DNA from: an uncultured Verrucomicrobiae bacterium
Lineage (GTDB): Bacteria > Verrucomicrobiota > Verrucomicrobiia > Chthoniobacterales > UBA10450
DNA: 64,000 bases
Assembly (NCBI GenBank): GCA_963772365.1
Contig: CAVYXA010000004.1
Location: forward strand, 32,001-96,000
Reading direction: 5' to 3'
Shown here piece after piece: positions 1 through 64,000 of this stretch. The position numbers were made by a program, and so were the translations under genes. Every line of letters begins with the position of its first letter. Position 1 is the first letter of the stretch. Below the pieces are notes generated by a model. The model was given only the letters and a program-made list of their open reading frames with translations, was not told the DNA's origin and searched no databases.

Positions 1-2
1 TC

Positions 3-1532
3 ATTTGTACGCCGACCAAAGAGGAAGCCGGACCGACTAATAATTGGTCTGCGCCGGATGAGACCTACACCAAGCTGCATGTTTTGCTCAAAGACGCGAT
101 GCGCGGGCGCACCATGTTCGTCATCCCCTACATCATGGGCGCACCCGATTCGCCGCTCACCAAGGTTGGGTTCGAAATCACGGATTCCATTTATGTCGTG
201 CTCAGTATGCGGATCATGACCCGCATGGGCAAGATCGCGCTCGAGCGCCTCGGCAGCGATCAAAAGGCGGAATGGAATCGCGGCGTACATTCACTCCTCG
301 ATGTCGATCCTGCTCGCCGGTTCATCTGTCATTTCCCGCAGGACAACGCCATCATCTCGGTCGGCTCCGGTTATGGCGGCAATGTTTTATTGAGCAAGAA
401 ATGCCTGGCGCTGCGAATCGGATCGTATCTGGCGCGGAAACAAGGGTGGATGGCGGAACACATGTTAATTCTGGGAGTCGAATCACCCGATGGAAAAAAA
501 CATTATGTGGCCGCCGCATTTCCCAGTGCCTGCGGCAAGACCAATTTCGCGATGCTCATTCCGCCCGCGCACTTCAAAGGCTGGAAAGTCACAACGGTCG
601 GCGACGACATAGCCTGGATGCAAATTCGCAATGGCCGGCTTTGCGCGGTCAATCCCGAGAACGGATATTTCGGCGTCGTGCCGGGCACGAATTGCAAGTC
701 GAATCCGAATGCGATGGAAACGATCTCCCACGATTCCATTTATACGAACGTCGCTCTGACAGATGACGGCGACGTTTGGTGGGAGGGAAAGGACGGCGCG
801 CCGCCTGCGCATGCCAAAGACTGGCGGGGTAACGATTGGACGCCTGCCTCGAAAGAAAAATCTGCACATCCAAATTCGCGGTTCACCACACCCGTGGCAA
901 ACAATCCCGTGTTAGATCCTGATTTCGACAAAGGCGAAGGCGTGCCGATCAGTGCGATCATATTCGGCGGTCGCCGGAGCACGACCGTGCCGCTGGTTTA
1001 TCAAGCGTTAGATTGGAACCATGGCGTTTATCTCGGTGCGACCATGGCTTCGGAAACCACGGCCGCCGCCACTGGGGCGGTTGGCCAGGTCCGCCGCGAT
1101 CCCATGGCGATGTTGCCGTTTTGCGGATACAACATTGGCGATTATTTCCAACATTGGATCGACATCGGGAAACGTTTAACAAATCCGCCGCTCATCTTTA
1201 ACGTAAATTGGTTCCGCAAAGGCGTGAAAGGACAGTTCCTTTGGCCCGGTTTCGGCGAAAACATGCGAGTGCTCGAATGGATCATCGATCGATGCGAAGA
1301 CCGTGGCGGCGCCGTCAAATCCCCGATTGGCTGGTTACCGAGCCCGCATGATCTCGACCTGGACGGACTGGACATCGATCATAAATGCGTTGCCGAAATT
1401 CTCGGGATCGATCACGAAGAATGGCAGCGCGAGCTCGACCAGCACAAAAAGTTTTTCGATTCGCTCGGCGGTGTTGTGCCGGAAGAGCTGCACAAACAGT
1501 GCGAGCAACTGGCCGCGCGATTTAAGGCATAG
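3..1532 (+). CDS. pckG: Phosphoenolpyruvate carboxykinase (GTP), 5'-truncated by the window edge
   Basis: Motifs SGYGGNVLLSKKC, AAFPSACGKTN, VGDDIAW, NPENGYFGV, AHPNSRF, RRDPMAMLPFCGY. The frame is open from base 3 (ICTPTKEEAGPTNNW). Confidence 0.96.
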   Translation: MCTPTKEEAGPTNNWSAPDETYTKLHVLLKDAMRGRTMFVIPYIMGAPDSPLTKVGFEITDSIYVVLSMRIMTRMGKIALERLGSDQKAEWNRGVHSLLDVDPARRFICHFPQDNAIISVGSGYGGNVLLSKKCLALRIGSYLARKQGWMAEHMLILGVESPDGKKHYVAAAFPSACGKTNFAMLIPPAHFKGWKVTTVGDDIAWMQIRNGRLCAVNPENGYFGVVPGTNCKSNPNAMETISHDSIYTNVALTDDGDVWWEGKDGAPPAHAKDWRGNDWTPASKEKSAHPNSRFTTPVANNPVLDPDFDKGEGVPISAIIFGGRRSTTVPLVYQALDWNHGVYLGATMASETTAAATGAVGQVRRDPMAMLPFCGYNIGDYFQHWIDIGKRLTNPPLIFNVNWFRKGVKGQFLWPGFGENMRVLEWIIDRCEDRGGAVKSPIGWLPSPHDLDLDGLDIDHKCVAEILGIDHEEWQRELDQHKKFFDSLGGVVPEELHKQCEQLAARFKA

Positions 1533-1582
1533 AATGCTTGAGCTAAATTTGCGAATCAGATCGCCTTCTGAAATAATCATTA

Positions 1583-4500
1583 GTGGGTTCGAAGGCTCGC
1601 GGAAAAGAATGTGTTACTGCGCCGTTTGAGACGGGCTGCGTAGAGGTTCGTGGCGCGCGTCAGAACAATCTGAAGGGGATCAATGTCGATCTTCCGCTGG
1701 GGAGATTGACCGTCGTTACCGGCCCGAGCGGTTCCGGAAAATCGAGTCTCGCCTTCGAAACGATTTACGCCGAGGGCCAGCGCCGTTACGTCGAAACGTT
1801 CAGCCCGTACATGCGGCAATTCCTCGATCGCATGGATAAGCCGCGCGTGGACGACATCCGTGGCATCCCGCCAGCAATCGCCATTGAGCAGTCGAACCCT
1901 GTCAAGACATCGCGCTCGACGGTCGGCACGATGACGGAGATCAACGATTATGTAAAGCTGTTCTGGCCGCGCGTGGCTAAGGCGTTTTGCCCAAGCTGCG
2001 GTCGCGAAATCCGCCCGGAGACGGCGAGATCGATCGCGGATGAAATCTTTCGCGTGTTCGGAAGCGACCCTCAACTCAATCCTCTCCGTGGCCAGGGAGA
2101 GGAAGTCGCGAAGCGACAGGTCAGGATTGAATCGAACGCTCTGCCCGGGACCGTGCTTATCACCTTCTGGGTCTCAGTTCCCGCAAAAACTGAACCGAAG
2201 AAATTCTTCGGATTTCTCCAGCAGCAAGGTTATCTGCGCGTCTGGATCGACGACCAAATCGTCCGGGTAGATGTCGAGCCAAAGAAGACGCTGCGGCTCG
2301 GCGCGCGGGTTCAGGTCGTTCAGGATCGGATCGCGATCACAGCTGAAAATCGCGCACGTCTCATCGAAGCGATCGAGACTGCGCTTCGGTTTGGTAAGGG
2401 AAAGCTCAATGTAATTCCGCTCGGTTCTGCTCCTCATCCCTCATCCCTCATCCCTTATCCTTTCTCGACCGGCTGGCATTGCGCGCATTGCGATCTGGAT
2501 ATCCGTCCGCCGACTCCCGGTCTGTTCAGCTTTAACAATCCGCTTGGCGCGTGTCCCGAATGTCGCGGATTCGGTAGAACGATTACGATCGACCTGAACA
2601 AAGCGATCCCGGATCGCTCTTTGTCAATCAAACAAGGCGCAGTCCGCGTTTTTCGCGGTAACGAATTTGGCGAATCGCAAAAAGATTTGCTCCGGGCCTG
2701 CGCGCGAGAAGAGATCGATGTCTATCTTCCCTTCGAGGAATTACCCAAGGCAGATCAAACTTTCGTGATCGAAGGGGAAAAGCGCTCCGGTGAATATACC
2801 GACGAAGATTACGAGAACGACCGCTGGTACGGGGTGCGCGGTTTTTTCCGCTGGCTCGAAGCGCAGACCTATAAGATGCACATGCGAGTCTTGCTTAGCC
2901 GCTATCGGGCTTACACGACATGCCCAAGCTGCAACGGCGGACGGTTTCAACCGGATGCGCTCAATTACAAACTCGCCGCTGTAGCGGCGGTCTATGGCCG
3001 TCGCAAACTTTCCTCTGAAGACGGAGACGCTCATAAAGCGCCGCTACAGCTAGCTCTTCCCGACTTTACAGCGCTTTCGATCTCTGATGCGCAGGATTTC
3101 TTGGCGAAGATCGACATCAACCATAGCGATTCGACCGCGCAAATGCTGCACGGTGAGATTTGCGCACGGTTGAATTACTTGTGCGAAGTCGGTGTCGGTT
3201 ATCTCACGCTAGATCGATCCACCCGCACATTGAGTGGCGGCGAAGTGCAACGGGTCAATCTGACAACCTGTCTCGGCGCCTCGTTGGTCAACACGCTTTT
3301 CGTCATGGATGAACCGAGCGTGGGATTGCATCCGCGCGATGTTGGTCGGCTCGTCCGCGTGATGCACAATTTACGAGACAAAGGCAACACACTGCTGGTA
3401 GTCGAACACGAAGAGCAGATCATCCGAGCGGCCGATAACTTGATCGACATCGGCCCGGGTCGCGGGGAACGCGGGGGCGAATTGGTTTACACTGGAACGT
3501 TGGATGAATTTGTAGGGCAGGCGCTCCGCCTGCCGAACTTAAGAATGGCAAGCGATGCGCTTGCTCTACAATCGCGTTCGCTCACGGCCGATTATTTGAG
3601 CGGTCGCAAATCGATTCCCGTTCCGAAGAAACGGCGGAGATCGAAATCGTCGATCAAGATCGCCGGCGCGCCGAGCACAATCTCAAGAACATCGAGGTCG
3701 ACCTTCCGTTAGGCATTTTCACCTGTGTGACTGGCGTGTCGGGCTCCGGAAAATCGACACTGATCCACGATGTGCTTTATCGAAATCTGCTCATCGCCAA
3801 GGGCCAAACGTCCGACCAGCAAGCCGGCGCCTGCAAATCGGTGACCGGCGCGCATCGGATCGATGAACTCATCATGGTCGATCAATCTCCGCTGGCCCGC
3901 ACGCCGCGTTCGACTCCGATTCTTTATCTCGGTCTTTACGATCGGGTCCGCGAATTATTCGCCACCCAACCGGAAGCGATGGCCCAGGGACTTACCGCCA
4001 GCGCGTTCTCATTCAATTCTGGCGGCGGGCGTTGCGAACGTTGTTCCGGCACCGGCTTCGAAAAGATCGAGATGCAATTCCTGAGCGATCTCTATGTGCG
4101 TTGCGCGGAGTGTGAAGGCAAACGATTCCAGCCCCATGTGCTGAAAGTGAAACTGCACGGCAAATCGATTCACAACGTGCTGGAACTTACCGTCACCGAA
4201 GCTATTCAGTTCTTTGCCCAAATCGGCGAACTGAAAACGCTATCCGAGCCGCTCGATGTGCTCGAGGAGGTAGGACTCGGTTATCTCAAATTGGGGCAAC
4301 CTCTCAACACTTTGAGCGGCGGCGAATCGCAGCGATTGAAGCTGGTGCGGCATCTCTCAGAAAACGCCGAGCACCCAACGCCTAACGTGGAACGCGGAAA
4401 CGGAGAAGGAATTGGCAATCTGTTTATCTTCGACGAACCAACGACCGGTTTGCATTTTGATGATGTCGCGATGTTGCTGAAACTATTTCAGCGCTTGGTG

Positions 4501-7476
4501 GATGCCGGGCATTCCATCGTCGTAATCGAACACAATCTGGAAGTGATTAAATGCGCGGATTGGATCATCGATCTTGGACCCGAGGCTGGCGATGACGGCG
4601 GCGATGTCGTGGCGACAGGCACACCGGAGCAAGTAGCGAAGATCGAGAAGTCGCATACCGGAAGATTTCTTAACCGTGTCATCTCGAGCGAAGCGAAGCG
4701 CAGTCGAGAGATCCCGCAACGATATCAAACCGTTACTGCCCCGGGATCACCGGGCTTCGGTCAGAATGACAACATTGAATTTGCCCGAGCGGCGGAAATA
4801 TCGCCGCGTTTCCAGGCGAATGGCTCGACAGGGGCGATCGCGATTCACGGGGCGCGCGAGCACAACCTGAAAAACATCGACATCAAAATCCCGCGCGATC
4901 AGATGGTCGTGATCACGGGTTTGAGTGGCTCCGGTAAATCGACGCTCGCGTTTGACATCTTGTTAGCCGAAGGACAGCGCCGCTTTCTGGACAGCATGTC
5001 GCCTTATGCGCGTCAGTTTGTCGAACAACTCGAGAAACCCGATGTCGATCTTGTTGAGGGCTTACCACCCAGCGTCGCGATCGAACAGCGCGTCACCCGC
5101 GGTGGTGGGAAATCAACCGTGGCTACGGTGACGGAAGTTTATCATTTCCTCCGATTGTTGTTTGCCAAGACGGGGACACAGTTTTGTCCCGACTGCGATT
5201 TGCCGGTCGAAAAACAAAGCCTGGCTGCGATCGTGAGGCAGGTGGAGACGGCGGTCCGGCGGCGGCCGGACGGGCCGCTGAAAGTGCTTGCGCCGTTGGT
5301 CAAGGCTCGCAAAGGTTTTCACACCGACGTGGCGCGTTGGGCGGAGAGACAGGGATTCGATACGCTGTATGTCGATGGTACGCTGCTGCCCGTCACGCAG
5401 TTTCGGAAGCTCGAGCGATTCAAGGAGCACACCATTGATGTCGTCGTTGGCGTTATCGATGCCAAACGAATTTTGAAATCGCGCAATCTGACGCAGCGCG
5501 CGCTCGATATCGGTCGCGGCACGGCGCACCTGCTGGATGCGAAAAATCGCCTCACGGTGATGAGCACGGAGATGAGCTGTCCCGGATGCGGGCGGGCGTT
5601 TGAAGAACTCGATCCGCGTTTGTTCTCGTTCAACTCGCCTCACGGCGCGTGCGAAGAGTGTGGCGGGTTTGGCGAAATTTGGAACCAGGATTTGCAGACG
5701 GGCCAAAGCGACGATGGTGAATCCGCTCTCGAGAATGAGCTAGTGGCCGAGCGCGAATCGGAATGGATCGACGAAGAAGAAGCGCGCGAGTGCCCGAGCT
5801 GTCACGGCTCGCGCTTGAACGAAGTTGCTCGCCATGTGCGGGTGCAGGGATGCACTATCGACGATTTCACAAATCTTTCGGCCAGCGAAGCTGCGCGTAA
5901 GATCGACAAGCTGAAATTTCACGGAACACAAAAAACTATCGCATCGGAATTATTGCCGGAAATTCGGCAAAGGCTGCGATTCATGGAAAACGTCGGGCTC
6001 GGTTATCTCGCGCTGGGGCGATCGGCCAAGACCTTGAGCGGCGGCGAATCGCAACGCATCCGTCTGGCTGCGCAGCTTGGGTCGAATCTGCGCGGTGTAC
6101 TTTACGTGCTCGATGAACCCACGATCGGTCTGCATCCACGAGACAATCTGCGCTTGCTCGAAACGCTCATCGCGTTGCGAAAAAAGGGAAACTCGCTTGT
6201 GATTGTCGAGCACGACGAAGAAACAATGCGGCGCGCCGATCACATTGTCGATCTTGGGCCGCGGGCGGGAATCCATGGCGGCGAGGTCGTAGTGAGCGGA
6301 ACGTTGCGAGACATCGAGCGGGCGAAAAATTCCGAGACCGGGCGCTGTTTGAAAACGCCGCTTTGTCATCCAATTCGCAAATCGCGACGGTCGCTGCGCA
6401 CGGTCGAGAACTGGATCGAGATTCGAAAGGCGCGCGTCAATAATCTGAAAGATGTTGATGTTCGGTTCCCAGTGGGACGCTTATCGGTCATTACCGGAAT
6501 TTCCGGCTCCGGGAAATCGACTTTGATGCACGATGTGATCTGGCCCGCTGTGCGCGATGAATTGGAAGCGAAAAAGCGCGGCGGCAATGGCGACTTGTTC
6601 AAACTTGTCAGCGGCGCGACCGAGATCGAAGCCGTTTACGAAGTCGATCAATCGCCCATCGGCAAAACGTCGCGCTCGACCCCGGGCACGTACATCAAAG
6701 TGTTCGATGAGATTCGAAACCTTTACGCTCAACTCCCTGTCTCGCGCGTCCGCGGTTATTCAGCCAGCCGCTTTTCGTTTAATGCCGAAGGCGGCCGTTG
6801 CGAAGCGTGCAAAGGGCAGGGCGTGATCAAGCTGGAGATGAATTTTCTGCCGAATGCGCTGGTGCCGTGTGAGGAATGCGGCGGGCGCCGCTACAATCCG
6901 CAAACGCTCGAAGTTCTCTACAACGAAAAATCGATTGGTGACGTAATGGAGATGACGATTGAAGAAGCGGCGCAATTTTTCTCGGCGCATCCAAAGATTG
7001 CGCGGTCGCTCGATTTGTTAGTCGAAACCGGTCTTGGTTATCTCAAGCTCGGCCAACCGAGCCCGACCTTGAGCGGTGGTGAAGCGCAGCGCCTCAAGTT
7101 GGTCACACAGCTCAAACGCGGAGTGAATCGCGCCGCCAACGAGCGGATCCGGAAAATGCGGAAACCGGGATCGACATTATATTTGCTGGAGGAACCAACC
7201 ATCGGCCTTCACATGGCCGACGTGGAATTATTGCTCAACGTGTTGCATCGCCTCGTCGATGAAGGGAACACCGTAATCGTGATCGAGCACAATCTCAGCG
7301 TGATCGCCGAGGCTGATTACATTGTCGATCTTGGACCGGAAGCGGGAGCAGAGGGCGGCGAAATCGTCGCAACGGGCACGCCGGAAGAAGTGTCCAAAAA
7401 TCGAATCAGCCGCACAGCACCGTTCTTGCGAGAAATCTTGAAATCATCACGCACCAAAACAGCGGTGTCATCCTGA
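1583..7476 (+). CDS. uvrA: Double-length (tandem-fused) excinuclease ABC subunit A, split by a single-base frameshift near 3670
   Basis: Four Walker A segments (GPSGSGKS, GVSGSGKS, GLSGSGKS, GISGSGKS), four LSGGE signatures and CxxC zinc fingers. At 3662-3730 a frame change restores A-x-EHNLKNIEVDLPLGIFTCVTGVSGSGKS, joining ORFs 1583..3712 and 3727..7476. Confidence 0.93.
2067..2127. repeat. Palindromic repeat family A, copy inside uvrA
   Basis: accctcaactcaatcctctccgtggccagggagagg...; aligns with 9337-9396 and 27194-27253. Confidence 0.85.
2432..2459 (+). repeat. Heptamer tandem repeat (CCTCATC)x3 + CCTTATC inside uvrA
   Basis: Read directly; encodes PHPSSLIPYP. Confidence 0.85.
2978..3050. 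repeat. GTAG-type REP-like palindrome inside uvrA
   Basis: 12-bp terminal inverted repeat gctgtagcggcg / cgccgctacagc. Confidence 0.85.
3510..3571. repeat. GTAG-type REP-like palindrome inside uvrA
   Basis: ttgtagggca...tgctctacaa; first 25 nt identical to the minus-strand copy inside pqqB (36715-36739). Confidence 0.88.
4363..4397 (+). repeat. Degenerate heptamer repeat (AACGYNN)x5 inside uvrA
   Basis: aacgccg agcaccc aacgcct aacgtgg aacgcgg. Confidence 0.65.
4677..4771. repeat. GTCAT...ATGAC palindromic element (family C) inside the uvrA linker
   Basis: tgtcatctcgagcgaagcgaagcgcagtcgagagatccc...agaatgaca; matches copies at 7467, 19450 and 58092. Confidence 0.85.
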
Positions 7477-7558
7477 GCGAAGCGAAGCGGAGTCGAAGGA
7501 TCCCGCGAAACCGCGATGGAGCTTTGCCACGGGATTCCTCGACTTCACTCGGAATGAC
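7467..7558. repeat. GTCAT...ATGAC element (family C), supplying the uvrA stop codon
   Basis: gtcatcctgagcgaagcgaagcggagtcgaaggatccc...gggattcctcgacttcactcggaatgac. Confidence 0.9.
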
Positions 7559-7573
7559 GGCGAAGATTTCGCC

Positions 7574-8512
7574 GTGTTCGCCTATTACATCCACGATCTC
7601 GACCCGATCATTTTCCGGATTTACGACAACGTCGGGCCACGTTGGTATGGGCTGGCTTACGTGCTGGCGTTCATCTGCGGCTACGTTTTGCTGCGCGTGC
7701 TGTCGAAAATGGGCTACGCAGATTTGCCGGTCGCGAAGGTCGGCGATTTCATCACCGGTTGCGCGCTCTTCGGCGTGATCATCGGCGGCCGGCTTGGTTA
7801 CGTTTTTTTCTACCGGCCGGAAATGCTGCGCGAGCCGTTGTCGATCCTGAAAGTCTGGGAAGGCGGGATGTCCGCACATGGCGGAATGATCGGCGTGTTG
7901 CTGTTCGCACTCTACTTTGCGCACCGCCAAAAGATTTCGTGGCTGAATCTCGGCGATAATCTCGTGGTGACCGCCCCCCTCGGTTTGTTCTTTGGCAGGT
8001 GCGCGAATTTCATCAACGGCGAACTTTACGGTCGGGCCGCAACTGTTCCGTGGGCAATGCAATTTCCCAAGGAACTTCTCGATCATCCGACGGAAGCCAA
8101 CCGCGCGATTTCCGCTGCGATGAAAATTGATCCGACGCTGAGCACGCCGGAAGCCGTCATCGTAGCCATTCATCGGCAACCGCAGCTGAAAGAAGCATTG
8201 CGCTCCATTCTGACTCCGCGCCATCCATCGCAGCTCTATGAAGCTTTCTTTGAAGGCATCGTTCTGTTCGCGATCCTCTGGCTCGTTCGGACGCGAACAC
8301 ATCAACCGAACGGCGTTCTGACCGGCTTATTTTTTATCTGTTACGCTGTTTTCCGGATCGTGATCGAATATTTCCGGGAACCGGATGCAGCATTGATTGC
8401 TGGTTTCACGCGCGGACAATTCTTTTCGTTTTTTCTAATCGCGATCGGGACCGCATTTATTGTAGCAGCCAAAACGCGACCCACATTTCTGAAGAAATTG
8501 ATTCCGGATTAG
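7574..8512 (+). CDS. lgt: Prolipoprotein diacylglyceryl transferase
   Basis: RWYGLAY, IGGRLGYV, GGMSAHGG, GRCANFINGELYGR, HPSQLYE, EYFREPD. Confidence 0.96.
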   Translation: MFAYYIHDLDPIIFRIYDNVGPRWYGLAYVLAFICGYVLLRVLSKMGYADLPVAKVGDFITGCALFGVIIGGRLGYVFFYRPEMLREPLSILKVWEGGMSAHGGMIGVLLFALYFAHRQKISWLNLGDNLVVTAPLGLFFGRCANFINGELYGRAATVPWAMQFPKELLDHPTEANRAISAAMKIDPTLSTPEAVIVAIHRQPQLKEALRSILTPRHPSQLYEAFFEGIVLFAILWLVRTRTHQPNGVLTGLFFICYAVFRIVIEYFREPDAALIAGFTRGQFFSFFLIAIGTAFIVAAKTRPTFLKKLIPD

Positions 8513-8557
8513 ACATTCGTCATTCGTCCTTTATTAGTGTTCGCGGGTGATGCGCGA

Positions 8558-9313
8558 ATGTTCCTTCCAGAAATCGTAGCAGCAGGGGGCCTGCTCTTCG
8601 CATTCGATCACGCGACGATCGCAGGGAAGCTGGTTCTTCTGCTTCTGGCGATCGGGTCGATCTTTAGCTGGTCGGTCATGATCACGAAGTTGCGCGTGGT
8701 CCAGTTTGCCCGAAAACAAAACGCCCGGTTTCGTGGTGCGTTTCGACAGGATCGACAACCACTGCGGTTATTCGAAAAAAATGCGCGCTTTCCCGGCTCA
8801 CCCAATTTCAATGTTTACCGGGCTGGCTGCCAGGAAATGACGTTTCACTTGCTCGGCTCCGCCGAAGTGGACGAAACATTTAAAGCCCGTTTGGAAATCG
8901 CCGATAAAATTTCGCCCGCGCAAATGAACGCGGTCACAGCGGCAATGGAACGCGCCGTGGGCGAAACAGCGATCGCCCTCGAGTCGCAAATGATTCTTTT
9001 GGCGACGGCGGTGAGCGGCTCTCCATTTCTGGGATTGTTAGGCACCGTGTGGGGAGTGATGGATGCATTCACCGGCGTGGCCGTGGCGGGTTCGCCGAAT
9101 CTCGCTGCCATGGCTCCCGGGGTTTCCGGCGCACTTATCACCACCGTCACCGCCCTCTGCGTGGCAATCCCCGCAATGTTCGGTTACAATTTTCTCGTCA
9201 CCAGCATACGCGCGATCATTGTGGAGATGGATAATTTCGCGGCCGAGCTCGCCTCGGAGTTTGAGCACAAATATGTCGATCACGGCGCGCGCGAGCCCGC
9301 CTTCCGCAGATGA
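8558..9313 (+). CDS. tolQ: MotA/TolQ/ExbB proton channel protein
   Basis: SPFLGLLGTVWGVM, MAPGVSGALITT...VAIPA; first gene of a tol-like operon. Alternative GTG start at 8537. Confidence 0.85.
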   Translation: MFLPEIVAAGGLLFAFDHATIAGKLVLLLLAIGSIFSWSVMITKLRVVQFARKQNARFRGAFRQDRQPLRLFEKNARFPGSPNFNVYRAGCQEMTFHLLGSAEVDETFKARLEIADKISPAQMNAVTAAMERAVGETAIALESQMILLATAVSGSPFLGLLGTVWGVMDAFTGVAVAGSPNLAAMAPGVSGALITTVTALCVAIPAMFGYNFLVTSIRAIIVEMDNFAAELASEFEHKYVDHGAREPAFRR

Positions 9314-9336
9314 GCATCCTGATACTAACGGTAGCG

Positions 9337-9396
9337 ACCCTCACCTCAGTCCTCTCCCTGGCCAGGGAGAGGCGGACGCGAAGCGCCGGTGAGGGT
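9337..9396. repeat. Palindromic repeat family A, 60-bp intergenic copy
   Basis: Terminal inverted repeat ACCCTCACC/GGTGAGGGT, with internal hairpin cctctccctgg/ccagggagagg. Confidence 0.9.
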
Positions 9397-9407
9397 GGAC
9401 CAGCACG

Positions 9408-9824
9408 ATGAGACGCTATTCACAGCGTCAGGGATTATCATCGCTCAGCGAGATCAACATCACGCCGTTGCTCGATCTGGCGTTTGTGCTGTTGATCATT
9501 TTCATGATCACCACACCGCTGCTCGAGAGCAGCATGAATCTCATCATTCCATCGAGCACTCAGCAAAATCCGACGATCAAATCTCCGGAAGTGCAGACGA
9601 TCTCGATCGATCGGGCCGAGAAGATCACGTTCAACGATCAGATTGTCGATCTTCCGACGCTCACAGCTCAATTGGTCCAACTGAAGCAGACGAATCCTGA
9701 CGTGGCTGTGGTGATTCGACCGGATCGGGACTTGCCAGTGCAGAAATTGATCGCATTGATGGACGCGTTGCAAAGCGCGCAAATCACGAAAGTAGGCATC
9801 GCCACCAAAGCTGGATCGAAATAA
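9408..9824 (+). CDS. tolR: ExbD/TolR biopolymer transport protein
   Basis: SEINITPLLDLAFVLLIIFMITTP motif. Confidence 0.88.
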   Translation: MRRYSQRQGLSSLSEINITPLLDLAFVLLIIFMITTPLLESSMNLIIPSSTQQNPTIKSPEVQTISIDRAEKITFNDQIVDLPTLTAQLVQLKQTNPDVAVVIRPDRDLPVQKLIALMDALQSAQITKVGIATKAGSK

Positions 9825-9827
9825 CCG

Positions 9828-10799
9828 ATGGCGAACAAGGCGCGGTTCTGGCGGAATCTCATTCTTATTGGTCTCGCGCACGTAGCGCTAATCATTGGGC
9901 TGATTCGTTGGAGTCGGGAACCAAAGATTGCAACGAGCCAAAGCGTCGTTTGGCTCAACGGCGGTGGCGCAGGCGATGGCAATGTTGCCAACGTTAAGAG
10001 TGCTCCAGCGCCGGAGATGGCGGTCGTCCCGACGCCTGAACCGAACCCGGTAGAAAAACTTGAAGAGGACCGCCCAACACTCGTTTCCGCCAAGAGCGAA
10101 ATCCAATTGCCTACCGCTACACCAAAACCGACTCCTAAACCGACGCCCAAGCCAACTCCGAAGGTCACGCTCAAGCCCGAAGTAAAGGAAACGCCAAAAC
10201 CAAAACCGAAACCGAAACATAAGCCAACACCCAAACCAAAACCAAAGGAGAAGAAAAAGACTGTTGTGGCAAAAGCTTCTCCTAAACCGACTCCCAAAAA
10301 GAAAGCGACTCCCGAGAAGTCAGATGACGAGGAGGAAAAGCAAGACGTCGATGCTGAGAAAAAGCGGATCGCCATGGCGGCGCTGGGAAAAAGTGACGCG
10401 AGTGAAGATGAAAAGCCGAAGAAAGCGACTGCTGCGAACAGCGGCTCCGGCAAAGGAACATCATCCGGCGCTGGCCGTCACAGTGGCGGCGCGGGCGCAG
10501 CCTCGCAATTCGGTTGGTACGGCGAGATGTTGCACGATCGTTTTCACAGCGAATGGATTCAGCCCACTACTGAAGTTTCGGCAGGCGAAAAAATTTCCGT
10601 GCTGGTGAAGATTCGAATTGAGAAAGATGGAACTGTTTCGCAATTTGAGATTATCAAGCCTTCCGGGAATGCAACGGTGGATGGATCCGTGGCAGCCGTT
10701 ACGAAGCGCGTGACACAAGTCGATCCTCTGCCCGACGGGCTCGGAAGCGACGGGCATTACGACGTACGAATCAACTTCGAACTCAATTCCGAACAATGA
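9828..10799 (+). CDS. TolA/TonB-family energy transducer
   Basis: N-terminal transmembrane segment containing His, Pro/Lys-rich linker, TonB_C-like C-terminus (IRIEKDG...SGNATVDGS). Confidence 0.8.
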   Translation: MANKARFWRNLILIGLAHVALIIGLIRWSREPKIATSQSVVWLNGGGAGDGNVANVKSAPAPEMAVVPTPEPNPVEKLEEDRPTLVSAKSEIQLPTATPKPTPKPTPKPTPKVTLKPEVKETPKPKPKPKHKPTPKPKPKEKKKTVVAKASPKPTPKKKATPEKSDDEEEKQDVDAEKKRIAMAALGKSDASEDEKPKKATAANSGSGKGTSSGAGRHSGGAGAASQFGWYGEMLHDRFHSEWIQPTTEVSAGEKISVLVKIRIEKDGTVSQFEIIKPSGNATVDGSVAAVTKRVTQVDPLPDGLGSDGHYDVRINFELNSEQ

Positions 10800-11953
10800 T
10801 CGGCAAGCTTTCAGTTTTTAGTTTTCAGATCTCAGCGCTTTTGGTTTGCGCAGCGATCACGATCTACGGCGCGGAACCACCGACGATCACCGTGAGCAAG
10901 AGCGATAAGATCAATCTCACAATTTCCACTTTAGGCGGAAGTGAAGGTGCGGCGGCAACCAAGACGTTGCAGAACGATCTCAATCTGTCTGGATATTTCG
11001 TGTTGAGCAGCAACGCTGCCTATACCGTGCACGGCTTGGCCAGCGGCGGAACGTTGCAGGGACGCATTGTCGATCATAGCGGGGGTACCGTTCTATCAAA
11101 AAGTTACAACGGCAGCGCTCGCGAGAATTCTCACCAATTCGCCGATGACATCATCGAAACGCTGAGCGGCAACAAAGGTTTTGCCGCGACCAAGATTGCC
11201 TTTATCGCAACACGAACCGGACACAAGGAAGTTTATGTTGCCGACTATGATGGATCGAACGCACGCCAGATGACGCACGACGGCGTCATCAGCGTGCATC
11301 CGTCGATCAGCCCGGACGGTCGCCGCATCGCTTACACGGGTTATCAAAGTGGCTACCCGGATGTGTACGTGATTGATCTCAGCAGCGGCGCACGAAATCG
11401 GATCGTAAATTTTCCGGGCACAAACAGCGGTGCAGCGTTTTCGCCGGACGGGAATCGCATCGCGCTCACAGTAAGCAGAGATGGAAATCCCGAGCTTTAC
11501 ACGGTTAGCGCGCGTGGCGGCAGCGCGCGAAGGTTAACGAGAACACACGGAATGGAATCGGGTCCAAGTTGGTCGCCCAACGGCGATGAAATTGTTTATT
11601 CGTTCGACGGAGGCAATGGACCGCAGCTTTACCGGATTTCATCCGGCGGCGGGAGCGGCTCGCATATTTCGACGGGATACGGTTATTGCACCGAGCCGAA
11701 TTGGTCGCCAGACGGAAAGAAAATTGCCTTTAATGTGCGCGGTGGTGGCGGATTTCAGGTCGCGATTGTCGATCCTAACGGCGGTGGCGCGCACATCGTA
11801 GGATCCGGCGAAAATCCCGTCTGGGGCGCGGATTCGCGCCACATCATGTGCACCCAGGACAGCGCGCTTTATCTGGTGGACACGGTAACAAGCCGCAAAA
11901 CGAAAATTCTCGACGGCCTCGGACGAATCACCGAGCCAAGTTGGTCGCGGTAA
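10796..11953 (+). CDS. tolB: TolB-like beta-propeller protein
   Basis: PD40 repeats (SPDGRRIAY, FSPDGNRIA, WSPNG, WSPDGKKIAF); HQFADDII N-terminal domain. Confidence 0.88.
   Translation: MIGKLSVFSFQISALLVCAAITIYGAEPPTITVSKSDKINLTISTLGGSEGAAATKTLQNDLNLSGYFVLSSNAAYTVHGLASGGTLQGRIVDHSGGTVLSKSYNGSARENSHQFADDIIETLSGNKGFAATKIAFIATRTGHKEVYVADYDGSNARQMTHDGVISVHPSISPDGRRIAYTGYQSGYPDVYVIDLSSGARNRIVNFPGTNSGAAFSPDGNRIALTVSRDGNPELYTVSARGGSARRLTRTHGMESGPSWSPNGDEIVYSFDGGNGPQLYRISSGGGSGSHISTGYGYCTEPNWSPDGKKIAFNVRGGGGFQVAIVDPNGGGAHIVGSGENPVWGADSRHIMCTQDSALYLVDTVTSRKTKILDGLGRITEPSWSR
10808..10835 (+). repeat. Heptamer repeat (TTTTCAG-like)x4 in the tolB signal-peptide region
   Basis: ctttcag tttttag ttttcag atctcag, encoding LSVFSFQIS. 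Confidence 0.6.
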
Positions 11954-11969
11954 TTTCTTCGCTGTAAAT

Positions 11970-12980
11970 TTACAACAGCGCCAGCGATTTGCCTTCGCGT
12001 CCAGTGACTTGATCCATGGTGCATTGGCGGGGCGATTTGTCGGGTCGCCAGCGGAGAAATTTCGTCCCGTGCCGGAACCGGCCGCCTGTGAAATGATCGT
12101 AGGCAACTTCGACTACACTCTTAGGTTCGACAGGTTCCCATTGGCCGCTTCTCTCAGTGCTCCAGCGACTCGGCCCGCCTGGCGCATTGCCGGTGAATCC
12201 CGGTGGGTTGCGCAATGCTTCAAATTTTTTTGTGAGCGAACGGCGTTCGCTTGCCTTGATTGCGGATGTGAAGCCAACATGATGAAGTAATCCATCATCG
12301 CCGTACAAACCGAGCAAAAGCGAGCCGAGAACTTTGCCGCTGCTGGCATAACGAAATCCGCCCACTACGCAATCCGCGCTCCGGATCTTTTTTACCTTCA
12401 CCATCGCGGTCCGTTCACCGGAAGCGTAGGGCAGATCGAGACGTTTTGCGATTACGCCATCGAGATCGCCGCCGGCTTTAGCAAACCATTTCTGTGCCTG
12501 CTTCAGGTTCGTCGTGGCTGGCGACAGTTTCACAGCCCCTGTGAGTTCGAATTTATCGAGCTGGACCCGCCGCACGCGAAGCGGCTGTTTTAAATACGAT
12601 TGTCGATCCTGCGCGAGCAGATCGAATACGACATAGATGGCCGGTTGTACTTTCGCTAATTTCGCAACCCGGCTGGCGGCGGGATGCAAACGCAATTGCA
12701 ATTCGTCAAAAGAAAGTCTGCCACCAACCGCGATTGCTAGCTCACCATCGACGACGAAATTCCGACCCGGCAATTTTCTCACCGATTCCACCACATCAGG
12801 AAAATAGCGCCCTAGCGGTCGTCCGTTTTTCGATTGCAGATAAACATCGTTCCCGTTTCGAAAAGCTATGCAGCGAAACCCATCCCATTTCGGTTCGTAC
12901 TGCCAATTATCACCGACTGGAATTTCCTCCACTGTGCGCGCCTCCATGGGCGGAAGAGGCGGTTTAATTGCAAATTTCAT
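11970..12980 (-). CDS. ATP-dependent DNA ligase, LigC-type
   Basis: Motif I EPKWDGFR, VDGEL, DGVIAK, KVK, ADCVVGGFR, FRHGTKFLRWRPDK. Confidence 0.92.
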   Translation of the reverse strand: MKFAIKPPLPPMEARTVEEIPVGDNWQYEPKWDGFRCIAFRNGNDVYLQSKNGRPLGRYFPDVVESVRKLPGRNFVVDGELAIAVGGRLSFDELQLRLHPAASRVAKLAKVQPAIYVVFDLLAQDRQSYLKQPLRVRRVQLDKFELTGAVKLSPATTNLKQAQKWFAKAGGDLDGVIAKRLDLPYASGERTAMVKVKKIRSADCVVGGFRYASSGKVLGSLLLGLYGDDGLLHHVGFTSAIKASERRSLTKKFEALRNPPGFTGNAPGGPSRWSTERSGQWEPVEPKSVVEVAYDHFTGGRFRHGTKFLRWRPDKSPRQCTMDQVTGREGKSLALL

Positions 12981-13638
12981 CCCGAGCGTAACGCCGTGGA
13001 GTCAATTTTGGCGGGCGCTTCCCATTTCGAATGGCTCCGGCGACGGGAATATATCGCAACTCCTGTCGATCGTGTGCGCATCGCAGCATCAAACCTCCGC
13101 GACTCATGTCGCCGCGTCCGATAAAATCTGCCGGGAAACAAAGCTTTTTCTGAAAATTGGCGAGAAGAACATCGACATATTTTCCGCTGGCAATGCTTCC
13201 GAGTAGAACAACGTCGGATGTAATGGATAATTTTCTCGCAAGGAGCCCGGCGTCTCGCTCGAGCGGTTTGCGATAGCGCGGATCGTTTTCGTCGATGTCG
13301 ATCTCGGCAAACTCGCGTAGATCCTCGAGTCGAATCCGCGTCTGAGCATCGACAAGTCCGCGTGTTGGTGTGATCACAAACACGGCGGAAGCGCCGTTAG
13401 CCGAACGCGCGAAAGTTTCCGCGTAGGCGATCTTGCCGCGGAAATAGAGTCCGCTCAAAAATGTAAACACCTCGGCAATGCTCGCTCCGCGCCTGCTCCG
13501 AAGTTTTTTCGCGAGATCAAATTTCGCAGTCTCTCTCAGGATCATCTGTGCGCGTCGGCCACCCGCGTAAGCCGGCGATAACAAAAAGATGCGGCTTTCA
13601 CCGGTTTGGCGAGCCTGGTCAGTTTCCGAATTTTTCAT
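12964..13638 (-). CDS. Hypothetical protein overlapping the ligase start
   Basis: Long ORF whose stop overlaps the ligase gene; contains LLSPA, LSGLYFRGK and GRGDMSRGG blocks. Start uncertain. Confidence 0.75.
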   Translation of the reverse strand: MKNSETDQARQTGESRIFLLSPAYAGGRRAQMILRETAKFDLAKKLRSRRGASIAEVFTFLSGLYFRGKIAYAETFARSANGASAVFVITPTRGLVDAQTRIRLEDLREFAEIDIDENDPRYRKPLERDAGLLARKLSITSDVVLLGSIASGKYVDVLLANFQKKLCFPADFIGRGDMSRGGLMLRCAHDRQELRYIPVAGAIRNGKRPPKLTPRRYARDEICN

Positions 13639-13742
13639 CCTCATTATCACCGCGCAATCTTCCGATTCGATCGCTCTGGTGCAAGTTTTCGCCTCGACCT
13701 AATTCTATCAAGTGTTGCCTTTAGGCCGCTGTTCGGAAAATA

Positions 13743-14699
13743 ATGAAAGGCATGCGCTGGCCTGTGAAACTGCAAGCCGATGATCGTGATGAATGGGAAC
13801 GGCGGTGCTCAACAAACGGGCATCAGCCTGATTTCATCTGCATCGGCGCCCAAAAGTCCGGGACTTCGTGGCTGTATCATCAACTTACATGCCACGCCGA
13901 TTTTTGGATGCCGCCGGTCAAAGAGCTGCACTACTTCGATCTGCTGAGCAAGTTCAAGCGGAAAAAACCTCCGCGTTGTCAGGACGAACGCGACCGCTGG
14001 TTCATGGAAAAGTTACTGGAGCTCACCCAACGGCCGTATCTCGATCTGGAAAGGTATTCGGGCTTGTTCCAATGCAAAGGGACGCTCCTGTGCGGTGATA
14101 TCACTCCAGGCTATTCAATTCTAAGCGAGGAAATCATCGAGCAGGTCATGGATTTTTTTCCAGATCTCAAGGTCATCTTTCTGGCCCGCGATCCAGTGGA
14201 GAGAGCGTGGTCGCAATTGTCGATGGACGTCCGGCTGGGAGGGGTTCGCTTGTCCGATCCCGCAGATGGCGATGAGGTCATCCGGAACTTGCGCAATCCC
14301 GCAGTTTTGCTGCGTTCGTTTCCAAGCAAAATTATTGCGCGTTGGCGCCGCTATGTACGGCCAGAATTGTTGCGGATTTATTTCTTTGACGATTTGGAGC
14401 GACAACCGGGGAAAGTTCGCGATGAGATCATCAGTTTCCTGGGGGGCGATCCAGAAAAGCCAAGCGGCCGAATCGCACCCGATTACAACACGAATCGCGG
14501 AAGCGAAAAATCTCGATTCACTGACCGAGTCCGTTCGCGCCTTGCCGATTTTTTTCAAGAAGAACTGAGAACCTGCGCATCAGAACTGGGCGGACCGGCG
14601 AAAAATTGGCCCGCACGGTACGGGTTTTCACTGCTTTGGTTCCTGCTTGATTTGGCGAATGATCTCGATCTCTTCGGCTGGTGCGATTCCTTTACCTGA
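13743..14699 (+). CDS. Sulfotransferase
   Basis: 5'-PSB loop PDFICIGAQKSGTSWL, KELHYFD, 3'-PB motif RDPVERAWS. Confidence 0.9.
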   Translation: MKGMRWPVKLQADDRDEWERRCSTNGHQPDFICIGAQKSGTSWLYHQLTCHADFWMPPVKELHYFDLLSKFKRKKPPRCQDERDRWFMEKLLELTQRPYLDLERYSGLFQCKGTLLCGDITPGYSILSEEIIEQVMDFFPDLKVIFLARDPVERAWSQLSMDVRLGGVRLSDPADGDEVIRNLRNPAVLLRSFPSKIIARWRRYVRPELLRIYFFDDLERQPGKVRDEIISFLGGDPEKPSGRIAPDYNTNRGSEKSRFTDRVRSRLADFFQEELRTCASELGGPAKNWPARYGFSLLWFLLDLANDLDLFGWCDSFT

Positions 14700-14777
14700 A
14701 GTCGTTGATTTTTTATTATCATCGCCTGGGCCGGGTCGAGATCACATTCCGTGAATTTGAGGCAGAGCGAATCGATC

Positions 14778-15176
14778 TCAATCGCCCGCAGACGTTGCAG
14801 AGAAGACGCCGCGGTTTTTTCTCTCCGCCCGGGTCCGATTCGCCTCGAGCTCAGCCAAATGTTTTTCTGACCATCGACAAAGCGCGTGCAATGGCTCGAT
14901 CAATGTTCGTCCGAGGCGAGTCAACGAATACTCAACCTTGGGCGGAACGACGGGGTGGACCTTTCGCTGGACTAGTCCGTCGCGCTCGAGACTTCGCAGA
15001 GTTTGAGTAAGCATCTTCTGCGAGATGCCGCCGATCTCACGCTGGAGCGTTGCGTAGCGCATCGTTCCGCGAGCGAGAATCTGGATGATGAGCGCGGTCC
15101 ATTTGTCCGCAATCCGATCGAGGACGAGCCGGGAAGGGCACTGCGGCTCCAGAACAGAGGGAGGGGATTTCGCCAT
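14778..15176 (-). CDS. HxlR-family winged-helix transcriptional regulator
   Basis: CPSRLVLDRIADKW, ISQKMLTQTLRSLERDGLV, PPKVEYSLT. Confidence 0.92.
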   Translation of the reverse strand: MAKSPPSVLEPQCPSRLVLDRIADKWTALIIQILARGTMRYATLQREIGGISQKMLTQTLRSLERDGLVQRKVHPVVPPKVEYSLTRLGRTLIEPLHALCRWSEKHLAELEANRTRAERKNRGVFSATSAGD

Positions 15177-15283
15177 GACTTTGTCTAGCCTACGGATAAA
15201 GCCAGAGCAACATCCCAGATGGAGTGTATGGGCAGCCTCGACATGTATTTGACGCAATGATGGGCTGCTTGGAAATTTGGGAT

Positions 15284-16339
15284 ATGCCAATTTATTTAAA
15301 GGAACCTGAAGCTCTCGACTTATTGCTCAGCGAGACAAATCCGGGAAGCCCTTCGCGCAGCGAAGCGGCTGCAGCCATGCCGAACGATGCAATGCTGTTG
15401 GACGAATATTCGCGAACCGTCGTGGACGCAGTGGACCGCGTCTCGCCAGCGGTGGTTAACATCGACATCAAACAGCGGCAGCACGGCCGCCGTGGAACAC
15501 GCGAAATCGGCGGCAGCGGATCAGGCTTCATCGTCGCGCCGGACGGATTCATTTTGACGAACAGCCATGTCGTCCATGACGCCACGGAGATCACGGTGAA
15601 TCTATCCGATGGTCGCGATTATCGCGCCCAACTCATCGGCGATGATCCCGATACCGATCTCGCCGTGATTCGCATCGACGCGCCGCAGCTGAAGCATGTT
15701 CGCCTGGCTGATTCGGAAAATTTGCGCGTCGGCCAGATCGTGATCGCGATTGGCAATCCGCTCGGTTTTCAGGCGAGCGTGACCGCAGGAGTGATCAGTG
15801 CGCTCGGGCGATCGATGCATTCGACGTCCGGGCGTTTGATCGACAATATCATCCAAACCGACGCTGCTTTGAATCCGGGAAACTCCGGCGGGCCGCTCGT
15901 CAATTCCACCGGCGAGGTGATCGGTGTCAACACGGCCATGATCCGTCCGGCCCAGGGCATCTGTTTTGCCATAGCCAGCAACACCGCGAAGTTTGTTGCC
16001 GGCTGGCTCATTCGAGACGGGCTGATTCGGCGCAGTTACATTGGCGTCGCCGGCCAAAACGTGCCGATTCATCGGCGCATCGTCCGGTTTTACAATTTTC
16101 AGGTTGAGACGGGCGTCTTGGTTGCGTCGGTCGAAAAGGCAAGCCCGGCAGCGCGGGCCGGTCTGCGTGAAGGGGACGTGATCGTGGCCTTCAATGACAA
16201 AGCAATCGGGAACATTTACGAGCTTCATAAGATTCTTATGGGTGACCAGATCGGCGTCCGCTCCGAGATCACTGTCATTCGGCACACAGAAAAATTGAAG
16301 TTGTCGATCTTGCCTGCGGAATCACCGCCGCGAATGTAG
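15284..16339 (+). CDS. HtrA/DegP-like trypsin serine protease with one PDZ domain
   Basis: GSGSGF, TNSHVV, DLAV, GNPLG, QTDAALNPGNSGGPL. Confidence 0.93.
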   Translation: MPIYLKEPEALDLLLSETNPGSPSRSEAAAAMPNDAMLLDEYSRTVVDAVDRVSPAVVNIDIKQRQHGRRGTREIGGSGSGFIVAPDGFILTNSHVVHDATEITVNLSDGRDYRAQLIGDDPDTDLAVIRIDAPQLKHVRLADSENLRVGQIVIAIGNPLGFQASVTAGVISALGRSMHSTSGRLIDNIIQTDAALNPGNSGGPLVNSTGEVIGVNTAMIRPAQGICFAIASNTAKFVAGWLIRDGLIRRSYIGVAGQNVPIHRRIVRFYNFQVETGVLVASVEKASPAARAGLREGDVIVAFNDKAIGNIYELHKILMGDQIGVRSEITVIRHTEKLKLSILPAESPPRM

Positions 16340-16343
16340 CGCG

Positions 16344-17627
16344 GTGAAGATCCTGGTCATCGGTTCCGGCGGGCGCGAGCACGCGCTGGCTTGGAAGCTG
16401 TCGCAATCGCCCGGAGTGGAGCGAATCTTTTGTGCGCCCGGAAACGCTGGCACGGCTGGACTGGGTGATAATCTGGATATCAAGGCCAACGATCTTTCCG
16501 CTTTGGTTCGCTTTGCCAAAGAAAATGCGGTGGACCTAACCGTCGTCGGTCCGGATGATCCGCTGGCCGCCGGCATCGTCGATCTCTTCCAGGCAGAAAA
16601 GCTACGCGTCTTCGGTCCTAGTAAATCGGCTGCCCGGCTGGAATCGTCGAAGATTTTTGCCAAGGAATTGATGCGCGCTCAAAAAATTCCGACCGCGGAA
16701 GCGAGGACTTTTTCGAAAAGCGACGAAGCGCTGAATTATTGCGAGCAGCTTGATTTTCCAATTGTGATCAAGGCCGATGGACTGGCTCTGGGAAAAGGTG
16801 TGATTATTGCGCCAGACGCAGCAACGGCACGATCGACAATCGAAGAAATGATGGCGCGCGGTCGATTCGGCGAGGCGGGCCGACGCATCGTGATCGAAAA
16901 ATTTTTGTCGGGATCGGAATGCTCGCTGCACGCCTTAGTTGATGGAAAAAACTATTTGTTGCTCGAATCGGCACGCGATCACAAACGGGCCTTCGATGAC
17001 GATCGCGGCCCGAACACAGGCGGTATGGGCGCGTCCAGTCCGGCCAGTAATTGGAGCACGGAATTGGAAACTCAATTTCAAAAAGCAATCATGTATCCGC
17101 TGCTGGATGGGCTGCGGTCGAAAGGAATTACTTTTCGCGGGCTGCTGTTTCCGGGACTCATGATCACGAATGGCAGCGCACGCGTTCTGGAGTTCAACTG
17201 CCGATTCGGCGATCCGGAGACGCAGGTTATTCTACCGCGAATGAAATCCGAGCTGCTTCCGCTTCTCGAGGCTACAATCGATGGAACGATCGGCAAATGT
17301 TCGGTCGAATGGGACGCCCGTCCTGCAGTGAGCGTCGTCCTGGCTTCCGGCGGGTATCCGGATAAATACGACACGGGCAAGCCGATTTCAGGGCTCGACG
17401 AAGCAGAGAAGCTTGATGATGTCCAAATTTTTCATGCCGGAACACGAAACGTTAATGGCCGAATTGTAACCGCCGGCGGCCGTGTGCTCGCGGTCACGGC
17501 GCTAGGATCGACAATCGAAGCCGCCCGGACTCGCGCCTACGAAGCCATTTCGCATATTCATTTTGATGGCATGCATTACCGGCGCGATATCGCCGTAAAT
17601 CGTGAATCTGCGGCGCGGATTGAGTGA
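16344..17627 (+). CDS. purD: Phosphoribosylamine-glycine ligase
   Basis: GSGGREHAL, KADGLALGKGV, GPNTGGMG, EFNCRFGDPETQ. Confidence 0.97.
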   Translation: MKILVIGSGGREHALAWKLSQSPGVERIFCAPGNAGTAGLGDNLDIKANDLSALVRFAKENAVDLTVVGPDDPLAAGIVDLFQAEKLRVFGPSKSAARLESSKIFAKELMRAQKIPTAEARTFSKSDEALNYCEQLDFPIVIKADGLALGKGVIIAPDAATARSTIEEMMARGRFGEAGRRIVIEKFLSGSECSLHALVDGKNYLLLESARDHKRAFDDDRGPNTGGMGASSPASNWSTELETQFQKAIMYPLLDGLRSKGITFRGLLFPGLMITNGSARVLEFNCRFGDPETQVILPRMKSELLPLLEATIDGTIGKCSVEWDARPAVSVVLASGGYPDKYDTGKPISGLDEAEKLDDVQIFHAGTRNVNGRIVTAGGRVLAVTALGSTIEAARTRAYEAISHIHFDGMHYRRDIAVNRESAARIE

Positions 17628-17658
17628 CTGTTAAACAAAGTATAGGTTTCTCACGCTA

Positions 17659-18816
17659 ATGTCTGTCTCTCGGCCGCTTACTTTCACCCTTCGATTTCCT
17701 GGCGCTTTAGCGGTCTTTTTCCTCGGCATCGTTTCCAGCGCGGAGATGCTGGCGCAGCCGCCAAGGCCATCTCCCGCCCGGCTGCCGACGCCAACCAAAT
17801 CGTCGGCGACACCATCTCCTTCACCACCCTCTACGCCGACGAAAGAGGAATTGATTAACGAACTGACGCCCGCTGATTTGCAATCGGCCATTGGATTTTT
17901 CAAAAACAATTTCGCAAACCCCGGCGCCCTGAGTGAAGTCGAACTGAATCGCGCGCTGGTGGAAGGATTGATGACACGTCACAATCGCGGGGCGATGCTT
18001 TTGCCCGCTGGCGCGAGCGCCTCCGGCAGTCCGCCGAGCCCATTTTACAGTGAGATTTTGGAAGGGCACATCGGCTATTTGCGTCTGGGAACGCTGAATT
18101 CTGCGAATCTTCAGGAACTCGATAAAGCCCTTCCGCAGTTTGTTTCGAAAAAGGTCGACGCGATCATTCTCGATCTTCGGGGCAGCTCTGAATCCAACGA
18201 TTTTGCAATCGCAGCGGAAATCGCGAATCGATTTTGTTCCCGAGGAAAACCGCTTTTTAGCTTGCATAAACCGGGGGCGCGCCAGGACAGAATGTTTAAT
18301 TCCGATCGCAATCCCGCATTTCAAGGATTGACCGTTGTGCTGACCGACGGCGAGACGGCAGGTGGGGCGGAAGCTGTCGCTGGCGCGCTGCGGATGAATG
18401 ACAAAGCCCTTATCATCGGTGAGCCGACGGCCGGTCGCGCGGCGGAATATTCCGACCTGCAATTGCCGAGCGGCAAGATTCTTCGCCTGGCGGCGGCGGA
18501 CGCGGTTTTGCCTGACGGCCAGCAATTATTTCCCGATGGAATCAAACCCGATGTGCCGGTGGAGATGTCGATAGTAAACAAGCGCCAGATTTTTCAGCTG
18601 AGCGCCCAAAACGGACTCGGCCCGTTTGTTTACGAAGCGGAACGGCCACATATGAATGAAGCAGCGCTTATCGCGGGGACGAACCCGGAACTAGACGCGG
18701 CCGAAGCCGAGCAGCGACGGCGGCAGCCCGGAGCGTCAAGACCCGCAGTGCACGATGTGGTTTTGCAGCGCGCTCTCGATCTGGTGACATCCGTCGAGAT
18801 TTATCAAAAACGATAA
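17659..18816 (+). CDS. S41 (tail-specific protease) family protein, probably non-catalytic
   Basis: IGYLRL, IILDLRG, IIGEPTAG, GIKPDV and DVVLQRA motifs; signal peptide. Confidence 0.78.
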   Translation: MSVSRPLTFTLRFPGALAVFFLGIVSSAEMLAQPPRPSPARLPTPTKSSATPSPSPPSTPTKEELINELTPADLQSAIGFFKNNFANPGALSEVELNRALVEGLMTRHNRGAMLLPAGASASGSPPSPFYSEILEGHIGYLRLGTLNSANLQELDKALPQFVSKKVDAIILDLRGSSESNDFAIAAEIANRFCSRGKPLFSLHKPGARQDRMFNSDRNPAFQGLTVVLTDGETAGGAEAVAGALRMNDKALIIGEPTAGRAAEYSDLQLPSGKILRLAAADAVLPDGQQLFPDGIKPDVPVEMSIVNKRQIFQLSAQNGLGPFVYEAERPHMNEAALIAGTNPELDAAEAEQRRRQPGASRPAVHDVVLQRALDLVTSVEIYQKR

Positions 18817-18817
18817 G

Positions 18818-19435
18818 CTAACTGGAAGAGCTCGCCTGGGCGTTGGGGGCTGAGGTTGGCTTTGGCGCAGTCGGCAGGCTGCGCGTGCGCAATTCCTCGA
18901 CGTTTGGCAATTCGTCCAGATTGCGCAAGCCGAAGTGATCCAGGAAGAATTGCGTCGTTTCGTAAAGAAGCGGACGACCCGGAATTTCCGCGCGGCCGGC
19001 AATTTTCACCAGACCGCGCTCCATCAATGTTTGGAGAACGCCATCGATGTTGACGCCACGGACAGCTTCCACATCGGCGCGGGTAATGGGCTGGCGATAA
19101 GCAATGATGGCCAATGTTTCCAAAGCTGGCGCGGTCAGGCGCGCGGGTTTGGGAGCAGGGAAAAGTTCACTCACCCAGCTCGCATAGCGAGGATCGGTGA
19201 TGAATTGCCAGCCACCGGCTTTTTCGGCCAATTGAAAACCGCGCTCCTGCTGAATGCATTCCACCTTCAATTCCTGTAATGCGGCCGCCACTTCCGGTTC
19301 CTTTATTTTTGCAAATTCATTAAGCGTAAGTTCATCCTCGCCGCCGGCACGCCGGAGAGTATCGACAATCTCCTTGGCTGAGATCGGTTTTTGTGCGCTA
19401 AACAGAAGCGCTTCGATGACGCGAATAAGACTCAT
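18818..19435 (-). CDS. scpB: SMC-Scp complex subunit ScpB
   Basis: IEALLF, ALETLAIIAYRQPITRADVEAVRGV, PGRPLLYETT. Confidence 0.95.
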   Translation of the reverse strand: MSLIRVIEALLFSAQKPISAKEIVDTLRRAGGEDELTLNEFAKIKEPEVAAALQELKVECIQQERGFQLAEKAGGWQFITDPRYASWVSELFPAPKPARLTAPALETLAIIAYRQPITRADVEAVRGVNIDGVLQTLMERGLVKIAGRAEIPGRPLLYETTQFFLDHFGLRNLDELPNVEELRTRSLPTAPKPTSAPNAQASSSS

Positions 19436-19449
19436 AAATCAAAAGCCTA

Positions 19450-19542
19450 GTCATCCCGAGCGCAGCGAAGCGGAGTAGAGGGACCCCGGTGCGTTGGCTT
19501 TCCGGTTTTGCAACGGGATTCCTCGGCTCCGCTCGGAATGAC
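19450..19542. repeat. GTCAT...ATGAC element (family C), intergenic
   Basis: gtcatcccgagcg...cgctcggaatgac inverted ends. Confidence 0.9.
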
Positions 19543-19547
19543 AGTCT

Positions 19548-20930
19548 TCATTTCACGCCAATGGCCGCTTCTATGACTTCCGCGATGCGGTTGGCTTGTT
19601 TGTCGATCTTATCGAAGTCGCGGCCTTCGATGAGCAATCGAATCTTTGGCTCGGTGCCGGAGTAACGCAATAGCACCCGCCCCTTCCCATCCAGTTCCCG
19701 TTCGATTTCATCCCGTAGTTTCACCAGACCGCGCAGCTCCTCAATCGGCGGTTTTATTTTCACAACGAGATTGCGCTGGGCTTGCGGATATTTCTTCAGA
19801 CAGCTTTTCAATTTGCTCAACGGCTGACCGCTCTCGTGCATAATCCTCAGGATTTGCAGCGCGCTGATGATGCCGTCGCCGGTTGTCGTGAAGTCGCGAA
19901 AAATAATATGGCCGCTCTGCTCACCACCCAAATTCAGGTTCTGTTTCATCATCTCCTCGATCACGTACCGGTCGCCCACTTTCGTCCGGACTACTTTGCC
20001 ACCGTGTACAGTCAACGTTTCATCAAGTCCGAAATTGCTCATCACCGTTGCGACCAGGACGTTGTCGCGAAGTTCTCCTCTGCTCAGAAGATCGACTGCC
20101 GCGATCGCGAGAATTTCGTCACCATCGACAATTTCGCCATTCTCATCGCAGAGCAGAACGCGGTCGGCATCGCCATCGTGGGTAATGCCCACATCCGCGC
20201 CAGCCATTTTCACGATCCGCTGAATCTCCTCGGGATGCGTGCTGCCGCATCCGTCGTTGATGTTCATGCCGTTAGGCTGGTTGTGGGCGATGGCAACATC
20301 GGCGCCGAGCTCGCGTAAAATGCACGGGGTCGATTTGTAAGCGGCGCCATTGGCGACATCCACCGCCACCCGCATTTCTTCGAGCGACATTTTCCTGGGG
20401 AAACTAGCCTTGGCGAATTCGATATAGCGGCCGAGGGCATCGTCGATCCTCGCGGCTCGGCCGATTTTCCCTGCCGTGGGTCGGACCGAATCAATCGCGC
20501 CGGTAAAGACGAGCTGCTCGATTTTTTCCTCGATCTGATCATCGAGTTTGTAACCATCGTGGCGGAAAAATTTGATGCCATTGTCCTCATAAGGATTGTG
20601 CGAAGCAGAAAGGACAATCCCGGCATCGGCGCGAAGCGATCGGGTAATGTAGGCCACGCCCGGTGTGGGCAGAGGTCCGATGACGAGAACATCGACACCG
20701 AGCGATGTGATCCCGGCCACGAGCGCATTTTCCAACATGTAACCCGAGAGACGAGTGTCCTTACCGAGAACAATTTTCGGACGCGTACCTCCGGGCGTCG
20801 TCCGCGGATTGAGTTGCGTAAAAACGTGCGCGGCAGCACGCCCCAATTTGAGCGCCGTCTCAGCAGTGACGGGCTCGACATTGGCCACGCCACGAACACC
20901 GTCGGTCCCAAAGATCTTTTTCGTCTGCAT
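19548..20930 (-). CDS. glmM: Phosphoglucosamine mutase
   Basis: FGTDGVRG, SASHNPYEDNGIKF, DGDADR, GGEQSGH, RYSGTEP. Confidence 0.96.
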   Translation of the reverse strand: MQTKKIFGTDGVRGVANVEPVTAETALKLGRAAAHVFTQLNPRTTPGGTRPKIVLGKDTRLSGYMLENALVAGITSLGVDVLVIGPLPTPGVAYITRSLRADAGIVLSASHNPYEDNGIKFFRHDGYKLDDQIEEKIEQLVFTGAIDSVRPTAGKIGRAARIDDALGRYIEFAKASFPRKMSLEEMRVAVDVANGAAYKSTPCILRELGADVAIAHNQPNGMNINDGCGSTHPEEIQRIVKMAGADVGITHDGDADRVLLCDENGEIVDGDEILAIAAVDLLSRGELRDNVLVATVMSNFGLDETLTVHGGKVVRTKVGDRYVIEEMMKQNLNLGGEQSGHIIFRDFTTTGDGIISALQILRIMHESGQPLSKLKSCLKKYPQAQRNLVVKIKPPIEELRGLVKLRDEIERELDGKGRVLLRYSGTEPKIRLLIEGRDFDKIDKQANRIAEVIEAAIGVK

Positions 20931-20958
20931 CTGTATCAGGCCGCCGCGCCGCGATAAT

Positions 20959-22704
20959 CTACAGTGACGACGACGATTCCGTTTGTCGATTGTGATCGCT
21001 CAGAAAAATGCATTCATTCTCCAGTCCGAGCAGCATGCCCCATTTCAATGGGAATGTCTCCAGATTCACCGTCCGCGAAATAATTGGCGCCCACGCGCTG
21101 TATTCTCCTTTCAAAATGTCGCCGAGGGTATTTTGGCTGCCGCTGATGGGTGTGAGATAAAGACCGTAAACCGGGCCGCCAAGAATTCTGTAATCGCTGA
21201 TATCGGTCATCTCCTTGATCGTTTCCGGCACATAGAGAGCGCGCCGATCGGCATACCACGCCACCGCCCACGGCATATCGGACGCGGTCACCTCGTTAGG
21301 CTTCATCCAATCGTTCAACACGGCGATGTAGGGCGGAACATAAGGCGGCCAGCGGATCGATGACTCCGGTTGTTTGAAGAATGGTAGTTTTAGGATCAGG
21401 GGCGTAGCGCAAAGTAAAAACAACAGCGTGATGAATGCGATCCGCGCCACTCGAAGACGCAGCTCCAATCGACGCCATTGGACCAGAAGGAACGCGAGCC
21501 CGTAGCAGGTCATCAGCGGCACAAACATCAGGTGCAGTTGGTTTGCGGCAAAACCTTGTTCTTCATTGACGCCAAAGACGGCCATGCCTGTGACGCCGCC
21601 GAGCCACATGGTCAAAAGCATCCATCGAATTGTTCCCGTTTCGCGGCGTCTGAAAACGTAAAGCAGCCCGGCAAAAAACATGATCGCGACAATGCTGTAG
21701 CCGAAATATCCGAAGAGTCCCGCCGCCTGATTCAAAAAATTGGTGACGATCTTATCGCGGAAACTCGAAGGGAGAGCACTCCCTTCCAAGTCCAAACTCA
21801 GCCGCCGCATCCAGCCGGATTCGGTATGCTGGATTCCGTCGAGAACGGAATAGATCGCCAGACCCGCAGGATTTCCACTAACGAGATAATTTCGGATCAG
21901 CCACGGAAAATAAACAATCGCGAACGCAGCCAACAAAACGAGAGCAGCCCAGCCCCGCGGCCGAAAAAAGAAAACGCAGTAAATGAATGCAGCGACAAAA
22001 ATCCAGATAGTCAGCGCGTGAGTGAGGGCCAGAAGTCCGAAACCGAGCCCGACGAAGGCCAGCCACAATCCCACGCGTCCGCCGCCATATCGTGCTTCGA
22101 CAGCGCGAACCAGTGCATACATGGTGCAGTTGAACAAAAACAGCAGCAGCATCTGAGGCAGACCGGAGAGCGAGTACTGCCAGAACATGTCGCAGAGCAA
22201 GACCAGCGCGCACGTCATCAAAGCCAGACGCTGATCGAACAATCGCCGCACAATAAGGTAGAGAACCACTACCGAAAGCAAAAAGAGCGCGATCGCCATC
22301 ACCACGACCGCCCGATCCCCAGCGTATAGAACGTCGGCCGGCGTCATTTTCCAGTGGGATTTGATCGGGAAAAGCGCAATCGCATCCACCAAAGACGGCA
22401 ACGGCGCATTATAAGTGTCGATCCAAATTTTCTGCGGCACATCTTTGCCATGGGCCAGCAGGTTCCCAATCGAGAGTGGCCGGGCAAAATTCGTTCGCCA
22501 ACCATGACCGCGAGCAATTTCCCGACCGATTTGCGCCTGATCCATCGCCTGCGAGGTGGCCAGCCCGCGGAACTCGTGCGTCATATAAAAGATAGCCAGC
22601 AGTGCAACGCCCGCCAGGGCGAGGCCGCGACGCATCCAAACTACGGGCTTGCCAGCTTCTAGACTGTGAACTAGGCGCTGGATGAATTCTGCGCTACCTG
22701 GCAT
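20959..22704 (-). CDS. GT-C fold (PMT/ArnT-like, GT39) membrane glycosyltransferase
   Basis: Many transmembrane segments, AMDQAQIGR loop, PWLIRNYLVSGNP, SDMPWAVAWY. Confidence 0.65.
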   Translation of the reverse strand: MPGSAEFIQRLVHSLEAGKPVVWMRRGLALAGVALLAIFYMTHEFRGLATSQAMDQAQIGREIARGHGWRTNFARPLSIGNLLAHGKDVPQKIWIDTYNAPLPSLVDAIALFPIKSHWKMTPADVLYAGDRAVVVMAIALFLLSVVVLYLIVRRLFDQRLALMTCALVLLCDMFWQYSLSGLPQMLLLFLFNCTMYALVRAVEARYGGGRVGLWLAFVGLGFGLLALTHALTIWIFVAAFIYCVFFFRPRGWAALVLLAAFAIVYFPWLIRNYLVSGNPAGLAIYSVLDGIQHTESGWMRRLSLDLEGSALPSSFRDKIVTNFLNQAAGLFGYFGYSIVAIMFFAGLLYVFRRRETGTIRWMLLTMWLGGVTGMAVFGVNEEQGFAANQLHLMFVPLMTCYGLAFLLVQWRRLELRLRVARIAFITLLFLLCATPLILKLPFFKQPESSIRWPPYVPPYIAVLNDWMKPNEVTASDMPWAVAWYADRRALYVPETIKEMTDISDYRILGGPVYGLYLTPISGSQNTLGDILKGEYSAWAPIISRTVNLETFPLKWGMLLGLENECIFLSDHNRQTESSSSL

Positions 22705-24163
22705 TTTCGGATTCGGTGGTTACGTCGTTGCGCGCCGGACCCTGAGTCGGAGCCGGACTGCCATTTTCGCGGGATAGCTCGCTGGCTGCCTTCATCTCGT
22801 TGATCTTTCGATGAAGTGTTCGCCTGCTAATGCCGAGCTTCTTTGCTGCTGCCGTCACGTTGCCATCTGTCGCTGCAAGTGCCTGCATGATCAACTTTTT
22901 CTCCGTTTCATGAAGATCGAGCGGGCTCGCCTTTTCGCCATAGGCTTTAGCAGCGGAAATGCCGCGCGGTAAAGTTCCGCCCGCAGCCTGGCGCACGGCC
23001 ATCGGTAAATCACGCAAGGTCAGCTTCGAACCGGTGGCCATGACCACGCCGTGCTCGATCGCCGTTCGCAGCTCGCGCACATTGCCAGGCCAGTTGTAAG
23101 TGAGCAGTGCGTTCATGGCGTCGGCGGTAAGATCGACAACCGATTTCTCATTCGCTTTCGAAAAATGCCGCAGAAAAGATTTAACTAATATCGGAATATC
23201 GTCCTTTCGCTCCCGCAAAGGCGGCATGGTAATGCGCACAACATTGAGCCGAAAGAAAAGATCATCACGAAATTTTCCTTCGCGCACGAGCGCCTCAAGG
23301 TTTTTGTTGGTCGCGGCAATCAAGCGAACATCCGCCCGCAAGGTCTGATTGCCGCCCACTCGTTCAAACGAACGCTCTTCGCTGATCACGCGCAAAAGTT
23401 TTACCTGTGTGCTCGGCGGAATTTCGGCCACTTCGTCGAGAAAAATTGTGCCGCCATTGGCCTGCTCGAATCTTCCGATCCGGCGTTCATGCGCGCCAGT
23501 GAAGGCGCCTTTCTCATGACCGAACAATTCGCTTTCCAGAAGAGTAGGAGAAAGCGCCGCGCAATGCACTGTTACGAATTTCGTCTTGCTACGGCGGCTC
23601 AAATTATGAATCGCATGGGCTGCCAATTCCTTGCCGGTACCGCTTTCTCCTTCGATCAAGACATTCGCCGACGACGGCGCCACCTGCTTGATGGTTGCGA
23701 GCACTTCATGTAGAGCCGGTGATTCTCCAATGATGTTTTCCAGCCCGAACCGCTCATCCACTTGCTGGCGCAGTACGCGGTTTTCCTGTTCCAGGTTGCG
23801 GCCCTTGAGCGCTCGCGCGATCAGCATCTCGATTTTGTCGAGGTTGAGCGGTTTGGTCACAAAATCGTAAGCGCCGCGTTTCATCGCTTCGACCGCGGTA
23901 TCCACCGAGCCGTAAGCAGTCATCATGATGCAAATCGGCGATTGCGGAAGTTTGAGAGCGCGATCAATCAACTGCATCCCGTCTTCGCCGCCAAGCCGCA
24001 GATCCGTGAGAAGCAAATCGATTGGCTCGCGTTCGAGGACGCTCATCGCGCCGGCGATATCTCCCGCGACATAGACATCGTAGTCATCTTCCAGCAATCG
24101 ACGCAGCCCGTCCCGGGTATGTTTTTCATCATCGACAATCAGTATGGTTGGTTGTGGCGACAT
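22694..24163 (-). CDS. Sigma-54-dependent response regulator (NtrC/AtoC family)
   Basis: Receiver domain (ILIVDDE), GESGTGKE, GAFTGA, WPGNVREL, Fis HTH. Confidence 0.95.
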   Translation of the reverse strand: MSPQPTILIVDDEKHTRDGLRRLLEDDYDVYVAGDIAGAMSVLEREPIDLLLTDLRLGGEDGMQLIDRALKLPQSPICIMMTAYGSVDTAVEAMKRGAYDFVTKPLNLDKIEMLIARALKGRNLEQENRVLRQQVDERFGLENIIGESPALHEVLATIKQVAPSSANVLIEGESGTGKELAAHAIHNLSRRSKTKFVTVHCAALSPTLLESELFGHEKGAFTGAHERRIGRFEQANGGTIFLDEVAEIPPSTQVKLLRVISEERSFERVGGNQTLRADVRLIAATNKNLEALVREGKFRDDLFFRLNVVRITMPPLRERKDDIPILVKSFLRHFSKANEKSVVDLTADAMNALLTYNWPGNVRELRTAIEHGVVMATGSKLTLRDLPMAVRQAAGGTLPRGISAAKAYGEKASPLDLHETEKKLIMQALAATDGNVTAAAKKLGISRRTLHRKINEMKAASELSRENGSPAPTQGPARNDVTTESENAR

Positions 24164-24247
24164 TTAATAACAGGCGATTCGATCAATCGGATTGCCGAGA
24201 CATTTGACTCATTCGTCGCATCTCTCAATCGGCAACTGTTTCTGCCT

Positions 24248-25690
24248 TTATGGGCCTTGAGGAATCCGAGCGACCGGCGTGGGCGATGAACTAATCGTCG
24301 GACTTTCCGACACGGTCGGGCTCGGGGTGGGAGAAGCGACTGGAAAAGCGAATGTCGCTTCCGGTACAGGCGAAACGCTGGCCTCAGCGGGCGGCGATGT
24401 CGATGCTCCGCTCGCGACAGGTGTCGGAGTTGCACCGGGACTCGCCGTCGGTGCTGGAGTCGGCGAAGGCGATGGCAAAAGGATATTTTCCCATTGATGC
24501 AATGGCACGGTCGCCCCACCGACCTCATTCACCAACGTTTCGCAACGGGCGCGGATCTTGTCCAAAACCGGCGGACCCCATGGCTTGTCCGACGTTCCTG
24601 GAAAAACCAGATACGTCACTTTGAGATCGCTCACGGGCCGGCTATAAGCCGTAGCGGCAGGATTGATTTCCTTGGCAATCCGCAACGAAGCTTCGCCGAC
24701 CCGATCATTCGGGCCGATATCGCCAACGAGCGTTGGATAAATGGCGTCTCCGAAAATGACCAAGGCGTAATCACCGACCTTCAAACCATCGGGCCCGCGG
24801 GCGAATGCTGCCGGCACAACAATGTAAGGATCGGTCACACCGATGAGAAAACTGAATTTCTTAAGCGTGAAAATCTCGGCATGCAGTTCCGCAATCAGCG
24901 AACGCAATTCACGTTTGCGTTCTACCGTTGTGGCCGGCGAAGCAAACTCATCCTCGGCCTGTTTCAAACGCGCCTCTGTCGGCGCCAGATAGGGATTGGG
25001 CACGGATGTTTTCTTAGACCACTTGTAGCTTGTGAAAGGCTTGAAGTTGGTCGGAGCACCCGCGCTGGCCGGCATCCTGTCGCCATCGGAGCCGTCTGCA
25101 TCGACATCCATGTCCGCCTGAATCAGAACGGCCCGGCGATGGCTCTCCGGATGGCGCAATTGCAGAACAGTCTGGCAATCGAAAAAATTGTGGCGTGAGA
25201 GCAACAGATCGAGGCGGACCAATTTTTCGCGCAGAACTTTAATTTTGGTCTCGTAAAGCTCGGCGAAAAGAGGCGAGACCGATTCCGGCGTCACCATTTT
25301 GCTCAAGCCGGGCAGAAGGGCGGGCAATTGCGGGCTCACTTTCGACAGGTCATCGATCGTTTTATTCGCTACCGGCAGACGTGCCTTCAATTGAAGATCG
25401 ACGATGTAACTTTCCAGATCGTTCCGCTCTGTCGTTGCATCCGCTCCGGGAAGAGTCTCAACTTTGGAATGTAGAGTGAGGCCGTTGAATATTTTGTTCG
25501 TATCGAGCTTGCCGGTGATGATCGGCGGACGCGTCGGACTTGGCGTAGGCGTCGGAGTCACCATTAATTCAGGGCCGAAGTGGACCAAACGCTCCAGCGA
25601 AATCCAGCTGTAGATAATTGCGACGAAAATCGCCAAAGCCAGAACCAGCACCACCCGCCCCAGCCATGTCCTGACGCGCAATTTTGCCAC
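24248..25690 (-). CDS. Membrane-anchored GH75 (chitosanase-like) domain protein
   Basis: DMDVDADG, PYIVVP, GDYALV, VGDIGP..VGEASL; N-terminal transmembrane segment and Pro/Thr-rich tail. Confidence 0.72.
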   Translation of the reverse strand: MAKLRVRTWLGRVVLVLALAIFVAIIYSWISLERLVHFGPELMVTPTPTPSPTRPPIITGKLDTNKIFNGLTLHSKVETLPGADATTERNDLESYIVDLQLKARLPVANKTIDDLSKVSPQLPALLPGLSKMVTPESVSPLFAELYETKIKVLREKLVRLDLLLSRHNFFDCQTVLQLRHPESHRRAVLIQADMDVDADGSDGDRMPASAGAPTNFKPFTSYKWSKKTSVPNPYLAPTEARLKQAEDEFASPATTVERKRELRSLIAELHAEIFTLKKFSFLIGVTDPYIVVPAAFARGPDGLKVGDYALVIFGDAIYPTLVGDIGPNDRVGEASLRIAKEINPAATAYSRPVSDLKVTYLVFPGTSDKPWGPPVLDKIRARCETLVNEVGGATVPLHQWENILLPSPSPTPAPTASPGATPTPVASGASTSPPAEASVSPVPEATFAFPVASPTPSPTVSESPTISSSPTPVARIPQGP

Positions 25691-25699
25691 TGGGTGCGG

Positions 25700-26017
25700 T
25701 TACTTTTTCACCCAGGCTACGATTCCTACAATGATGCCGATCACGCTCAGGATCGACATCATCCCAGCCGGCATTGCTTTGCCGGTACTGATGAATTTGG
25801 GAACGAATTGCGCAGCCAGAACGAAGGAAATAATCAAGACAATCGCCAGCCCGGCAACCGTATGTTCCGGCAAAAGCCAGGCGCCGACGAGCAGCAGAAT
25901 CCCAGTGATCGAGCCGGCGATGATCGAAGCCGTGCTGCCGGCCTTGATGTAGCCAATGATGCCGCCGGCAATTGTGAGAACGCCGAAAACGATGAAGTAG
26001 ATCCTGGGTCCGAACAT
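25700..26017 (-). CDS. TMEM14-family small membrane protein
   Basis: GGIIGYIKAGSTASIIAG and KAMPAG motifs. Confidence 0.85.
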   Translation of the reverse strand: MFGPRIYFIVFGVLTIAGGIIGYIKAGSTASIIAGSITGILLLVGAWLLPEHTVAGLAIVLIISFVLAAQFVPKFISTGKAMPAGMMSILSVIGIIVGIVAWVKK

Positions 26018-26152
26018 TGAGGAATTCAGTAACCTAACGCTCCGGTCCTGTCCAGCGGGGCAAGAGCGGCTTACCTGATTTACGCCCAGGGTTGAGCGAC
26101 ATTCGAATTCCGAAGAGCGTGCGCTCCACGGAAATCGCGGCTAGGCTTTTTC

Positions 26153-27517
26153 GTGCACGCGTTTCATTACCGCGATGGCAAACTTCACGGCGAAGATGTC
26201 GATCTTACCTGCGTGGCCGAGCAGTTCGGGACGCCGCTGTATGTATATAGCGCGAGCACAATTCTGGATCATTACCAACGCCTCGATACCGCTTTGGCTC
26301 CGCTCGATCACTTGATTTGTTACGCGGTCAAGGCCAACTCGAACGGCGCGATCTTAAAATTGCTGGGCGATGCCGGCGCGGGGTTCGACATCGTTTCCGG
26401 CGGCGAACTCTTCCGCGTGCTCAAAACCGGCGGTGATCCAGCCAAATGTACATTCGCAGGTGTCGGCAAATCGCGCGCCGAAATCGAGTACACGCTCGAC
26501 CAGGGCGTTTACAGTTTCAATGTCGAAAGCGAAGCCGAGCTGGAATGCATCGACCAAATCGCGGCCGAAAAAAAAGTGCAGGCGCCGATCGCATTGCGCG
26601 TCAATCCCGATGTCGATCCTAAGACACATCATTACATTTCGACCGGGTCGCACGAGAACAAGTTCGGAATTTCGCTCGATCGGGTCGAAGCGATCTACAA
26701 TCGCGCCGCGAAGATGGACAACATCGACATTGTCGGAGTCCAAATGCACATCGGCTCCCAGATTACTGAGGCGAAACCGTTTGCCGAAGCGATCGGGAAA
26801 GTTGCCGGAATCGTGCGCCAGCTGAAATCGAAACACGCCATCAAGTTTTTCAGCATCGGCGGCGGCATGGGAATCATTTATCGCCGCGCATTAGAGAGCG
26901 GCTCGGGCCAATGGTGGCACAAGCATGGTCCCGCATGCGCGGGATCCGCATTCAGCATCCGCGATTATGCCGATGCCATCGTGCCGTCGCTGCGTAAACT
27001 CAATGTCCGGATCCTGGTTGAGCCGGGCCGGTTTCTGGTTGGAAATGCCGGCGTTCTTCTCACCCGGGTTTGTTACGTCAAACAGACCGGCCAAAAGAAA
27101 TTTGCGGTTGTCGATGCTGGAATGAACGATCTCATCCGGCCGGCCCTATACCAGAGTTATCACGAGATCGTGCCCGTTAAAGAGTGTGGCAACACCCTAA
27201 CCTCAATCCTCTCCCTGGAAGGGAGAGGCGGACGCGAAGCGCGGGGTGAGGGTCGAGCCACACCGACCGAGAAGATCGACATTGTCGGACCGGTCTGTGA
27301 ATCAGGAGATTTTTTCGCACTCGACCGGGAGATGCCGCCGCTGCGTCAGGGCGACCTGCTCGCCATCATGAGCGCCGGCGCATATGGATTCACGATGGCC
27401 TCGAATTATAATTCGCGTCCCTTCCCCGCCGAAGCGCTGATTCGCGGGGACCAGTCCAGACTAATTCGTGAGCGACAAACGTGGAGCGATCTGGTGCGCG
27501 GTGAGATCGACAATTAG
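26153..27517 (+). CDS. lysA: Diaminopimelate decarboxylase
   Basis: YAVKAN, HIGSQI, EPGRFLV, GPVCESGD, GAYGFTMASNYNSRP. Confidence 0.96.
   Translation: MHAFHYRDGKLHGEDVDLTCVAEQFGTPLYVYSASTILDHYQRLDTALAPLDHLICYAVKANSNGAILKLLGDAGAGFDIVSGGELFRVLKTGGDPAKCTFAGVGKSRAEIEYTLDQGVYSFNVESEAELECIDQIAAEKKVQAPIALRVNPDVDPKTHHYISTGSHENKFGISLDRVEAIYNRAAKMDNIDIVGVQMHIGSQITEAKPFAEAIGKVAGIVRQLKSKHAIKFFSIGGGMGIIYRRALESGSGQWWHKHGPACAGSAFSIRDYADAIVPSLRKLNVRILVEPGRFLVGNAGVLLTRVCYVKQTGQKKFAVVDAGMNDLIRPALYQSYHEIVPVKECGNTLTSILSLEGRGGREARGEGRATPTEKIDIVGPVCESGDFFALDREMPPLRQGDLLAIMSAGAYGFTMASNYNSRPFPAEALIRGDQSRLIRERQTWSDLVRGEIDN
27194..27253. repeat. Palindromic repeat family A, 60-bp in-frame copy inside lysA
   Basis: accctaacctcaatcctctccctggaagggagaggcggacgcgaagcgcggggtgagggt. 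Confidence 0.9.
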
Positions 27518-27549
27518 GTCTTACAATCTTGCCCGGATGGCACGATCCG

Positions 27550-29565
27550 TTACGGAGCCTCCAAACTCCAACCTGACGGAAGCGTTGGACCGTAGGCGCC
27601 ACCGATGTAGGCACTGTTGTTCAGATACCAGATCGCTGTCCGGCGGGTGCTGGTATTCTGCAACAAATAATCAGGCTTTTCGTCCGAGTTAAAATCGGCC
27701 ACGCCGACCAATTCATAGCCACTCGCAATCGTTGGCCCATAGACGCCCCTGAGAAACGTAACCCCGGAGAAATACCAGATCGCTGTCTGACGCGTGCCGC
27801 GGTTGAAGAACGCTACATCCACCGAGCCGTCCCCATCGAAGTCCGCTATACCAGCCTTTCTCCAGCCAACCGGAATAGTGGGCCCGTATGTGCCCCCGAT
27901 GTAAACGTTGTTGTTCAGGTACCACACCGCCGATCGGCGCGTGCTCGCATTGAAAAGCACGTAATCAGGTTTTCCGTCGCCATTAAAATCGCCGACAGCG
28001 ACCAAGGCCCATCCGCTCGGGAGACTGGGCCCGTAAGCGCCGCTGATGTAAACGTTATTGTTGAGGTACCAGATCGCCGTCTGGCGTGTGCTGGGGTTGA
28101 ACAGGGCGTGATCCGGGTGGCCGTCGCGATTGAAATCGGCTACATCGATTACGCTCCAGCCAACCGGCAGAGTCGGAGCATAAGCCCCGCCGATATAAAC
28201 GTTGTTATTCAAATACCACACTGCCGTCTGGCGCGTGCTTCCGTCATAGAGCAAGTAATCTGGGTGGCCGTCACCGTTGAAATCGTAGGTTGCTTGCGAG
28301 GGAGGCGTGGAGCCGAATTCGAAGGCGCCCATGTCCACGATGCCGTTCGCGATACGGCGGTTGCCATCCAGGTCGGTGCCTGTGGTCATCCAGGTCTGAT
28401 TGGTTCCTGTGTCAATGCACGGCGAGCCGCTACCAAGATGGTACCCGGTCGCAAAACCGGGGTCAGAAGCGATGTTGCCGGCGCCGGGAGGCAGGGGAGT
28501 TGAGTCGCAGTGGTCAAACGTCGCTGCCCCATACGGGTTGAGGTAATAGTTAGGATCAGTGGCGGCAGTGTTACCATAGATGATTGTGTTCCGAATCTGA
28601 CTGCCATAGGCGAGACCTCCTCCGTTGGAGAAATTGCCATAAAGTGTGTTGCCAGAGACGGTGCTGGACTCCAGAATCCCGCCGCTGTTGAAATACACGC
28701 CGCCGCCCACCGCCCAGTTGGCGCCTCCGGGGTCGGTATGGGCGTTGTTGCCGGTGATGAGACAGTTTCGAACAAGACCATCCACGTTCGCCGTCATGTA
28801 AACTCCGCCGCCGTTGGCATACCAATGTCCATAGGCCGTGTTGCCGCTGATCGTGCAGTTTTGCACTGAGCCGTTGTTGGCGTTGATCCCGGCGCCGTTC
28901 GCGTAATAGCCGGTCAGGGTGTTGTTGGTGACGGTGGAGTGGTCAATCTGACTTTCATCAATAGCATAGATGCCGCCACCCTCGGCGAACGCCCCATACT
29001 GGTAGCTATTTGTGGATGTGACGGTATTCCCGCTGATCATACAGTGAGAAACGGTTCCTCCGTTACAATAGACACCGCCACCCTTTGGTGCATCACCTAC
29101 CGCCTGATTGTTGGTGATCACGCAGTTCGTTAGGGTGCCGCCAACACAGTAAACGCCGGCGCCAAGCTCCGCCGTTCCATTGGCAATCGTCAGGCGGGAA
29201 ATGGTGGCGGTACTGGAAGTGATATTGAAAATGCGGAAAGGCATCACGGAGTTGCGCTGCACGGTCAACAGATTTACGCCGGGGCCATTGATCGTCAGGT
29301 GTTTGTTAATTAACAACTCACCACTCGTGAGGTTAATCATGGTAACACCAGCAGCGAAGTTAATCACATCGCCGGACGCCGCATTAAGGATCGCCTGCCG
29401 CAGTGATCCCGCGCCGCTGTCGTTACCATTGGTAACAGTAAGAGTTGCCGCCGGCGCATCGGTCGCATTTAATAGGAGGGCGGAGATCACGCAAGCCAGA
29501 TAAGAACACCAGTGCGTCGGCAAATACCGGTTATGACAAGGGGTTGTTAACATGATCTTTTTCAT
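27550..29565 (-). CDS. Secreted beta-helix (choice-of-anchor-like) protein with C-terminal FG-GAP/VCBS repeats
   Basis: DSGAGSLRQAI, GGGVY repeats, GSPCIDTG...DMGAFE, five DFxxD repeats followed by AIWY/AVWY. Confidence 0.85.
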   Translation of the reverse strand: MKKIMLTTPCHNRYLPTHWCSYLACVISALLLNATDAPAATLTVTNGNDSGAGSLRQAILNAASGDVINFAAGVTMINLTSGELLINKHLTINGPGVNLLTVQRNSVMPFRIFNITSSTATISRLTIANGTAELGAGVYCVGGTLTNCVITNNQAVGDAPKGGGVYCNGGTVSHCMISGNTVTSTNSYQYGAFAEGGGIYAIDESQIDHSTVTNNTLTGYYANGAGINANNGSVQNCTISGNTAYGHWYANGGGVYMTANVDGLVRNCLITGNNAHTDPGGANWAVGGGVYFNSGGILESSTVSGNTLYGNFSNGGGLAYGSQIRNTIIYGNTAATDPNYYLNPYGAATFDHCDSTPLPPGAGNIASDPGFATGYHLGSGSPCIDTGTNQTWMTTGTDLDGNRRIANGIVDMGAFEFGSTPPSQATYDFNGDGHPDYLLYDGSTRQTAVWYLNNNVYIGGAYAPTLPVGWSVIDVADFNRDGHPDHALFNPSTRQTAIWYLNNNVYISGAYGPSLPSGWALVAVGDFNGDGKPDYVLFNASTRRSAVWYLNNNVYIGGTYGPTIPVGWRKAGIADFDGDGSVDVAFFNRGTRQTAIWYFSGVTFLRGVYGPTIASGYELVGVADFNSDEKPDYLLQNTSTRRTAIWYLNNSAYIGGAYGPTLPSGWSLEAP

Positions 29566-29719
29566 ATTTTTTCCAAAGATTGATTGTGGGGCGAGAAGCA
29601 ATTTGATCTTGGGGGAGGCACTTGTGGATATTCTCGCTGGAATGGAACGGCCTTTTTACGCACTTTCCGCCAGAAACGCAAGAAAAAAATTCTAGGATCG
29701 AGCCAGGCCGAATGGTGTT

Positions 29720-30045
29720 TGCCAATCGCGCAGGAAGCGTTTGTCCGTAGGCACCGCCAATAAAGACGTTGTTGTTCAATACCAAATCGCCAGCTGGCGC
29801 GTGCTGGTATTAAACGGGGCATAATCGGACTTGCCGTCGCGGTTAAAGTCCGCTGTGCCAGTCAAGATTTAACCGGTGGCGATGGTTGGGCCATAGACGC
29901 CGCCGACAAACACATTGTTATTCAAATACCAGATCGCGGATTGGCGAGTCGCAGCGTTGAAGAGCAGGTAATCGGTTTTGCCGTCGCCGTTGAAATCGCC
30001 GACAGCCACCAATTCCCCAGCCGCTGGGCAGCGTTGGGCCGTATG
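29720..30045 (-). pseudogene. Degenerate FG-GAP repeat fragment
   Basis: VGDFNGDGKTDYLLFNAATRQSAIWYLNNNVFVGGVYGPTIATG, then a stop, ADFNRDGKSDY, and a frameshifted LNNNVFIGGAYGQTLP. Confidence 0.8.
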
Positions 30046-30084
30046 CGCCGGCATCGGGAAATGTCCCACCGGGTTGTCCGCGAC

Positions 30085-30138
30085 GCGTCCACGTTGGTGG
30101 ACTTTGAGGTAAGTGGAATCAATCTCGCTCATCACCAC
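30085..30138 (-). mobile_element. Possible IS5-family transposase relic
   Basis: Peptide IDSTYLKVHQRG resembles the first catalytic-Asp motif of IS5 transposases. Very short match. Confidence 0.25.
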
Positions 30139-30536
30139 CGACGCTGGCTTGGGCTAAAGCTTGACCGGGCCACCATTGTCGATCGGGCTGCTGGCAGAGT
30201 TTTGCTCCACGGAGCACGTACCGCCAAATCAACCGCCCACTCAATCGCACCCGCAGCCAGCGTGGAAGTTCCCGCGCCGCCGGCCGGTAATTGCCTGAGC
30301 CGCGCTCGTAGAAAACCCCCAATCGAACAGGTCTCAGAAATCATCCATCAGCTCACGGACAAGGCGTGGCGCGGGTCGGAGTCATCGTCAGCAAATTGGA
30401 AAAGCAGCTTCGCAAAAGAGCGCGATATTCTCTCGGCGTCCGGCAACCAAGCGGCCAGTGCTCTTGGGCTTTTCGTAAGCGCGGTCCACTCTTGCGCGAT
30501 TCGTGTCCCGCATAAATAGTGCTTCTGCCTAAATCG

Positions 30537-31229
30537 ATGAAACGATTGGTCCTGATTTTTTTACTGCTCCTACTGGCTCAGTCGTCACAGGCCCGCACGA
30601 CCGAACGCGAGTGGATCATCCTCGTAGGTGGTCCATCGCTTTACCAATGGGAGAAATACAAGGCCTATCCGCATGATCATTGGTGGGCCAATTTTGTGCG
30701 GGCAGCCCGGATCCGCACCGAACAATTGCGGGCCGTGGGGACGAACGCGAAGATTACCTGGCTGGTTTACAAGCAGGGCTATATCTCCCGTGGCAAACAG
30801 GACCATCAGGATTTGCTCAGCTACATCGATTCCGTGCGCGACAAATACAATCTCAAGCTCGTTTATTTTCAAACCGGTGCCGATGTTATCAATTACCTAA
30901 ACAACGGCCAACCGCGCGATCGGGTGAAAGTGGCCGGGTTCGAATATTTCGGTCACTCGAACAAGGCCTGTTTCATGTTCGATTACAGCAACAATCTCGA
31001 CAGCGCTTCAAAAGCTTGGCTGCACGAAAATGATTTGGTGAAAATCGATCGCCACATTTTTGCGCACCCGACCTATGCCCGAAGCTGGGGTTGTCATACT
31101 GGCGAAAGCATGTCGCGAAAATGGTACAACGCGACCGGTACGCATATGTTCGGCGCAATCGGCAAGACACAGTTCATGATGGAAGAATTGCCGATTCTCA
31201 CTTCAGCCAACGGCAGGTGGGTCAATTAG
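30537..31229 (+). CDS. Secreted hypothetical protein, possible clan CD cysteine-peptidase fold
   Basis: Signal peptide; EYFGHSN and SWGCHTG motifs. Confidence 0.7.
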   Translation: MKRLVLIFLLLLLAQSSQARTTEREWIILVGGPSLYQWEKYKAYPHDHWWANFVRAARIRTEQLRAVGTNAKITWLVYKQGYISRGKQDHQDLLSYIDSVRDKYNLKLVYFQTGADVINYLNNGQPRDRVKVAGFEYFGHSNKACFMFDYSNNLDSASKAWLHENDLVKIDRHIFAHPTYARSWGCHTGESMSRKWYNATGTHMFGAIGKTQFMMEELPILTSANGRWVN

Positions 31230-31303
31230 GAATCATCACGAATACTTGGCCAAAATAGAATCCAATGTGCTAGACTGAAACAGGGCTGTCCTCTTTTCTC
31301 CTT

Positions 31304-33292
31304 ATGAAACACACGTTTTTTCTTCACGCGCTCGTTGTCCTGTTTGGGATCAATTCTTCGCTCCATGCAGCGGTTAACGTCACGCAGGAGCACAACAACC
31401 TCTCGCGCGACGGCGTTTACGTCGATGCGGCCTTTACTGCATCCGCGGCCGCCAATCTGACCCGCGACCTCAACTTCAACGGGGCGATCTCGGGCAATAT
31501 GCTTTCCCAACCGCTCTACATTGAAGGCGGCCCAAATGGACCGATGGTGATTGCCGCGACGGAATCGAACAACGTCTACGCGCTGAATGCGATTACCGGC
31601 AGCATCATTTGGCAGCGTAACCTCGGTAACCCGGCGACGAGCGGTTTGCCGTGCGGCAACATCAATCCCCTCGGAATCAGCGATACGCCGGCTGTCGATC
31701 TTCCGTCCCGCGCGCTCTTTCTGGACGCCATGGTCGATACCGGAACTGCCAAGAAGCATCTTATTTTCTCACTGAATGTAGACACGGGCGCGACCAATCC
31801 CGGTTGGCCAGTGGATGTGAGTGCCGCGTTTCCATCATTTGATTCTCCCCATCACAACAATCGCGGCGCGCTCGCTGTAGTGAACGGTATCATCTACGTG
31901 CCATACTCGGGGCACTTCGGAGATTGCACTCCATACCGGGGTTGGGTCGTTGGCGTGCAGATCGACAATCCCTCGGCTGTCTTGGCTTGGTCCACGAGCG
32001 CAAACGGTGGCGGAATCTGGGGGCATTCCGGCGTAGCCAGCGACGGCACGAATATGTTCGTCATTACCGGCAACACGATCGGCACCGGCGGAACTTATAG
32101 CCAGGGCGAATCAATCATCCGGTTACAAGCCGGGCCGGTCTTCAACAACAACACCCAGAATTATTGGGCCCCCACTAATTGGTTCTCTCTCGACAATTCC
32201 GACTCCGATCTCGGTGGTTGCAGCGCCATGCTCCTCGATGTCCCCGGTGCGACGCCTTCCCAACTCGTCCTGGCTTTGGGCAAAGATCGTAACGCGTATC
32301 TGGTGGATCGCAATAATCTTGGCGGAATCACTTCGGCCATCGCGTCGATGAACGTCTCCAGTTCCACACTCCGCGGACAGTCTTCCTGCACCTATCACAC
32401 GAGCATGGGGACATATTTCACTTTCCGCGCCGGGACAAGCAACACCCTGGTCGCTTATCGGGTCAACCCCGGCAGCCCTCCCACCATGAGCAGCGCCTGG
32501 CTGGTGACACAATCCGGTGAAGGTTCGCCGTTCGTCACTTCCACTGACGGTACGAACAATTTCATTGTCTGGGCATGTGGCGCCGGCGGTTCGCAGCGAT
32601 TGAACGGTTACAACGCCGATACCGGCGCGCTGGTTTTTGCTGGCGGCGGATCGAACGAATTGATGAGTGGCACCCGGAAATGGAACACCGGAATCGCCGC
32701 ACGTGGCCGCATTTATTATCCCGCCGACAATCGCATCTACGCCTTCAAACTGCCGGTGCCCGAGCTTCAAGTTGCTTCTGCCGTTTCACGCAAAACGCAC
32801 GGCGCCGCGGGCGATTTCGATATTGAGCTTCCGCTTTCCGGCCCTCCCGGCGTCGAATGTCGCATCGGCGGCGCGACTAACGATTACCAGTTTGTCTTCA
32901 CGTTCAGCAACAATGTCGAAAGCGGGAATGCTACCGTGACCAGCGGAACCGGCACAGTGTCCGGCTCACCGACATTTTCCGGAAACACCATGACCGTGAA
33001 TTTGACCGGCGTGACCGACATGCAAACGATTACAGTCACTCTGAGCGGCGTAACCGATCAGTTCCTCCAGGTCTTGCCCGACACACCCGTGAGCGCAAAC
33101 ATGTTGATCGCCGATACCAACGGCAATGGAACCGTAAACTCCTCAGATGTCGCCCAGACCAAGGGGCAGGTTGGCCAGACGGTGACCAGCGGCAATTTCC
33201 GCACCGACGTCAACGCCAACGGTAAAATCAACTCAACTGATGCAGCGATCGTAAAATCGCACTCGGGCGGCGCGGTCCGGGCACGGATGTAA
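31304..33292 (+). CDS. Secreted PQQ-like beta-propeller protein with C-terminal SRKTHG/Ig-like and dockerin-like domains
   Basis: NNVYALNAITGSIIW propeller repeat, GGGIWG; tail DTNGNGTVNSSD...DVNANGKINSTD. Confidence 0.8.
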   Translation: MKHTFFLHALVVLFGINSSLHAAVNVTQEHNNLSRDGVYVDAAFTASAAANLTRDLNFNGAISGNMLSQPLYIEGGPNGPMVIAATESNNVYALNAITGSIIWQRNLGNPATSGLPCGNINPLGISDTPAVDLPSRALFLDAMVDTGTAKKHLIFSLNVDTGATNPGWPVDVSAAFPSFDSPHHNNRGALAVVNGIIYVPYSGHFGDCTPYRGWVVGVQIDNPSAVLAWSTSANGGGIWGHSGVASDGTNMFVITGNTIGTGGTYSQGESIIRLQAGPVFNNNTQNYWAPTNWFSLDNSDSDLGGCSAMLLDVPGATPSQLVLALGKDRNAYLVDRNNLGGITSAIASMNVSSSTLRGQSSCTYHTSMGTYFTFRAGTSNTLVAYRVNPGSPPTMSSAWLVTQSGEGSPFVTSTDGTNNFIVWACGAGGSQRLNGYNADTGALVFAGGGSNELMSGTRKWNTGIAARGRIYYPADNRIYAFKLPVPELQVASAVSRKTHGAAGDFDIELPLSGPPGVECRIGGATNDYQFVFTFSNNVESGNATVTSGTGTVSGSPTFSGNTMTVNLTGVTDMQTITVTLSGVTDQFLQVLPDTPVSANMLIADTNGNGTVNSSDVAQTKGQVGQTVTSGNFRTDVNANGKINSTDAAIVKSHSGGAVRARM

Positions 33293-33364
33293 TCTTTTTT
33301 GCCCGTCGGTTGTTCGCCAGGCGTTAGATTGCTTTGCGAAATCCTTTGACGTAAAATTGACGCT

Positions 33365-33550
33365 GTGGATGCAATCGCCGAAAAACTGAACACGAAGCTG
33401 AGTACATGGAAGCCAGAGGTTTCACGTGAAGTACGCGCTGTGGTCTCCGACGTGATCGAGGCCGCCGACAACGACACGCTCGACCTGCAACGCTCGCGGG
33501 CTGTCGAGCAGGAAGTGCTCGACCAATTGGATGAGTCCGCATCCAGGTGA
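33365..33550 (+). CDS. Putative antitoxin
   Basis: Small acidic ORF overlapping the start of a PemK-like toxin gene. Confidence 0.6.
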   Translation: MDAIAEKLNTKLSTWKPEVSREVRAVVSDVIEAADNDTLDLQRSRAVEQEVLDQLDESASR

Positions 33551-33986
33551 GGTTTGGCTAGCCGACCTCGGGTTGGCTGCGAAGACCCGGGCAGTTGTGA
33601 TTCTCTCGCGGCACGATCCAGAGGCGCCCCGCGCACTTGTCGAGTACGTGCCGCTGACGATACAAAACCGCGGGAGTCGATACGAGGTCATCCTGCCACA
33701 ACTGCGTTTTCTACGCGAGACGAGCATCGCGAATGTGCAAGGCATCGCCTCGATTCCGTTGGCTCGACTCGAGCGAAAGCTCGGCGAACTAGCTCCCGAC
33801 ACGCTCATAGCAATCCGCAAAGTGAGCAACGCGCAACGGACGTCACCCAAATCCAGTCTACAAGCTGGTCAGCCCACGAGCGACACTAATGCTCCGCACG
33901 ACGTAAGCGCCAACGGTACAATCAACTCGACTGATGCAACGATCGTGAAATCCCACTCGGGCGGCGCCGTTCGTCCGAATGAGTAA
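33531..33986 (+). CDS. PemK/MazF-family toxin with a fused dockerin-like tail
   Basis: PGEVWLADLG..KTRAVVILS, VPLT, ANVQGIASI..RLERKLGEL; ends DVSANGTINSTDATIVKSHSGG. Confidence 0.85.
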   Translation: MSPHPGEVWLADLGLAAKTRAVVILSRHDPEAPRALVEYVPLTIQNRGSRYEVILPQLRFLRETSIANVQGIASIPLARLERKLGELAPDTLIAIRKVSNAQRTSPKSSLQAGQPTSDTNAPHDVSANGTINSTDATIVKSHSGGAVRPNE

Positions 33987-33991
33987 GTCGC

Positions 33992-35236
33992 CTAACGACA
34001 GACGTGCGTTTCCGGGTTCATTCGATATTTCCAGTCAGACCCGTTTGAGCCAGCTTCGCTCAAAGCGGAATCGACGAGCGAGCGATTCGCGGACAATGTG
34101 CAGACCGGATCCGTGTTGGCGGCGTTGCCGGTGAGCAACGCCGCTTGGCAACGGCAGCCACCGAAATCGATTTCTTTTTTCGGACAACTCCGACACGGCT
34201 CCGGCATCCAATCGGTTCCGCGAAACCGGTTAAAGCTCTCCGATTCTCGCCAGATCCAATCGAGCGACTGCTCCCGGACATTTTCGAATTGCATATCCGG
34301 AATCGCCGATGATGCCGTCGGACAGGGCGAGACGTCGCCGATCGGATTGACGGTGAGATAGCGCTGGCCCCAGCCGTTTAGGCACGGTTTCGGCCGCGTT
34401 TCGTAATAATCGGGCAGGACATAAAAGATGTCGATCTTACTGGCTAGCCGTTCTTTTGCCGCAGCCGCGATTTCACGGGCACGCTCGACTTGTTCGCGCG
34501 TCGGCAATAACGCGGCCCGATTCAAAAATGCCCAGCCGTAGAATTGCGTGTTGGCCAGCTCGACCCGATCGGCGCCGAGCTCTTCTGTCAGATCGATCAT
34601 CTCTTCCAACTGATCGATGTTGTGCCGATGCAAAACGAAATTAAGGCTGAGAGAAATGCCGGCGCTGCGAATTAGCGCCGCGGCGTGGAGCTTTCGTTGA
34701 TGTGCTCGCGCGCCTGCGATCTCATCGGCAAGATCGACATCGGCAGCTTGAAAACTGAGTTGCACAGAATCAAGGCCGGCGTCCCGCAATTCATTGACCC
34801 GCTTTTCATCGAGGATGATGCCGCTGGTGATCAGATTGGTGTAGAGATTGGATTCCCGAGCCGCGCGAATAATCGCGGCAAGATCGCGCCGAACCAGCGG
34901 TTCACCGCCGGAAAAGCCAACCTGCAATACGCCCAGCGCTGCCGCTTCACGAACAACGCGGAGCCATTCCTCGGTGGTCAATTCCGCATGAAGTGCTGTA
35001 GCGTGCGCTGTCCTCAGCGCATCTGTTGATGGCGCCGCTCGGCTTCCGCTGAGGAGAGCGGACGCTACACTGACCGGATTCGAGCAATACGGACAATGCA
35101 GCGGACAACGATGTGTCAGCTCCGCCAGCAATGCGTATGGACGCGGCGGCGCTGTAGGGGAAGCTGATAGCTTCCCGCGTGGCTGCGTTTTAGGGAAAGT
35201 GTCAGTTTCCCCTACAGTTTTCTTTGTCGTGCTCAT
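33992..35236 (-). CDS. pqqE: PqqA peptide cyclase (radical SAM/SPASM)
   Basis: LLAELTHRCPLHCPYCSNP, ANTQFYGWA, PKPCLNGWG, GGCRCQA. Confidence 0.96.
   Translation of the reverse strand: MSTTKKTVGETDTFPKTQPRGKLSASPTAPPRPYALLAELTHRCPLHCPYCSNPVSVASALLSGSRAAPSTDALRTAHATALHAELTTEEWLRVVREAAALGVLQVGFSGGEPLVRRDLAAIIRAARESNLYTNLITSGIILDEKRVNELRDAGLDSVQLSFQAADVDLADEIAGARAHQRKLHAAALIRSAGISLSLNFVLHRHNIDQLEEMIDLTEELGADRVELANTQFYGWAFLNRAALLPTREQVERAREIAAAAKERLASKIDIFYVLPDYYETRPKPCLNGWGQRYLTVNPIGDVSPCPTASSAIPDMQFENVREQSLDWIWRESESFNRFRGTDWMPEPCRSCPKKEIDFGGCRCQAALLTGNAANTDPVCTLSANRSLVDSALSEAGSNGSDWKYRMNPETHVCR
34995..35070. repeat. GTAG-type REP-like element inside pqqE
   Basis: 28 nt identical to intergenic 52892-52919; closes with acgctaca. 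Confidence 0.9.
35152..35217. repeat. GTAG-type REP-like element (66 bp) in the pqqE N-terminus
   Basis: 11-bp inverted repeat ctgtaggggaa / ttcccctacag. Confidence 0.88.
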
Positions 35237-35511
35237 GCGAACTCGATCAATTTTCGGCGCTGAAAATCCGAGAGCGTCTCCTGAACATCTGCTGCAATTG
35301 TGGCAGGATCGACATCGTATTCTTTGGCGAGGTCGCTGATGATTTCCCCAAGTACCCGCCCATCACAACGCGCCATGATTTCGTGAGCGGTTTCGTTCAG
35401 TTCGACGATCCCCTCTGGATGAAGCAGGACAGATTTACCGCTGGCATTATCAATCTGGAAGCGAACGCCCGGCGCAAGACGTGGCCGCATGTCGTCACGA
35501 ATTGTTTGCAT
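35233..35511 (-). CDS. pqqD: PqqA-binding chaperone (RRE)
   Basis: PRLAPGVRF, VLLHPEGIVELNETAHEI..CDG; overlaps the pqqC stop and the pqqE start. Confidence 0.92.
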   Translation of the reverse strand: MQTIRDDMRPRLAPGVRFQIDNASGKSVLLHPEGIVELNETAHEIMARCDGRVLGEIISDLAKEYDVDPATIAADVQETLSDFQRRKLIEFA

Positions 35512-36268
35512 AAGCATGATGAATTGCGTCCAGAATCGCCCAGAGCAGATCGCATTTGAACTGGAGCGCGCGAACGGCGGCTTCCTGTAGCTCGCGCGTG
35601 TTGCAATAACGCATGGTGATCTCGAGGGCTTCGGTCGAATCCCGCCGGGCTTGAGTAACCCGCCGCCGAAAATAATCGAGTCCACTTGTGTCGATCCACG
35701 TATAAAATTTTTCGAACGCGGCGAGACGCGTCGCCATCAAATCGGGCGCGAACAGTTCCGTGAGCGACGAGGCGATTGCGACCGGCCATGGCTCGCGTCG
35801 AGCGAAATTCACGTAGGCATCGACCGCGAACCGGACGCCGGGCAGAAGATGTCGATCCTGCAACAAATCTTCTCTCGATAATCCACACGCTTGGCCCAAT
35901 CGCAGCCAGGCTTCGATCCCGCCTTCTCTGATCGGATTGTCGCCTCGGCTGTCCTGAACCGATTGCCCCTGTGATCCGCTGAGGACAGCGGACTCTACAG
36001 CGTCGATCAGCCCGTCATGATCGACAATCCGATGGACCCAGACCCGCCGCACGTCGCGCTCGGGACAATTGGAAAGAATGGCGGCGTCTTTGATCGGGAT
36101 GTTGCGCTGGTAATAAAACCGGTTTGCCACCCAGCCGCGCAACGCTTCCTTCGAAAGCCGGCCCTCATTCATCGCAAGATGAAACGGATGTTTGTCGTGA
36201 TAAGCGCGTCCGCCGGTCTCGCGCAGTTTCTCGATGAAAATCTCGCGATCCCAAACCGTGGCGGTCAT
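35495..36268 (-). CDS. pqqC: Pyrroloquinoline-quinone synthase
   Basis: YHDKHPFH, WVANRFYYQRNIPIKDAAI, GGIEAWL, SSLTELFAP, FKCDLLW. Confidence 0.96.
   Translation of the reverse strand: MTATVWDREIFIEKLRETGGRAYHDKHPFHLAMNEGRLSKEALRGWVANRFYYQRNIPIKDAAILSNCPERDVRRVWVHRIVDHDGLIDAVESAVLSGSQGQSVQDSRGDNPIREGGIEAWLRLGQACGLSREDLLQDRHLLPGVRFAVDAYVNFARREPWPVAIASSLTELFAPDLMATRLAAFEKFYTWIDTSGLDYFRRRVTQARRDSTEALEITMRYCNTRELQEAAVRALQFKCDLLWAILDAIHHAYANNS
35935..36001. repeat. REP-like element inside pqqC
   Basis: tccgctgaggacagcggactctacagc resembles 35045-35070 and 52854-52882. Left boundary approximate. Confidence 0.7.
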
Positions 36269-37164
36269 AAAACGATTTCCATTCCATCGAATCCGATCTC
36301 AACTCCCGCCTTTTCGACTTGTTGTCGCTCCTCTGAGCCGGGCATCAGAATCGGATTGGTATTGTTGATGTGAGTGTAAACCTTCCGGCTTGCCGACAAA
36401 CTGCGCAACAAATCGAGAGACCCGTCGCGAATCGGCAAATGATGCATTTCCTGCGCGGTGCGCGCACCTGCCCGAACGGCAGATAACTCGTCGTTTGACC
36501 AAAAAGTTCCGTCGAACAGGATCACATCGGAGGCGTGGATTGCCTCGCGCAGATGATCTGTCAGTTCGCCAACCGCCGGCGCGATCACGGCACTCTTGCC
36601 GGAGTTTTCATCACGCAATTGAAAAGCAATGCTCTCGGGCAATGGAATCGCGGAAACGGAAATCTTCAGGCCGGGCAAGATTGAGCTTTGTAGGGCAACC
36701 GCTTCGGTTGCCGAGGCAGGCGGAGCGCCTGCCCTACAATTCGTGATGTCTGGGTTCAGGTCGCGCCATTCTATTCCGCAAAATTGTCTGAGCAGATTGT
36801 CGATCCAATTCAGCGCGATCCGCGTGGACCGATCGGCATAAACAAGCAACGGTTGCTCCCGTTGCCGCAGCAAAACCAGACCCAGCGCATGATCGATGTC
36901 CGCATTGGTGAGAAGAACGGCCGCGATGGGACTGTTCCGCAACGAATGGGGCCGCGGTTGCAGTTCTGGCGTGCTCTCGATTTGACGCGCCAGATCCGGT
37001 GAAGCGTTGATGAGAAACCAATGTCGATCATCGGCAGTGACGGCGACGCTCGACTGCGTCTGCGGTTGAATTTTTCCCGCGCGTGCGGCAAAGCAATTTG
37101 GACAAGCGCAATTCCATTGCGGCAGGCCGCCACCCGCCGCGCTCCCGAGAATTCGGATACGAAT
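36265..37164 (-). CDS. pqqB: PqqB hydroxylase (MBL fold), apparent ATT start codon
   Basis: Open frame [26 protein letters not shown]...TQSS...NASPD...DGTFW...THINNTNP; in-frame TAG two codons upstream of the ATT. Confidence 0.93.
   Translation of the reverse strand: [299 protein letters not shown]
36688..36739. repeat. GTAG-type REP-like element inside pqqB
   Basis: 10-bp inverted repeat ttgtagggca/tgccctacaa; same family as 3510-3571. Confidence 0.9.
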
Positions 37165-37181
37165 GACCTACCCTCGCTCGA

Positions 37182-37271
37182 TCAGACAGCAGCCGCGTAG
37201 CAGGTGCACTCGAAAAAGATCGGCACGTAGCGCGCTGCGGGTTTGATCCACTTTTTCCTGTTCGATTTCAT
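37182..37271 (-). CDS. pqqA: PQQ precursor peptide MKSNRKKWIKPAARYVPIFFECTCYAAAV
   Basis: W-x-K-P leader and E-x-x-x-Y core, directly upstream of pqqB. Translated by hand; too short for the ORF track. Confidence 0.92.
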   Translation of the reverse strand: MKSNRKKWIKPAARYVPIFFECTCYAAAV

Positions 37272-37397
37272 AGACGCCCTTGAGTCTCCTCTTATATCGC
37301 GAAACTAAGCCGGCTGCAATGCTAATTGTCTTCTAGCGGTTGCCGGGACGAAACCGCCGCCGCGCGAATCTGCTGCGAATGTAACTACGTGCACGCC

Positions 37398-38486
37398 GTG
37401 GCGAAGAGGCAAAACAAACGGAAGATCGACAAGGCAGCCGATCCAGGCAAAGCCGCCGAAGAGGCCGGACTTCGTTACGTCAGCGACGACCGGCCCGGTT
37501 ATTCGCGCATACGGCGCGGTAAAGACTTCGACTACTTCGACACCGAAGACAAACCGATCCGCGACGAGCAACGCCTGCTCCGCATCAAGCGCCTGGCCAT
37601 TCCACCAGCATGGACGGACGTTTGGATTTGCCCCTCGCCTAATGGACATATCCAGGCGACCGGCCGCGATGCCCGTCGCCGGAAACAATATCGGTATCAC
37701 GATCGGTGGCGCGAGGTGCGCGACGAAAACAAATACGACAAGATGGTGATATTTGCGCGGGCGCTTCCGAAGATCCGAAAACGGGTTGCGCGAGATTTGA
37801 GACGCAAAGGCCTGCCGCGCGAGAAAGTGCTGGCCACGGTGGTGCAATTGCTGGAGCGCACATTCATACGGATCGGAAACGAAGAATACGCTCGTGACAA
37901 CAATTCGTTTGGGCTGACCACGATGGAGGATCGACATGTTCAGGTGAAGGGCTCAAAACTACGGTTCCGGTTTCGCGGCAAAAGCGGGCGTCAGCATGAA
38001 GTCGATGTTTCGGATCGACGGATCGCCAAAATCGTCTCCAAGCTGCAGGAGTTGCGGGGCCAGGAATTATTCCAGTATCTCGATGACGATGGTGAAGTGC
38101 GCGATGTGACTTCGCAGGATGTGAACGATTACCTGCGCGAAATCACCGGGGAAGATTTCACCGCGAAAGATTTTCGGACCTGGGCCGGGACCGTCCTTGC
38201 GGCGATGGCTTTGAATGCGCAGGAACAATTCGAGACCAAGAAGCAGGCGAAGAGCAATGTGCGAACGGCGATCAGCGCCGTCGCAGAAATGCTCGGCAAT
38301 ACACCGGCGATCTGCCGGAAATGCTACGTCCATCCAGCTCTCCTCGAGGCGTATCTCGATCGCATTTCCATCGAGGGATTGAAGCGAACGATCGCGAACG
38401 GCCAGAAGACTGTCGATCTTCGGTCGAGCGAGAGCGCTGTGCTCGAGTTTCTCGAGACGCGTCTGAAAGAGAAAAACGGAAGCTGA
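37398..38486 (+). CDS. Bacterial DNA topoisomerase IB
   Basis: AIPPAWTDVWI, QATGRD, RIGNEEYA, FRGKSG, KDFRTW, GNTPAICRKCY. Confidence 0.93.
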   Translation: MAKRQNKRKIDKAADPGKAAEEAGLRYVSDDRPGYSRIRRGKDFDYFDTEDKPIRDEQRLLRIKRLAIPPAWTDVWICPSPNGHIQATGRDARRRKQYRYHDRWREVRDENKYDKMVIFARALPKIRKRVARDLRRKGLPREKVLATVVQLLERTFIRIGNEEYARDNNSFGLTTMEDRHVQVKGSKLRFRFRGKSGRQHEVDVSDRRIAKIVSKLQELRGQELFQYLDDDGEVRDVTSQDVNDYLREITGEDFTAKDFRTWAGTVLAAMALNAQEQFETKKQAKSNVRTAISAVAEMLGNTPAICRKCYVHPALLEAYLDRISIEGLKRTIANGQKTVDLRSSESAVLEFLETRLKEKNGS

Positions 38487-38501
38487 TTTCGCCGAACGGC
38501 G

Positions 38502-39617
38502 TCACTCTTTCTTTTGTTTTTCCAGTTCCGGCAATTCGACGTCCTTATTTTCCAATGTGCCGCTGAACGCTTTTACAAAAGCGTTTCGAAATGCATTAAA
38601 CACGGTTTCAATGATGTCCGGTTGCGGATTGTCGAATGTGCCGGCAAACGGGACCTTGGTGCCGAAGCGATCTTTCGGTTGATTTCGCACAATATGCGTG
38701 ATCCCGCCGACGATCGCCTGCCAGACAAAGCTCAGTGGATTTTCAGCGTCATGTTCGGGATTGAAGATGCTCATGTGGTCGAACACTGGCTCGACATATC
38801 CCTGATATGCGCCTTTGCTCGCGCTGGCTTCCATGGCCATTCTGAAGGTGCCTTTCTCGAAGGTGAAATTGCCATAGGCTTTCGCGAAATCATTTAGTTT
38901 GACCAGCGGGATCTCCTTCAGCTCGACGTTCAGTGAAAATGTGGGATTCGCTGCATAAGGATCGAGAGCCATTTGCACTCGTCCGTGCCCGGCCTGCAAC
39001 GGCCGGCCTTTAATCTCGACTTCGGCAATCAGCGTTTTCGAAAGCTTTTTACTGTTGGTGAGATTGCTCGCGATCATCTCGATCTGGTCCACGGTGATAT
39101 TGACTTTCGGAGTTTTGTTAAAATCGCGATAATAAATCTCGCCGTCGTGGATGGTGAATCGATTAATCTTTAGCGGATAAAGTTGCTTGATTTTTTGCGC
39201 CCATGGCTCATCCACCGGCGCCTGTCTCTCGGATACGCTCGGACCGTTTACGAGATTCATGTTGGGCCGATAAATCTGAATCTCGCCCACCATCGATCTT
39301 TCGAAGATGAGCGCTTTCCATTGCACATTAAAATCAATTAGCGGCGCGGAAAAGAACGGAACCGGTACATCCCCGCTGGTTTTTTTAATGTCGAGATTGT
39401 GAATTTGATAGGCTCCACGCCAGAGATGGAGTGTGACCGCGGCGATGTGCGCACGATAACCGTGAATCTCGGAAAGCTTGCGGTTCACATAATCGCGAAC
39501 CCAGACCGCGAGGTAGGCGTGCACGATAACGAACGCGACGACGAACACCATCAGCAGCCAAAACCACCAGCGTCGGACGAGCCAACTGAGGCGCACTGTT
39601 TTGGTTAACGATTTCAT
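38502..39617 (-). CDS. DUF748/AsmA-like protein
   Basis: N-terminal transmembrane segment, LWRGAY, beta-rich body, GYVEP, FRNAFV. Confidence 0.7.
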   Translation of the reverse strand: MKSLTKTVRLSWLVRRWWFWLLMVFVVAFVIVHAYLAVWVRDYVNRKLSEIHGYRAHIAAVTLHLWRGAYQIHNLDIKKTSGDVPVPFFSAPLIDFNVQWKALIFERSMVGEIQIYRPNMNLVNGPSVSERQAPVDEPWAQKIKQLYPLKINRFTIHDGEIYYRDFNKTPKVNITVDQIEMIASNLTNSKKLSKTLIAEVEIKGRPLQAGHGRVQMALDPYAANPTFSLNVELKEIPLVKLNDFAKAYGNFTFEKGTFRMAMEASASKGAYQGYVEPVFDHMSIFNPEHDAENPLSFVWQAIVGGITHIVRNQPKDRFGTKVPFAGTFDNPQPDIIETVFNAFRNAFVKAFSGTLENKDVELPELEKQKKE

Positions 39618-39810
39618 GAGAGGCGCTTTCGGGCGCGCCCTAAAGGAATCGTTCTCGAAATGCGCCGTGGTTGCACTGCCGCAATCTGCTTATGCTGTGT
39701 GTAGACGATCCTCGCGATTCTAGGCCGAGAACGCTTCCTGTCGGTTGCACGACGGATTTGGGTCAGGATCCATGGCAACTCCAGCACACGTAAAAACAGG
39801 CTCGACTCCG

Positions 39811-39838
39811 TTGACATTGCCGGGATTGTCGGCACAGT
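39811..39838 (+). promoter_or_regulatory. Possible sigma70-type promoter for the 3D-domain gene
   Basis: Perfect TTGACA followed 16 nt later by a weak -10 (CACAGT). Confidence 0.3.
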
Positions 39839-40033
39839 GGCGGCGACCATAGAGAAAAGAGGCGCGCTCTGGCAGCCGCTAGTCCAAACGCAATTCCCTC
39901 CAGGCCAACTCGCATTCACCGAGGTTGGTGTTCTGTTCTCCGCGATCAGCGGGACTGACGAGAACCGGGTTGCCTGGCCTAAGCGCTGCTACCGATCTTC
40001 TTCTCAACTAATTCAACCCCCAGTTTTAACGAT

Positions 40034-40573
40034 ATGAAACGTTTCCTAGGTTCTGCGGCCATTTTTGTTTTGGTGATGCCCACAGCTTTTGCGCGCATCC
40101 AACACACGCGCGAGCAAACTGTTCTGGCTCGAGTGACGGTTTATTGGGCCCATGGAGGAGCCGGGTCCGACCGATACACGCGTCAGCACAAATGCGCTAC
40201 CGGCATTCGCCTGCGCCAGGGCCATTGCGCTGTCGATCCTCGGCGGATTCCTTATGGCAGCCAGGTCATTTTCCCCGATGGAAAATTTGTGGCCGTGGAT
40301 ACGGGAACGGCCGTAATCAATCGGAAAGCAGCACGATTATCGGGCCGGACAAAAGAGGAGCGGGGCGCGATTGTGATCGATCGATTCTTCGAGCACAAGA
40401 GCCAGGCATTGGCGTGGGAGCGAAGGCATTCGCCATTCATGGTTGTTCGGGTGATTCCACCAGGCCATCATCCCGCCCAGCAATCTGACGTCAGAGTCGC
40501 CAAAAAGACGATTCCGCGAGCTCGGCTGTTTGCAAAGAGAGAAGCCAATTTCGCGACGGGCTTGTTTCGATAA
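40034..40573 (+). CDS. Secreted 3D (Asp-Asp-Asp) domain protein
   Basis: Signal peptide; CAVDPRRIPYGS, AVDTG, IDRFF. Confidence 0.78.
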   Translation: MKRFLGSAAIFVLVMPTAFARIQHTREQTVLARVTVYWAHGGAGSDRYTRQHKCATGIRLRQGHCAVDPRRIPYGSQVIFPDGKFVAVDTGTAVINRKAARLSGRTKEERGAIVIDRFFEHKSQALAWERRHSPFMVVRVIPPGHHPAQQSDVRVAKKTIPRARLFAKREANFATGLFR

Positions 40574-40612
40574 ATCTTGGCGGCAGGGGCCAGACTGGAT
40601 TGACTCAATGAA

Positions 40613-41089
40613 ATGGCCCGGCCTCATCACGTCTCTTCTCGGGAGATTGAGCGGAAATTCCTGATCAAGCGCTTGCCGCTGCAAATTCTTCGGTCGCGTC
40701 ATTTCCAACTGGCCCAAGGGTATCTGGCCAATGAACAGGGCGGGCGTCATGTGCGCTTGCGGAAAAAAGGCGGGACGATGTCGCTCACATTCAAGGTCGG
40801 CCGAGGTGCAGCCCGAGAGGAGCGCGAGATTCGACTGAGCCCGAAGCAATTTGCGACCTTATGGCCCGCCACACGTGGGCGGCGTCTGCGCAAAACGCGC
40901 TACGAAGTGCCGTGGAAAAATCTCGTGATCGAGATCGACATGTATCACGGATCTAATGACGGCCTCGTGGTGGCTGAAGTAGAGTTTCCCAGCCATGCCA
41001 GCTGCCGCAAATTCAAACCGCCACGCTGGTTTGGGCGAGAAATCACCGGCGAGAAACGCTACAGCAATGTGAGGCTCGCCACTGAATAA
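40613..41089 (+). CDS. CYTH domain protein (triphosphate tunnel metalloenzyme)
   Basis: EIERKFL, QGYL, KTRY, LVVAEVEF, GREITG..RYSN. Confidence 0.92.
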   Translation: MARPHHVSSREIERKFLIKRLPLQILRSRHFQLAQGYLANEQGGRHVRLRKKGGTMSLTFKVGRGAAREEREIRLSPKQFATLWPATRGRRLRKTRYEVPWKNLVIEIDMYHGSNDGLVVAEVEFPSHASCRKFKPPRWFGREITGEKRYSNVRLATE

Positions 41090-41107
41090 ATCATCTTTCC
41101 GCGAGCG

Positions 41108-42025
41108 ATGAGCTACCGATTGAAATCGGACGAAAGACCTTCCGAAGGCCTGAAGCGAATCTTCCGGCAGGAAATCGAGGCCGCGATCGAATTATGTCGT
41201 CATCCTGCCGAGGAACGCGGCGTGACCGTTCACGAAGTTCGCAAGCACCTCAAGAAACTTCGGGCTGCGCTCCGGCTTGCTGCGGACGAAGTGGGGAAAG
41301 ATCGACATACTCGCGAGGACCGCAACCTGCGCGACATCGGGAAACTCGTCTCAGACCTACGCGACGCGCAGGTCCGCCTGCAAACATTCGATCAACTTCG
41401 GGACGTGATGATAAAACGCACCGGCTGCAACCCCTTTCCCACTATCGAACAATTACTGTCGATGGAACGCGATAGTTTCTCGGCGGCATTCGCTGGCTGG
41501 CAGAAGCAAGCGATCCCAAAGCTGGAAGAGGTGAGAGATCGTCTTTCGAAATGGCCCACGGAAGGAATCAACTGGAAACAGATTTGCGCCGCTGTGGCCA
41601 AGACCTACAAGCGTGGCCAGCGTCGGCTGCAAAAGGCGATTAAAAACCCGGAGCCGGAAAATTTACATGCGTGGCGTCAACGGATGAAGGATCTGTGGTA
41701 TCAACTGCGGATTGTGCAGCCCCTGAACCGGCTGGTGCTGGAGGAGATTGCCATAGATGCAAAGACGTTAGGCGAATTGCTTGGGCGTGGCCACGATTAC
41801 ACGTTTCTGCTTCTGCGGCTGAAGAATGAACGCGGCGATGAAGCATTAGACGCTGAACTCGATCAATTGGAAAGGCTGATTCAGAAACGAAGCGCGAAAC
41901 TAAATCTGGACGCACTGGAACTGGGTCGCCGCTTTTATGCCGAACCAGCCAAGGCTTTCGCCAAGCGCATCTCGATCTTCATTGGGAAGAAGAAGAGCCG
42001 CCATAGAAGACGACTGCCGCGCTGA
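41108..42025 (+). CDS. CHAD domain protein
   Basis: VHEVRKHLKKLRA, LRDA, LHAWRQRMKDLWY, LGRGHD. Confidence 0.9.
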   Translation: MSYRLKSDERPSEGLKRIFRQEIEAAIELCRHPAEERGVTVHEVRKHLKKLRAALRLAADEVGKDRHTREDRNLRDIGKLVSDLRDAQVRLQTFDQLRDVMIKRTGCNPFPTIEQLLSMERDSFSAAFAGWQKQAIPKLEEVRDRLSKWPTEGINWKQICAAVAKTYKRGQRRLQKAIKNPEPENLHAWRQRMKDLWYQLRIVQPLNRLVLEEIAIDAKTLGELLGRGHDYTFLLLRLKNERGDEALDAELDQLERLIQKRSAKLNLDALELGRRFYAEPAKAFAKRISIFIGKKKSRHRRRLPR

Positions 42026-42086
42026 GACAATGCGGCTGCCCACCAGCGAGTGCGTGCGGTCGCCAGATTCGAAACTGCTCTCGCTT

Positions 42087-44075
42087 TTAAGGCAGGTTTT
42101 GTTTGATTATCGTGACGTCGCTCGAGTTAATGCCGCCGCTGACATTTACATCTGAACGGAAATTAGACGGGGTGACCGTCTGACCAATTTGGCCCTTCGT
42201 TTGGGCGATATCAGCTGAACTGACATTGCCGCTGGCATTGGTATCGCCGGTGATTCTTGTCATTGGAATAATTACATCCGTCGCAGGCCTATCCGCTGCG
42301 GCGTTTACTCCATTTAGTCGGACGTTGATCGTTTGGTCGTCGGCAACATTGGTCAGAGGGATGGTCACGACCGTACCACTCACGCCGACCGTTCCGCCGT
42401 TGCAGGCGCCCCCACTTCCGACACAGCCTGCACCTGATATCACTTCGGCTTGAGGCGAGCCAGTTACCGTTACATTGCCGGAGAAGGTGACCACCATTGT
42501 GTAATCGTTAGTGGCGCCTCCGGTCCGACACTCGATGCCCGGCGTGCCGGTAAGCGGTAGATTGACATCAAAAGTGCCCGCCGCGCCGTGCATCTTTCGA
42601 GACACGGCGCTAGTCACCGTGGGTGCCCCTCCTGAGAAGACGAGCGTGTCGGTGTAAAGATCAAAGGCGTGCAATGTCCCGTTCGCGTTCGTGCCGTCGC
42701 AGTTCGCGTTGTCCGCCCACACCGTGAACAACTTGCCCGCATGCGCGGATTGACCCACATAGTCACCATAATCGACTCCATTTGCCGCCGCGGCCGCATT
42801 CGAGAAACCGCCGCTCAGCCTGACATTCGCCGCCCAAGTTGCACCGCCATCAGTGCTGTAGGTGCCGTAGTATTCCGCATCGTCGTTAGGGGTATTATTT
42901 GTGCCGCCTGAACCGGGCACGCCGTTGTCATTGCGACAATCGTGGAATCCTACCGCGACGTGACCATTTGTCCGATCGAGTGTGATGTAGGGCAGGAACT
43001 GGCTTCGAATAGGCCCTATTGGGTCATCATTCACGCGCACCGGAGCTGTCCATGTCGCGCCATCGTCGGTCGAGGTCCGCAGGTAAATCTCGGTATCGTT
43101 ATTCTCGTTGACCGTTTCCTCTGTGTAGACCAGGTAGATGCGGTCGTTGAATGGCCCTCCGGTTGCATCCCATACTAGCCCGGCCTCAGAATCGATCGAG
43201 CGCCCGTTCTGGGCCGGGATGAAATCGAAGCCGCCGACATTGGTCGTCGTTACTGTTATTCGTGCGCCGAAGCCGCCGGCTCCCAAACCGTCCGCATCCA
43301 CATTTGCGTAAATTGTTGCCGGCCCCTGCCCACCAGTCGGGTTTTGATACGCCACGATGACTTTGCCGCCGTTTAGGCCGGGGCCAACAGCGATTCCTCC
43401 GAAGCTGCCGGTCGCTGACGGGATGGACTGTTGCGGGTTGAAAGGTCCAAAAACACCAAGACCGGCCACCGGCGCGCCGCGCGCGACCATACTTCCGTTC
43501 TGATTCCAATCGACCCACACGCTGCCATTGCCCACAGCGATCGAAGGCTGATCGATGCTGCCTGTCCCAACGGTTAGCGGTGCGCTGAATGTTGCGCCGC
43601 CGTCGGTGCTCAGGATAACATTGATTTGGTTGACGCTGTTGTTGATGTAGACCAGGAACAGGTTGCCGAACGTGTCCCACGCCGCCTGCGCGTCACAACA
43701 CGCGACGTTGGTGGCTACCGTGCCGCGCGTCCAAGTCGCACCGCCATCTATTGAATACCCGCGGAAAATGCTGTTAGCGCTGGCCAGGTTGGAGAACGCG
43801 ACCAGGTTATTTGTGTTGGTCGGGTTAACGACAACGAAACTCTCAGCCTCGTTGCCGGACCGCATGCTGACGTTTACCACCGGCTCCAGGCAAGTCAGCG
43901 GCTCAAATAAATTGGTGAGTATCGGGAAACGGTTCTCAGGCTTTATGCATTTGCGTGTACCGTCGGGCACATTCCTGGTGTCCTTCGGCACCAGCAGTTG
44001 GGCCTGCAAAGTAGAGGTGAGAGCGGGAAGGAATGCGCAAACGGTGGCAAACGCAACGAGGCGAGATTTTTTCAT
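42087..44075 (-). CDS. Secreted BNR/Asp-box (sialidase-like) protein with SRKMHG/Ig-like and dockerin-like tail
   Basis: Asp-boxes SIDGGATW, STDGGATF, STDDGATW, STDGGATW; GDY; tail GDTNASGNVSSAD...DVNVSGGINSSD. Confidence 0.82.
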   Translation of the reverse strand: MKKSRLVAFATVCAFLPALTSTLQAQLLVPKDTRNVPDGTRKCIKPENRFPILTNLFEPLTCLEPVVNVSMRSGNEAESFVVVNPTNTNNLVAFSNLASANSIFRGYSIDGGATWTRGTVATNVACCDAQAAWDTFGNLFLVYINNSVNQINVILSTDGGATFSAPLTVGTGSIDQPSIAVGNGSVWVDWNQNGSMVARGAPVAGLGVFGPFNPQQSIPSATGSFGGIAVGPGLNGGKVIVAYQNPTGGQGPATIYANVDADGLGAGGFGARITVTTTNVGGFDFIPAQNGRSIDSEAGLVWDATGGPFNDRIYLVYTEETVNENNDTEIYLRTSTDDGATWTAPVRVNDDPIGPIRSQFLPYITLDRTNGHVAVGFHDCRNDNGVPGSGGTNNTPNDDAEYYGTYSTDGGATWAANVRLSGGFSNAAAAANGVDYGDYVGQSAHAGKLFTVWADNANCDGTNANGTLHAFDLYTDTLVFSGGAPTVTSAVSRKMHGAAGTFDVNLPLTGTPGIECRTGGATNDYTMVVTFSGNVTVTGSPQAEVISGAGCVGSGGACNGGTVGVSGTVVTIPLTNVADDQTINVRLNGVNAAADRPATDVIIPMTRITGDTNASGNVSSADIAQTKGQIGQTVTPSNFRSDVNVSGGINSSDVTIIKQNLP

Positions 44076-44228
44076 ATGTCGTGGACTGGTAGTAAGATTG
44101 GCCACGAGTATTGAATCATTTTAAAAAAAAAGTCGAGTCTATTTCAGCTGTGGAACGGGGGGATCGAATCGGCCCGCCATCCTGCGATTGACAGCAATTT
44201 GAAAAAGCGAATCGTGATTCTGTTCCAT

Positions 44229-44642
44229 ATGAATCTGTTCCGCAGCATCATAATCTATGTCCTCGGAATCGGCTTATCGGGTGGTATGTCCGCAGCGCGG
44301 GCACAAGTGAATAGTGCGGAACAAACACCGCACTTTGCGATCACTCCCTCAAAAGTTGATGCCGCTTCGCTGCAGAAAAAAGCTGCTCAAGCCCAGGTCC
44401 GGATTAACGCCAACAGCGACGACCGCGATCAATTGAGGAGGGCGGTTAAGGTTAACGAGCCTGGCCTGGCTAAGGAAGTTCTCATCAGAAACGGATTCAC
44501 TGCTGAAGATCTGGAAAATGCGAAGATTATTTTACGAACGGGCGGAGGAAAAGATTCCGAGGACAAAATCGAGATCTCTGCCACGTGTTGTGAACCTAAG
44601 GAAATCGTAATTCAACGATCGCTGCCTTACTTCACCAAGTAA
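44229..44642 (+). CDS. Secreted hypothetical protein
   Basis: Signal-peptide-like N-terminus ending ARA-Q; fills the gap between neighbours. Confidence 0.55.
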   Translation: MNLFRSIIIYVLGIGLSGGMSAARAQVNSAEQTPHFAITPSKVDAASLQKKAAQAQVRINANSDDRDQLRRAVKVNEPGLAKEVLIRNGFTAEDLENAKIILRTGGGKDSEDKIEISATCCEPKEIVIQRSLPYFTK

Positions 44643-44696
44643 TTCTAACAGGAAGATCGGAAATTAGGACGCACTGCAGCGAAACAAAGCTACACA

Positions 44697-44719
44697 GGAA
44701 GCTGTCAGCTTCCCCTACA
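44697..44719. repeat. Half REP element supplying the sixA stop codon
   Basis: ggaagctgtcagcttcccctaca, same family as 35152-35217. Confidence 0.7.
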
Positions 44720-45172
44720 CGCGATCCGGGGCGGGAAAAGCCAGAGCAATCGCCCCGCGAGCGAGGAAAGATCGACATCGATCAGAGCGACACCGCCTTT
44801 CGAAAGTTTGAGCGACGCTCCGGTCAGTGCTGCGATCGCGCCTGTAAAATCCGGCTCGTGACCAACGAGCATTGGGTCTTCGTCGGCATATTTTTCCAGC
44901 AGCTCTTCCAACTCTCGTTTCCCAAACCCCGGCGCGAGTAATTTTTCTTCCCGACACTTTGCCTTTAGACATTTTGCGGCAATCTCCGCAGTCTGCGCCG
45001 CTCTTGGCAGAGGGCTGGTCAGGATAATAGATGGCTTGGCTTTAACCCGGCGAAGGAACTTGCCAATTTCGCTCATTTCCTTTTTGCCGGCCTTCGTGAG
45101 GGGCCGCTCGTCGTCCGGTTTTTTCCAATTCGGCCAGTCGGCCTGACCATGTCTGAGAAAGTAAAGCCGCAT
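44705..45172 (-). CDS. sixA: Phosphohistidine phosphatase SixA
   Basis: LRHG, RPLT..G, TSPLPRAAQTA, LVGHEP. Confidence 0.88.
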   Translation of the reverse strand: MRLYFLRHGQADWPNWKKPDDERPLTKAGKKEMSEIGKFLRRVKAKPSIILTSPLPRAAQTAEIAAKCLKAKCREEKLLAPGFGKRELEELLEKYADEDPMLVGHEPDFTGAIAALTGASLKLSKGGVALIDVDLSSLAGRLLWLFPPRIACRGS

Positions 45173-45240
45173 TGTCGATGTTAATTCTTCCTCTTACTCA
45201 TCGTCGGCTGCGGCGCGCCTGGCTGCCGCGCCCTACCAAA

Positions 45241-45930
45241 TCACATGATTCGCCATTTCGGGCGGCCTGTCTTCGAGTCAATTTGCCACATTCGTTCTCC
45301 GCCTAAAAACGCATTACGATTATGGCCGCGTTCGATTCCTTCCGGCAGATCGTCAAATTTCTTCACGTTTCCGCCGCCTAACACAACGTAATCGGCGATT
45401 AATGATTTCTTTAAATGCTCGACCGCATTCACGACCTCGCGTCGCCATTTTTTTTCGCCCAGCTCGATCATTCCCGATTTGCCCAGGAAATCTTCGATGG
45501 CTCGTCCATCGCGGTACGGAAGGTCGCCCAATTCCAGCTGCAGGACGGCATTGCTCCAGACCAGAGCCGATCCGAGGCCGGTGCCAAGCCCGAGAAAAAG
45601 CATTCGTCCGCCGTGATAACTGCCCAGCGCCTGGAGAGAAGCGTCATTGATAAGGCGAACCGGTTTGCCGAATGCTTTCTCAAAGTTAAAGCCAATCCAG
45701 CCGCTGCCGAGATGTTTGGGTTCGCTCATGATTTCCCCATTGAGAACGGGAGCCGGGAATCCAATTGAGATCGCATCGAACTTCCAATCGCTTACGAGCG
45801 GTTTCGTCTCGGCCACCAGCCGGCGCGGCGTCAGGTCAGGACCCGATTTAAATTTTCGCTTTTCCGCCCGCGAGATCATCAGCTTCACGTGGTTGCCGCC
45901 GATGTCGACGACCAGCACAGCCTTTTTCAT
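45241..45930 (-). CDS. ROK family protein (polyphosphate glucokinase-like)
   Basis: DIGGNHVK, IGFP, INDA, LGLGTGLGSA, ELG, LGGGN. Confidence 0.82.
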   Translation of the reverse strand: MKKAVLVVDIGGNHVKLMISRAEKRKFKSGPDLTPRRLVAETKPLVSDWKFDAISIGFPAPVLNGEIMSEPKHLGSGWIGFNFEKAFGKPVRLINDASLQALGSYHGGRMLFLGLGTGLGSALVWSNAVLQLELGDLPYRDGRAIEDFLGKSGMIELGEKKWRREVVNAVEHLKKSLIADYVVLGGGNVKKFDDLPEGIERGHNRNAFLGGERMWQIDSKTGRPKWRIM

Positions 45931-48134
45931 GGTTGCTGTTTCAAATCTGCGGCTGTGATCGGGATAAGCTTCGAGACATTGGGACGTTTTGGCGGCGGCC
46001 GAAGTTTTTTCATGCGGCGACGAGATCGTTCCCGAAAATGAAGCTGTGCCTGGGATCGCGGCTCCTGTCCTTCAGGTCTTAGCCGGCGGTAGCTACCATC
46101 AGGTTGAAGCTCCCTTGATTTGACGCGGTCATGCAGAAAATTCGGGAGGATCTCGTTGATGATGTGAGCCCGAAGCGGTAGCGATTCGATTGGAAATGTA
46201 ATCTCAATCCGCCGCAGAAAATTGCGCGGCATCCAATCGGCGCTGGCCAGGAACAGATCCGGTTCTCCACCGTTTGCAAAGTAGTAGATCCGACTATGCT
46301 CGAGGAATCTGCCGACGATGCTGATGACGCGGATGTTTTCGCTCAAGCGCGGAATCTTCGGCCGCAAACAGCAAATGCCGCGCACGATCAAATCGATGGT
46401 CACGTCGGCGCAGGAGGCCTCATAGAGCTTTTCGATGACGTCCTGATCGACTAACGAATTAAGCTTGGCCACGATTCGAGCGGGTTTGCCCGCTCGGGCA
46501 TGATCGCGCTCGCGTTCGATCAATCCGATGAGGCGCTGCTTCAAATCGAAGGGCGCGACCATCAGTTTTTTGAGACCAGGATAGCCGGCCAGGCCGGTCA
46601 GCGTGTTGAAGACGATGGCGACTTCATCGGTCAGCTCTGGCTCGCTCGTAAGCAGGCTGAAATCGGTGTAAATGCGCGCGGTCCGCGGATGATAATTTCC
46701 CGTACCGAGATGGACATAATTGCGGAGCCTGTCGGCATCCCGGCGCACTACCAAAAGGGCTTTACAATGGGTCTTTAATCCGACCACGCCATAAATGACG
46801 TGCGCGCCGGCTTCTTCCAGCCGTCGCGCCCATTGAATGTTGACCGCTTCATCGAACCGTGCGCGCAATTCCACAATCGCTGTCACTTGTTTCCCGGCAT
46901 TGGCGGCATGGATTAGAGCTTCGACAATCGGCGAATCGCCACTAGTGCGATAAAGGGTGATCTTAATCGCAAGCACCTGCGGATCGTTTGCGGCCGCCTC
47001 GATGAATTCAACAACGGGATCGAAGCTGTCATAGGGATGATGGAGCAGAACATCCTGGCGTCGCAGCACCTCAAAAAAATCCGCGTGCTTAGGCAATGCT
47101 GGATCGCGAGCCGGCTGAAATGGGCGATCTTTCAAATTGCCAAAGGCGTCATTCGTGACCAATGGCATCAGGTGCGTCATCGATAATGGTCCGTCCAGCT
47201 TGTAGGCGTCGGCTTCGCTGAGGTCGAAAAATTCCAGAAGCAAACCAAGAAAATCCTTTGGGCAATCAGCCTCGACTTCCAATCGCACCGCATCCCCCCG
47301 ACTGGAGCGTCGCAACTCCTGTTCAATGGTGCGAAGAAGATTTTCCGCCTCTTCATCGTCGATGTAGAGATCGCTGTTACGCGTGACCCGAAAGGCATGG
47401 ACATCATCGAGAATCAAACCCGGGAAAAGCTCCGCGATATGATGTTTGATGAGTGAGGCGAGATAAATGTAGTCCCACGGCTCATTTTCCGATTTGCCGC
47501 GAGGCATCAGAATCAGCCGCGGCAAGACTCGTGGCACCTGAACAATAGCATGGAGCGGTTCTCCCTGCCGTTTTGTCCGCGCCCGGACTAGCAAGTTGTG
47601 GCTTTTGTTCAGAAGCTGCGGAAACGGATGACTGGCATCTACGGCCAGTGGCGTCAGCATGGGAAAAACTTCCTGCTGAAAATATCGAAGCGCCCAGGCC
47701 GCGCGTTTGGCGGACAACTCAGACATCTCTCGCACCCGAATTCCATTCCTAGTGAGCGCGGGAAGCAGTTCATTTTTCCAGAGCGCGTATTGCGTCCCGA
47801 CCAGCTTGCGCACCATTTTCTCTATGCGGTTAAACGTCTCTGTTGGGCTGAGTCCGTCCGGGCCAATCTTGCTCGTTTCGCTTTCGATTTGCTGTTTGAT
47901 TCCGGCGACGCGGATCTCAAAAAACTCGTCGAGATTTGAGCTGAAGATGGTGAGAAACTTTACCCGCTCGACCAGCGGCTGGTTGGCATCCTGCGCCTCT
48001 TCAAGAACGCGACGGTTGAACTCGAGCCAGCTTAGCTCCCGATTAATGAAATTTTCCGGCGCGGAAAAAGATGGAGTGGTGACCGGAAGAACTACCGGTT
48101 CTTCGGTACTCGCTTTGGCGATCGCTGGCTCCAC
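45927..48134 (-). CDS. ppk1: Polyphosphate kinase 1
   Basis: NRELSWLEFNRRVL, HHPYDSF, LYRT, KTHCK, LGTGNY, GRFLEHSR, SADWMPRN. Confidence 0.97.
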   Translation of the reverse strand: MEPAIAKASTEEPVVLPVTTPSFSAPENFINRELSWLEFNRRVLEEAQDANQPLVERVKFLTIFSSNLDEFFEIRVAGIKQQIESETSKIGPDGLSPTETFNRIEKMVRKLVGTQYALWKNELLPALTRNGIRVREMSELSAKRAAWALRYFQQEVFPMLTPLAVDASHPFPQLLNKSHNLLVRARTKRQGEPLHAIVQVPRVLPRLILMPRGKSENEPWDYIYLASLIKHHIAELFPGLILDDVHAFRVTRNSDLYIDDEEAENLLRTIEQELRRSSRGDAVRLEVEADCPKDFLGLLLEFFDLSEADAYKLDGPLSMTHLMPLVTNDAFGNLKDRPFQPARDPALPKHADFFEVLRRQDVLLHHPYDSFDPVVEFIEAAANDPQVLAIKITLYRTSGDSPIVEALIHAANAGKQVTAIVELRARFDEAVNIQWARRLEEAGAHVIYGVVGLKTHCKALLVVRRDADRLRNYVHLGTGNYHPRTARIYTDFSLLTSEPELTDEVAIVFNTLTGLAGYPGLKKLMVAPFDLKQRLIGLIERERDHARAGKPARIVAKLNSLVDQDVIEKLYEASCADVTIDLIVRGICCLRPKIPRLSENIRVISIVGRFLEHSRIYYFANGGEPDLFLASADWMPRNFLRRIEITFPIESLPLRAHIINEILPNFLHDRVKSRELQPDGSYRRLRPEGQEPRSQAQLHFRERSRRRMKKLRPPPKRPNVSKLIPITAADLKQQP

Positions 48135-48146
48135 GTCGGCATCACC

Positions 48147-48833
48147 TCACACGGCGGCAGCGATTGATTGGTGGCGAATATCCTCGGCGGCAGCGGCGTA
48201 AACCGCATCTTCGGCGATGTTCGTGGCGTGATCGCCCACCCTCTCGAGACAGCGCGAGACGAAAATCAAATTCAAATAGCCACGAAGTTGATCGGGGTCC
48301 TGAGCCATGCGTTCGATGAGACGCTTATTCGCCTGGCGATTCATATCGTCCAAATCTTTGTCGCGCGGAATCACGCCTCGCGCAAGATCGACATCTTCGC
48401 GGGCAAACGCATCCACCGCGTCTTTGAACATCGACATCGCCTGGGCTTGAATCGGCCGGATCAATTCCGTCTCCGATAACGGCGGATGCTGGTTCAGTTT
48501 GCGCGCCCGGCGGGCGATGTTCGTTGCCTGATCGGCGACTCGCTCAATATTGGGTGAAAGTTTCATGGCGGAAACAACACGCCGCAAATCGGACGCCACC
48601 GGTTGATAGCGCAACAGAATGTCCACGCCATCCTTGTCGATCTGTTTTTCGAGTTGATCGATCTCTTCGTCATCGGCGATGGCCGCGGTGCAGAGATTAT
48701 CGTCGCACTGAAGCAATCCCTTGATGGAGCGATCGAGACAACGCTCGGCCAACCCGGCCATCATTAGCACATTGTTGCGCAATGAGCTCAATGCTTCGTC
48801 AAAAGTCCCGAGAATATGTTTTGGTGCGATCAT
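48147..48833 (-). CDS. phoU: Phosphate signalling protein PhoU
   Basis: QPVASDLR, ERVAD, LERVGDHATNIAE. Confidence 0.95.
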   Translation of the reverse strand: MIAPKHILGTFDEALSSLRNNVLMMAGLAERCLDRSIKGLLQCDDNLCTAAIADDEEIDQLEKQIDKDGVDILLRYQPVASDLRRVVSAMKLSPNIERVADQATNIARRARKLNQHPPLSETELIRPIQAQAMSMFKDAVDAFAREDVDLARGVIPRDKDLDDMNRQANKRLIERMAQDPDQLRGYLNLIFVSRCLERVGDHATNIAEDAVYAAAAEDIRHQSIAAAV

Positions 48834-48872
48834 GAAGCCGATACATCCTGAAATCGTTAGAACCCTAAGCGA

Positions 48873-49718
48873 TTAGCCGAAGCGGCCGGTAATATAATCT
48901 TCTGTCTGCTTTTCGCTCGGGTTTGTGAAAATTTTCGTGGTCGCGCCAAATTCGATCAGCCGACCCATATAGAAAAAGGCGGTGTAATCGGAAACGCGAC
49001 CAGCTTGTTGCATGTTGTGTGTGACGATCACGATGGTGAATTGGGTCCGCAGTTCGAAAATTAATTCTTCGATCTTGGCCGTGGCGATGGGATCGAGAGC
49101 CGAGCACGGCTCGTCCATCAGAATTACTTCCGGTTCGACCGCAAGCGCGCGGGCAATGCACAGCCTTTGTTGCTGGCCACCGGAAAGACTCGTCCCCGCC
49201 TTGTGCAGATCGTCTTTCACTTCATCCCAGAGTGCAGCCATTCGAAGAGATTTCTCCAATCGCTCGTTAAGAAATTTTTTATCGCGCACACCATTCAAAC
49301 GCAGACCGACGATCACGTTCTCGCCGATGGAAAGGGTCGGAAACGGATTCGACTTTTGGAAAACCATTCCCACAAGGCGACGCACGATGGCAGGATCGAC
49401 ATCCTGGGAATAAAGATCCTCGCCATCCAAAAGCACCATTCCTTCCATCCGCGTGCGCGGGACTAGCTCGTGCATCCGATTCAAACACCGCAGGAAGGTC
49501 GATTTGCCGCAGCCGCTCGGACCGATGATCGCGGTCACCGCCTTCGAGGGAATATCGAGTGTGATATTTTCGATTGCTCGTTTTCCACCGTACCACATTG
49601 AGAGATTTTTGACCCGAAACGTCAAAGCCATTGATTCGGTTTCCAAACCCGGCTCAGCTTCATGCGCGCGCTGCTCCACCACGGTTGGATCAGGGGCTGC
49701 CATAAGTAAATTTGCCAT
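48873..49718 (-). CDS. pstB: Phosphate ABC transporter ATPase
   Basis: [38 protein letters not shown]. Confidence 0.96.
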
Positions 49719-49729
49719 GGTGAGAAATT

Positions 49730-50590
49730 CTAAACAACCGACACCTTGCGCTCCCGGGTGAGAATTCTCACCAACACATTAACGCAAAAAATTCCGGTGA
49801 CGAGCACAAGCGCGCCGGCCCAAGCCTGGCGGTGCCAGTCGTCATACGGCGAGATGGCGTAAGTGAAAATTTGCAACGGAAGGGCGGCGATCGGTTCATT
49901 CAAATCGTGGTTCCAAAAACGATTGCCGAACGCGGTAAAAAGAAGCGGTGCGGTTTCGCCCCCAATGCGGGCCAGCGCGAGGAGCATGCCGGTGATAATT
50001 CCTTTCGAGGCGGTCTTCATCACGATATGCACGATGGTTTTCCAGCGAGCCACTCCGAGGGCGAGGGCGGCTTCGCGGTAACCATTCGGCACGAGCAGAA
50101 TCACCTCCTCAGTTGTTCGCAGAATGAGCGGGATCATGATGAGACCAAGGGCAAGGCCGCCGGCATATGCGGAAAAGCCTTTGAAGCGTAAGACAACCAG
50201 CCCGTAAACCGCTACCCCCCAGGTGATCGACGGAACGCCGTTGAGCACGTCGGCAACGAAGCGCAGCATCGAGTTTGCGCGAGCGGTGCCGTATTCAGCC
50301 AGGTAAACTCCACCAAGCACACCGACCGGAATGCCAATCGCAGAAGCGAGCGCGAGCAATTCGAGCGACCCAAGAATTGCGTTGGCCATTCCACCTCCGG
50401 GCTCACCCACTGGCTTTGGCAAATGCGTGAAGAAATCCCAATTCACTGAGCTGGCGCCATTGGCGAGGAGATACAGAAAAACCAGCGCGAGCGGCGCGAT
50501 CACCAGTAGCGCCGAAACAAACGTGGCAGTCATAGCGAGGACATTCTTAATCTTTCGCCAAACGTGATGATCTGCTCGTGTGGTGTACAT
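49730..50590 (-). CDS. pstA: Phosphate ABC transporter permease
   Basis: [31 protein letters not shown]. Confidence 0.94.
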
Positions 50591-50592
50591 CG

Positions 50593-51588
50593 TTACTGCA
50601 CGGCTCGGGTTGTCGATGTTGTCATCATCGTTTTGAGAAGAAGTTGGGCCAGCAGGTTGACCAAAATGGTGACGCCGAAGAGCACCAATCCGATCTCGAA
50701 CAATGCCGCCAGATAAACATCGGTGGTTGCTTCGGTGAACTCATTCGCGATTACGCTGGCCAGCGTGTAACCGGGCTGGAGCAGAGATGCGGCGATTTGG
50801 GGAGTGTTGCCGATCACCATCGTGACCGCCATCGTTTCCCCAAGCGCGCGTCCGAGGCCGAGAATGACGGCGCCGAACAAACCTTTCCTCGCATAACTCA
50901 GGACCGCAATCCGTGTCACTTCCCACTGTGTCGCCCCCAGCGCGTAGGCCGCTTCGCGCTGCAAGTTCGGAACACTTCGCAGAATCTCACGCGAGACCGA
51001 CGTGATGATTGGCAAAATCATGACGGCGATGATGAGTCCTCCAGCGAGCATGCTTGGTCCGTAGTTCGGCCCGGTGAACAACGGCGTCCAAACAAAGAAG
51101 CGTTTGAGGAATGGCAAAGAAGGTGTCCATCCGAATACCTGCTTGAGAAATGGAAATGGATAATCTCGCAGCCATGGCACCATGACGAAAATTCCCCATA
51201 GCCCGAGAATTACGCTCGGGATTGCGGCCAGCATTTCGATTAATGAGACGATCGGCTGCCGGATCCAGAGGGGCGCGAGTTCAGTCAGATAAACTGCCGT
51301 CGCAATGCTCAATGGCACCGCAATCAGCAGAGCAATGAACGATGAGACTAACGTCCCGTAAATGAACGGCAACGCGCCAAAATCCCCTGCGTTTGGGTCC
51401 CAGGTCGATGTTGCGAGAAAATGGAAGCCAAACTTCTGGATGGCAAGGGAAGAGCCGCGGGCCAGTTGCCAGCCGATGAGGAAGACCAGCACAACCACAG
51501 CCATTGCCATTCCAAGCGTAAGCCACTCAAATGCTTTGTCCCCAAACCGCGACGGCGGCTTCATCTGGGCCGCCGCCGCAGTTTGCAT
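50593..51588 (-). CDS. pstC: Phosphate ABC transporter permease
   Basis: LAAIPSVILGLWG, REAAYALGAT, GRALGETMAV. The upstream ATG at 51618 lies inside a repeat. Confidence 0.94.
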   Translation of the reverse strand: MQTAAAAQMKPPSRFGDKAFEWLTLGMAMAVVVLVFLIGWQLARGSSLAIQKFGFHFLATSTWDPNAGDFGALPFIYGTLVSSFIALLIAVPLSIATAVYLTELAPLWIRQPIVSLIEMLAAIPSVILGLWGIFVMVPWLRDYPFPFLKQVFGWTPSLPFLKRFFVWTPLFTGPNYGPSMLAGGLIIAVMILPIITSVSREILRSVPNLQREAAYALGATQWEVTRIAVLSYARKGLFGAVILGLGRALGETMAVTMVIGNTPQIAASLLQPGYTLASVIANEFTEATTDVYLAALFEIGLVLFGVTILVNLLAQLLLKTMMTTSTTRAVQ

Positions 51589-51611
51589 CGGAATCTCCGG
51601 TGTAATCGCTC

Positions 51612-51706
51612 CTGTCATTCTGAGCCAGGCGAAGAATATCTGATCATTCTTTGTCAGTCATGGAGAGCAATGATTGGAGATGTTTCGCTCCGCTCAAACA
51701 TGACAG
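51612..51706. repeat. GTCAT...ATGAC element (family C) between pstS and pstC
   Basis: ctgtcattctgagc...gctcaaacatgacag. Confidence 0.8.
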
Positions 51707-51715
51707 AAATAAGAG

Positions 51716-52735
51716 CTAGTATTTGATTTCGTTAATTCGCTTCAACACCCGTTTCTGCACGTTGTCCGGCAATGGAGCATAATCCAGATCCTTGGCCATT
51801 TGTTCACCCTTGGTCTCGGCCCATTTCAGGAATTCAACGATCTTCTTGCCCTTTGCGTGGTCCTTCTGGTTTTGGTAAACGAGCAACCAGGTGGCGCCCG
51901 CGATCGGATAAGCGTCTTTGCCCGGCGCGTTCGTCATCGAGAATCGGAAATCATCTGGAATATCTGCGGTCGCCAGCGCGGCGGTGACCGATTCCAAGCT
52001 TGGCTTAACGAATTCTCCGGCGGCATTCTTTACGTCCGCGTAGGGCATCTTATTCTGGATCGCATAGATCAGTTCCACATAACCAAGCGCCCCTGGCGTT
52101 TGCTTCACTTGTCCGGCCACGCCTTCATTGCCTTTGCCACCAATTCCGGTCGGCCAGCTTACTGACGTATTTGTGCCTACCTTTGATTTCCACTCCGGGC
52201 TGATCTTACTCAAGTAATCAGTCCAGATGTAGGTCGTTCCGCTGCCATCCGAACGATGCACGACGACGATTTCCTGGTCGGGTAACGAGACGCCCGGATT
52301 CAACGCCACGAGCTTCGGATCATTCCATTTCTTGATCTGGCCAAGAAAAACGCCGGCGATCGTATCGCTGTCGAACTTCAGGGTTGGATTGCCGGGGAGA
52401 TTATAAGCAACGACATCCGCGCCCGCGACAGTGGGAATGTGCAACAATTTCCCCGGCGCTTTGGCCAGATTTTCATCGCTCATCGGGCCGTCGGATGCGC
52501 CGAAGTCGACGGTTTGAGCGAGGATTTGCTTCTGGCCGCCACCGGATCCGATCGACTGGTAATTGAACCGGACCGATGGATCAACCTTGGCATATTGATC
52601 GAACCACTTTGAGTAGATCGGATACGGGAAGGTAGCGCCGGCTCCATTGATCATCATCTGCGCCGAAGCGGTCGCAGTGATACCAACCAGCAGAACGCCT
52701 GTGAAAAATTTGCGGACGAGGTTGAGAGAATTCAT
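51716..52735 (-). CDS. pstS: Phosphate-binding protein
   Basis: GAGATFPYP, YQSIGSGGG, DFGASD, RSDGSGTT. Confidence 0.96.
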   Translation of the reverse strand: MNSLNLVRKFFTGVLLVGITATASAQMMINGAGATFPYPIYSKWFDQYAKVDPSVRFNYQSIGSGGGQKQILAQTVDFGASDGPMSDENLAKAPGKLLHIPTVAGADVVAYNLPGNPTLKFDSDTIAGVFLGQIKKWNDPKLVALNPGVSLPDQEIVVVHRSDGSGTTYIWTDYLSKISPEWKSKVGTNTSVSWPTGIGGKGNEGVAGQVKQTPGALGYVELIYAIQNKMPYADVKNAAGEFVKPSLESVTAALATADIPDDFRFSMTNAPGKDAYPIAGATWLLVYQNQKDHAKGKKIVEFLKWAETKGEQMAKDLDYAPLPDNVQKRVLKRINEIKY

Positions 52736-52784
52736 AGATGCTCGCACCCTGCCGCAACCCATTCCGAAGCGTCAAAATTTTTAG

Positions 52785-52802
52785 TGTTACGTTTGTGTGA
52801 CG
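52785..52802 (-). promoter_or_regulatory. Putative Pho box upstream of pstS
   Basis: Minus strand GTCAC-acaaac-GTAAC: two half-sites 11 bp apart, about 50 nt upstream of the ATG. Confidence 0.55.
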
Positions 52803-52851
52803 CAACATGAGATTGCGCCGGCACCCGGAGCGGCTGCGCTACAAGAAGAAG

Positions 52852-52939
52852 ATCCGCTGAGACAGACAGCGGACACTACAGCATCCTTACCGCTGTAGCG
52901 TGCGCTGTCCTCAGCGCATTGGATCAACGCGTGGCTACA
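52852..52939. repeat. Cluster of GTAG/CTAC REP-like elements, intergenic
   Basis: tccgctgagacagacagcggacactacagc and gctgtagcgtgcgctgtcctcagcgcat. Confidence 0.85.
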
Positions 52940-52973
52940 TCCAAGTTCCCGCCCGGAGCAATCGACGCCGAAA

Positions 52974-53663
52974 TCAGAAACGCATGACCGGTGCGATGTG
53001 TAAAAGCGAGCCTTCGCTGGTCAGATTGGAGATCGAGTGGTAGGCGATTTCAGCAACGCGACGACTGACATCTTCAGGCGTAAAACTGTTGCCCGTTTCC
53101 TTCTCAATGGATGTCATGGTCACATCTTGAATCCCACACGGAATGATCTGACTGAACGGCGCGAGATCGCCGCACACATTCAACGCGAATCCATGCATGG
53201 TAATCCAGTGGCGCACTCCGACTCCGATTGACGCAATCTTGCGATCGTGCACCCACACACCCGTTAGGCCAGGACGAGTCCGGCCCGCGATATCGAAAAT
53301 GCGCAGGGTTTTCACGAGCAAATCTTCGATCCAACGCAAATATCGATGCAGGTCCTGGCCGCACCGTCGAAGATCGACAATCGGATATCCGATTAGTTGG
53401 CCGGGCCCATGATAGGTGGCCTGGCCACCGCGATTAATTGTAAACAGCGGATGCGGAAGATGCGCTGCATCGAGCAGACTCGATTGATCCGGAGTCCGGC
53501 CCATGGTGTAAACCGGATCGTGCTCGAGCATCAGCAAACAGTCCGGCGCCAGTCGATTCTCCCGTTTCTGCGCAACCAATTCTTCCTGCATCTGGAGCGC
53601 GTCGGCGAAAGGCACTCGGCCCAGCCAGCGCCATTCGAATGTTTTGCTATTGGCCGTGTTCAT
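52974..53663 (-). CDS. lipB: Octanoyltransferase
   Basis: EHDPVYTMGR, RGGQATYHGPGQL, KIASIG, HGFALN, IPCG. Confidence 0.95.
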   Translation of the reverse strand: MNTANSKTFEWRWLGRVPFADALQMQEELVAQKRENRLAPDCLLMLEHDPVYTMGRTPDQSSLLDAAHLPHPLFTINRGGQATYHGPGQLIGYPIVDLRRCGQDLHRYLRWIEDLLVKTLRIFDIAGRTRPGLTGVWVHDRKIASIGVGVRHWITMHGFALNVCGDLAPFSQIIPCGIQDVTMTSIEKETGNSFTPEDVSRRVAEIAYHSISNLTSEGSLLHIAPVMRF

Positions 53664-54163
53664 ATTTGTGATTCACCCGGAATGCCCAAGCGCATCATTT
53701 CCTGGGCTCGCAAATGAGTGAGCCCGATGGCCAGCGCATCAGCGGCGTCCGCATCTGGAGTTTCTGTTAAGCCCAGCAAGGCCCGCACCATGAAAGCAAC
53801 CTGATTTTTTGCCGCGCCGCCACGGCCGACGGTGGCTTGTTTGATGCGGCGCGGCGAATATTCGAAAATCGGCAATCCGTTTTCCGCCGCAGCCAGAATA
53901 GCAGCGCCGCGAGCCGCGCCGAGCAGGATCGCGGTTTTGTGACTCTGCACATAAATCACGCTTTCCAGCGCACAACAATCCGGTTGGTGCGTTTTAATAA
54001 GTTCCGCTAATTGAGCGCGAATCCCGACGAGGCAGGATGAGGAGCGCAACGAGCTGGGATTGCGAATGGTGCCGAAATATAACGCCCTGGCCTTGCCGTT
54101 GTTTGCATCGACAACCGCGACTCCCGTGTTCCGCAACGATGCATCGACAGCCAAAACTCGCAC
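53660..54163 (-). CDS. ruvC: Holliday junction resolvase
   Basis: VLAVD...TG, ALE, ARG, IKQATVGRGGAAKNQV, DAADALAI. GTG start inferred. Confidence 0.93.
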   Translation of the reverse strand: MRVLAVDASLRNTGVAVVDANNGKARALYFGTIRNPSSLRSSSCLVGIRAQLAELIKTHQPDCCALESVIYVQSHKTAILLGAARGAAILAAAENGLPIFEYSPRRIKQATVGRGGAAKNQVAFMVRALLGLTETPDADAADALAIGLTHLRAQEMMRLGIPGESQI

Positions 54164-54244
54164 CGCCCAACTTAGGATCGACCATCGCCGGTTCAAGATG
54201 GAATCGACAATCTCTGTCGAGCTAGTTAATTCATCGGGAATTCA

Positions 54245-54952
54245 ATGAGCGAACCTGTTCGGCAACAAACTTGTGTTGTTTGCAAGAAATCATTCCCGTC
54301 CTCTCGCGGACAGCTGGCGGAGCTGATTCGGCCATCGCTGCACGAATTCGTTCGCAAACGTCTGCCGGGTTGGGATGGCAAGGGCTTCATCTGTCTCAAT
54401 GATCTCGGCGAATTCAGAAAAGAATATGTAAAGGACGTCCTGGAGGACGAGATCGGCGAGCTGACCGCACTCGACCAGGAAGTCATCGAAAGTTTGCAAG
54501 AGCACGAAATCCTCTCGAGCAACATCAGCCAACAATTCGAGCGAAAGCTGACGTTTGGCGAGCGACTTTCCGATCACATTGCGACGTTTGGCGGCAGTTG
54601 GCGTTTCATCATCCTCTTCGGAACCGTCCTTCTCGGCTGGATAGCTCTCAACGTAATCGTGTTCCTTAACCGTGGATTCGATCCTTACCCATTCATCCTG
54701 CTTAATTTGATTCTATCCTGTCTGGCGGCGATTCAGGCGCCGATCATCATGATGAGCCAAAATCGGTCGGAAGCGCGGGATCGCTTGCGAGCCGAAAATG
54801 ATTACAAGGTCAATCTGAAAGCCGAGCTGGAAATTCGACACCTGCACGAAAAAATCGATCATCTTCTGCGCCGGCAATACAATCGGCTTTTCGAAATTCA
54901 GCAGATCCAGATCGAGCTGCTGGAAGAGCTGGGGCGAAAACGGCGCCCGTGA
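54245..54952 (+). CDS. DUF1003 membrane protein
   Basis: FGGSWRFI, FDPYPFILLNLILS, QAPIIMMSQNR. Confidence 0.92.
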   Translation: MSEPVRQQTCVVCKKSFPSSRGQLAELIRPSLHEFVRKRLPGWDGKGFICLNDLGEFRKEYVKDVLEDEIGELTALDQEVIESLQEHEILSSNISQQFERKLTFGERLSDHIATFGGSWRFIILFGTVLLGWIALNVIVFLNRGFDPYPFILLNLILSCLAAIQAPIIMMSQNRSEARDRLRAENDYKVNLKAELEIRHLHEKIDHLLRRQYNRLFEIQQIQIELLEELGRKRRP

Positions 54953-55078
54953 TTGACCCTTCACGGAAATCAGCTCGCGCCTGCGGCGATTGGTTGCCAT
55001 CGTCTTCGGGAGAAGCCGATCCACCTACATCGGGGTGGAACGCGTTGGCAAAAACAAATGCGGCTTTGGCCGCCATAC

Positions 55079-56320
55079 TTAGTCGCGACCCCAAATCATC
55101 GCCACAGATGTCGTGAGACTCCCGCCCATGTTGAAGGTGAGGAAACGTTTTGCGTTTGGAATTTGTCGGGCACCGGCTTGCTCGCTCAGATGCTGATACG
55201 CTTCGTAAACCTGACGCACGCCGACTGGCCCCGACAGGATGCCCATCGCCAATCAAACCGCCGCCGGGGTTAACCGGAATCTCAAACGCAAACGGACCCC
55301 GCATTTTTTCATTGCGCACTTGCGGCAACGCGGTTGCGCCGCTCTTGGCCAGGTCTGCGCCTTTGCCTGGTTCGGCGAGACCCAGAATTTCGTAAACGAC
55401 AATTTCGGTAACGGAAAAGCAATCGTGCACGTCCGCGCCATCGAGGTCGCGCGGCTTGATGTTCGCCATTCCGAACGCTTTCTCCGCGGCTTTCCGTGCG
55501 ATCGAAAATGTCGGCGCGTCCTTTTTGTTGAGCGGGAGGTAATCGGTCGTGTGACCGAAACCGAGCAGGCGCGGCGTCTTCTTTTTAGCGCGCCCGGTCC
55601 TTTCCAAAAATTTTCCAGACACGAGCACGAGGCCAGCCGAGCCATCGGTGATCTGCGAGCAGTCGGAAACCTTCAATGGTGGGGCGACGCTCGGATTTTT
55701 GTCCGAGACCTGCGAGGCGCAGCTGAGAGTGAGATCGGCCTCGCGCATCTGGGCGAGGGGATTCAATTTCGCGTGCGCGTAATTTTTCCAGGCAACAGTT
55801 GCCAGGTCGGCTTCGCTTCGCGCCGTAGTTGTCGATGTAAATTTGGGCGATCCGTCCAAACAGTTTCGGGAACATATAATCGCCGTACTCGGGCTTTTCG
55901 TTGTGATAATCGGCCGCGGCTCCAAGCACATCCGCGCCATCGAGCGACGACATCGTTTTCTGTTGCTCCGCGCCTACCACGAGCACGACATCATAAAGTC
56001 CGCCCATGATCCATTCCGCGCCCAGCAAAACTGAGAGGGCGCCCGCTAGCGCAGGCCGCTTCGGTGTGCATCGTCGGGAATGCCGCGCAATTTCGGATCG
56101 ATTTCAGGAATAAATGCGCCGAGCTGCAACTGCTTGGTGAACTGGCCGGAATTAAAATTTCCCACCGCGCCGGCCTGAATCTCTGACCGGGTCGATCTCG
56201 GCATCATCCATCGCTTTCTTGCCGGCTTCGATGATCAAATGCCGGATCGTCTTGCCTTCTTTTTCAGGTTGCGCTTAAAGTCCGTGCGCCCGCCGCCGAG
56301 ATGTAAACTGGCTCGCTCAT
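55079..56320 (-). pseudogene. Thiolase (acetyl-CoA acyltransferase family) with several frameshifts; may be assembly error
   Basis: Fragments in different frames: MSEPVYI/GGGRTDF, HTEAACASG, VVGAEQQ, CSQITDG, DVHDCF, NPGGGLIGDGHPVGA, NMGGS. Confidence 0.8.
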
Positions 56321-56350
56321 ATAGGATAATCTACCAATCATTCCGCACTG

Positions 56351-56881
56351 TCACCACTGCGGCCGCTCATTAGCTTGATCCTCTTCCTCGGAAATTGGCC
56401 ACCGTGCGTCGATCGGAAGGGAGTTCAAGCGAGTGAATAAATTCACGGAACCGCTCCGAGAAAATTCCTGTCGCAGTCTCCAATAATGCCCCATCCCGGG
56501 GGATGCGATATAATGGCGAAGAAGGCCGCACCATCCCTGCCAAATCTGTTCGTCCATGACCCGATGAACATGATGAAAATGGATCGTTTCAAATGCCTTG
56601 AGAAATTGGTAGGCGGAATGAAAAAAGCGGGCCTGCTCTTCCGCCGATAGCGATTGGAGATTTTCCAGACCTGCCCGCCAAATTCGGGCCAGCTCTGCGT
56701 TTTCGGCGAAAGGCCGCGTAACTTCACGAAGGGAAGTGGCTGCCGCATCCTGCGCCGCCAGTCTCGCCACACGCGTGCTTTGATGAACTTGAACCGCGAG
56801 ATAAAGAACGGAAAGAACGACTGCAATCGAGCCGATGATTTGCGAGACCGCACTGATGGCGTCCCAGTTCGAATGACTCAT
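56351..56881 (-). CDS. Hypothetical protein with an N-terminal transmembrane helix
   Basis: NWDAISAVSQIIGSIAVVLSVLYLAVQV; ATGA overlap with the upstream gene; C-terminus may be frameshifted. Confidence 0.65.
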   Translation of the reverse strand: MSHSNWDAISAVSQIIGSIAVVLSVLYLAVQVHQSTRVARLAAQDAAATSLREVTRPFAENAELARIWRAGLENLQSLSAEEQARFFHSAYQFLKAFETIHFHHVHRVMDEQIWQGWCGLLRHYIASPGMGHYWRLRQEFSRSGSVNLFTRLNSLPIDARWPISEEEDQANERPQW

Positions 56882-58060
56882 GCGCAATCTGAAACTCCGA
56901 ACGCGTCGATCCCGGTGACGTCCGACCGATGACCAGCATGTGGACATGTCGGGTTCCTTCATAAGTGTAAACGCTTTCCAGATTCATCAGATGCCGGATC
57001 ACTGAGTAGCGATCAGTGATGCCGGCAGCACCAAGGATGTCGCGCGCTTTGCGAGCGCACTCGAGCGCCATGGCGACGTTGTTGCGTTTTGCCAACGAAA
57101 TTTGCGCTGGTCGCGCCGTGCCGGCTTCCATAATTCGAGTCAATCGCAATGCCAAAAGTTGCGCCTTGGTAATTTCCTGCACCATCCAGGCCAGTTTTTC
57201 CTGCACGAGTTGAAAACCGGCAATCGGTCGCCCAAATTGTTCTCGAGATTTGGCGTAAACGAGCGCCGTCTCATAGCAATCGATCGCTGCCCCAATCACC
57301 CCCCAGGCAATACCGATTCGCGCTTGTGAAAGACATGACAACGGCGCGCGCAATCCTTTCGCGTTCGGCAAACGGTTCGATTCCGGAATCCGGCAATTCG
57401 TCGAACCAACATTCCGACGTGCGCGACATGCGCAGACTGAATTTCCCTTCAATGTCGTTAGCGCGAAAACCGGGACGCGTCTTTCTCGACCACGAATCCC
57501 GCCACGCGTCCATCATCATCCTTCGCCCAGACAACTTTCACATCGGCAATGGAAGCGTTGCCGATCCAGCATTTGCTGCCGTTCAATATATAATTAGCGC
57601 CGTCGCGCTTCGCCCGGGTTTCCATCCCGCCAGGATCGGAGCCGTGCCCGTGTTCGGTCAGGGCAAAACAACCGACGCGCTCGCCCGACACCAATCCGGG
57701 CAACCAGCGCTTTTGTTGCTCAGGCGATCCGAACGAATGAATCGCATGAATGGCCAACGGGCCTTGTACCGACGCCAGCGAGCGTAATCCCGAATCCGCT
57801 CGTTCCAATTCCTGCATGATCAATCCGTAACCGGTATAACTCAGCCCGGCGCAGCCGGGCTCTTTCAGATACGGCGCATAAAACCCGAGCGAGCCCATTC
57901 GCGGGATGAGATGCTCCGGGAATTTCCCTGCGCGATGACACGGAACAACCTCCGGCATCGCTTCCTCCGCCACGAATTTTCGCGCCCGATCACGCGCGGC
58001 GCGCTCGTCATCAGTAAGCAATTCTTCAACCGCGTAGTAGTCGAGAGATCCCGGTGTCAT
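56878..58060 (-). pseudogene. Acyl-CoA dehydrogenase (glutaryl-CoA DH-like) with frameshifts; may be assembly error
   Basis: ELERADSGLRS, FALTEHGHGSDP, GSKCWIGN; KFSLR in another frame; REQFGRPIAGFQLVQ, NLESVYTYEGT. Confidence 0.82.
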
Positions 58061-58091
58061 TGAGAATTCAACAGGAAGCTATTCCATAATC

Positions 58092-58172
58092 GTCATTCCG
58101 AGCGAAGTCGAGGAATCCATGGCGCAACTCACCGGTAGTTCCACGGGATGTCTCGACTTCGCTCGACATGAC
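58092..58172. repeat. GTCAT...ATGAC element (family C), intergenic
   Basis: gtcattccgagcgaagtcgagg...tctcgacttcgctcgacatgac. Confidence 0.88.
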
Positions 58173-58193
58173 ATGTGGCGGCCGCAGCCTCCG

Positions 58194-58322
58194 GGTAGCG
58201 CACGCGTCTCGGGTGCTGGCAAGGGCGTCCTCGCCATTGCGAACTTTCTTTATGCCTGCAAATCACAAGCAAAGTTCGTTTCGGCGCGACGCCTAAACCC
58301 CACACCAGACGCGTGCGCTACC
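58194..58322. repeat. 129-bp palindromic element with a 16-bp terminal inverted repeat (MITE/REP-like)
   Basis: ggtagcgcacgcgtct / agacgcgtgcgctacc, with inner cgaacttt/aaagttcg. Confidence 0.85.
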
Positions 58323-58359
58323 TGGAAATCGCGCTAGAGTCGCGCGATACGCATCAGTT

Positions 58360-59898
58360 ATGGCTCGACTCCACGAGTATCAAGGCAAAGCAATTCTGGC
58401 TGCGAATGGATTTAAGACTCCGCGGGGTCGTGCTGCATCGACTGCGGAAGAAGCAGTCACGATCGCCAAGGACCTGATGGCAAACGGCAATGCGGGTGTG
58501 GTCATTAAAATTCAGGCCTGGACTACTGGACGCGCCGGAATTGGCGGAGTGGCTTTTGCCAAACGACCGGCCGATGTTCGCGGTCACGCCTCACGAATGT
58601 TGTCGATGAAAGTGGGCCAGTTTCCAGTCGAGGCTGTGCTGGTGGAAGAGAGGATCGACATCGATCGCGAGTTTTTCTTGTCGTTCGCCATTGACGACGC
58701 TGCCCGGGCGCCCATCATTGTTTTCGCGGTCGGCGGCGGCACCGGAATTGAAGAGCGCGCCGCATCGACAAAGCGAATTCCTTGCGATCTCAAAACCGGA
58801 CCGCTGGATTCTGCGCTTACCGAAGCCGTTGCGTCGAGCGAACTGCCCGCAGCGCAAGCAGAGAACCTGCGCGACTCGATTCGGAAATTGTATGCTGCCG
58901 CACGCAGCGTGGAAGCGCGTTCCCTAGAGATCAATCCGCTGGTGTTGACGAAAAAAGGTGAGTTCGTCGCGGCTGATTGTCGGATCACGATTGACGATTA
59001 CGCCGTGGCGCGGCATCCGGATCTCAAGATCGAAATCGCGCGTGAGTTCGATCATCCACCGACGCCATTGGAGCGTGTCGCCTACGCTGTCGAACAAAAC
59101 GATCACCGCGGCACATTTTATTTTGCGCAGTTGGCCACCGCGGCCGCAAAAGGATCCAAAGGGCTGGTCGGTTTTCACGGCGCTGGCGGCGGGGGATCGA
59201 TGATGTCGATGGACGCGATCGTGAACGCCGGATTCACAATTGCCAATTTTACTGATACCAGCGGCAATCCATCGGCATCGAAAGTTTATCGAGCAGCGCG
59301 AATCATTCTGACTCAGCCTGATTTGGTAGGCTATTTCGGTTCCGGATCCGGCGTTGCTAGTCAGGAACAATATTGGTCGGCCTACGGATTGGCCAAGGCG
59401 TTCTGGGAACTCGAGCTCAACATACCGGCAGTGATTCGACTGGGCGGCAATACCGAAGACCGGGCAGTAGAGATCTTGCATAGAATGGCCAAGCTGCTCG
59501 GCGCATCAATCGAAGGTTATCGCAAAACCGATTCGCCGGCTTTTATCGCCGAGCGATTCTCCCAGCTCATCGCCGAATCCGGCGGTACGAAATGGCGCCC
59601 GAGAAAACCGCGCGCGCCGAAGTTCGTTAACGATTCGGCGGCAGCCAAGCTTCCATTGAAAGCTGGCCGGGTTTGGATCGACAAGGCGAAGTGGCCCGAG
59701 ATCCGTGCGGCAGTCGAGACACACTCCGCTGGATTAATTGCAGACCGCGACGGAGCTCCCTTGCCGGGTCTGCCGGATGAAGAATTCGCCACCAAAGATT
59801 CGGAGTTGCTCGCCTGCGACGTCGAATGCCGCCTGGCCGGCGTCGAGGGATTTTATCTTGAGCTTGATATTCCCGGCCTCGACGAGATTACGCCCTGA
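58360..59898 (+). CDS. Succinyl-CoA ligase beta-subunit-like ATP-grasp protein with a C-terminal extension
   Basis: RLHEYQGK, KIQAWTTGRAGIGGV, EINPL, AADC, GAGGGGSM, ANFTDTSGNP, IRLGG. Confidence 0.8.
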   Translation: MARLHEYQGKAILAANGFKTPRGRAASTAEEAVTIAKDLMANGNAGVVIKIQAWTTGRAGIGGVAFAKRPADVRGHASRMLSMKVGQFPVEAVLVEERIDIDREFFLSFAIDDAARAPIIVFAVGGGTGIEERAASTKRIPCDLKTGPLDSALTEAVASSELPAAQAENLRDSIRKLYAAARSVEARSLEINPLVLTKKGEFVAADCRITIDDYAVARHPDLKIEIAREFDHPPTPLERVAYAVEQNDHRGTFYFAQLATAAAKGSKGLVGFHGAGGGGSMMSMDAIVNAGFTIANFTDTSGNPSASKVYRAARIILTQPDLVGYFGSGSGVASQEQYWSAYGLAKAFWELELNIPAVIRLGGNTEDRAVEILHRMAKLLGASIEGYRKTDSPAFIAERFSQLIAESGGTKWRPRKPRAPKFVNDSAAAKLPLKAGRVWIDKAKWPEIRAAVETHSAGLIADRDGAPLPGLPDEEFATKDSELLACDVECRLAGVEGFYLELDIPGLDEITP

Positions 59899-59922
59899 AC
59901 AATCTCTGACTTTCGAGGCGCA

Positions 59923-60879
59923 TTACAAAACGACAGGTTTGCCTTCCGTCATAACGAGCAGACTCTCCGCGATCCCGTGAGCACGCGCGGAGGCGAGAAG
60001 GCGTTGCGGCGGTTCTTCCATTGGTTCGTAGCCAAGTCGAAATGTTCCGTAATGCATCGGCACTAATTTCTTCGCCTTTAGCTCGACAAAAGCGCGCACT
60101 GCTTCCTCCGGATTCATGTGAACTTCGCGCCCGGTAGGCGGATCGTAAGCGCCGATTGGTAAGAGCGCGATGTCGATGTTGTAGCGTTCACCTATCTCGC
60201 GAAAGCCGGGAAAGAACGCGCTGTCGCCGCAATGAAAAACCGTCCGTCCTTCGGCGGTGATGGCAAACCCGCCGAAGCCGCGATGCAGATCTGCGAGGAA
60301 ACGTGCTCCCCAGTGGTAACAAGGGGTAAGAGAAACTTCGATCGAACCGAGCTTCACCGTTTGCCAGCAATCGAGCTCATGCACAATGTGGAACCCGAGA
60401 TCATGCACAAGATTCCCCACACCGATGGGAACGACGATCGGTTGATCGGCCGCCACCTTGCGCAAGGTCCGACGATCGAGATGATCGAAATGAGCATGCG
60501 TCACCAGAACGATGTCGATCTCCGGCAGGTGATGGATTTCAAATCCCGGTTTCTTCAGGCGTTTGATTACCTTGAGCCACTTCGACCAGATCGGGTCGAT
60601 CAAGATGTTCATCTCGCGCGTTTGCAACAGAAACGAAGCGTGACCGATCCAGGTCAGACAAATCTGACCCGGCTGAATCAGAGGAAATTCCGGTGGCACA
60701 TAATCACCCGAGCGCCGAGTGAACAGCGAGGGAATAAGCACCTCCGATAAATAATTGCGCCGATGCCAATCGCTCCGCGGCCGCATTTTTACCCGGGTGG
60801 AACGATGAACCTCAGAGGCCTTATCCGGAGACTGGCGAATTACATTCCGCTGACTTTTTTTCGCAAAGGGAATCGGCAC
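59923..60879 (-). CDS. MBL-fold metallo-hydrolase (NAPE-PLD-like)
   Basis: WIGHAS, THAHFDHLD, GDS, LPIGAY, HMNPEEA, PMHYGTF. Start uncertain. Confidence 0.88.
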   Translation of the reverse strand: MPIPFAKKSQRNVIRQSPDKASEVHRSTRVKMRPRSDWHRRNYLSEVLIPSLFTRRSGDYVPPEFPLIQPGQICLTWIGHASFLLQTREMNILIDPIWSKWLKVIKRLKKPGFEIHHLPEIDIVLVTHAHFDHLDRRTLRKVAADQPIVVPIGVGNLVHDLGFHIVHELDCWQTVKLGSIEVSLTPCYHWGARFLADLHRGFGGFAITAEGRTVFHCGDSAFFPGFREIGERYNIDIALLPIGAYDPPTGREVHMNPEEAVRAFVELKAKKLVPMHYGTFRLGYEPMEEPPQRLLASARAHGIAESLLVMTEGKPVVL

Positions 60880-60985
60880 TTGGAGAGAACGATATGAAGC
60901 GGCGACGGCGAATCAAAATTTTTCGATTTTCGGGAGAGATCAGTTGCTCAATGGAAAATTTGGCATTCTCTTTGTCGGGGTAAAT

Positions 60986-61873
60986 ATGGGGAAGTGGAAA
61001 ATCTTCGTTGCAGTCGCGCTGATTGGCTCGACTGCGTTTGCATCGGAGCACGGATTGCCTTTCGGCACCGTTTTTAAGGGGCACGATCGGTTCGACCGGC
61101 TGGTGACACAGGCAAAACAGGAAAATTGGAAGGCGCTACCGATCGGTGAACGGACTGCTGCGGTTGGTCATGCTCTTGTGGGAACGCGGTACCGGCATTT
61201 TACACTGGAGATCGACAATCGAATCGAGGCGCCTTCCGTCAATTTCAACGGAATGGATTGCTGGACCTTTTTCGAAACAGCACTGGGTTTCGCCCGCATG
61301 TTGAATGAACCGGAGGAGAACTGGACCCCGGAAATGCTTTTGCATTACATCGAGAAGGATCGATATCGCGGCGGGGTTTGCACGGGTGACTATCTTTCTC
61401 GACTCCATTATCTGGAGGATTGGTTGCACGATAACGATCAGCGCGGATTGGTCGAAGATTTGACGCGCGACCTGGGCGGTCGAAGCGTTCCGCATTCAGC
61501 CCGGGAGATGTCGGTTGGCTGGCGGCATTATCGATATCTGACAGCGAATCGAGCCTTGCTCGGTCCGTTAGCCAAGATGGAAGCACGCGTATCGGCGCGG
61601 CCACTGTATCAGATCCCGAAAAGCCGGGTAGCCAGGATCGAACCGAAACTGCGAAGCGGCGATATCATCGGAATTGTTTCGCACGATGGCCGGCATCTTT
61701 ATTCCACATCGCATGTCGGCCTGGCCCTTCGAACCAGGGATGGCGTTTTGCATTTCCTGCACGCATCAGCGCCAAACAATTATGGACGCGTCGTAGTTGA
61801 TTCGCGCCTCTCGACTTATTTGCACCGCTTCCGGTCCGACAGCGGAATCCTGGTTGCGCGTCCGGTGAAATAA
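60986..61873 (+). CDS. DUF1460 (AmiA-like, NlpC/P60-related amidase) protein
   Basis: Signal peptide; MDCWTFFE, RYRGG, SRLHY, GDII, SHVG, HAS. Confidence 0.85.
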   Translation: MGKWKIFVAVALIGSTAFASEHGLPFGTVFKGHDRFDRLVTQAKQENWKALPIGERTAAVGHALVGTRYRHFTLEIDNRIEAPSVNFNGMDCWTFFETALGFARMLNEPEENWTPEMLLHYIEKDRYRGGVCTGDYLSRLHYLEDWLHDNDQRGLVEDLTRDLGGRSVPHSAREMSVGWRHYRYLTANRALLGPLAKMEARVSARPLYQIPKSRVARIEPKLRSGDIIGIVSHDGRHLYSTSHVGLALRTRDGVLHFLHASAPNNYGRVVVDSRLSTYLHRFRSDSGILVARPVK

Positions 61874-61894
61874 TATCCGCCCGGAAAATCGAAG

Positions 61895-63916
61895 TCACTG
61901 GCTGGTTGCAGTCGGCAGCTCGATCGCGAATGTCGCTCCTTTGCCCAACCCCTCGCTTTTCGCGCGAATCGCGCCGCGGTGCATCTCAATAATGACCTTA
62001 CTGATGGCCAGGCCAAGGCCCAGACCTTCCCGACGCGAATCGATCTGCTCAAAAGCGTCAAAGATCTTTTCAAGGTTTTCGGCGCTAATCCCAATACCGC
62101 TATCGCTGATCTCGATGGCAATCGATCCGGGGGTTGGGTTGTGCGAACGGATGGAAATGACACCGCTTTCCGGAGTGAACTTGCAGGCGTTGCGAAGCAC
62201 GTTCCAAAAGACCTGCTGCAAACGCGAGGAATCGACCCGAAGGGTATGATCTTTTGCGTCCAGCTTTACTACCAGGTTGAGATGCTTGGCGTGAATATCG
62301 CTGGCCACGATCTCGATAGCCTGCCGAACCAGATCGTGCGCGTCGGCCTGGCGAAGTTGCAGCTGGAGTTTCCCGCGGGACAGCCGGGTAAGATCGAGAA
62401 GATCGTCGATCAATCGTGCCTCCAATTCGACGTTGCGGCAGACCATTTTTAGTCCTTCCCGCATTTCCGGAGTTAACCCGGGTTGATCGACAGTGCCTCC
62501 CGCCCAAATCAACACTGGTGTAAGCGGGGTGCGCAGTTCGTGACTCAGCGTTGCCAGGAATCGGTCCTTGGCCGCATTGGCCGTCTCGGCTGCTTCTTTT
62601 TGGCGCTGCAATTCCGCTTCCGTCTGGCGCCGTTGTATGAAAAGGCCAATCTGACTTCCCAACGCCTGGGCGAGCTGGAGCAGATCGTCGTCGGGCTCGA
62701 CTACCGCCGGACTAAACAATTCCAGGACACCTTTCATCGAGTCTTCGGCTAACAGAGGAAAACCGAATCCGCCACAGATCCCCGCCTCGGCCGCGAAATC
62801 TTTGCGAGGAAAATTGCTGTCTTTGCTGACGTCGCTGATCCAGAAGGGCCTTTTCGATGAAAACACGCGCCCTGGCAGTCCAATGGAATTCAGCAATGGC
62901 GTGGTTCGCGTGACGCTCTGAAATTTCTCCAGCCAAGGCGCCCCCGTATGCCAGGTAACTTCGCACCGCAGTATTTTTTCAGATTCGTTCCAGAGCCAGA
63001 TCGAGCCGAAGATCCAGTTGCCGCTTCCGGCGATGATCTCAATAATGTGCGGCCCTGCTTCGGCAAGGGAATGGGAACCGGCTAGCAAATTCGCAATCGC
63101 GTATTGAGCTGACCGGCGCCGTTCGATCCGCACCCGCGCGGTGATGTCGCGCGCAATTTTTGATGCGCCGACCACATGTCCGTCTTCATCCTTGATGGGG
63201 GAACGCGTCATCGACACGTTCACGTGCGTTCCATCCTTTCGACGACGCACACTTTCGTAGCGCTCCACCCTTTCTCCCAGCCGAATCTGATCGAGCACAA
63301 CCTGTTCTTCGTTGTGCCGTTCGGGGGGAATCAAAATGGCGATCGATTTGCCGATCACTTCCTCAGGCGTGTAACCATACAGCCGCTGGGCACCCTGATT
63401 CCAGCTCCTGATATCGCCGTTCAGATCCGTGCTGAGAATTGCATCTTGAGAAGAATGCACGATTGCAGCTAGGTGCCGCTGGGCTTCTTCATCCCGTTTA
63501 CGTTTCGTGATATCACGCAGGTAAGCGGTGAAGAACGGTTTACTGTCGATCCTGTAAGGAGTAATCGCCAATTCCACAAGAATTTCCGATCCGTCTCGAC
63601 GCAATGCATTGATCTCGACGCGCTTTCCGAGGAATATGCCTTGCCCGGTCTTTAAAAAATTGGCCAGCCCGCGGCGGTGTTGATCTCGGAACCGCGCCGG
63701 AATGATTAGCTCGGCGAGTTCCCTTCCGATTACTTCATCCCGAGTAAAACCGAATATGCGTTCGGCCGCGGGATTGAACTCCAGAATATTACCCCTGCCA
63801 TCGATACAGATGATGCAATCGAGGGCCGATTCGAGAATGGCATGGTTGAGCGACTCGGCCCAGCCGGGCGGGCGACGGATTCGAACTCGCTTTTCCTTGG
63901 TTTTGTGCGGCGGCAT
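61895..63916 (-). CDS. Soluble PAS-PAS-GAF sensor histidine kinase
   Basis: Two PAS domains (FNPAAERIFG, WNQGAQRLYG), GAF, SHELRTPL, N box, DSGIGI, GLGLGL. Confidence 0.93.
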   Translation of the reverse strand: MPPHKTKEKRVRIRRPPGWAESLNHAILESALDCIICIDGRGNILEFNPAAERIFGFTRDEVIGRELAELIIPARFRDQHRRGLANFLKTGQGIFLGKRVEINALRRDGSEILVELAITPYRIDSKPFFTAYLRDITKRKRDEEAQRHLAAIVHSSQDAILSTDLNGDIRSWNQGAQRLYGYTPEEVIGKSIAILIPPERHNEEQVVLDQIRLGERVERYESVRRRKDGTHVNVSMTRSPIKDEDGHVVGASKIARDITARVRIERRRSAQYAIANLLAGSHSLAEAGPHIIEIIAGSGNWIFGSIWLWNESEKILRCEVTWHTGAPWLEKFQSVTRTTPLLNSIGLPGRVFSSKRPFWISDVSKDSNFPRKDFAAEAGICGGFGFPLLAEDSMKGVLELFSPAVVEPDDDLLQLAQALGSQIGLFIQRRQTEAELQRQKEAAETANAAKDRFLATLSHELRTPLTPVLIWAGGTVDQPGLTPEMREGLKMVCRNVELEARLIDDLLDLTRLSRGKLQLQLRQADAHDLVRQAIEIVASDIHAKHLNLVVKLDAKDHTLRVDSSRLQQVFWNVLRNACKFTPESGVISIRSHNPTPGSIAIEISDSGIGISAENLEKIFDAFEQIDSRREGLGLGLAISKVIIEMHRGAIRAKSEGLGKGATFAIELPTATSQ

Positions 63917-64000
63917 TTGCGCAGACGATTAGTAGTCTATTGCGGATTATAACCAAATTGGCTATCCAGCTTTCTAATCGCATCTGCCGCATACCGCTGG

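Follow-up and report, generated by a model that had tools for sequence, protein, structure and literature searches.

Palindromic repeats in frame within core genes of a Verrucomicrobiae bacterium, and a RAYT subfamily predicted to be carried inside housekeeping proteins

Introduction

How can the same short palindromes lie between genes and inside conserved open reading frames of one bacterial genome, and what spreads them? The question is raised by a 64,000-nt stretch of DNA from an uncultured Verrucomicrobiae bacterium (the window), for which the original prediction proposed a multi-family repeat system that adds peptide loops to core enzymes in this lineage. The genes and elements of the window are as follows (strand given where assigned).

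1583..3712, +, uvrA (double-length type), 5' part, frame broken near 3670
2065..2125, +, family A (BoxC-like), in frame in uvrA
2978..3050, G1 GTAG REP dimer, in frame in uvrA
3509..3572, G2 GTAG REP dimer, in frame in uvrA
3727..7476, +, uvrA, 3' part
4675..4773, family C (TGTC/CGTC-tagged), uvrA linker
7464..7561, family C, overlapping the uvrA stop codon
9335..9397, +, family A (BoxC-like), intergenic, tolQ/tolR
14759..14790, +, G6 GTAG arm at a gene end
19447..19545, family C, intergenic, scpB/glmM
26153..27517, +, lysA, intact host gene
27192..27255, +, family A, in frame in lysA
33992..35236, -, pqqE, intact, with two inserts
34995..35070, G3 GTAG REP dimer, in frame in pqqE, directly after the CxxxCxxC motif
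35153..35218, G4 GTAG REP dimer, pqqE 5' end
35495..36268, -, pqqC, intact host gene
35936..36001, G3 GTAG REP dimer, in frame in pqqC
36265..37167, -, pqqB, intact host gene
36687..36740, G2 GTAG REP dimer, in frame in pqqB
44693..44721, -, G4 arm, sixA 3' end
45208..45239, -, G5 GTAG arm, intergenic
51611..51706, family C1 element between pstC and pstS
52817..52921, G2/G3 arms, intergenic, pstS/lipB
58089..58175, family C, intergenic
58188..58328, G10 element: both arms of the recG RAYT cassette, RAYT gene missing

Repeat families of the window

The repeats described in the original prediction were all recovered: family A in the coding sequences of uvrA and lysA and in one intergenic copy (2065-2110, 27192-27237 and 9335-9380), family C at 4675-4773, 7464-7561, 19447-19545, 51611-51706 and from 58089 onward, and two exact identities, one of 25 nt between uvrA (3510-3534) and pqqB (36715-36739), the other of 28 nt between pqqE (34995) and an intergenic site (52892). 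The coding copies of family A in uvrA and lysA translate as DPQLNPLRGQGEE and TLTSILSLEGRGG. The G1 dimer in uvrA (2978-3050) and the G4 dimer at the pqqE 5' end (35153-35218) were absent from the earlier list, and a degenerate family C arm occurs at 12977. Eighteen of the 19 seed motifs had no match in a triplet-shuffled genome and one had a single match, while the real genome holds 3-75 matches to each.

The repeat families are of known kinds, i.e., GTAG REPs as borne beside RAYT genes, an Ssn-like family C and a BoxC-like family A. The consensus arms of G1-G7 start with the GTAG tag (TGTAG or GGTAG), G10 arms carry GGTAG or GGGAG, and the GTAG dimers fold end-to-end. Family A shares with the BoxC/PIT/intrastrand triplex motif (PMC4666352) a CCTCTCCC-loop-GGGAGAGG hairpin followed by GGTGAGGG, but it fails the strict E. 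coli consensus (the TM-ECO BoxC/triplex consensus matched 0 of 28 copies; a relaxed BoxC pattern made here, 14 of 28), and, unlike the E. coli motif, which that source describes as always intergenic, it occurs also in coding sequence and beside DUF559 genes.

Ten elements of the window fold more stably than their shuffles (z = -2.3 to -8.3), with perfect terminal pairing. Such pairing would suit elements that are removed before or after translation in the manner of introns or inteins, leaving the mature proteins without them; an Rfam search of the window, however, matched no family.

Inserts in conserved proteins

Alignment with orthologs, which the original prediction had called for, showed UvrA, LysA and PqqB/C/E to be shorter in relatives at the insert sites; the inserts amount to about 21-27 extra residues in loops that are short in most relatives. 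In UvrA, the family A loop has 37 aa here vs 10 aa in 12 of 20 relatives, the G1 loop 27 aa vs 8-10 aa in 6 of 20, and the G2 loop 29 aa vs 12 aa in 8 of 20; the linker has 37 aa here, 12 aa in one genome outside the taxonomic family of the host, and 28-50 aa in all 19 members compared. In LysA, the family A loop is 39 aa long; 22 of the 28 parsed relatives have 16-20 aa there. Net gains from the G3 inserts are 23 aa in PqqE against seven of nine relatives (21 and 22 against the remaining two) and 24 aa in PqqC against all eight aligned relatives, and the G2 insert of PqqB adds about 21 aa relative to five partly covered relatives.

Decay of these host genes into pseudogenes, or an origin of the inserts as assembly artefacts, is scarcely credible. 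The window uvrA does consist of two ORFs, split where one base is missing near 3670, at a position clear of all repeats, and frameshifts affect 23 of 251 conserved proteins of this assembly; yet valS, for which a single complete copy was found, is among the broken genes, which points to sequencing indels, and the break in uvrA is likely assembly noise. In 20 of 20 relatives compared, the uvrA match is part of an open frame 1878-2101 codons long; lysA, pqqB, pqqC and pqqE exceed their NCBIfam cut-offs, and inserts with open frames recur in independent genomes and metagenomes (a metagenome scan for a near-identical strain found none, the best segment having 75% identity).

Distribution, frame and age of the copies

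The genome-wide count of coding and non-coding copies, also proposed at the outset, yielded 563 elements, 3-4-fold rarer in genes: 50 of them lie inside orthologous genes vs 327 of 1200 random segments, and under a strict coding test 56 of 563 vs 827 of 2000. Among the 50 copies within orthologous genes, 38 are in frame and open, where at most one third would be expected without selection; this would be needless if the elements were excised from RNA. The remaining 12 are not open (8 with a frameshift, 4 with a stop), which exceeds the background of 28 in 327. Compared with one relative (G001), the net change in length is below 30 nt at 21 of the 38 in-frame sites, and at the UvrA G1 site, the UvrA linker and the G3 sites of PqqC and PqqE family and frame are common to several genera; a large share of the copies may therefore go back to ancestors rather than to recent insertion.

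That the DNA rather than the peptide is the conserved unit was borne out; copies are read in different frames, and unrelated peptides occur at one site. Which repeat occupies a given loop, and in which frame, varies from relative to relative, as would suit selfish DNA that is tolerated and not designed loops. An adaptive role of the extra peptides or RNA hairpins within their host genes, as new surface loops or as regulatory hairpins, is very unlikely: the same loops are filled repeatedly, some with family and frame kept across genera, and the folding is strong, but the families at one site can be unrelated, most relatives carry empty alleles, and the elements are depleted in genes. Of the proposed loop-adding system, the several families stood, but not its unity, as most copies lie outside genes and at least three unrelated enzyme-repeat pairs are involved.

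Enzyme partners of the repeats

Most families flank the gene of a small, predicted DNA-cutting enzyme of their own, by which they are likely spread. A search for RAYT genes, another proposal of the original prediction, found them in this genome with cognate GTAG repeats on both sides: arms of G1, G2, G4, G6 and G10 bracket RAYT genes (G1 at C1:514896, G2 at C1:1171327, G4 at C3:129793). The RAYTs of G1, G2, G4 and G6 are free-standing single-domain genes; the free RAYTs score 90.9, 83.4 and 91.7 bits against NF047646, and one, at 77.3 bits, falls under the cut-off of 80. For G3, G5, G7-G9, T1, T2 and family A, the search of this genome (90% complete) gave no cognate enzyme.

Family C brackets a small GIY-YIG gene at C3:612799. 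In relatives, family C stands on both sides of all 15 picked GIY-YIG genes and family A flanks all five DUF559 genes examined (one case in each count was below the matrix threshold and was judged by eye); the two DUF559 matches of this genome have no family A alongside. The GIY-YIG arrangement resembles Ssn (Chenal et al. 2025, PMC11893778), described as a small single-domain GIY-YIG gene between [CT]GTCAT-tagged NTS/SRM hairpins, and in view of that publication we rejected the idea that GIY-YIG is a novel partner of CGTC-type repeats. Family C differs from the published hairpins in its longer arms, which fail the published SRM pattern (0 of 152, 0 of 104 and 0 of 71 arms of C1, C2 and C2b; genome-wide the pattern gave 18 matches vs 13 in the control), and cutting by the GIY-YIG protein is here a prediction. 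This protein had no match in NCBIfam.

RAYT cassettes in housekeeping genes

In its main form, the G10 RAYT subfamily is a complete arm-RAYT-arm cassette, its arms open in the RAYT frame; order-wide, 42 of its 46 matches fall within ORFs 700 codons or longer, and it is thus mostly not a free-standing single-domain gene in the manner of the RAYTs of G1, G2, G4 and G6. The predicted product of such a hairpin-enzyme-hairpin unit is a segment of the host protein. Whole RAYT cassettes are located outside the window. A single recG was found in this genome, and it carries a complete REP-RAYT-REP cassette in frame (G000:C1:530874-531490). Across the taxonomic family of the host, 33 fused ORFs were found in nine kinds of housekeeping gene (recG, carB, metH, alaS, valS, thrS, leuS, clpB and purL; Pfam confirmed host identity for 10 of the 33). 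Arm-to-arm length modulo three was 0, 1 or 2 (19 rows listed, with the arms mis-picked in two); it is not a constant multiple of three, and a fixed insertion-length rule was therefore rejected.

The RAYT domain of RecG scores 89.5 bits against NF047646 (cut-off 80), and a fold search aligned it with PDB 4ER8 (Z 13.0, rmsd 3.6, 144 residues aligned), an entry that sequence searches of PDB with the RAYT did not list. The RecG model is weak overall (pLDDT 61.6, pTM 0.37), with both arms below pLDDT 50. At about 200 aa, the RecG insert is very large for a loop, which would again favour removal, but Pfam gave no HINT splicing domain or other intein family in 10 fusions at E <= 1e-4, and we regard removal of the elements as highly improbable.

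A fused RAYT might instead be domesticated, working with its host protein (e.g., with RecG at forks) or serving the cell, and no longer mobile. The fused RAYTs are under purifying selection (pN 0.21-0.32 vs pS 0.69-0.78), their catalytic residues are preserved (of 106 RecG fusions, 100 have an intact HUH motif and 104 the Tyr), RecG fusions predominate among the best 120 of 1199 longer proteins, and RAYTs are described in PMC5581495 as domesticated and vertically inherited. Domestication is nevertheless unlikely: the hosts are unrelated enzymes, mostly with no DNA role; RAYT lineages are mixed across hosts, the RecG-borne RAYTs not forming one clade (p-AU 0.007, for a group defined by host gene and tested after the tree was seen); near-identical free-standing copies of fused RAYTs exist; and in close relatives the cassette is absent or reduced to one arm (of 28 parsed genomes, 10 have the full cassette at the recG site, 2 have an arm remnant there and 16 have an empty site).

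Discussion

The inserts are real, and we consider it highly probable that they are selfish hairpins which owe their spread to several unrelated pairs of nuclease and repeat, with only in-frame, stop-free copies in tolerant loops surviving within genes. The pairs would be RAYT with GTAG repeats, the GIY-YIG enzyme with family C and DUF559 with family A, each enzyme presumably cutting its hairpins on single-stranded DNA and moving them. Within genes, copies with a stop, out of frame or in less tolerant places would be lost, and the peptides of the survivors are probably translated and near-neutral. A fused RAYT may use the expression signals of the host gene, fold as a separate domain on disordered tethers, move between host genes and collapse to gene-less arm pairs, e.g., at 58188-58328 of the window.

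The loop-adding is not special to this lineage: multi-family GTAG repeats in frame, also in uvrA, were reported in 2013 for Opitutus terrae (Di Nocera et al. 2013, PMC3733652; 70 rows of intragenic GTAG REPs, both uvrA genes among them), by inference of the same phylum. Both organisms have several GTAG families with in-frame singles and dimers, but the repeat sequences are different, non-GTAG families are added here, and whole RAYT cassettes in host genes do not appear in that account of intragenic REPs. Rickettsia palindromic elements, as cited in PMC3733652, are likewise palindromes in frame in functional genes; the likeness is one of description, and several families and enzyme partners distinguish the present case. 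With the REPtron (RAYT/TnpA-REP; PMC3479197, PMC6006769, PDB 4ER8) the G10 cassette shares the HUH + Tyr domain, inverted hairpin arms and gene-less arm pairs elsewhere, but it is predicted to read through its own arms, mostly within host ORFs. Long fused RAYT proteins are mentioned in PMC6006769 as discarded fusions or annotation errors. No description of fused RAYT cassettes was found in the literature outside subscription journals; the supplements of PMC6006769 and file 4 of PMC3733652 may list such fusions.

Inteins with homing endonucleases also place a nuclease in frame at recurring sites of essential genes. The RAYT cassette differs in having no splicing domain (Pfam, 10 fusions) and in occupying variable loops instead of conserved motifs.

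With the short in-frame repeats, a phenomenon already in print gains a rich new example. Their positions show which loops of core enzymes tolerate inserts, and their presence will interfere with the annotation and phylogeny of this group; the DUF559/family A pairing offers a candidate enzyme for a BoxC-like repeat. The in-frame RAYT cassettes are the more unusual part, and matter more. The spread of REPs in vivo is described as unresolved (PMC8266576), and in PMC5581495 RAYTs are presumed not to replicate themselves. Here a single site occurs in full, remnant and empty form, one enzyme has both free and fused twins, and lineages are mixed among host genes, which makes the mobility of RAYTs testable. 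We narrowly favour the further view of this RAYT subfamily as a frame-transparent, splice-free protein parasite: its arms would encode flexible linkers, allowing complete cassettes to insert in frame into loops of essential genes, and the RAYT would live as an active domain of RecG, CarB, MetH or tRNA synthetases, hop between hosts and seed gene-less in-frame repeats. If true, this would amount to an intein-like way of life that needs no splicing, and to a natural engine of domain insertion.

Repeats inserted in frame in the window and across the genome

The original prediction had placed short palindromes in frame within uvrA, lysA and the pqq genes, and all of its coordinates, identities and peptides were present in the sequence on re-examination. 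UvrA, LysA and PqqB/C/E were aligned to orthologs, and net gains were found at the repeat sites in all five proteins. The insert after the CxxxCxxC motif of PqqE adds 23 aa relative to 7 of 9 relatives (a dimer is also present at the pqqE 5' end), that of PqqC adds 24 aa relative to 8/8 relatives, and that of PqqB about 21 aa relative to five relatives whose alignment rows were only partly covered. The LysA loop comprises 39 aa vs 16-20 aa in 22 of 28 parsed relatives (1/29 unparsed; one short loop is from an unpublished genome, G008), and three UvrA loops comprise 37, 27 and 29 aa, whereas relatives have 10, 8-10 and 12 aa. The solved homologs 6C8V (PqqE), 3HML (PqqC) and 3N2B (LysA) show alignment gaps at the insert sites, which we infer to be surface loops. 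Elsewhere in the window, a 683-codon ORF contains 147-nt coding repeats (27550-30017; no NCBIfam match at 1e-15), and a proline/lysine-rich repeat lies downstream of tolQ-tolR (10123-10297).

The uvrA frame is split by a one-base loss near 3670 (window 3640-3700), outside every repeat. This break is likely assembly noise, because 23 of 251 conserved proteins, ValS among them, are split in the same assembly (3.35 Mb, 6 contigs, 55% G+C, 90% complete), about one indel per 20 kb of coding DNA. The uvrC gene at C1:1675353 (C1-C6 denote the contigs, and the window corresponds to C4:32001-96000) also appears frameshifted. For one protein of the genome, close homologs bear the NCBI names 'Candidatus Udaeobacter sp.' and 'Verrucomicrobia bacterium', which suggests a Udaeobacter-like verrucomicrobium.

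Hairpin arms were searched genome-wide with 18 position matrices, each threshold exceeding the highest score obtained from reversed and complemented control sequences, which gave 948 arms grouped in 563 elements. Judged by orthology to the same-genus genome G001, covering 2.0 of its ~3.6 Mb, 50 of the 563 elements lie within an orthologous gene, compared to 327 of 1200 random segments. The prediction had called for a frame check, and 38 of these 50 (in 32 distinct genes) are in frame and open, vs an expected one third (p = 8e-10), with 8 frameshifted and 4 containing a stop; the 327 random intragenic segments gave 299, 24 and 4, respectively. A strict coding-score test (recall 25/38) classified 56/563 elements as coding, vs 827/2000 random and 8/1288 intergenic segments, and we estimate the coding share at 10-25%. 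Family densities are far apart in the two genomes. There are 1279 copies of a 9-mer, AGATCGACA, on the two strands (window included) vs 66 expected under an order-3 Markov model; 1103 copies fall inside called genes, where several reading frames and both orientations are represented, and G001 has 512 within 2.0 Mb. It resembles a highly iterated or uptake-type motif.

Among 20 relatives, the length of ten UvrA regions is variable, and these regions carry differing repeat-derived peptides. In one relative (G032), family A occupies the LysA loop in another frame, and in G001 this loop has a G4 arm; long PqqC inserts were found at 7/73 parsed metagenome sites, from three families, and long PqqE inserts at 8/44, from at least two. 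Because relatives fill the same loops with different repeats, tolerated insertion is favoured over adaptive peptides. At several insert sites, different genera share both the family and the frame, and the change relative to G001 is <30 nt at 21 of the 38 in-frame sites, which argues against recent movement. The short in-frame repeats are real and of a known kind: for O. terrae, PMC3733652 gives 70 intragenic rows from three GTAG families, both uvrA genes included, and PMC6006769 describes REPs in frame inside RAYT genes.

Putative enzyme partners of the repeats

The genome has nine Y1 matches plus one more. RAYT genes, a search for which the prediction had proposed, are among them, flanked on both sides by G1, G2, G4, G6 and G10 arms; two of the three G2 loci appear broken. 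Broken copies accompany a long RAYT-like gene (TIRYT-like, terminal repeats GGGGTCAGG) at C1:1726000-1729000 and C3:398000-403600. Other repeats accompany different genes:

C3:612799, GIY-YIG gene with family C arms on both sides
C5:174729-175185 and C1:1307320, PF13366/PF05635 genes with inverted tandem-repeat arrays

In relatives, family C flanks 15/15 GIY-YIG genes picked from the top of 80 matches, and family A flanks 5/5 strong DUF559 matches (of 7 matches). The former pairing is the Ssn arrangement, although family C does not fit the repeat pattern published for it (PMC11893778); family A resembles BoxC but departs from the strict BoxC consensus (PMC4666352). A second palindrome is nested within family C elements (C3:414804-414978; C1:1707524-1707648), and the repeats therefore seem to become inserted within one another. 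Small GIY-YIG genes also lie between tRNA gene copies (C1:376951-379128; C6:227-520); five form a 321-bp tandem array, and the duplicated tRNA parts carry inserted short palindromes. PF13366 (GxxExxY type) has 7 matches and PF05635 (four-helix) has 12; most of these genes are flanked on both sides by inverted arrays of 6-9-nt tandem repeats, and similar short arrays are in frame in uvrA loops (window 2430-2460 and 4370-4410).

RAYT cassettes in recG and other housekeeping genes

C1:529891-532605, recG, 904 codons, the only copy found in the genome

In the first helicase domain of this gene, a left arm, a RAYT and a right arm follow one another, all in frame. The RAYT domain scores above the NF047646 cut-off. 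The predicted structure is weak overall (pLDDT 61.6; RAYT domain mostly 75-91 by block, arms <50); its RAYT domain aligns to TnpA-REP 4ER8 (Z 13.0) and the remainder to RecG 1GM5 (Z 19.6). E. coli TnpA-REP is described as a monomer in PMC3479197, and a monomeric enzyme would be well suited to being carried inside another protein. Of 28 parsed genomes (2/30 unparsed; unpublished G003 counted as empty), 10 have the full cassette at the recG site, 2 keep a remnant and 16 have an empty site. The arm pair of this cassette recurs minus the RAYT gene at window 58188-58328, and the metH of this genome retains an arm remnant at a position that holds a cassette in relatives.

In 41 genomes of the family, at least 35 Y1 matches, counted among the 150 listed (32 more exist beyond these), fall in reading frames of 690 codons or longer, giving 33 ORFs once one unpublished genome (G008) and one double hit were dropped. 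The hosts of these at least 33 fused ORFs are CarB (9), RecG (7), MetH (6), AlaS (5), ValS (2) and ThrS, LeuS, ClpB and PurL (1 each), identified by Pfam for ten and by likeness to those ten for the others. MetH fusions use two insertion sites, and one metH carries cassettes at both. Order-wide, 42/46 subfamily matches are in long frames (34/151 genomes); in the phylum as a whole, the subfamily is less frequent (24/301). The unpublished genomes G003, G008 and G014 are within the search tallies, and the conclusions are independent of them. In-frame fusions in CarB, ValS, LeuS, ClpB and PurL also involve a second RAYT subfamily (MPNHVH type, different arms; L328, L329, L334, L339).

A single clade of recG-borne RAYTs was rejected, and RAYT lineages are mixed across host genes. 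Fused RAYTs retain the catalytic residues, with pN far below pS (pS saturated). In a free-standing twin from a relative (G010), both arms are read through and the ATG start overlaps the upstream stop. Our literature search found no paper describing fused RAYT cassettes; long RAYT fusions were discarded from one dataset, according to PMC6006769, and JGI automatic protein names already read 'RecG-like helicase/RayT'. Followed further, the short in-frame repeats point to the in-frame RAYT cassette, a variant that is well supported as anatomy; any mechanism drawn from these sequences would be a proposal.
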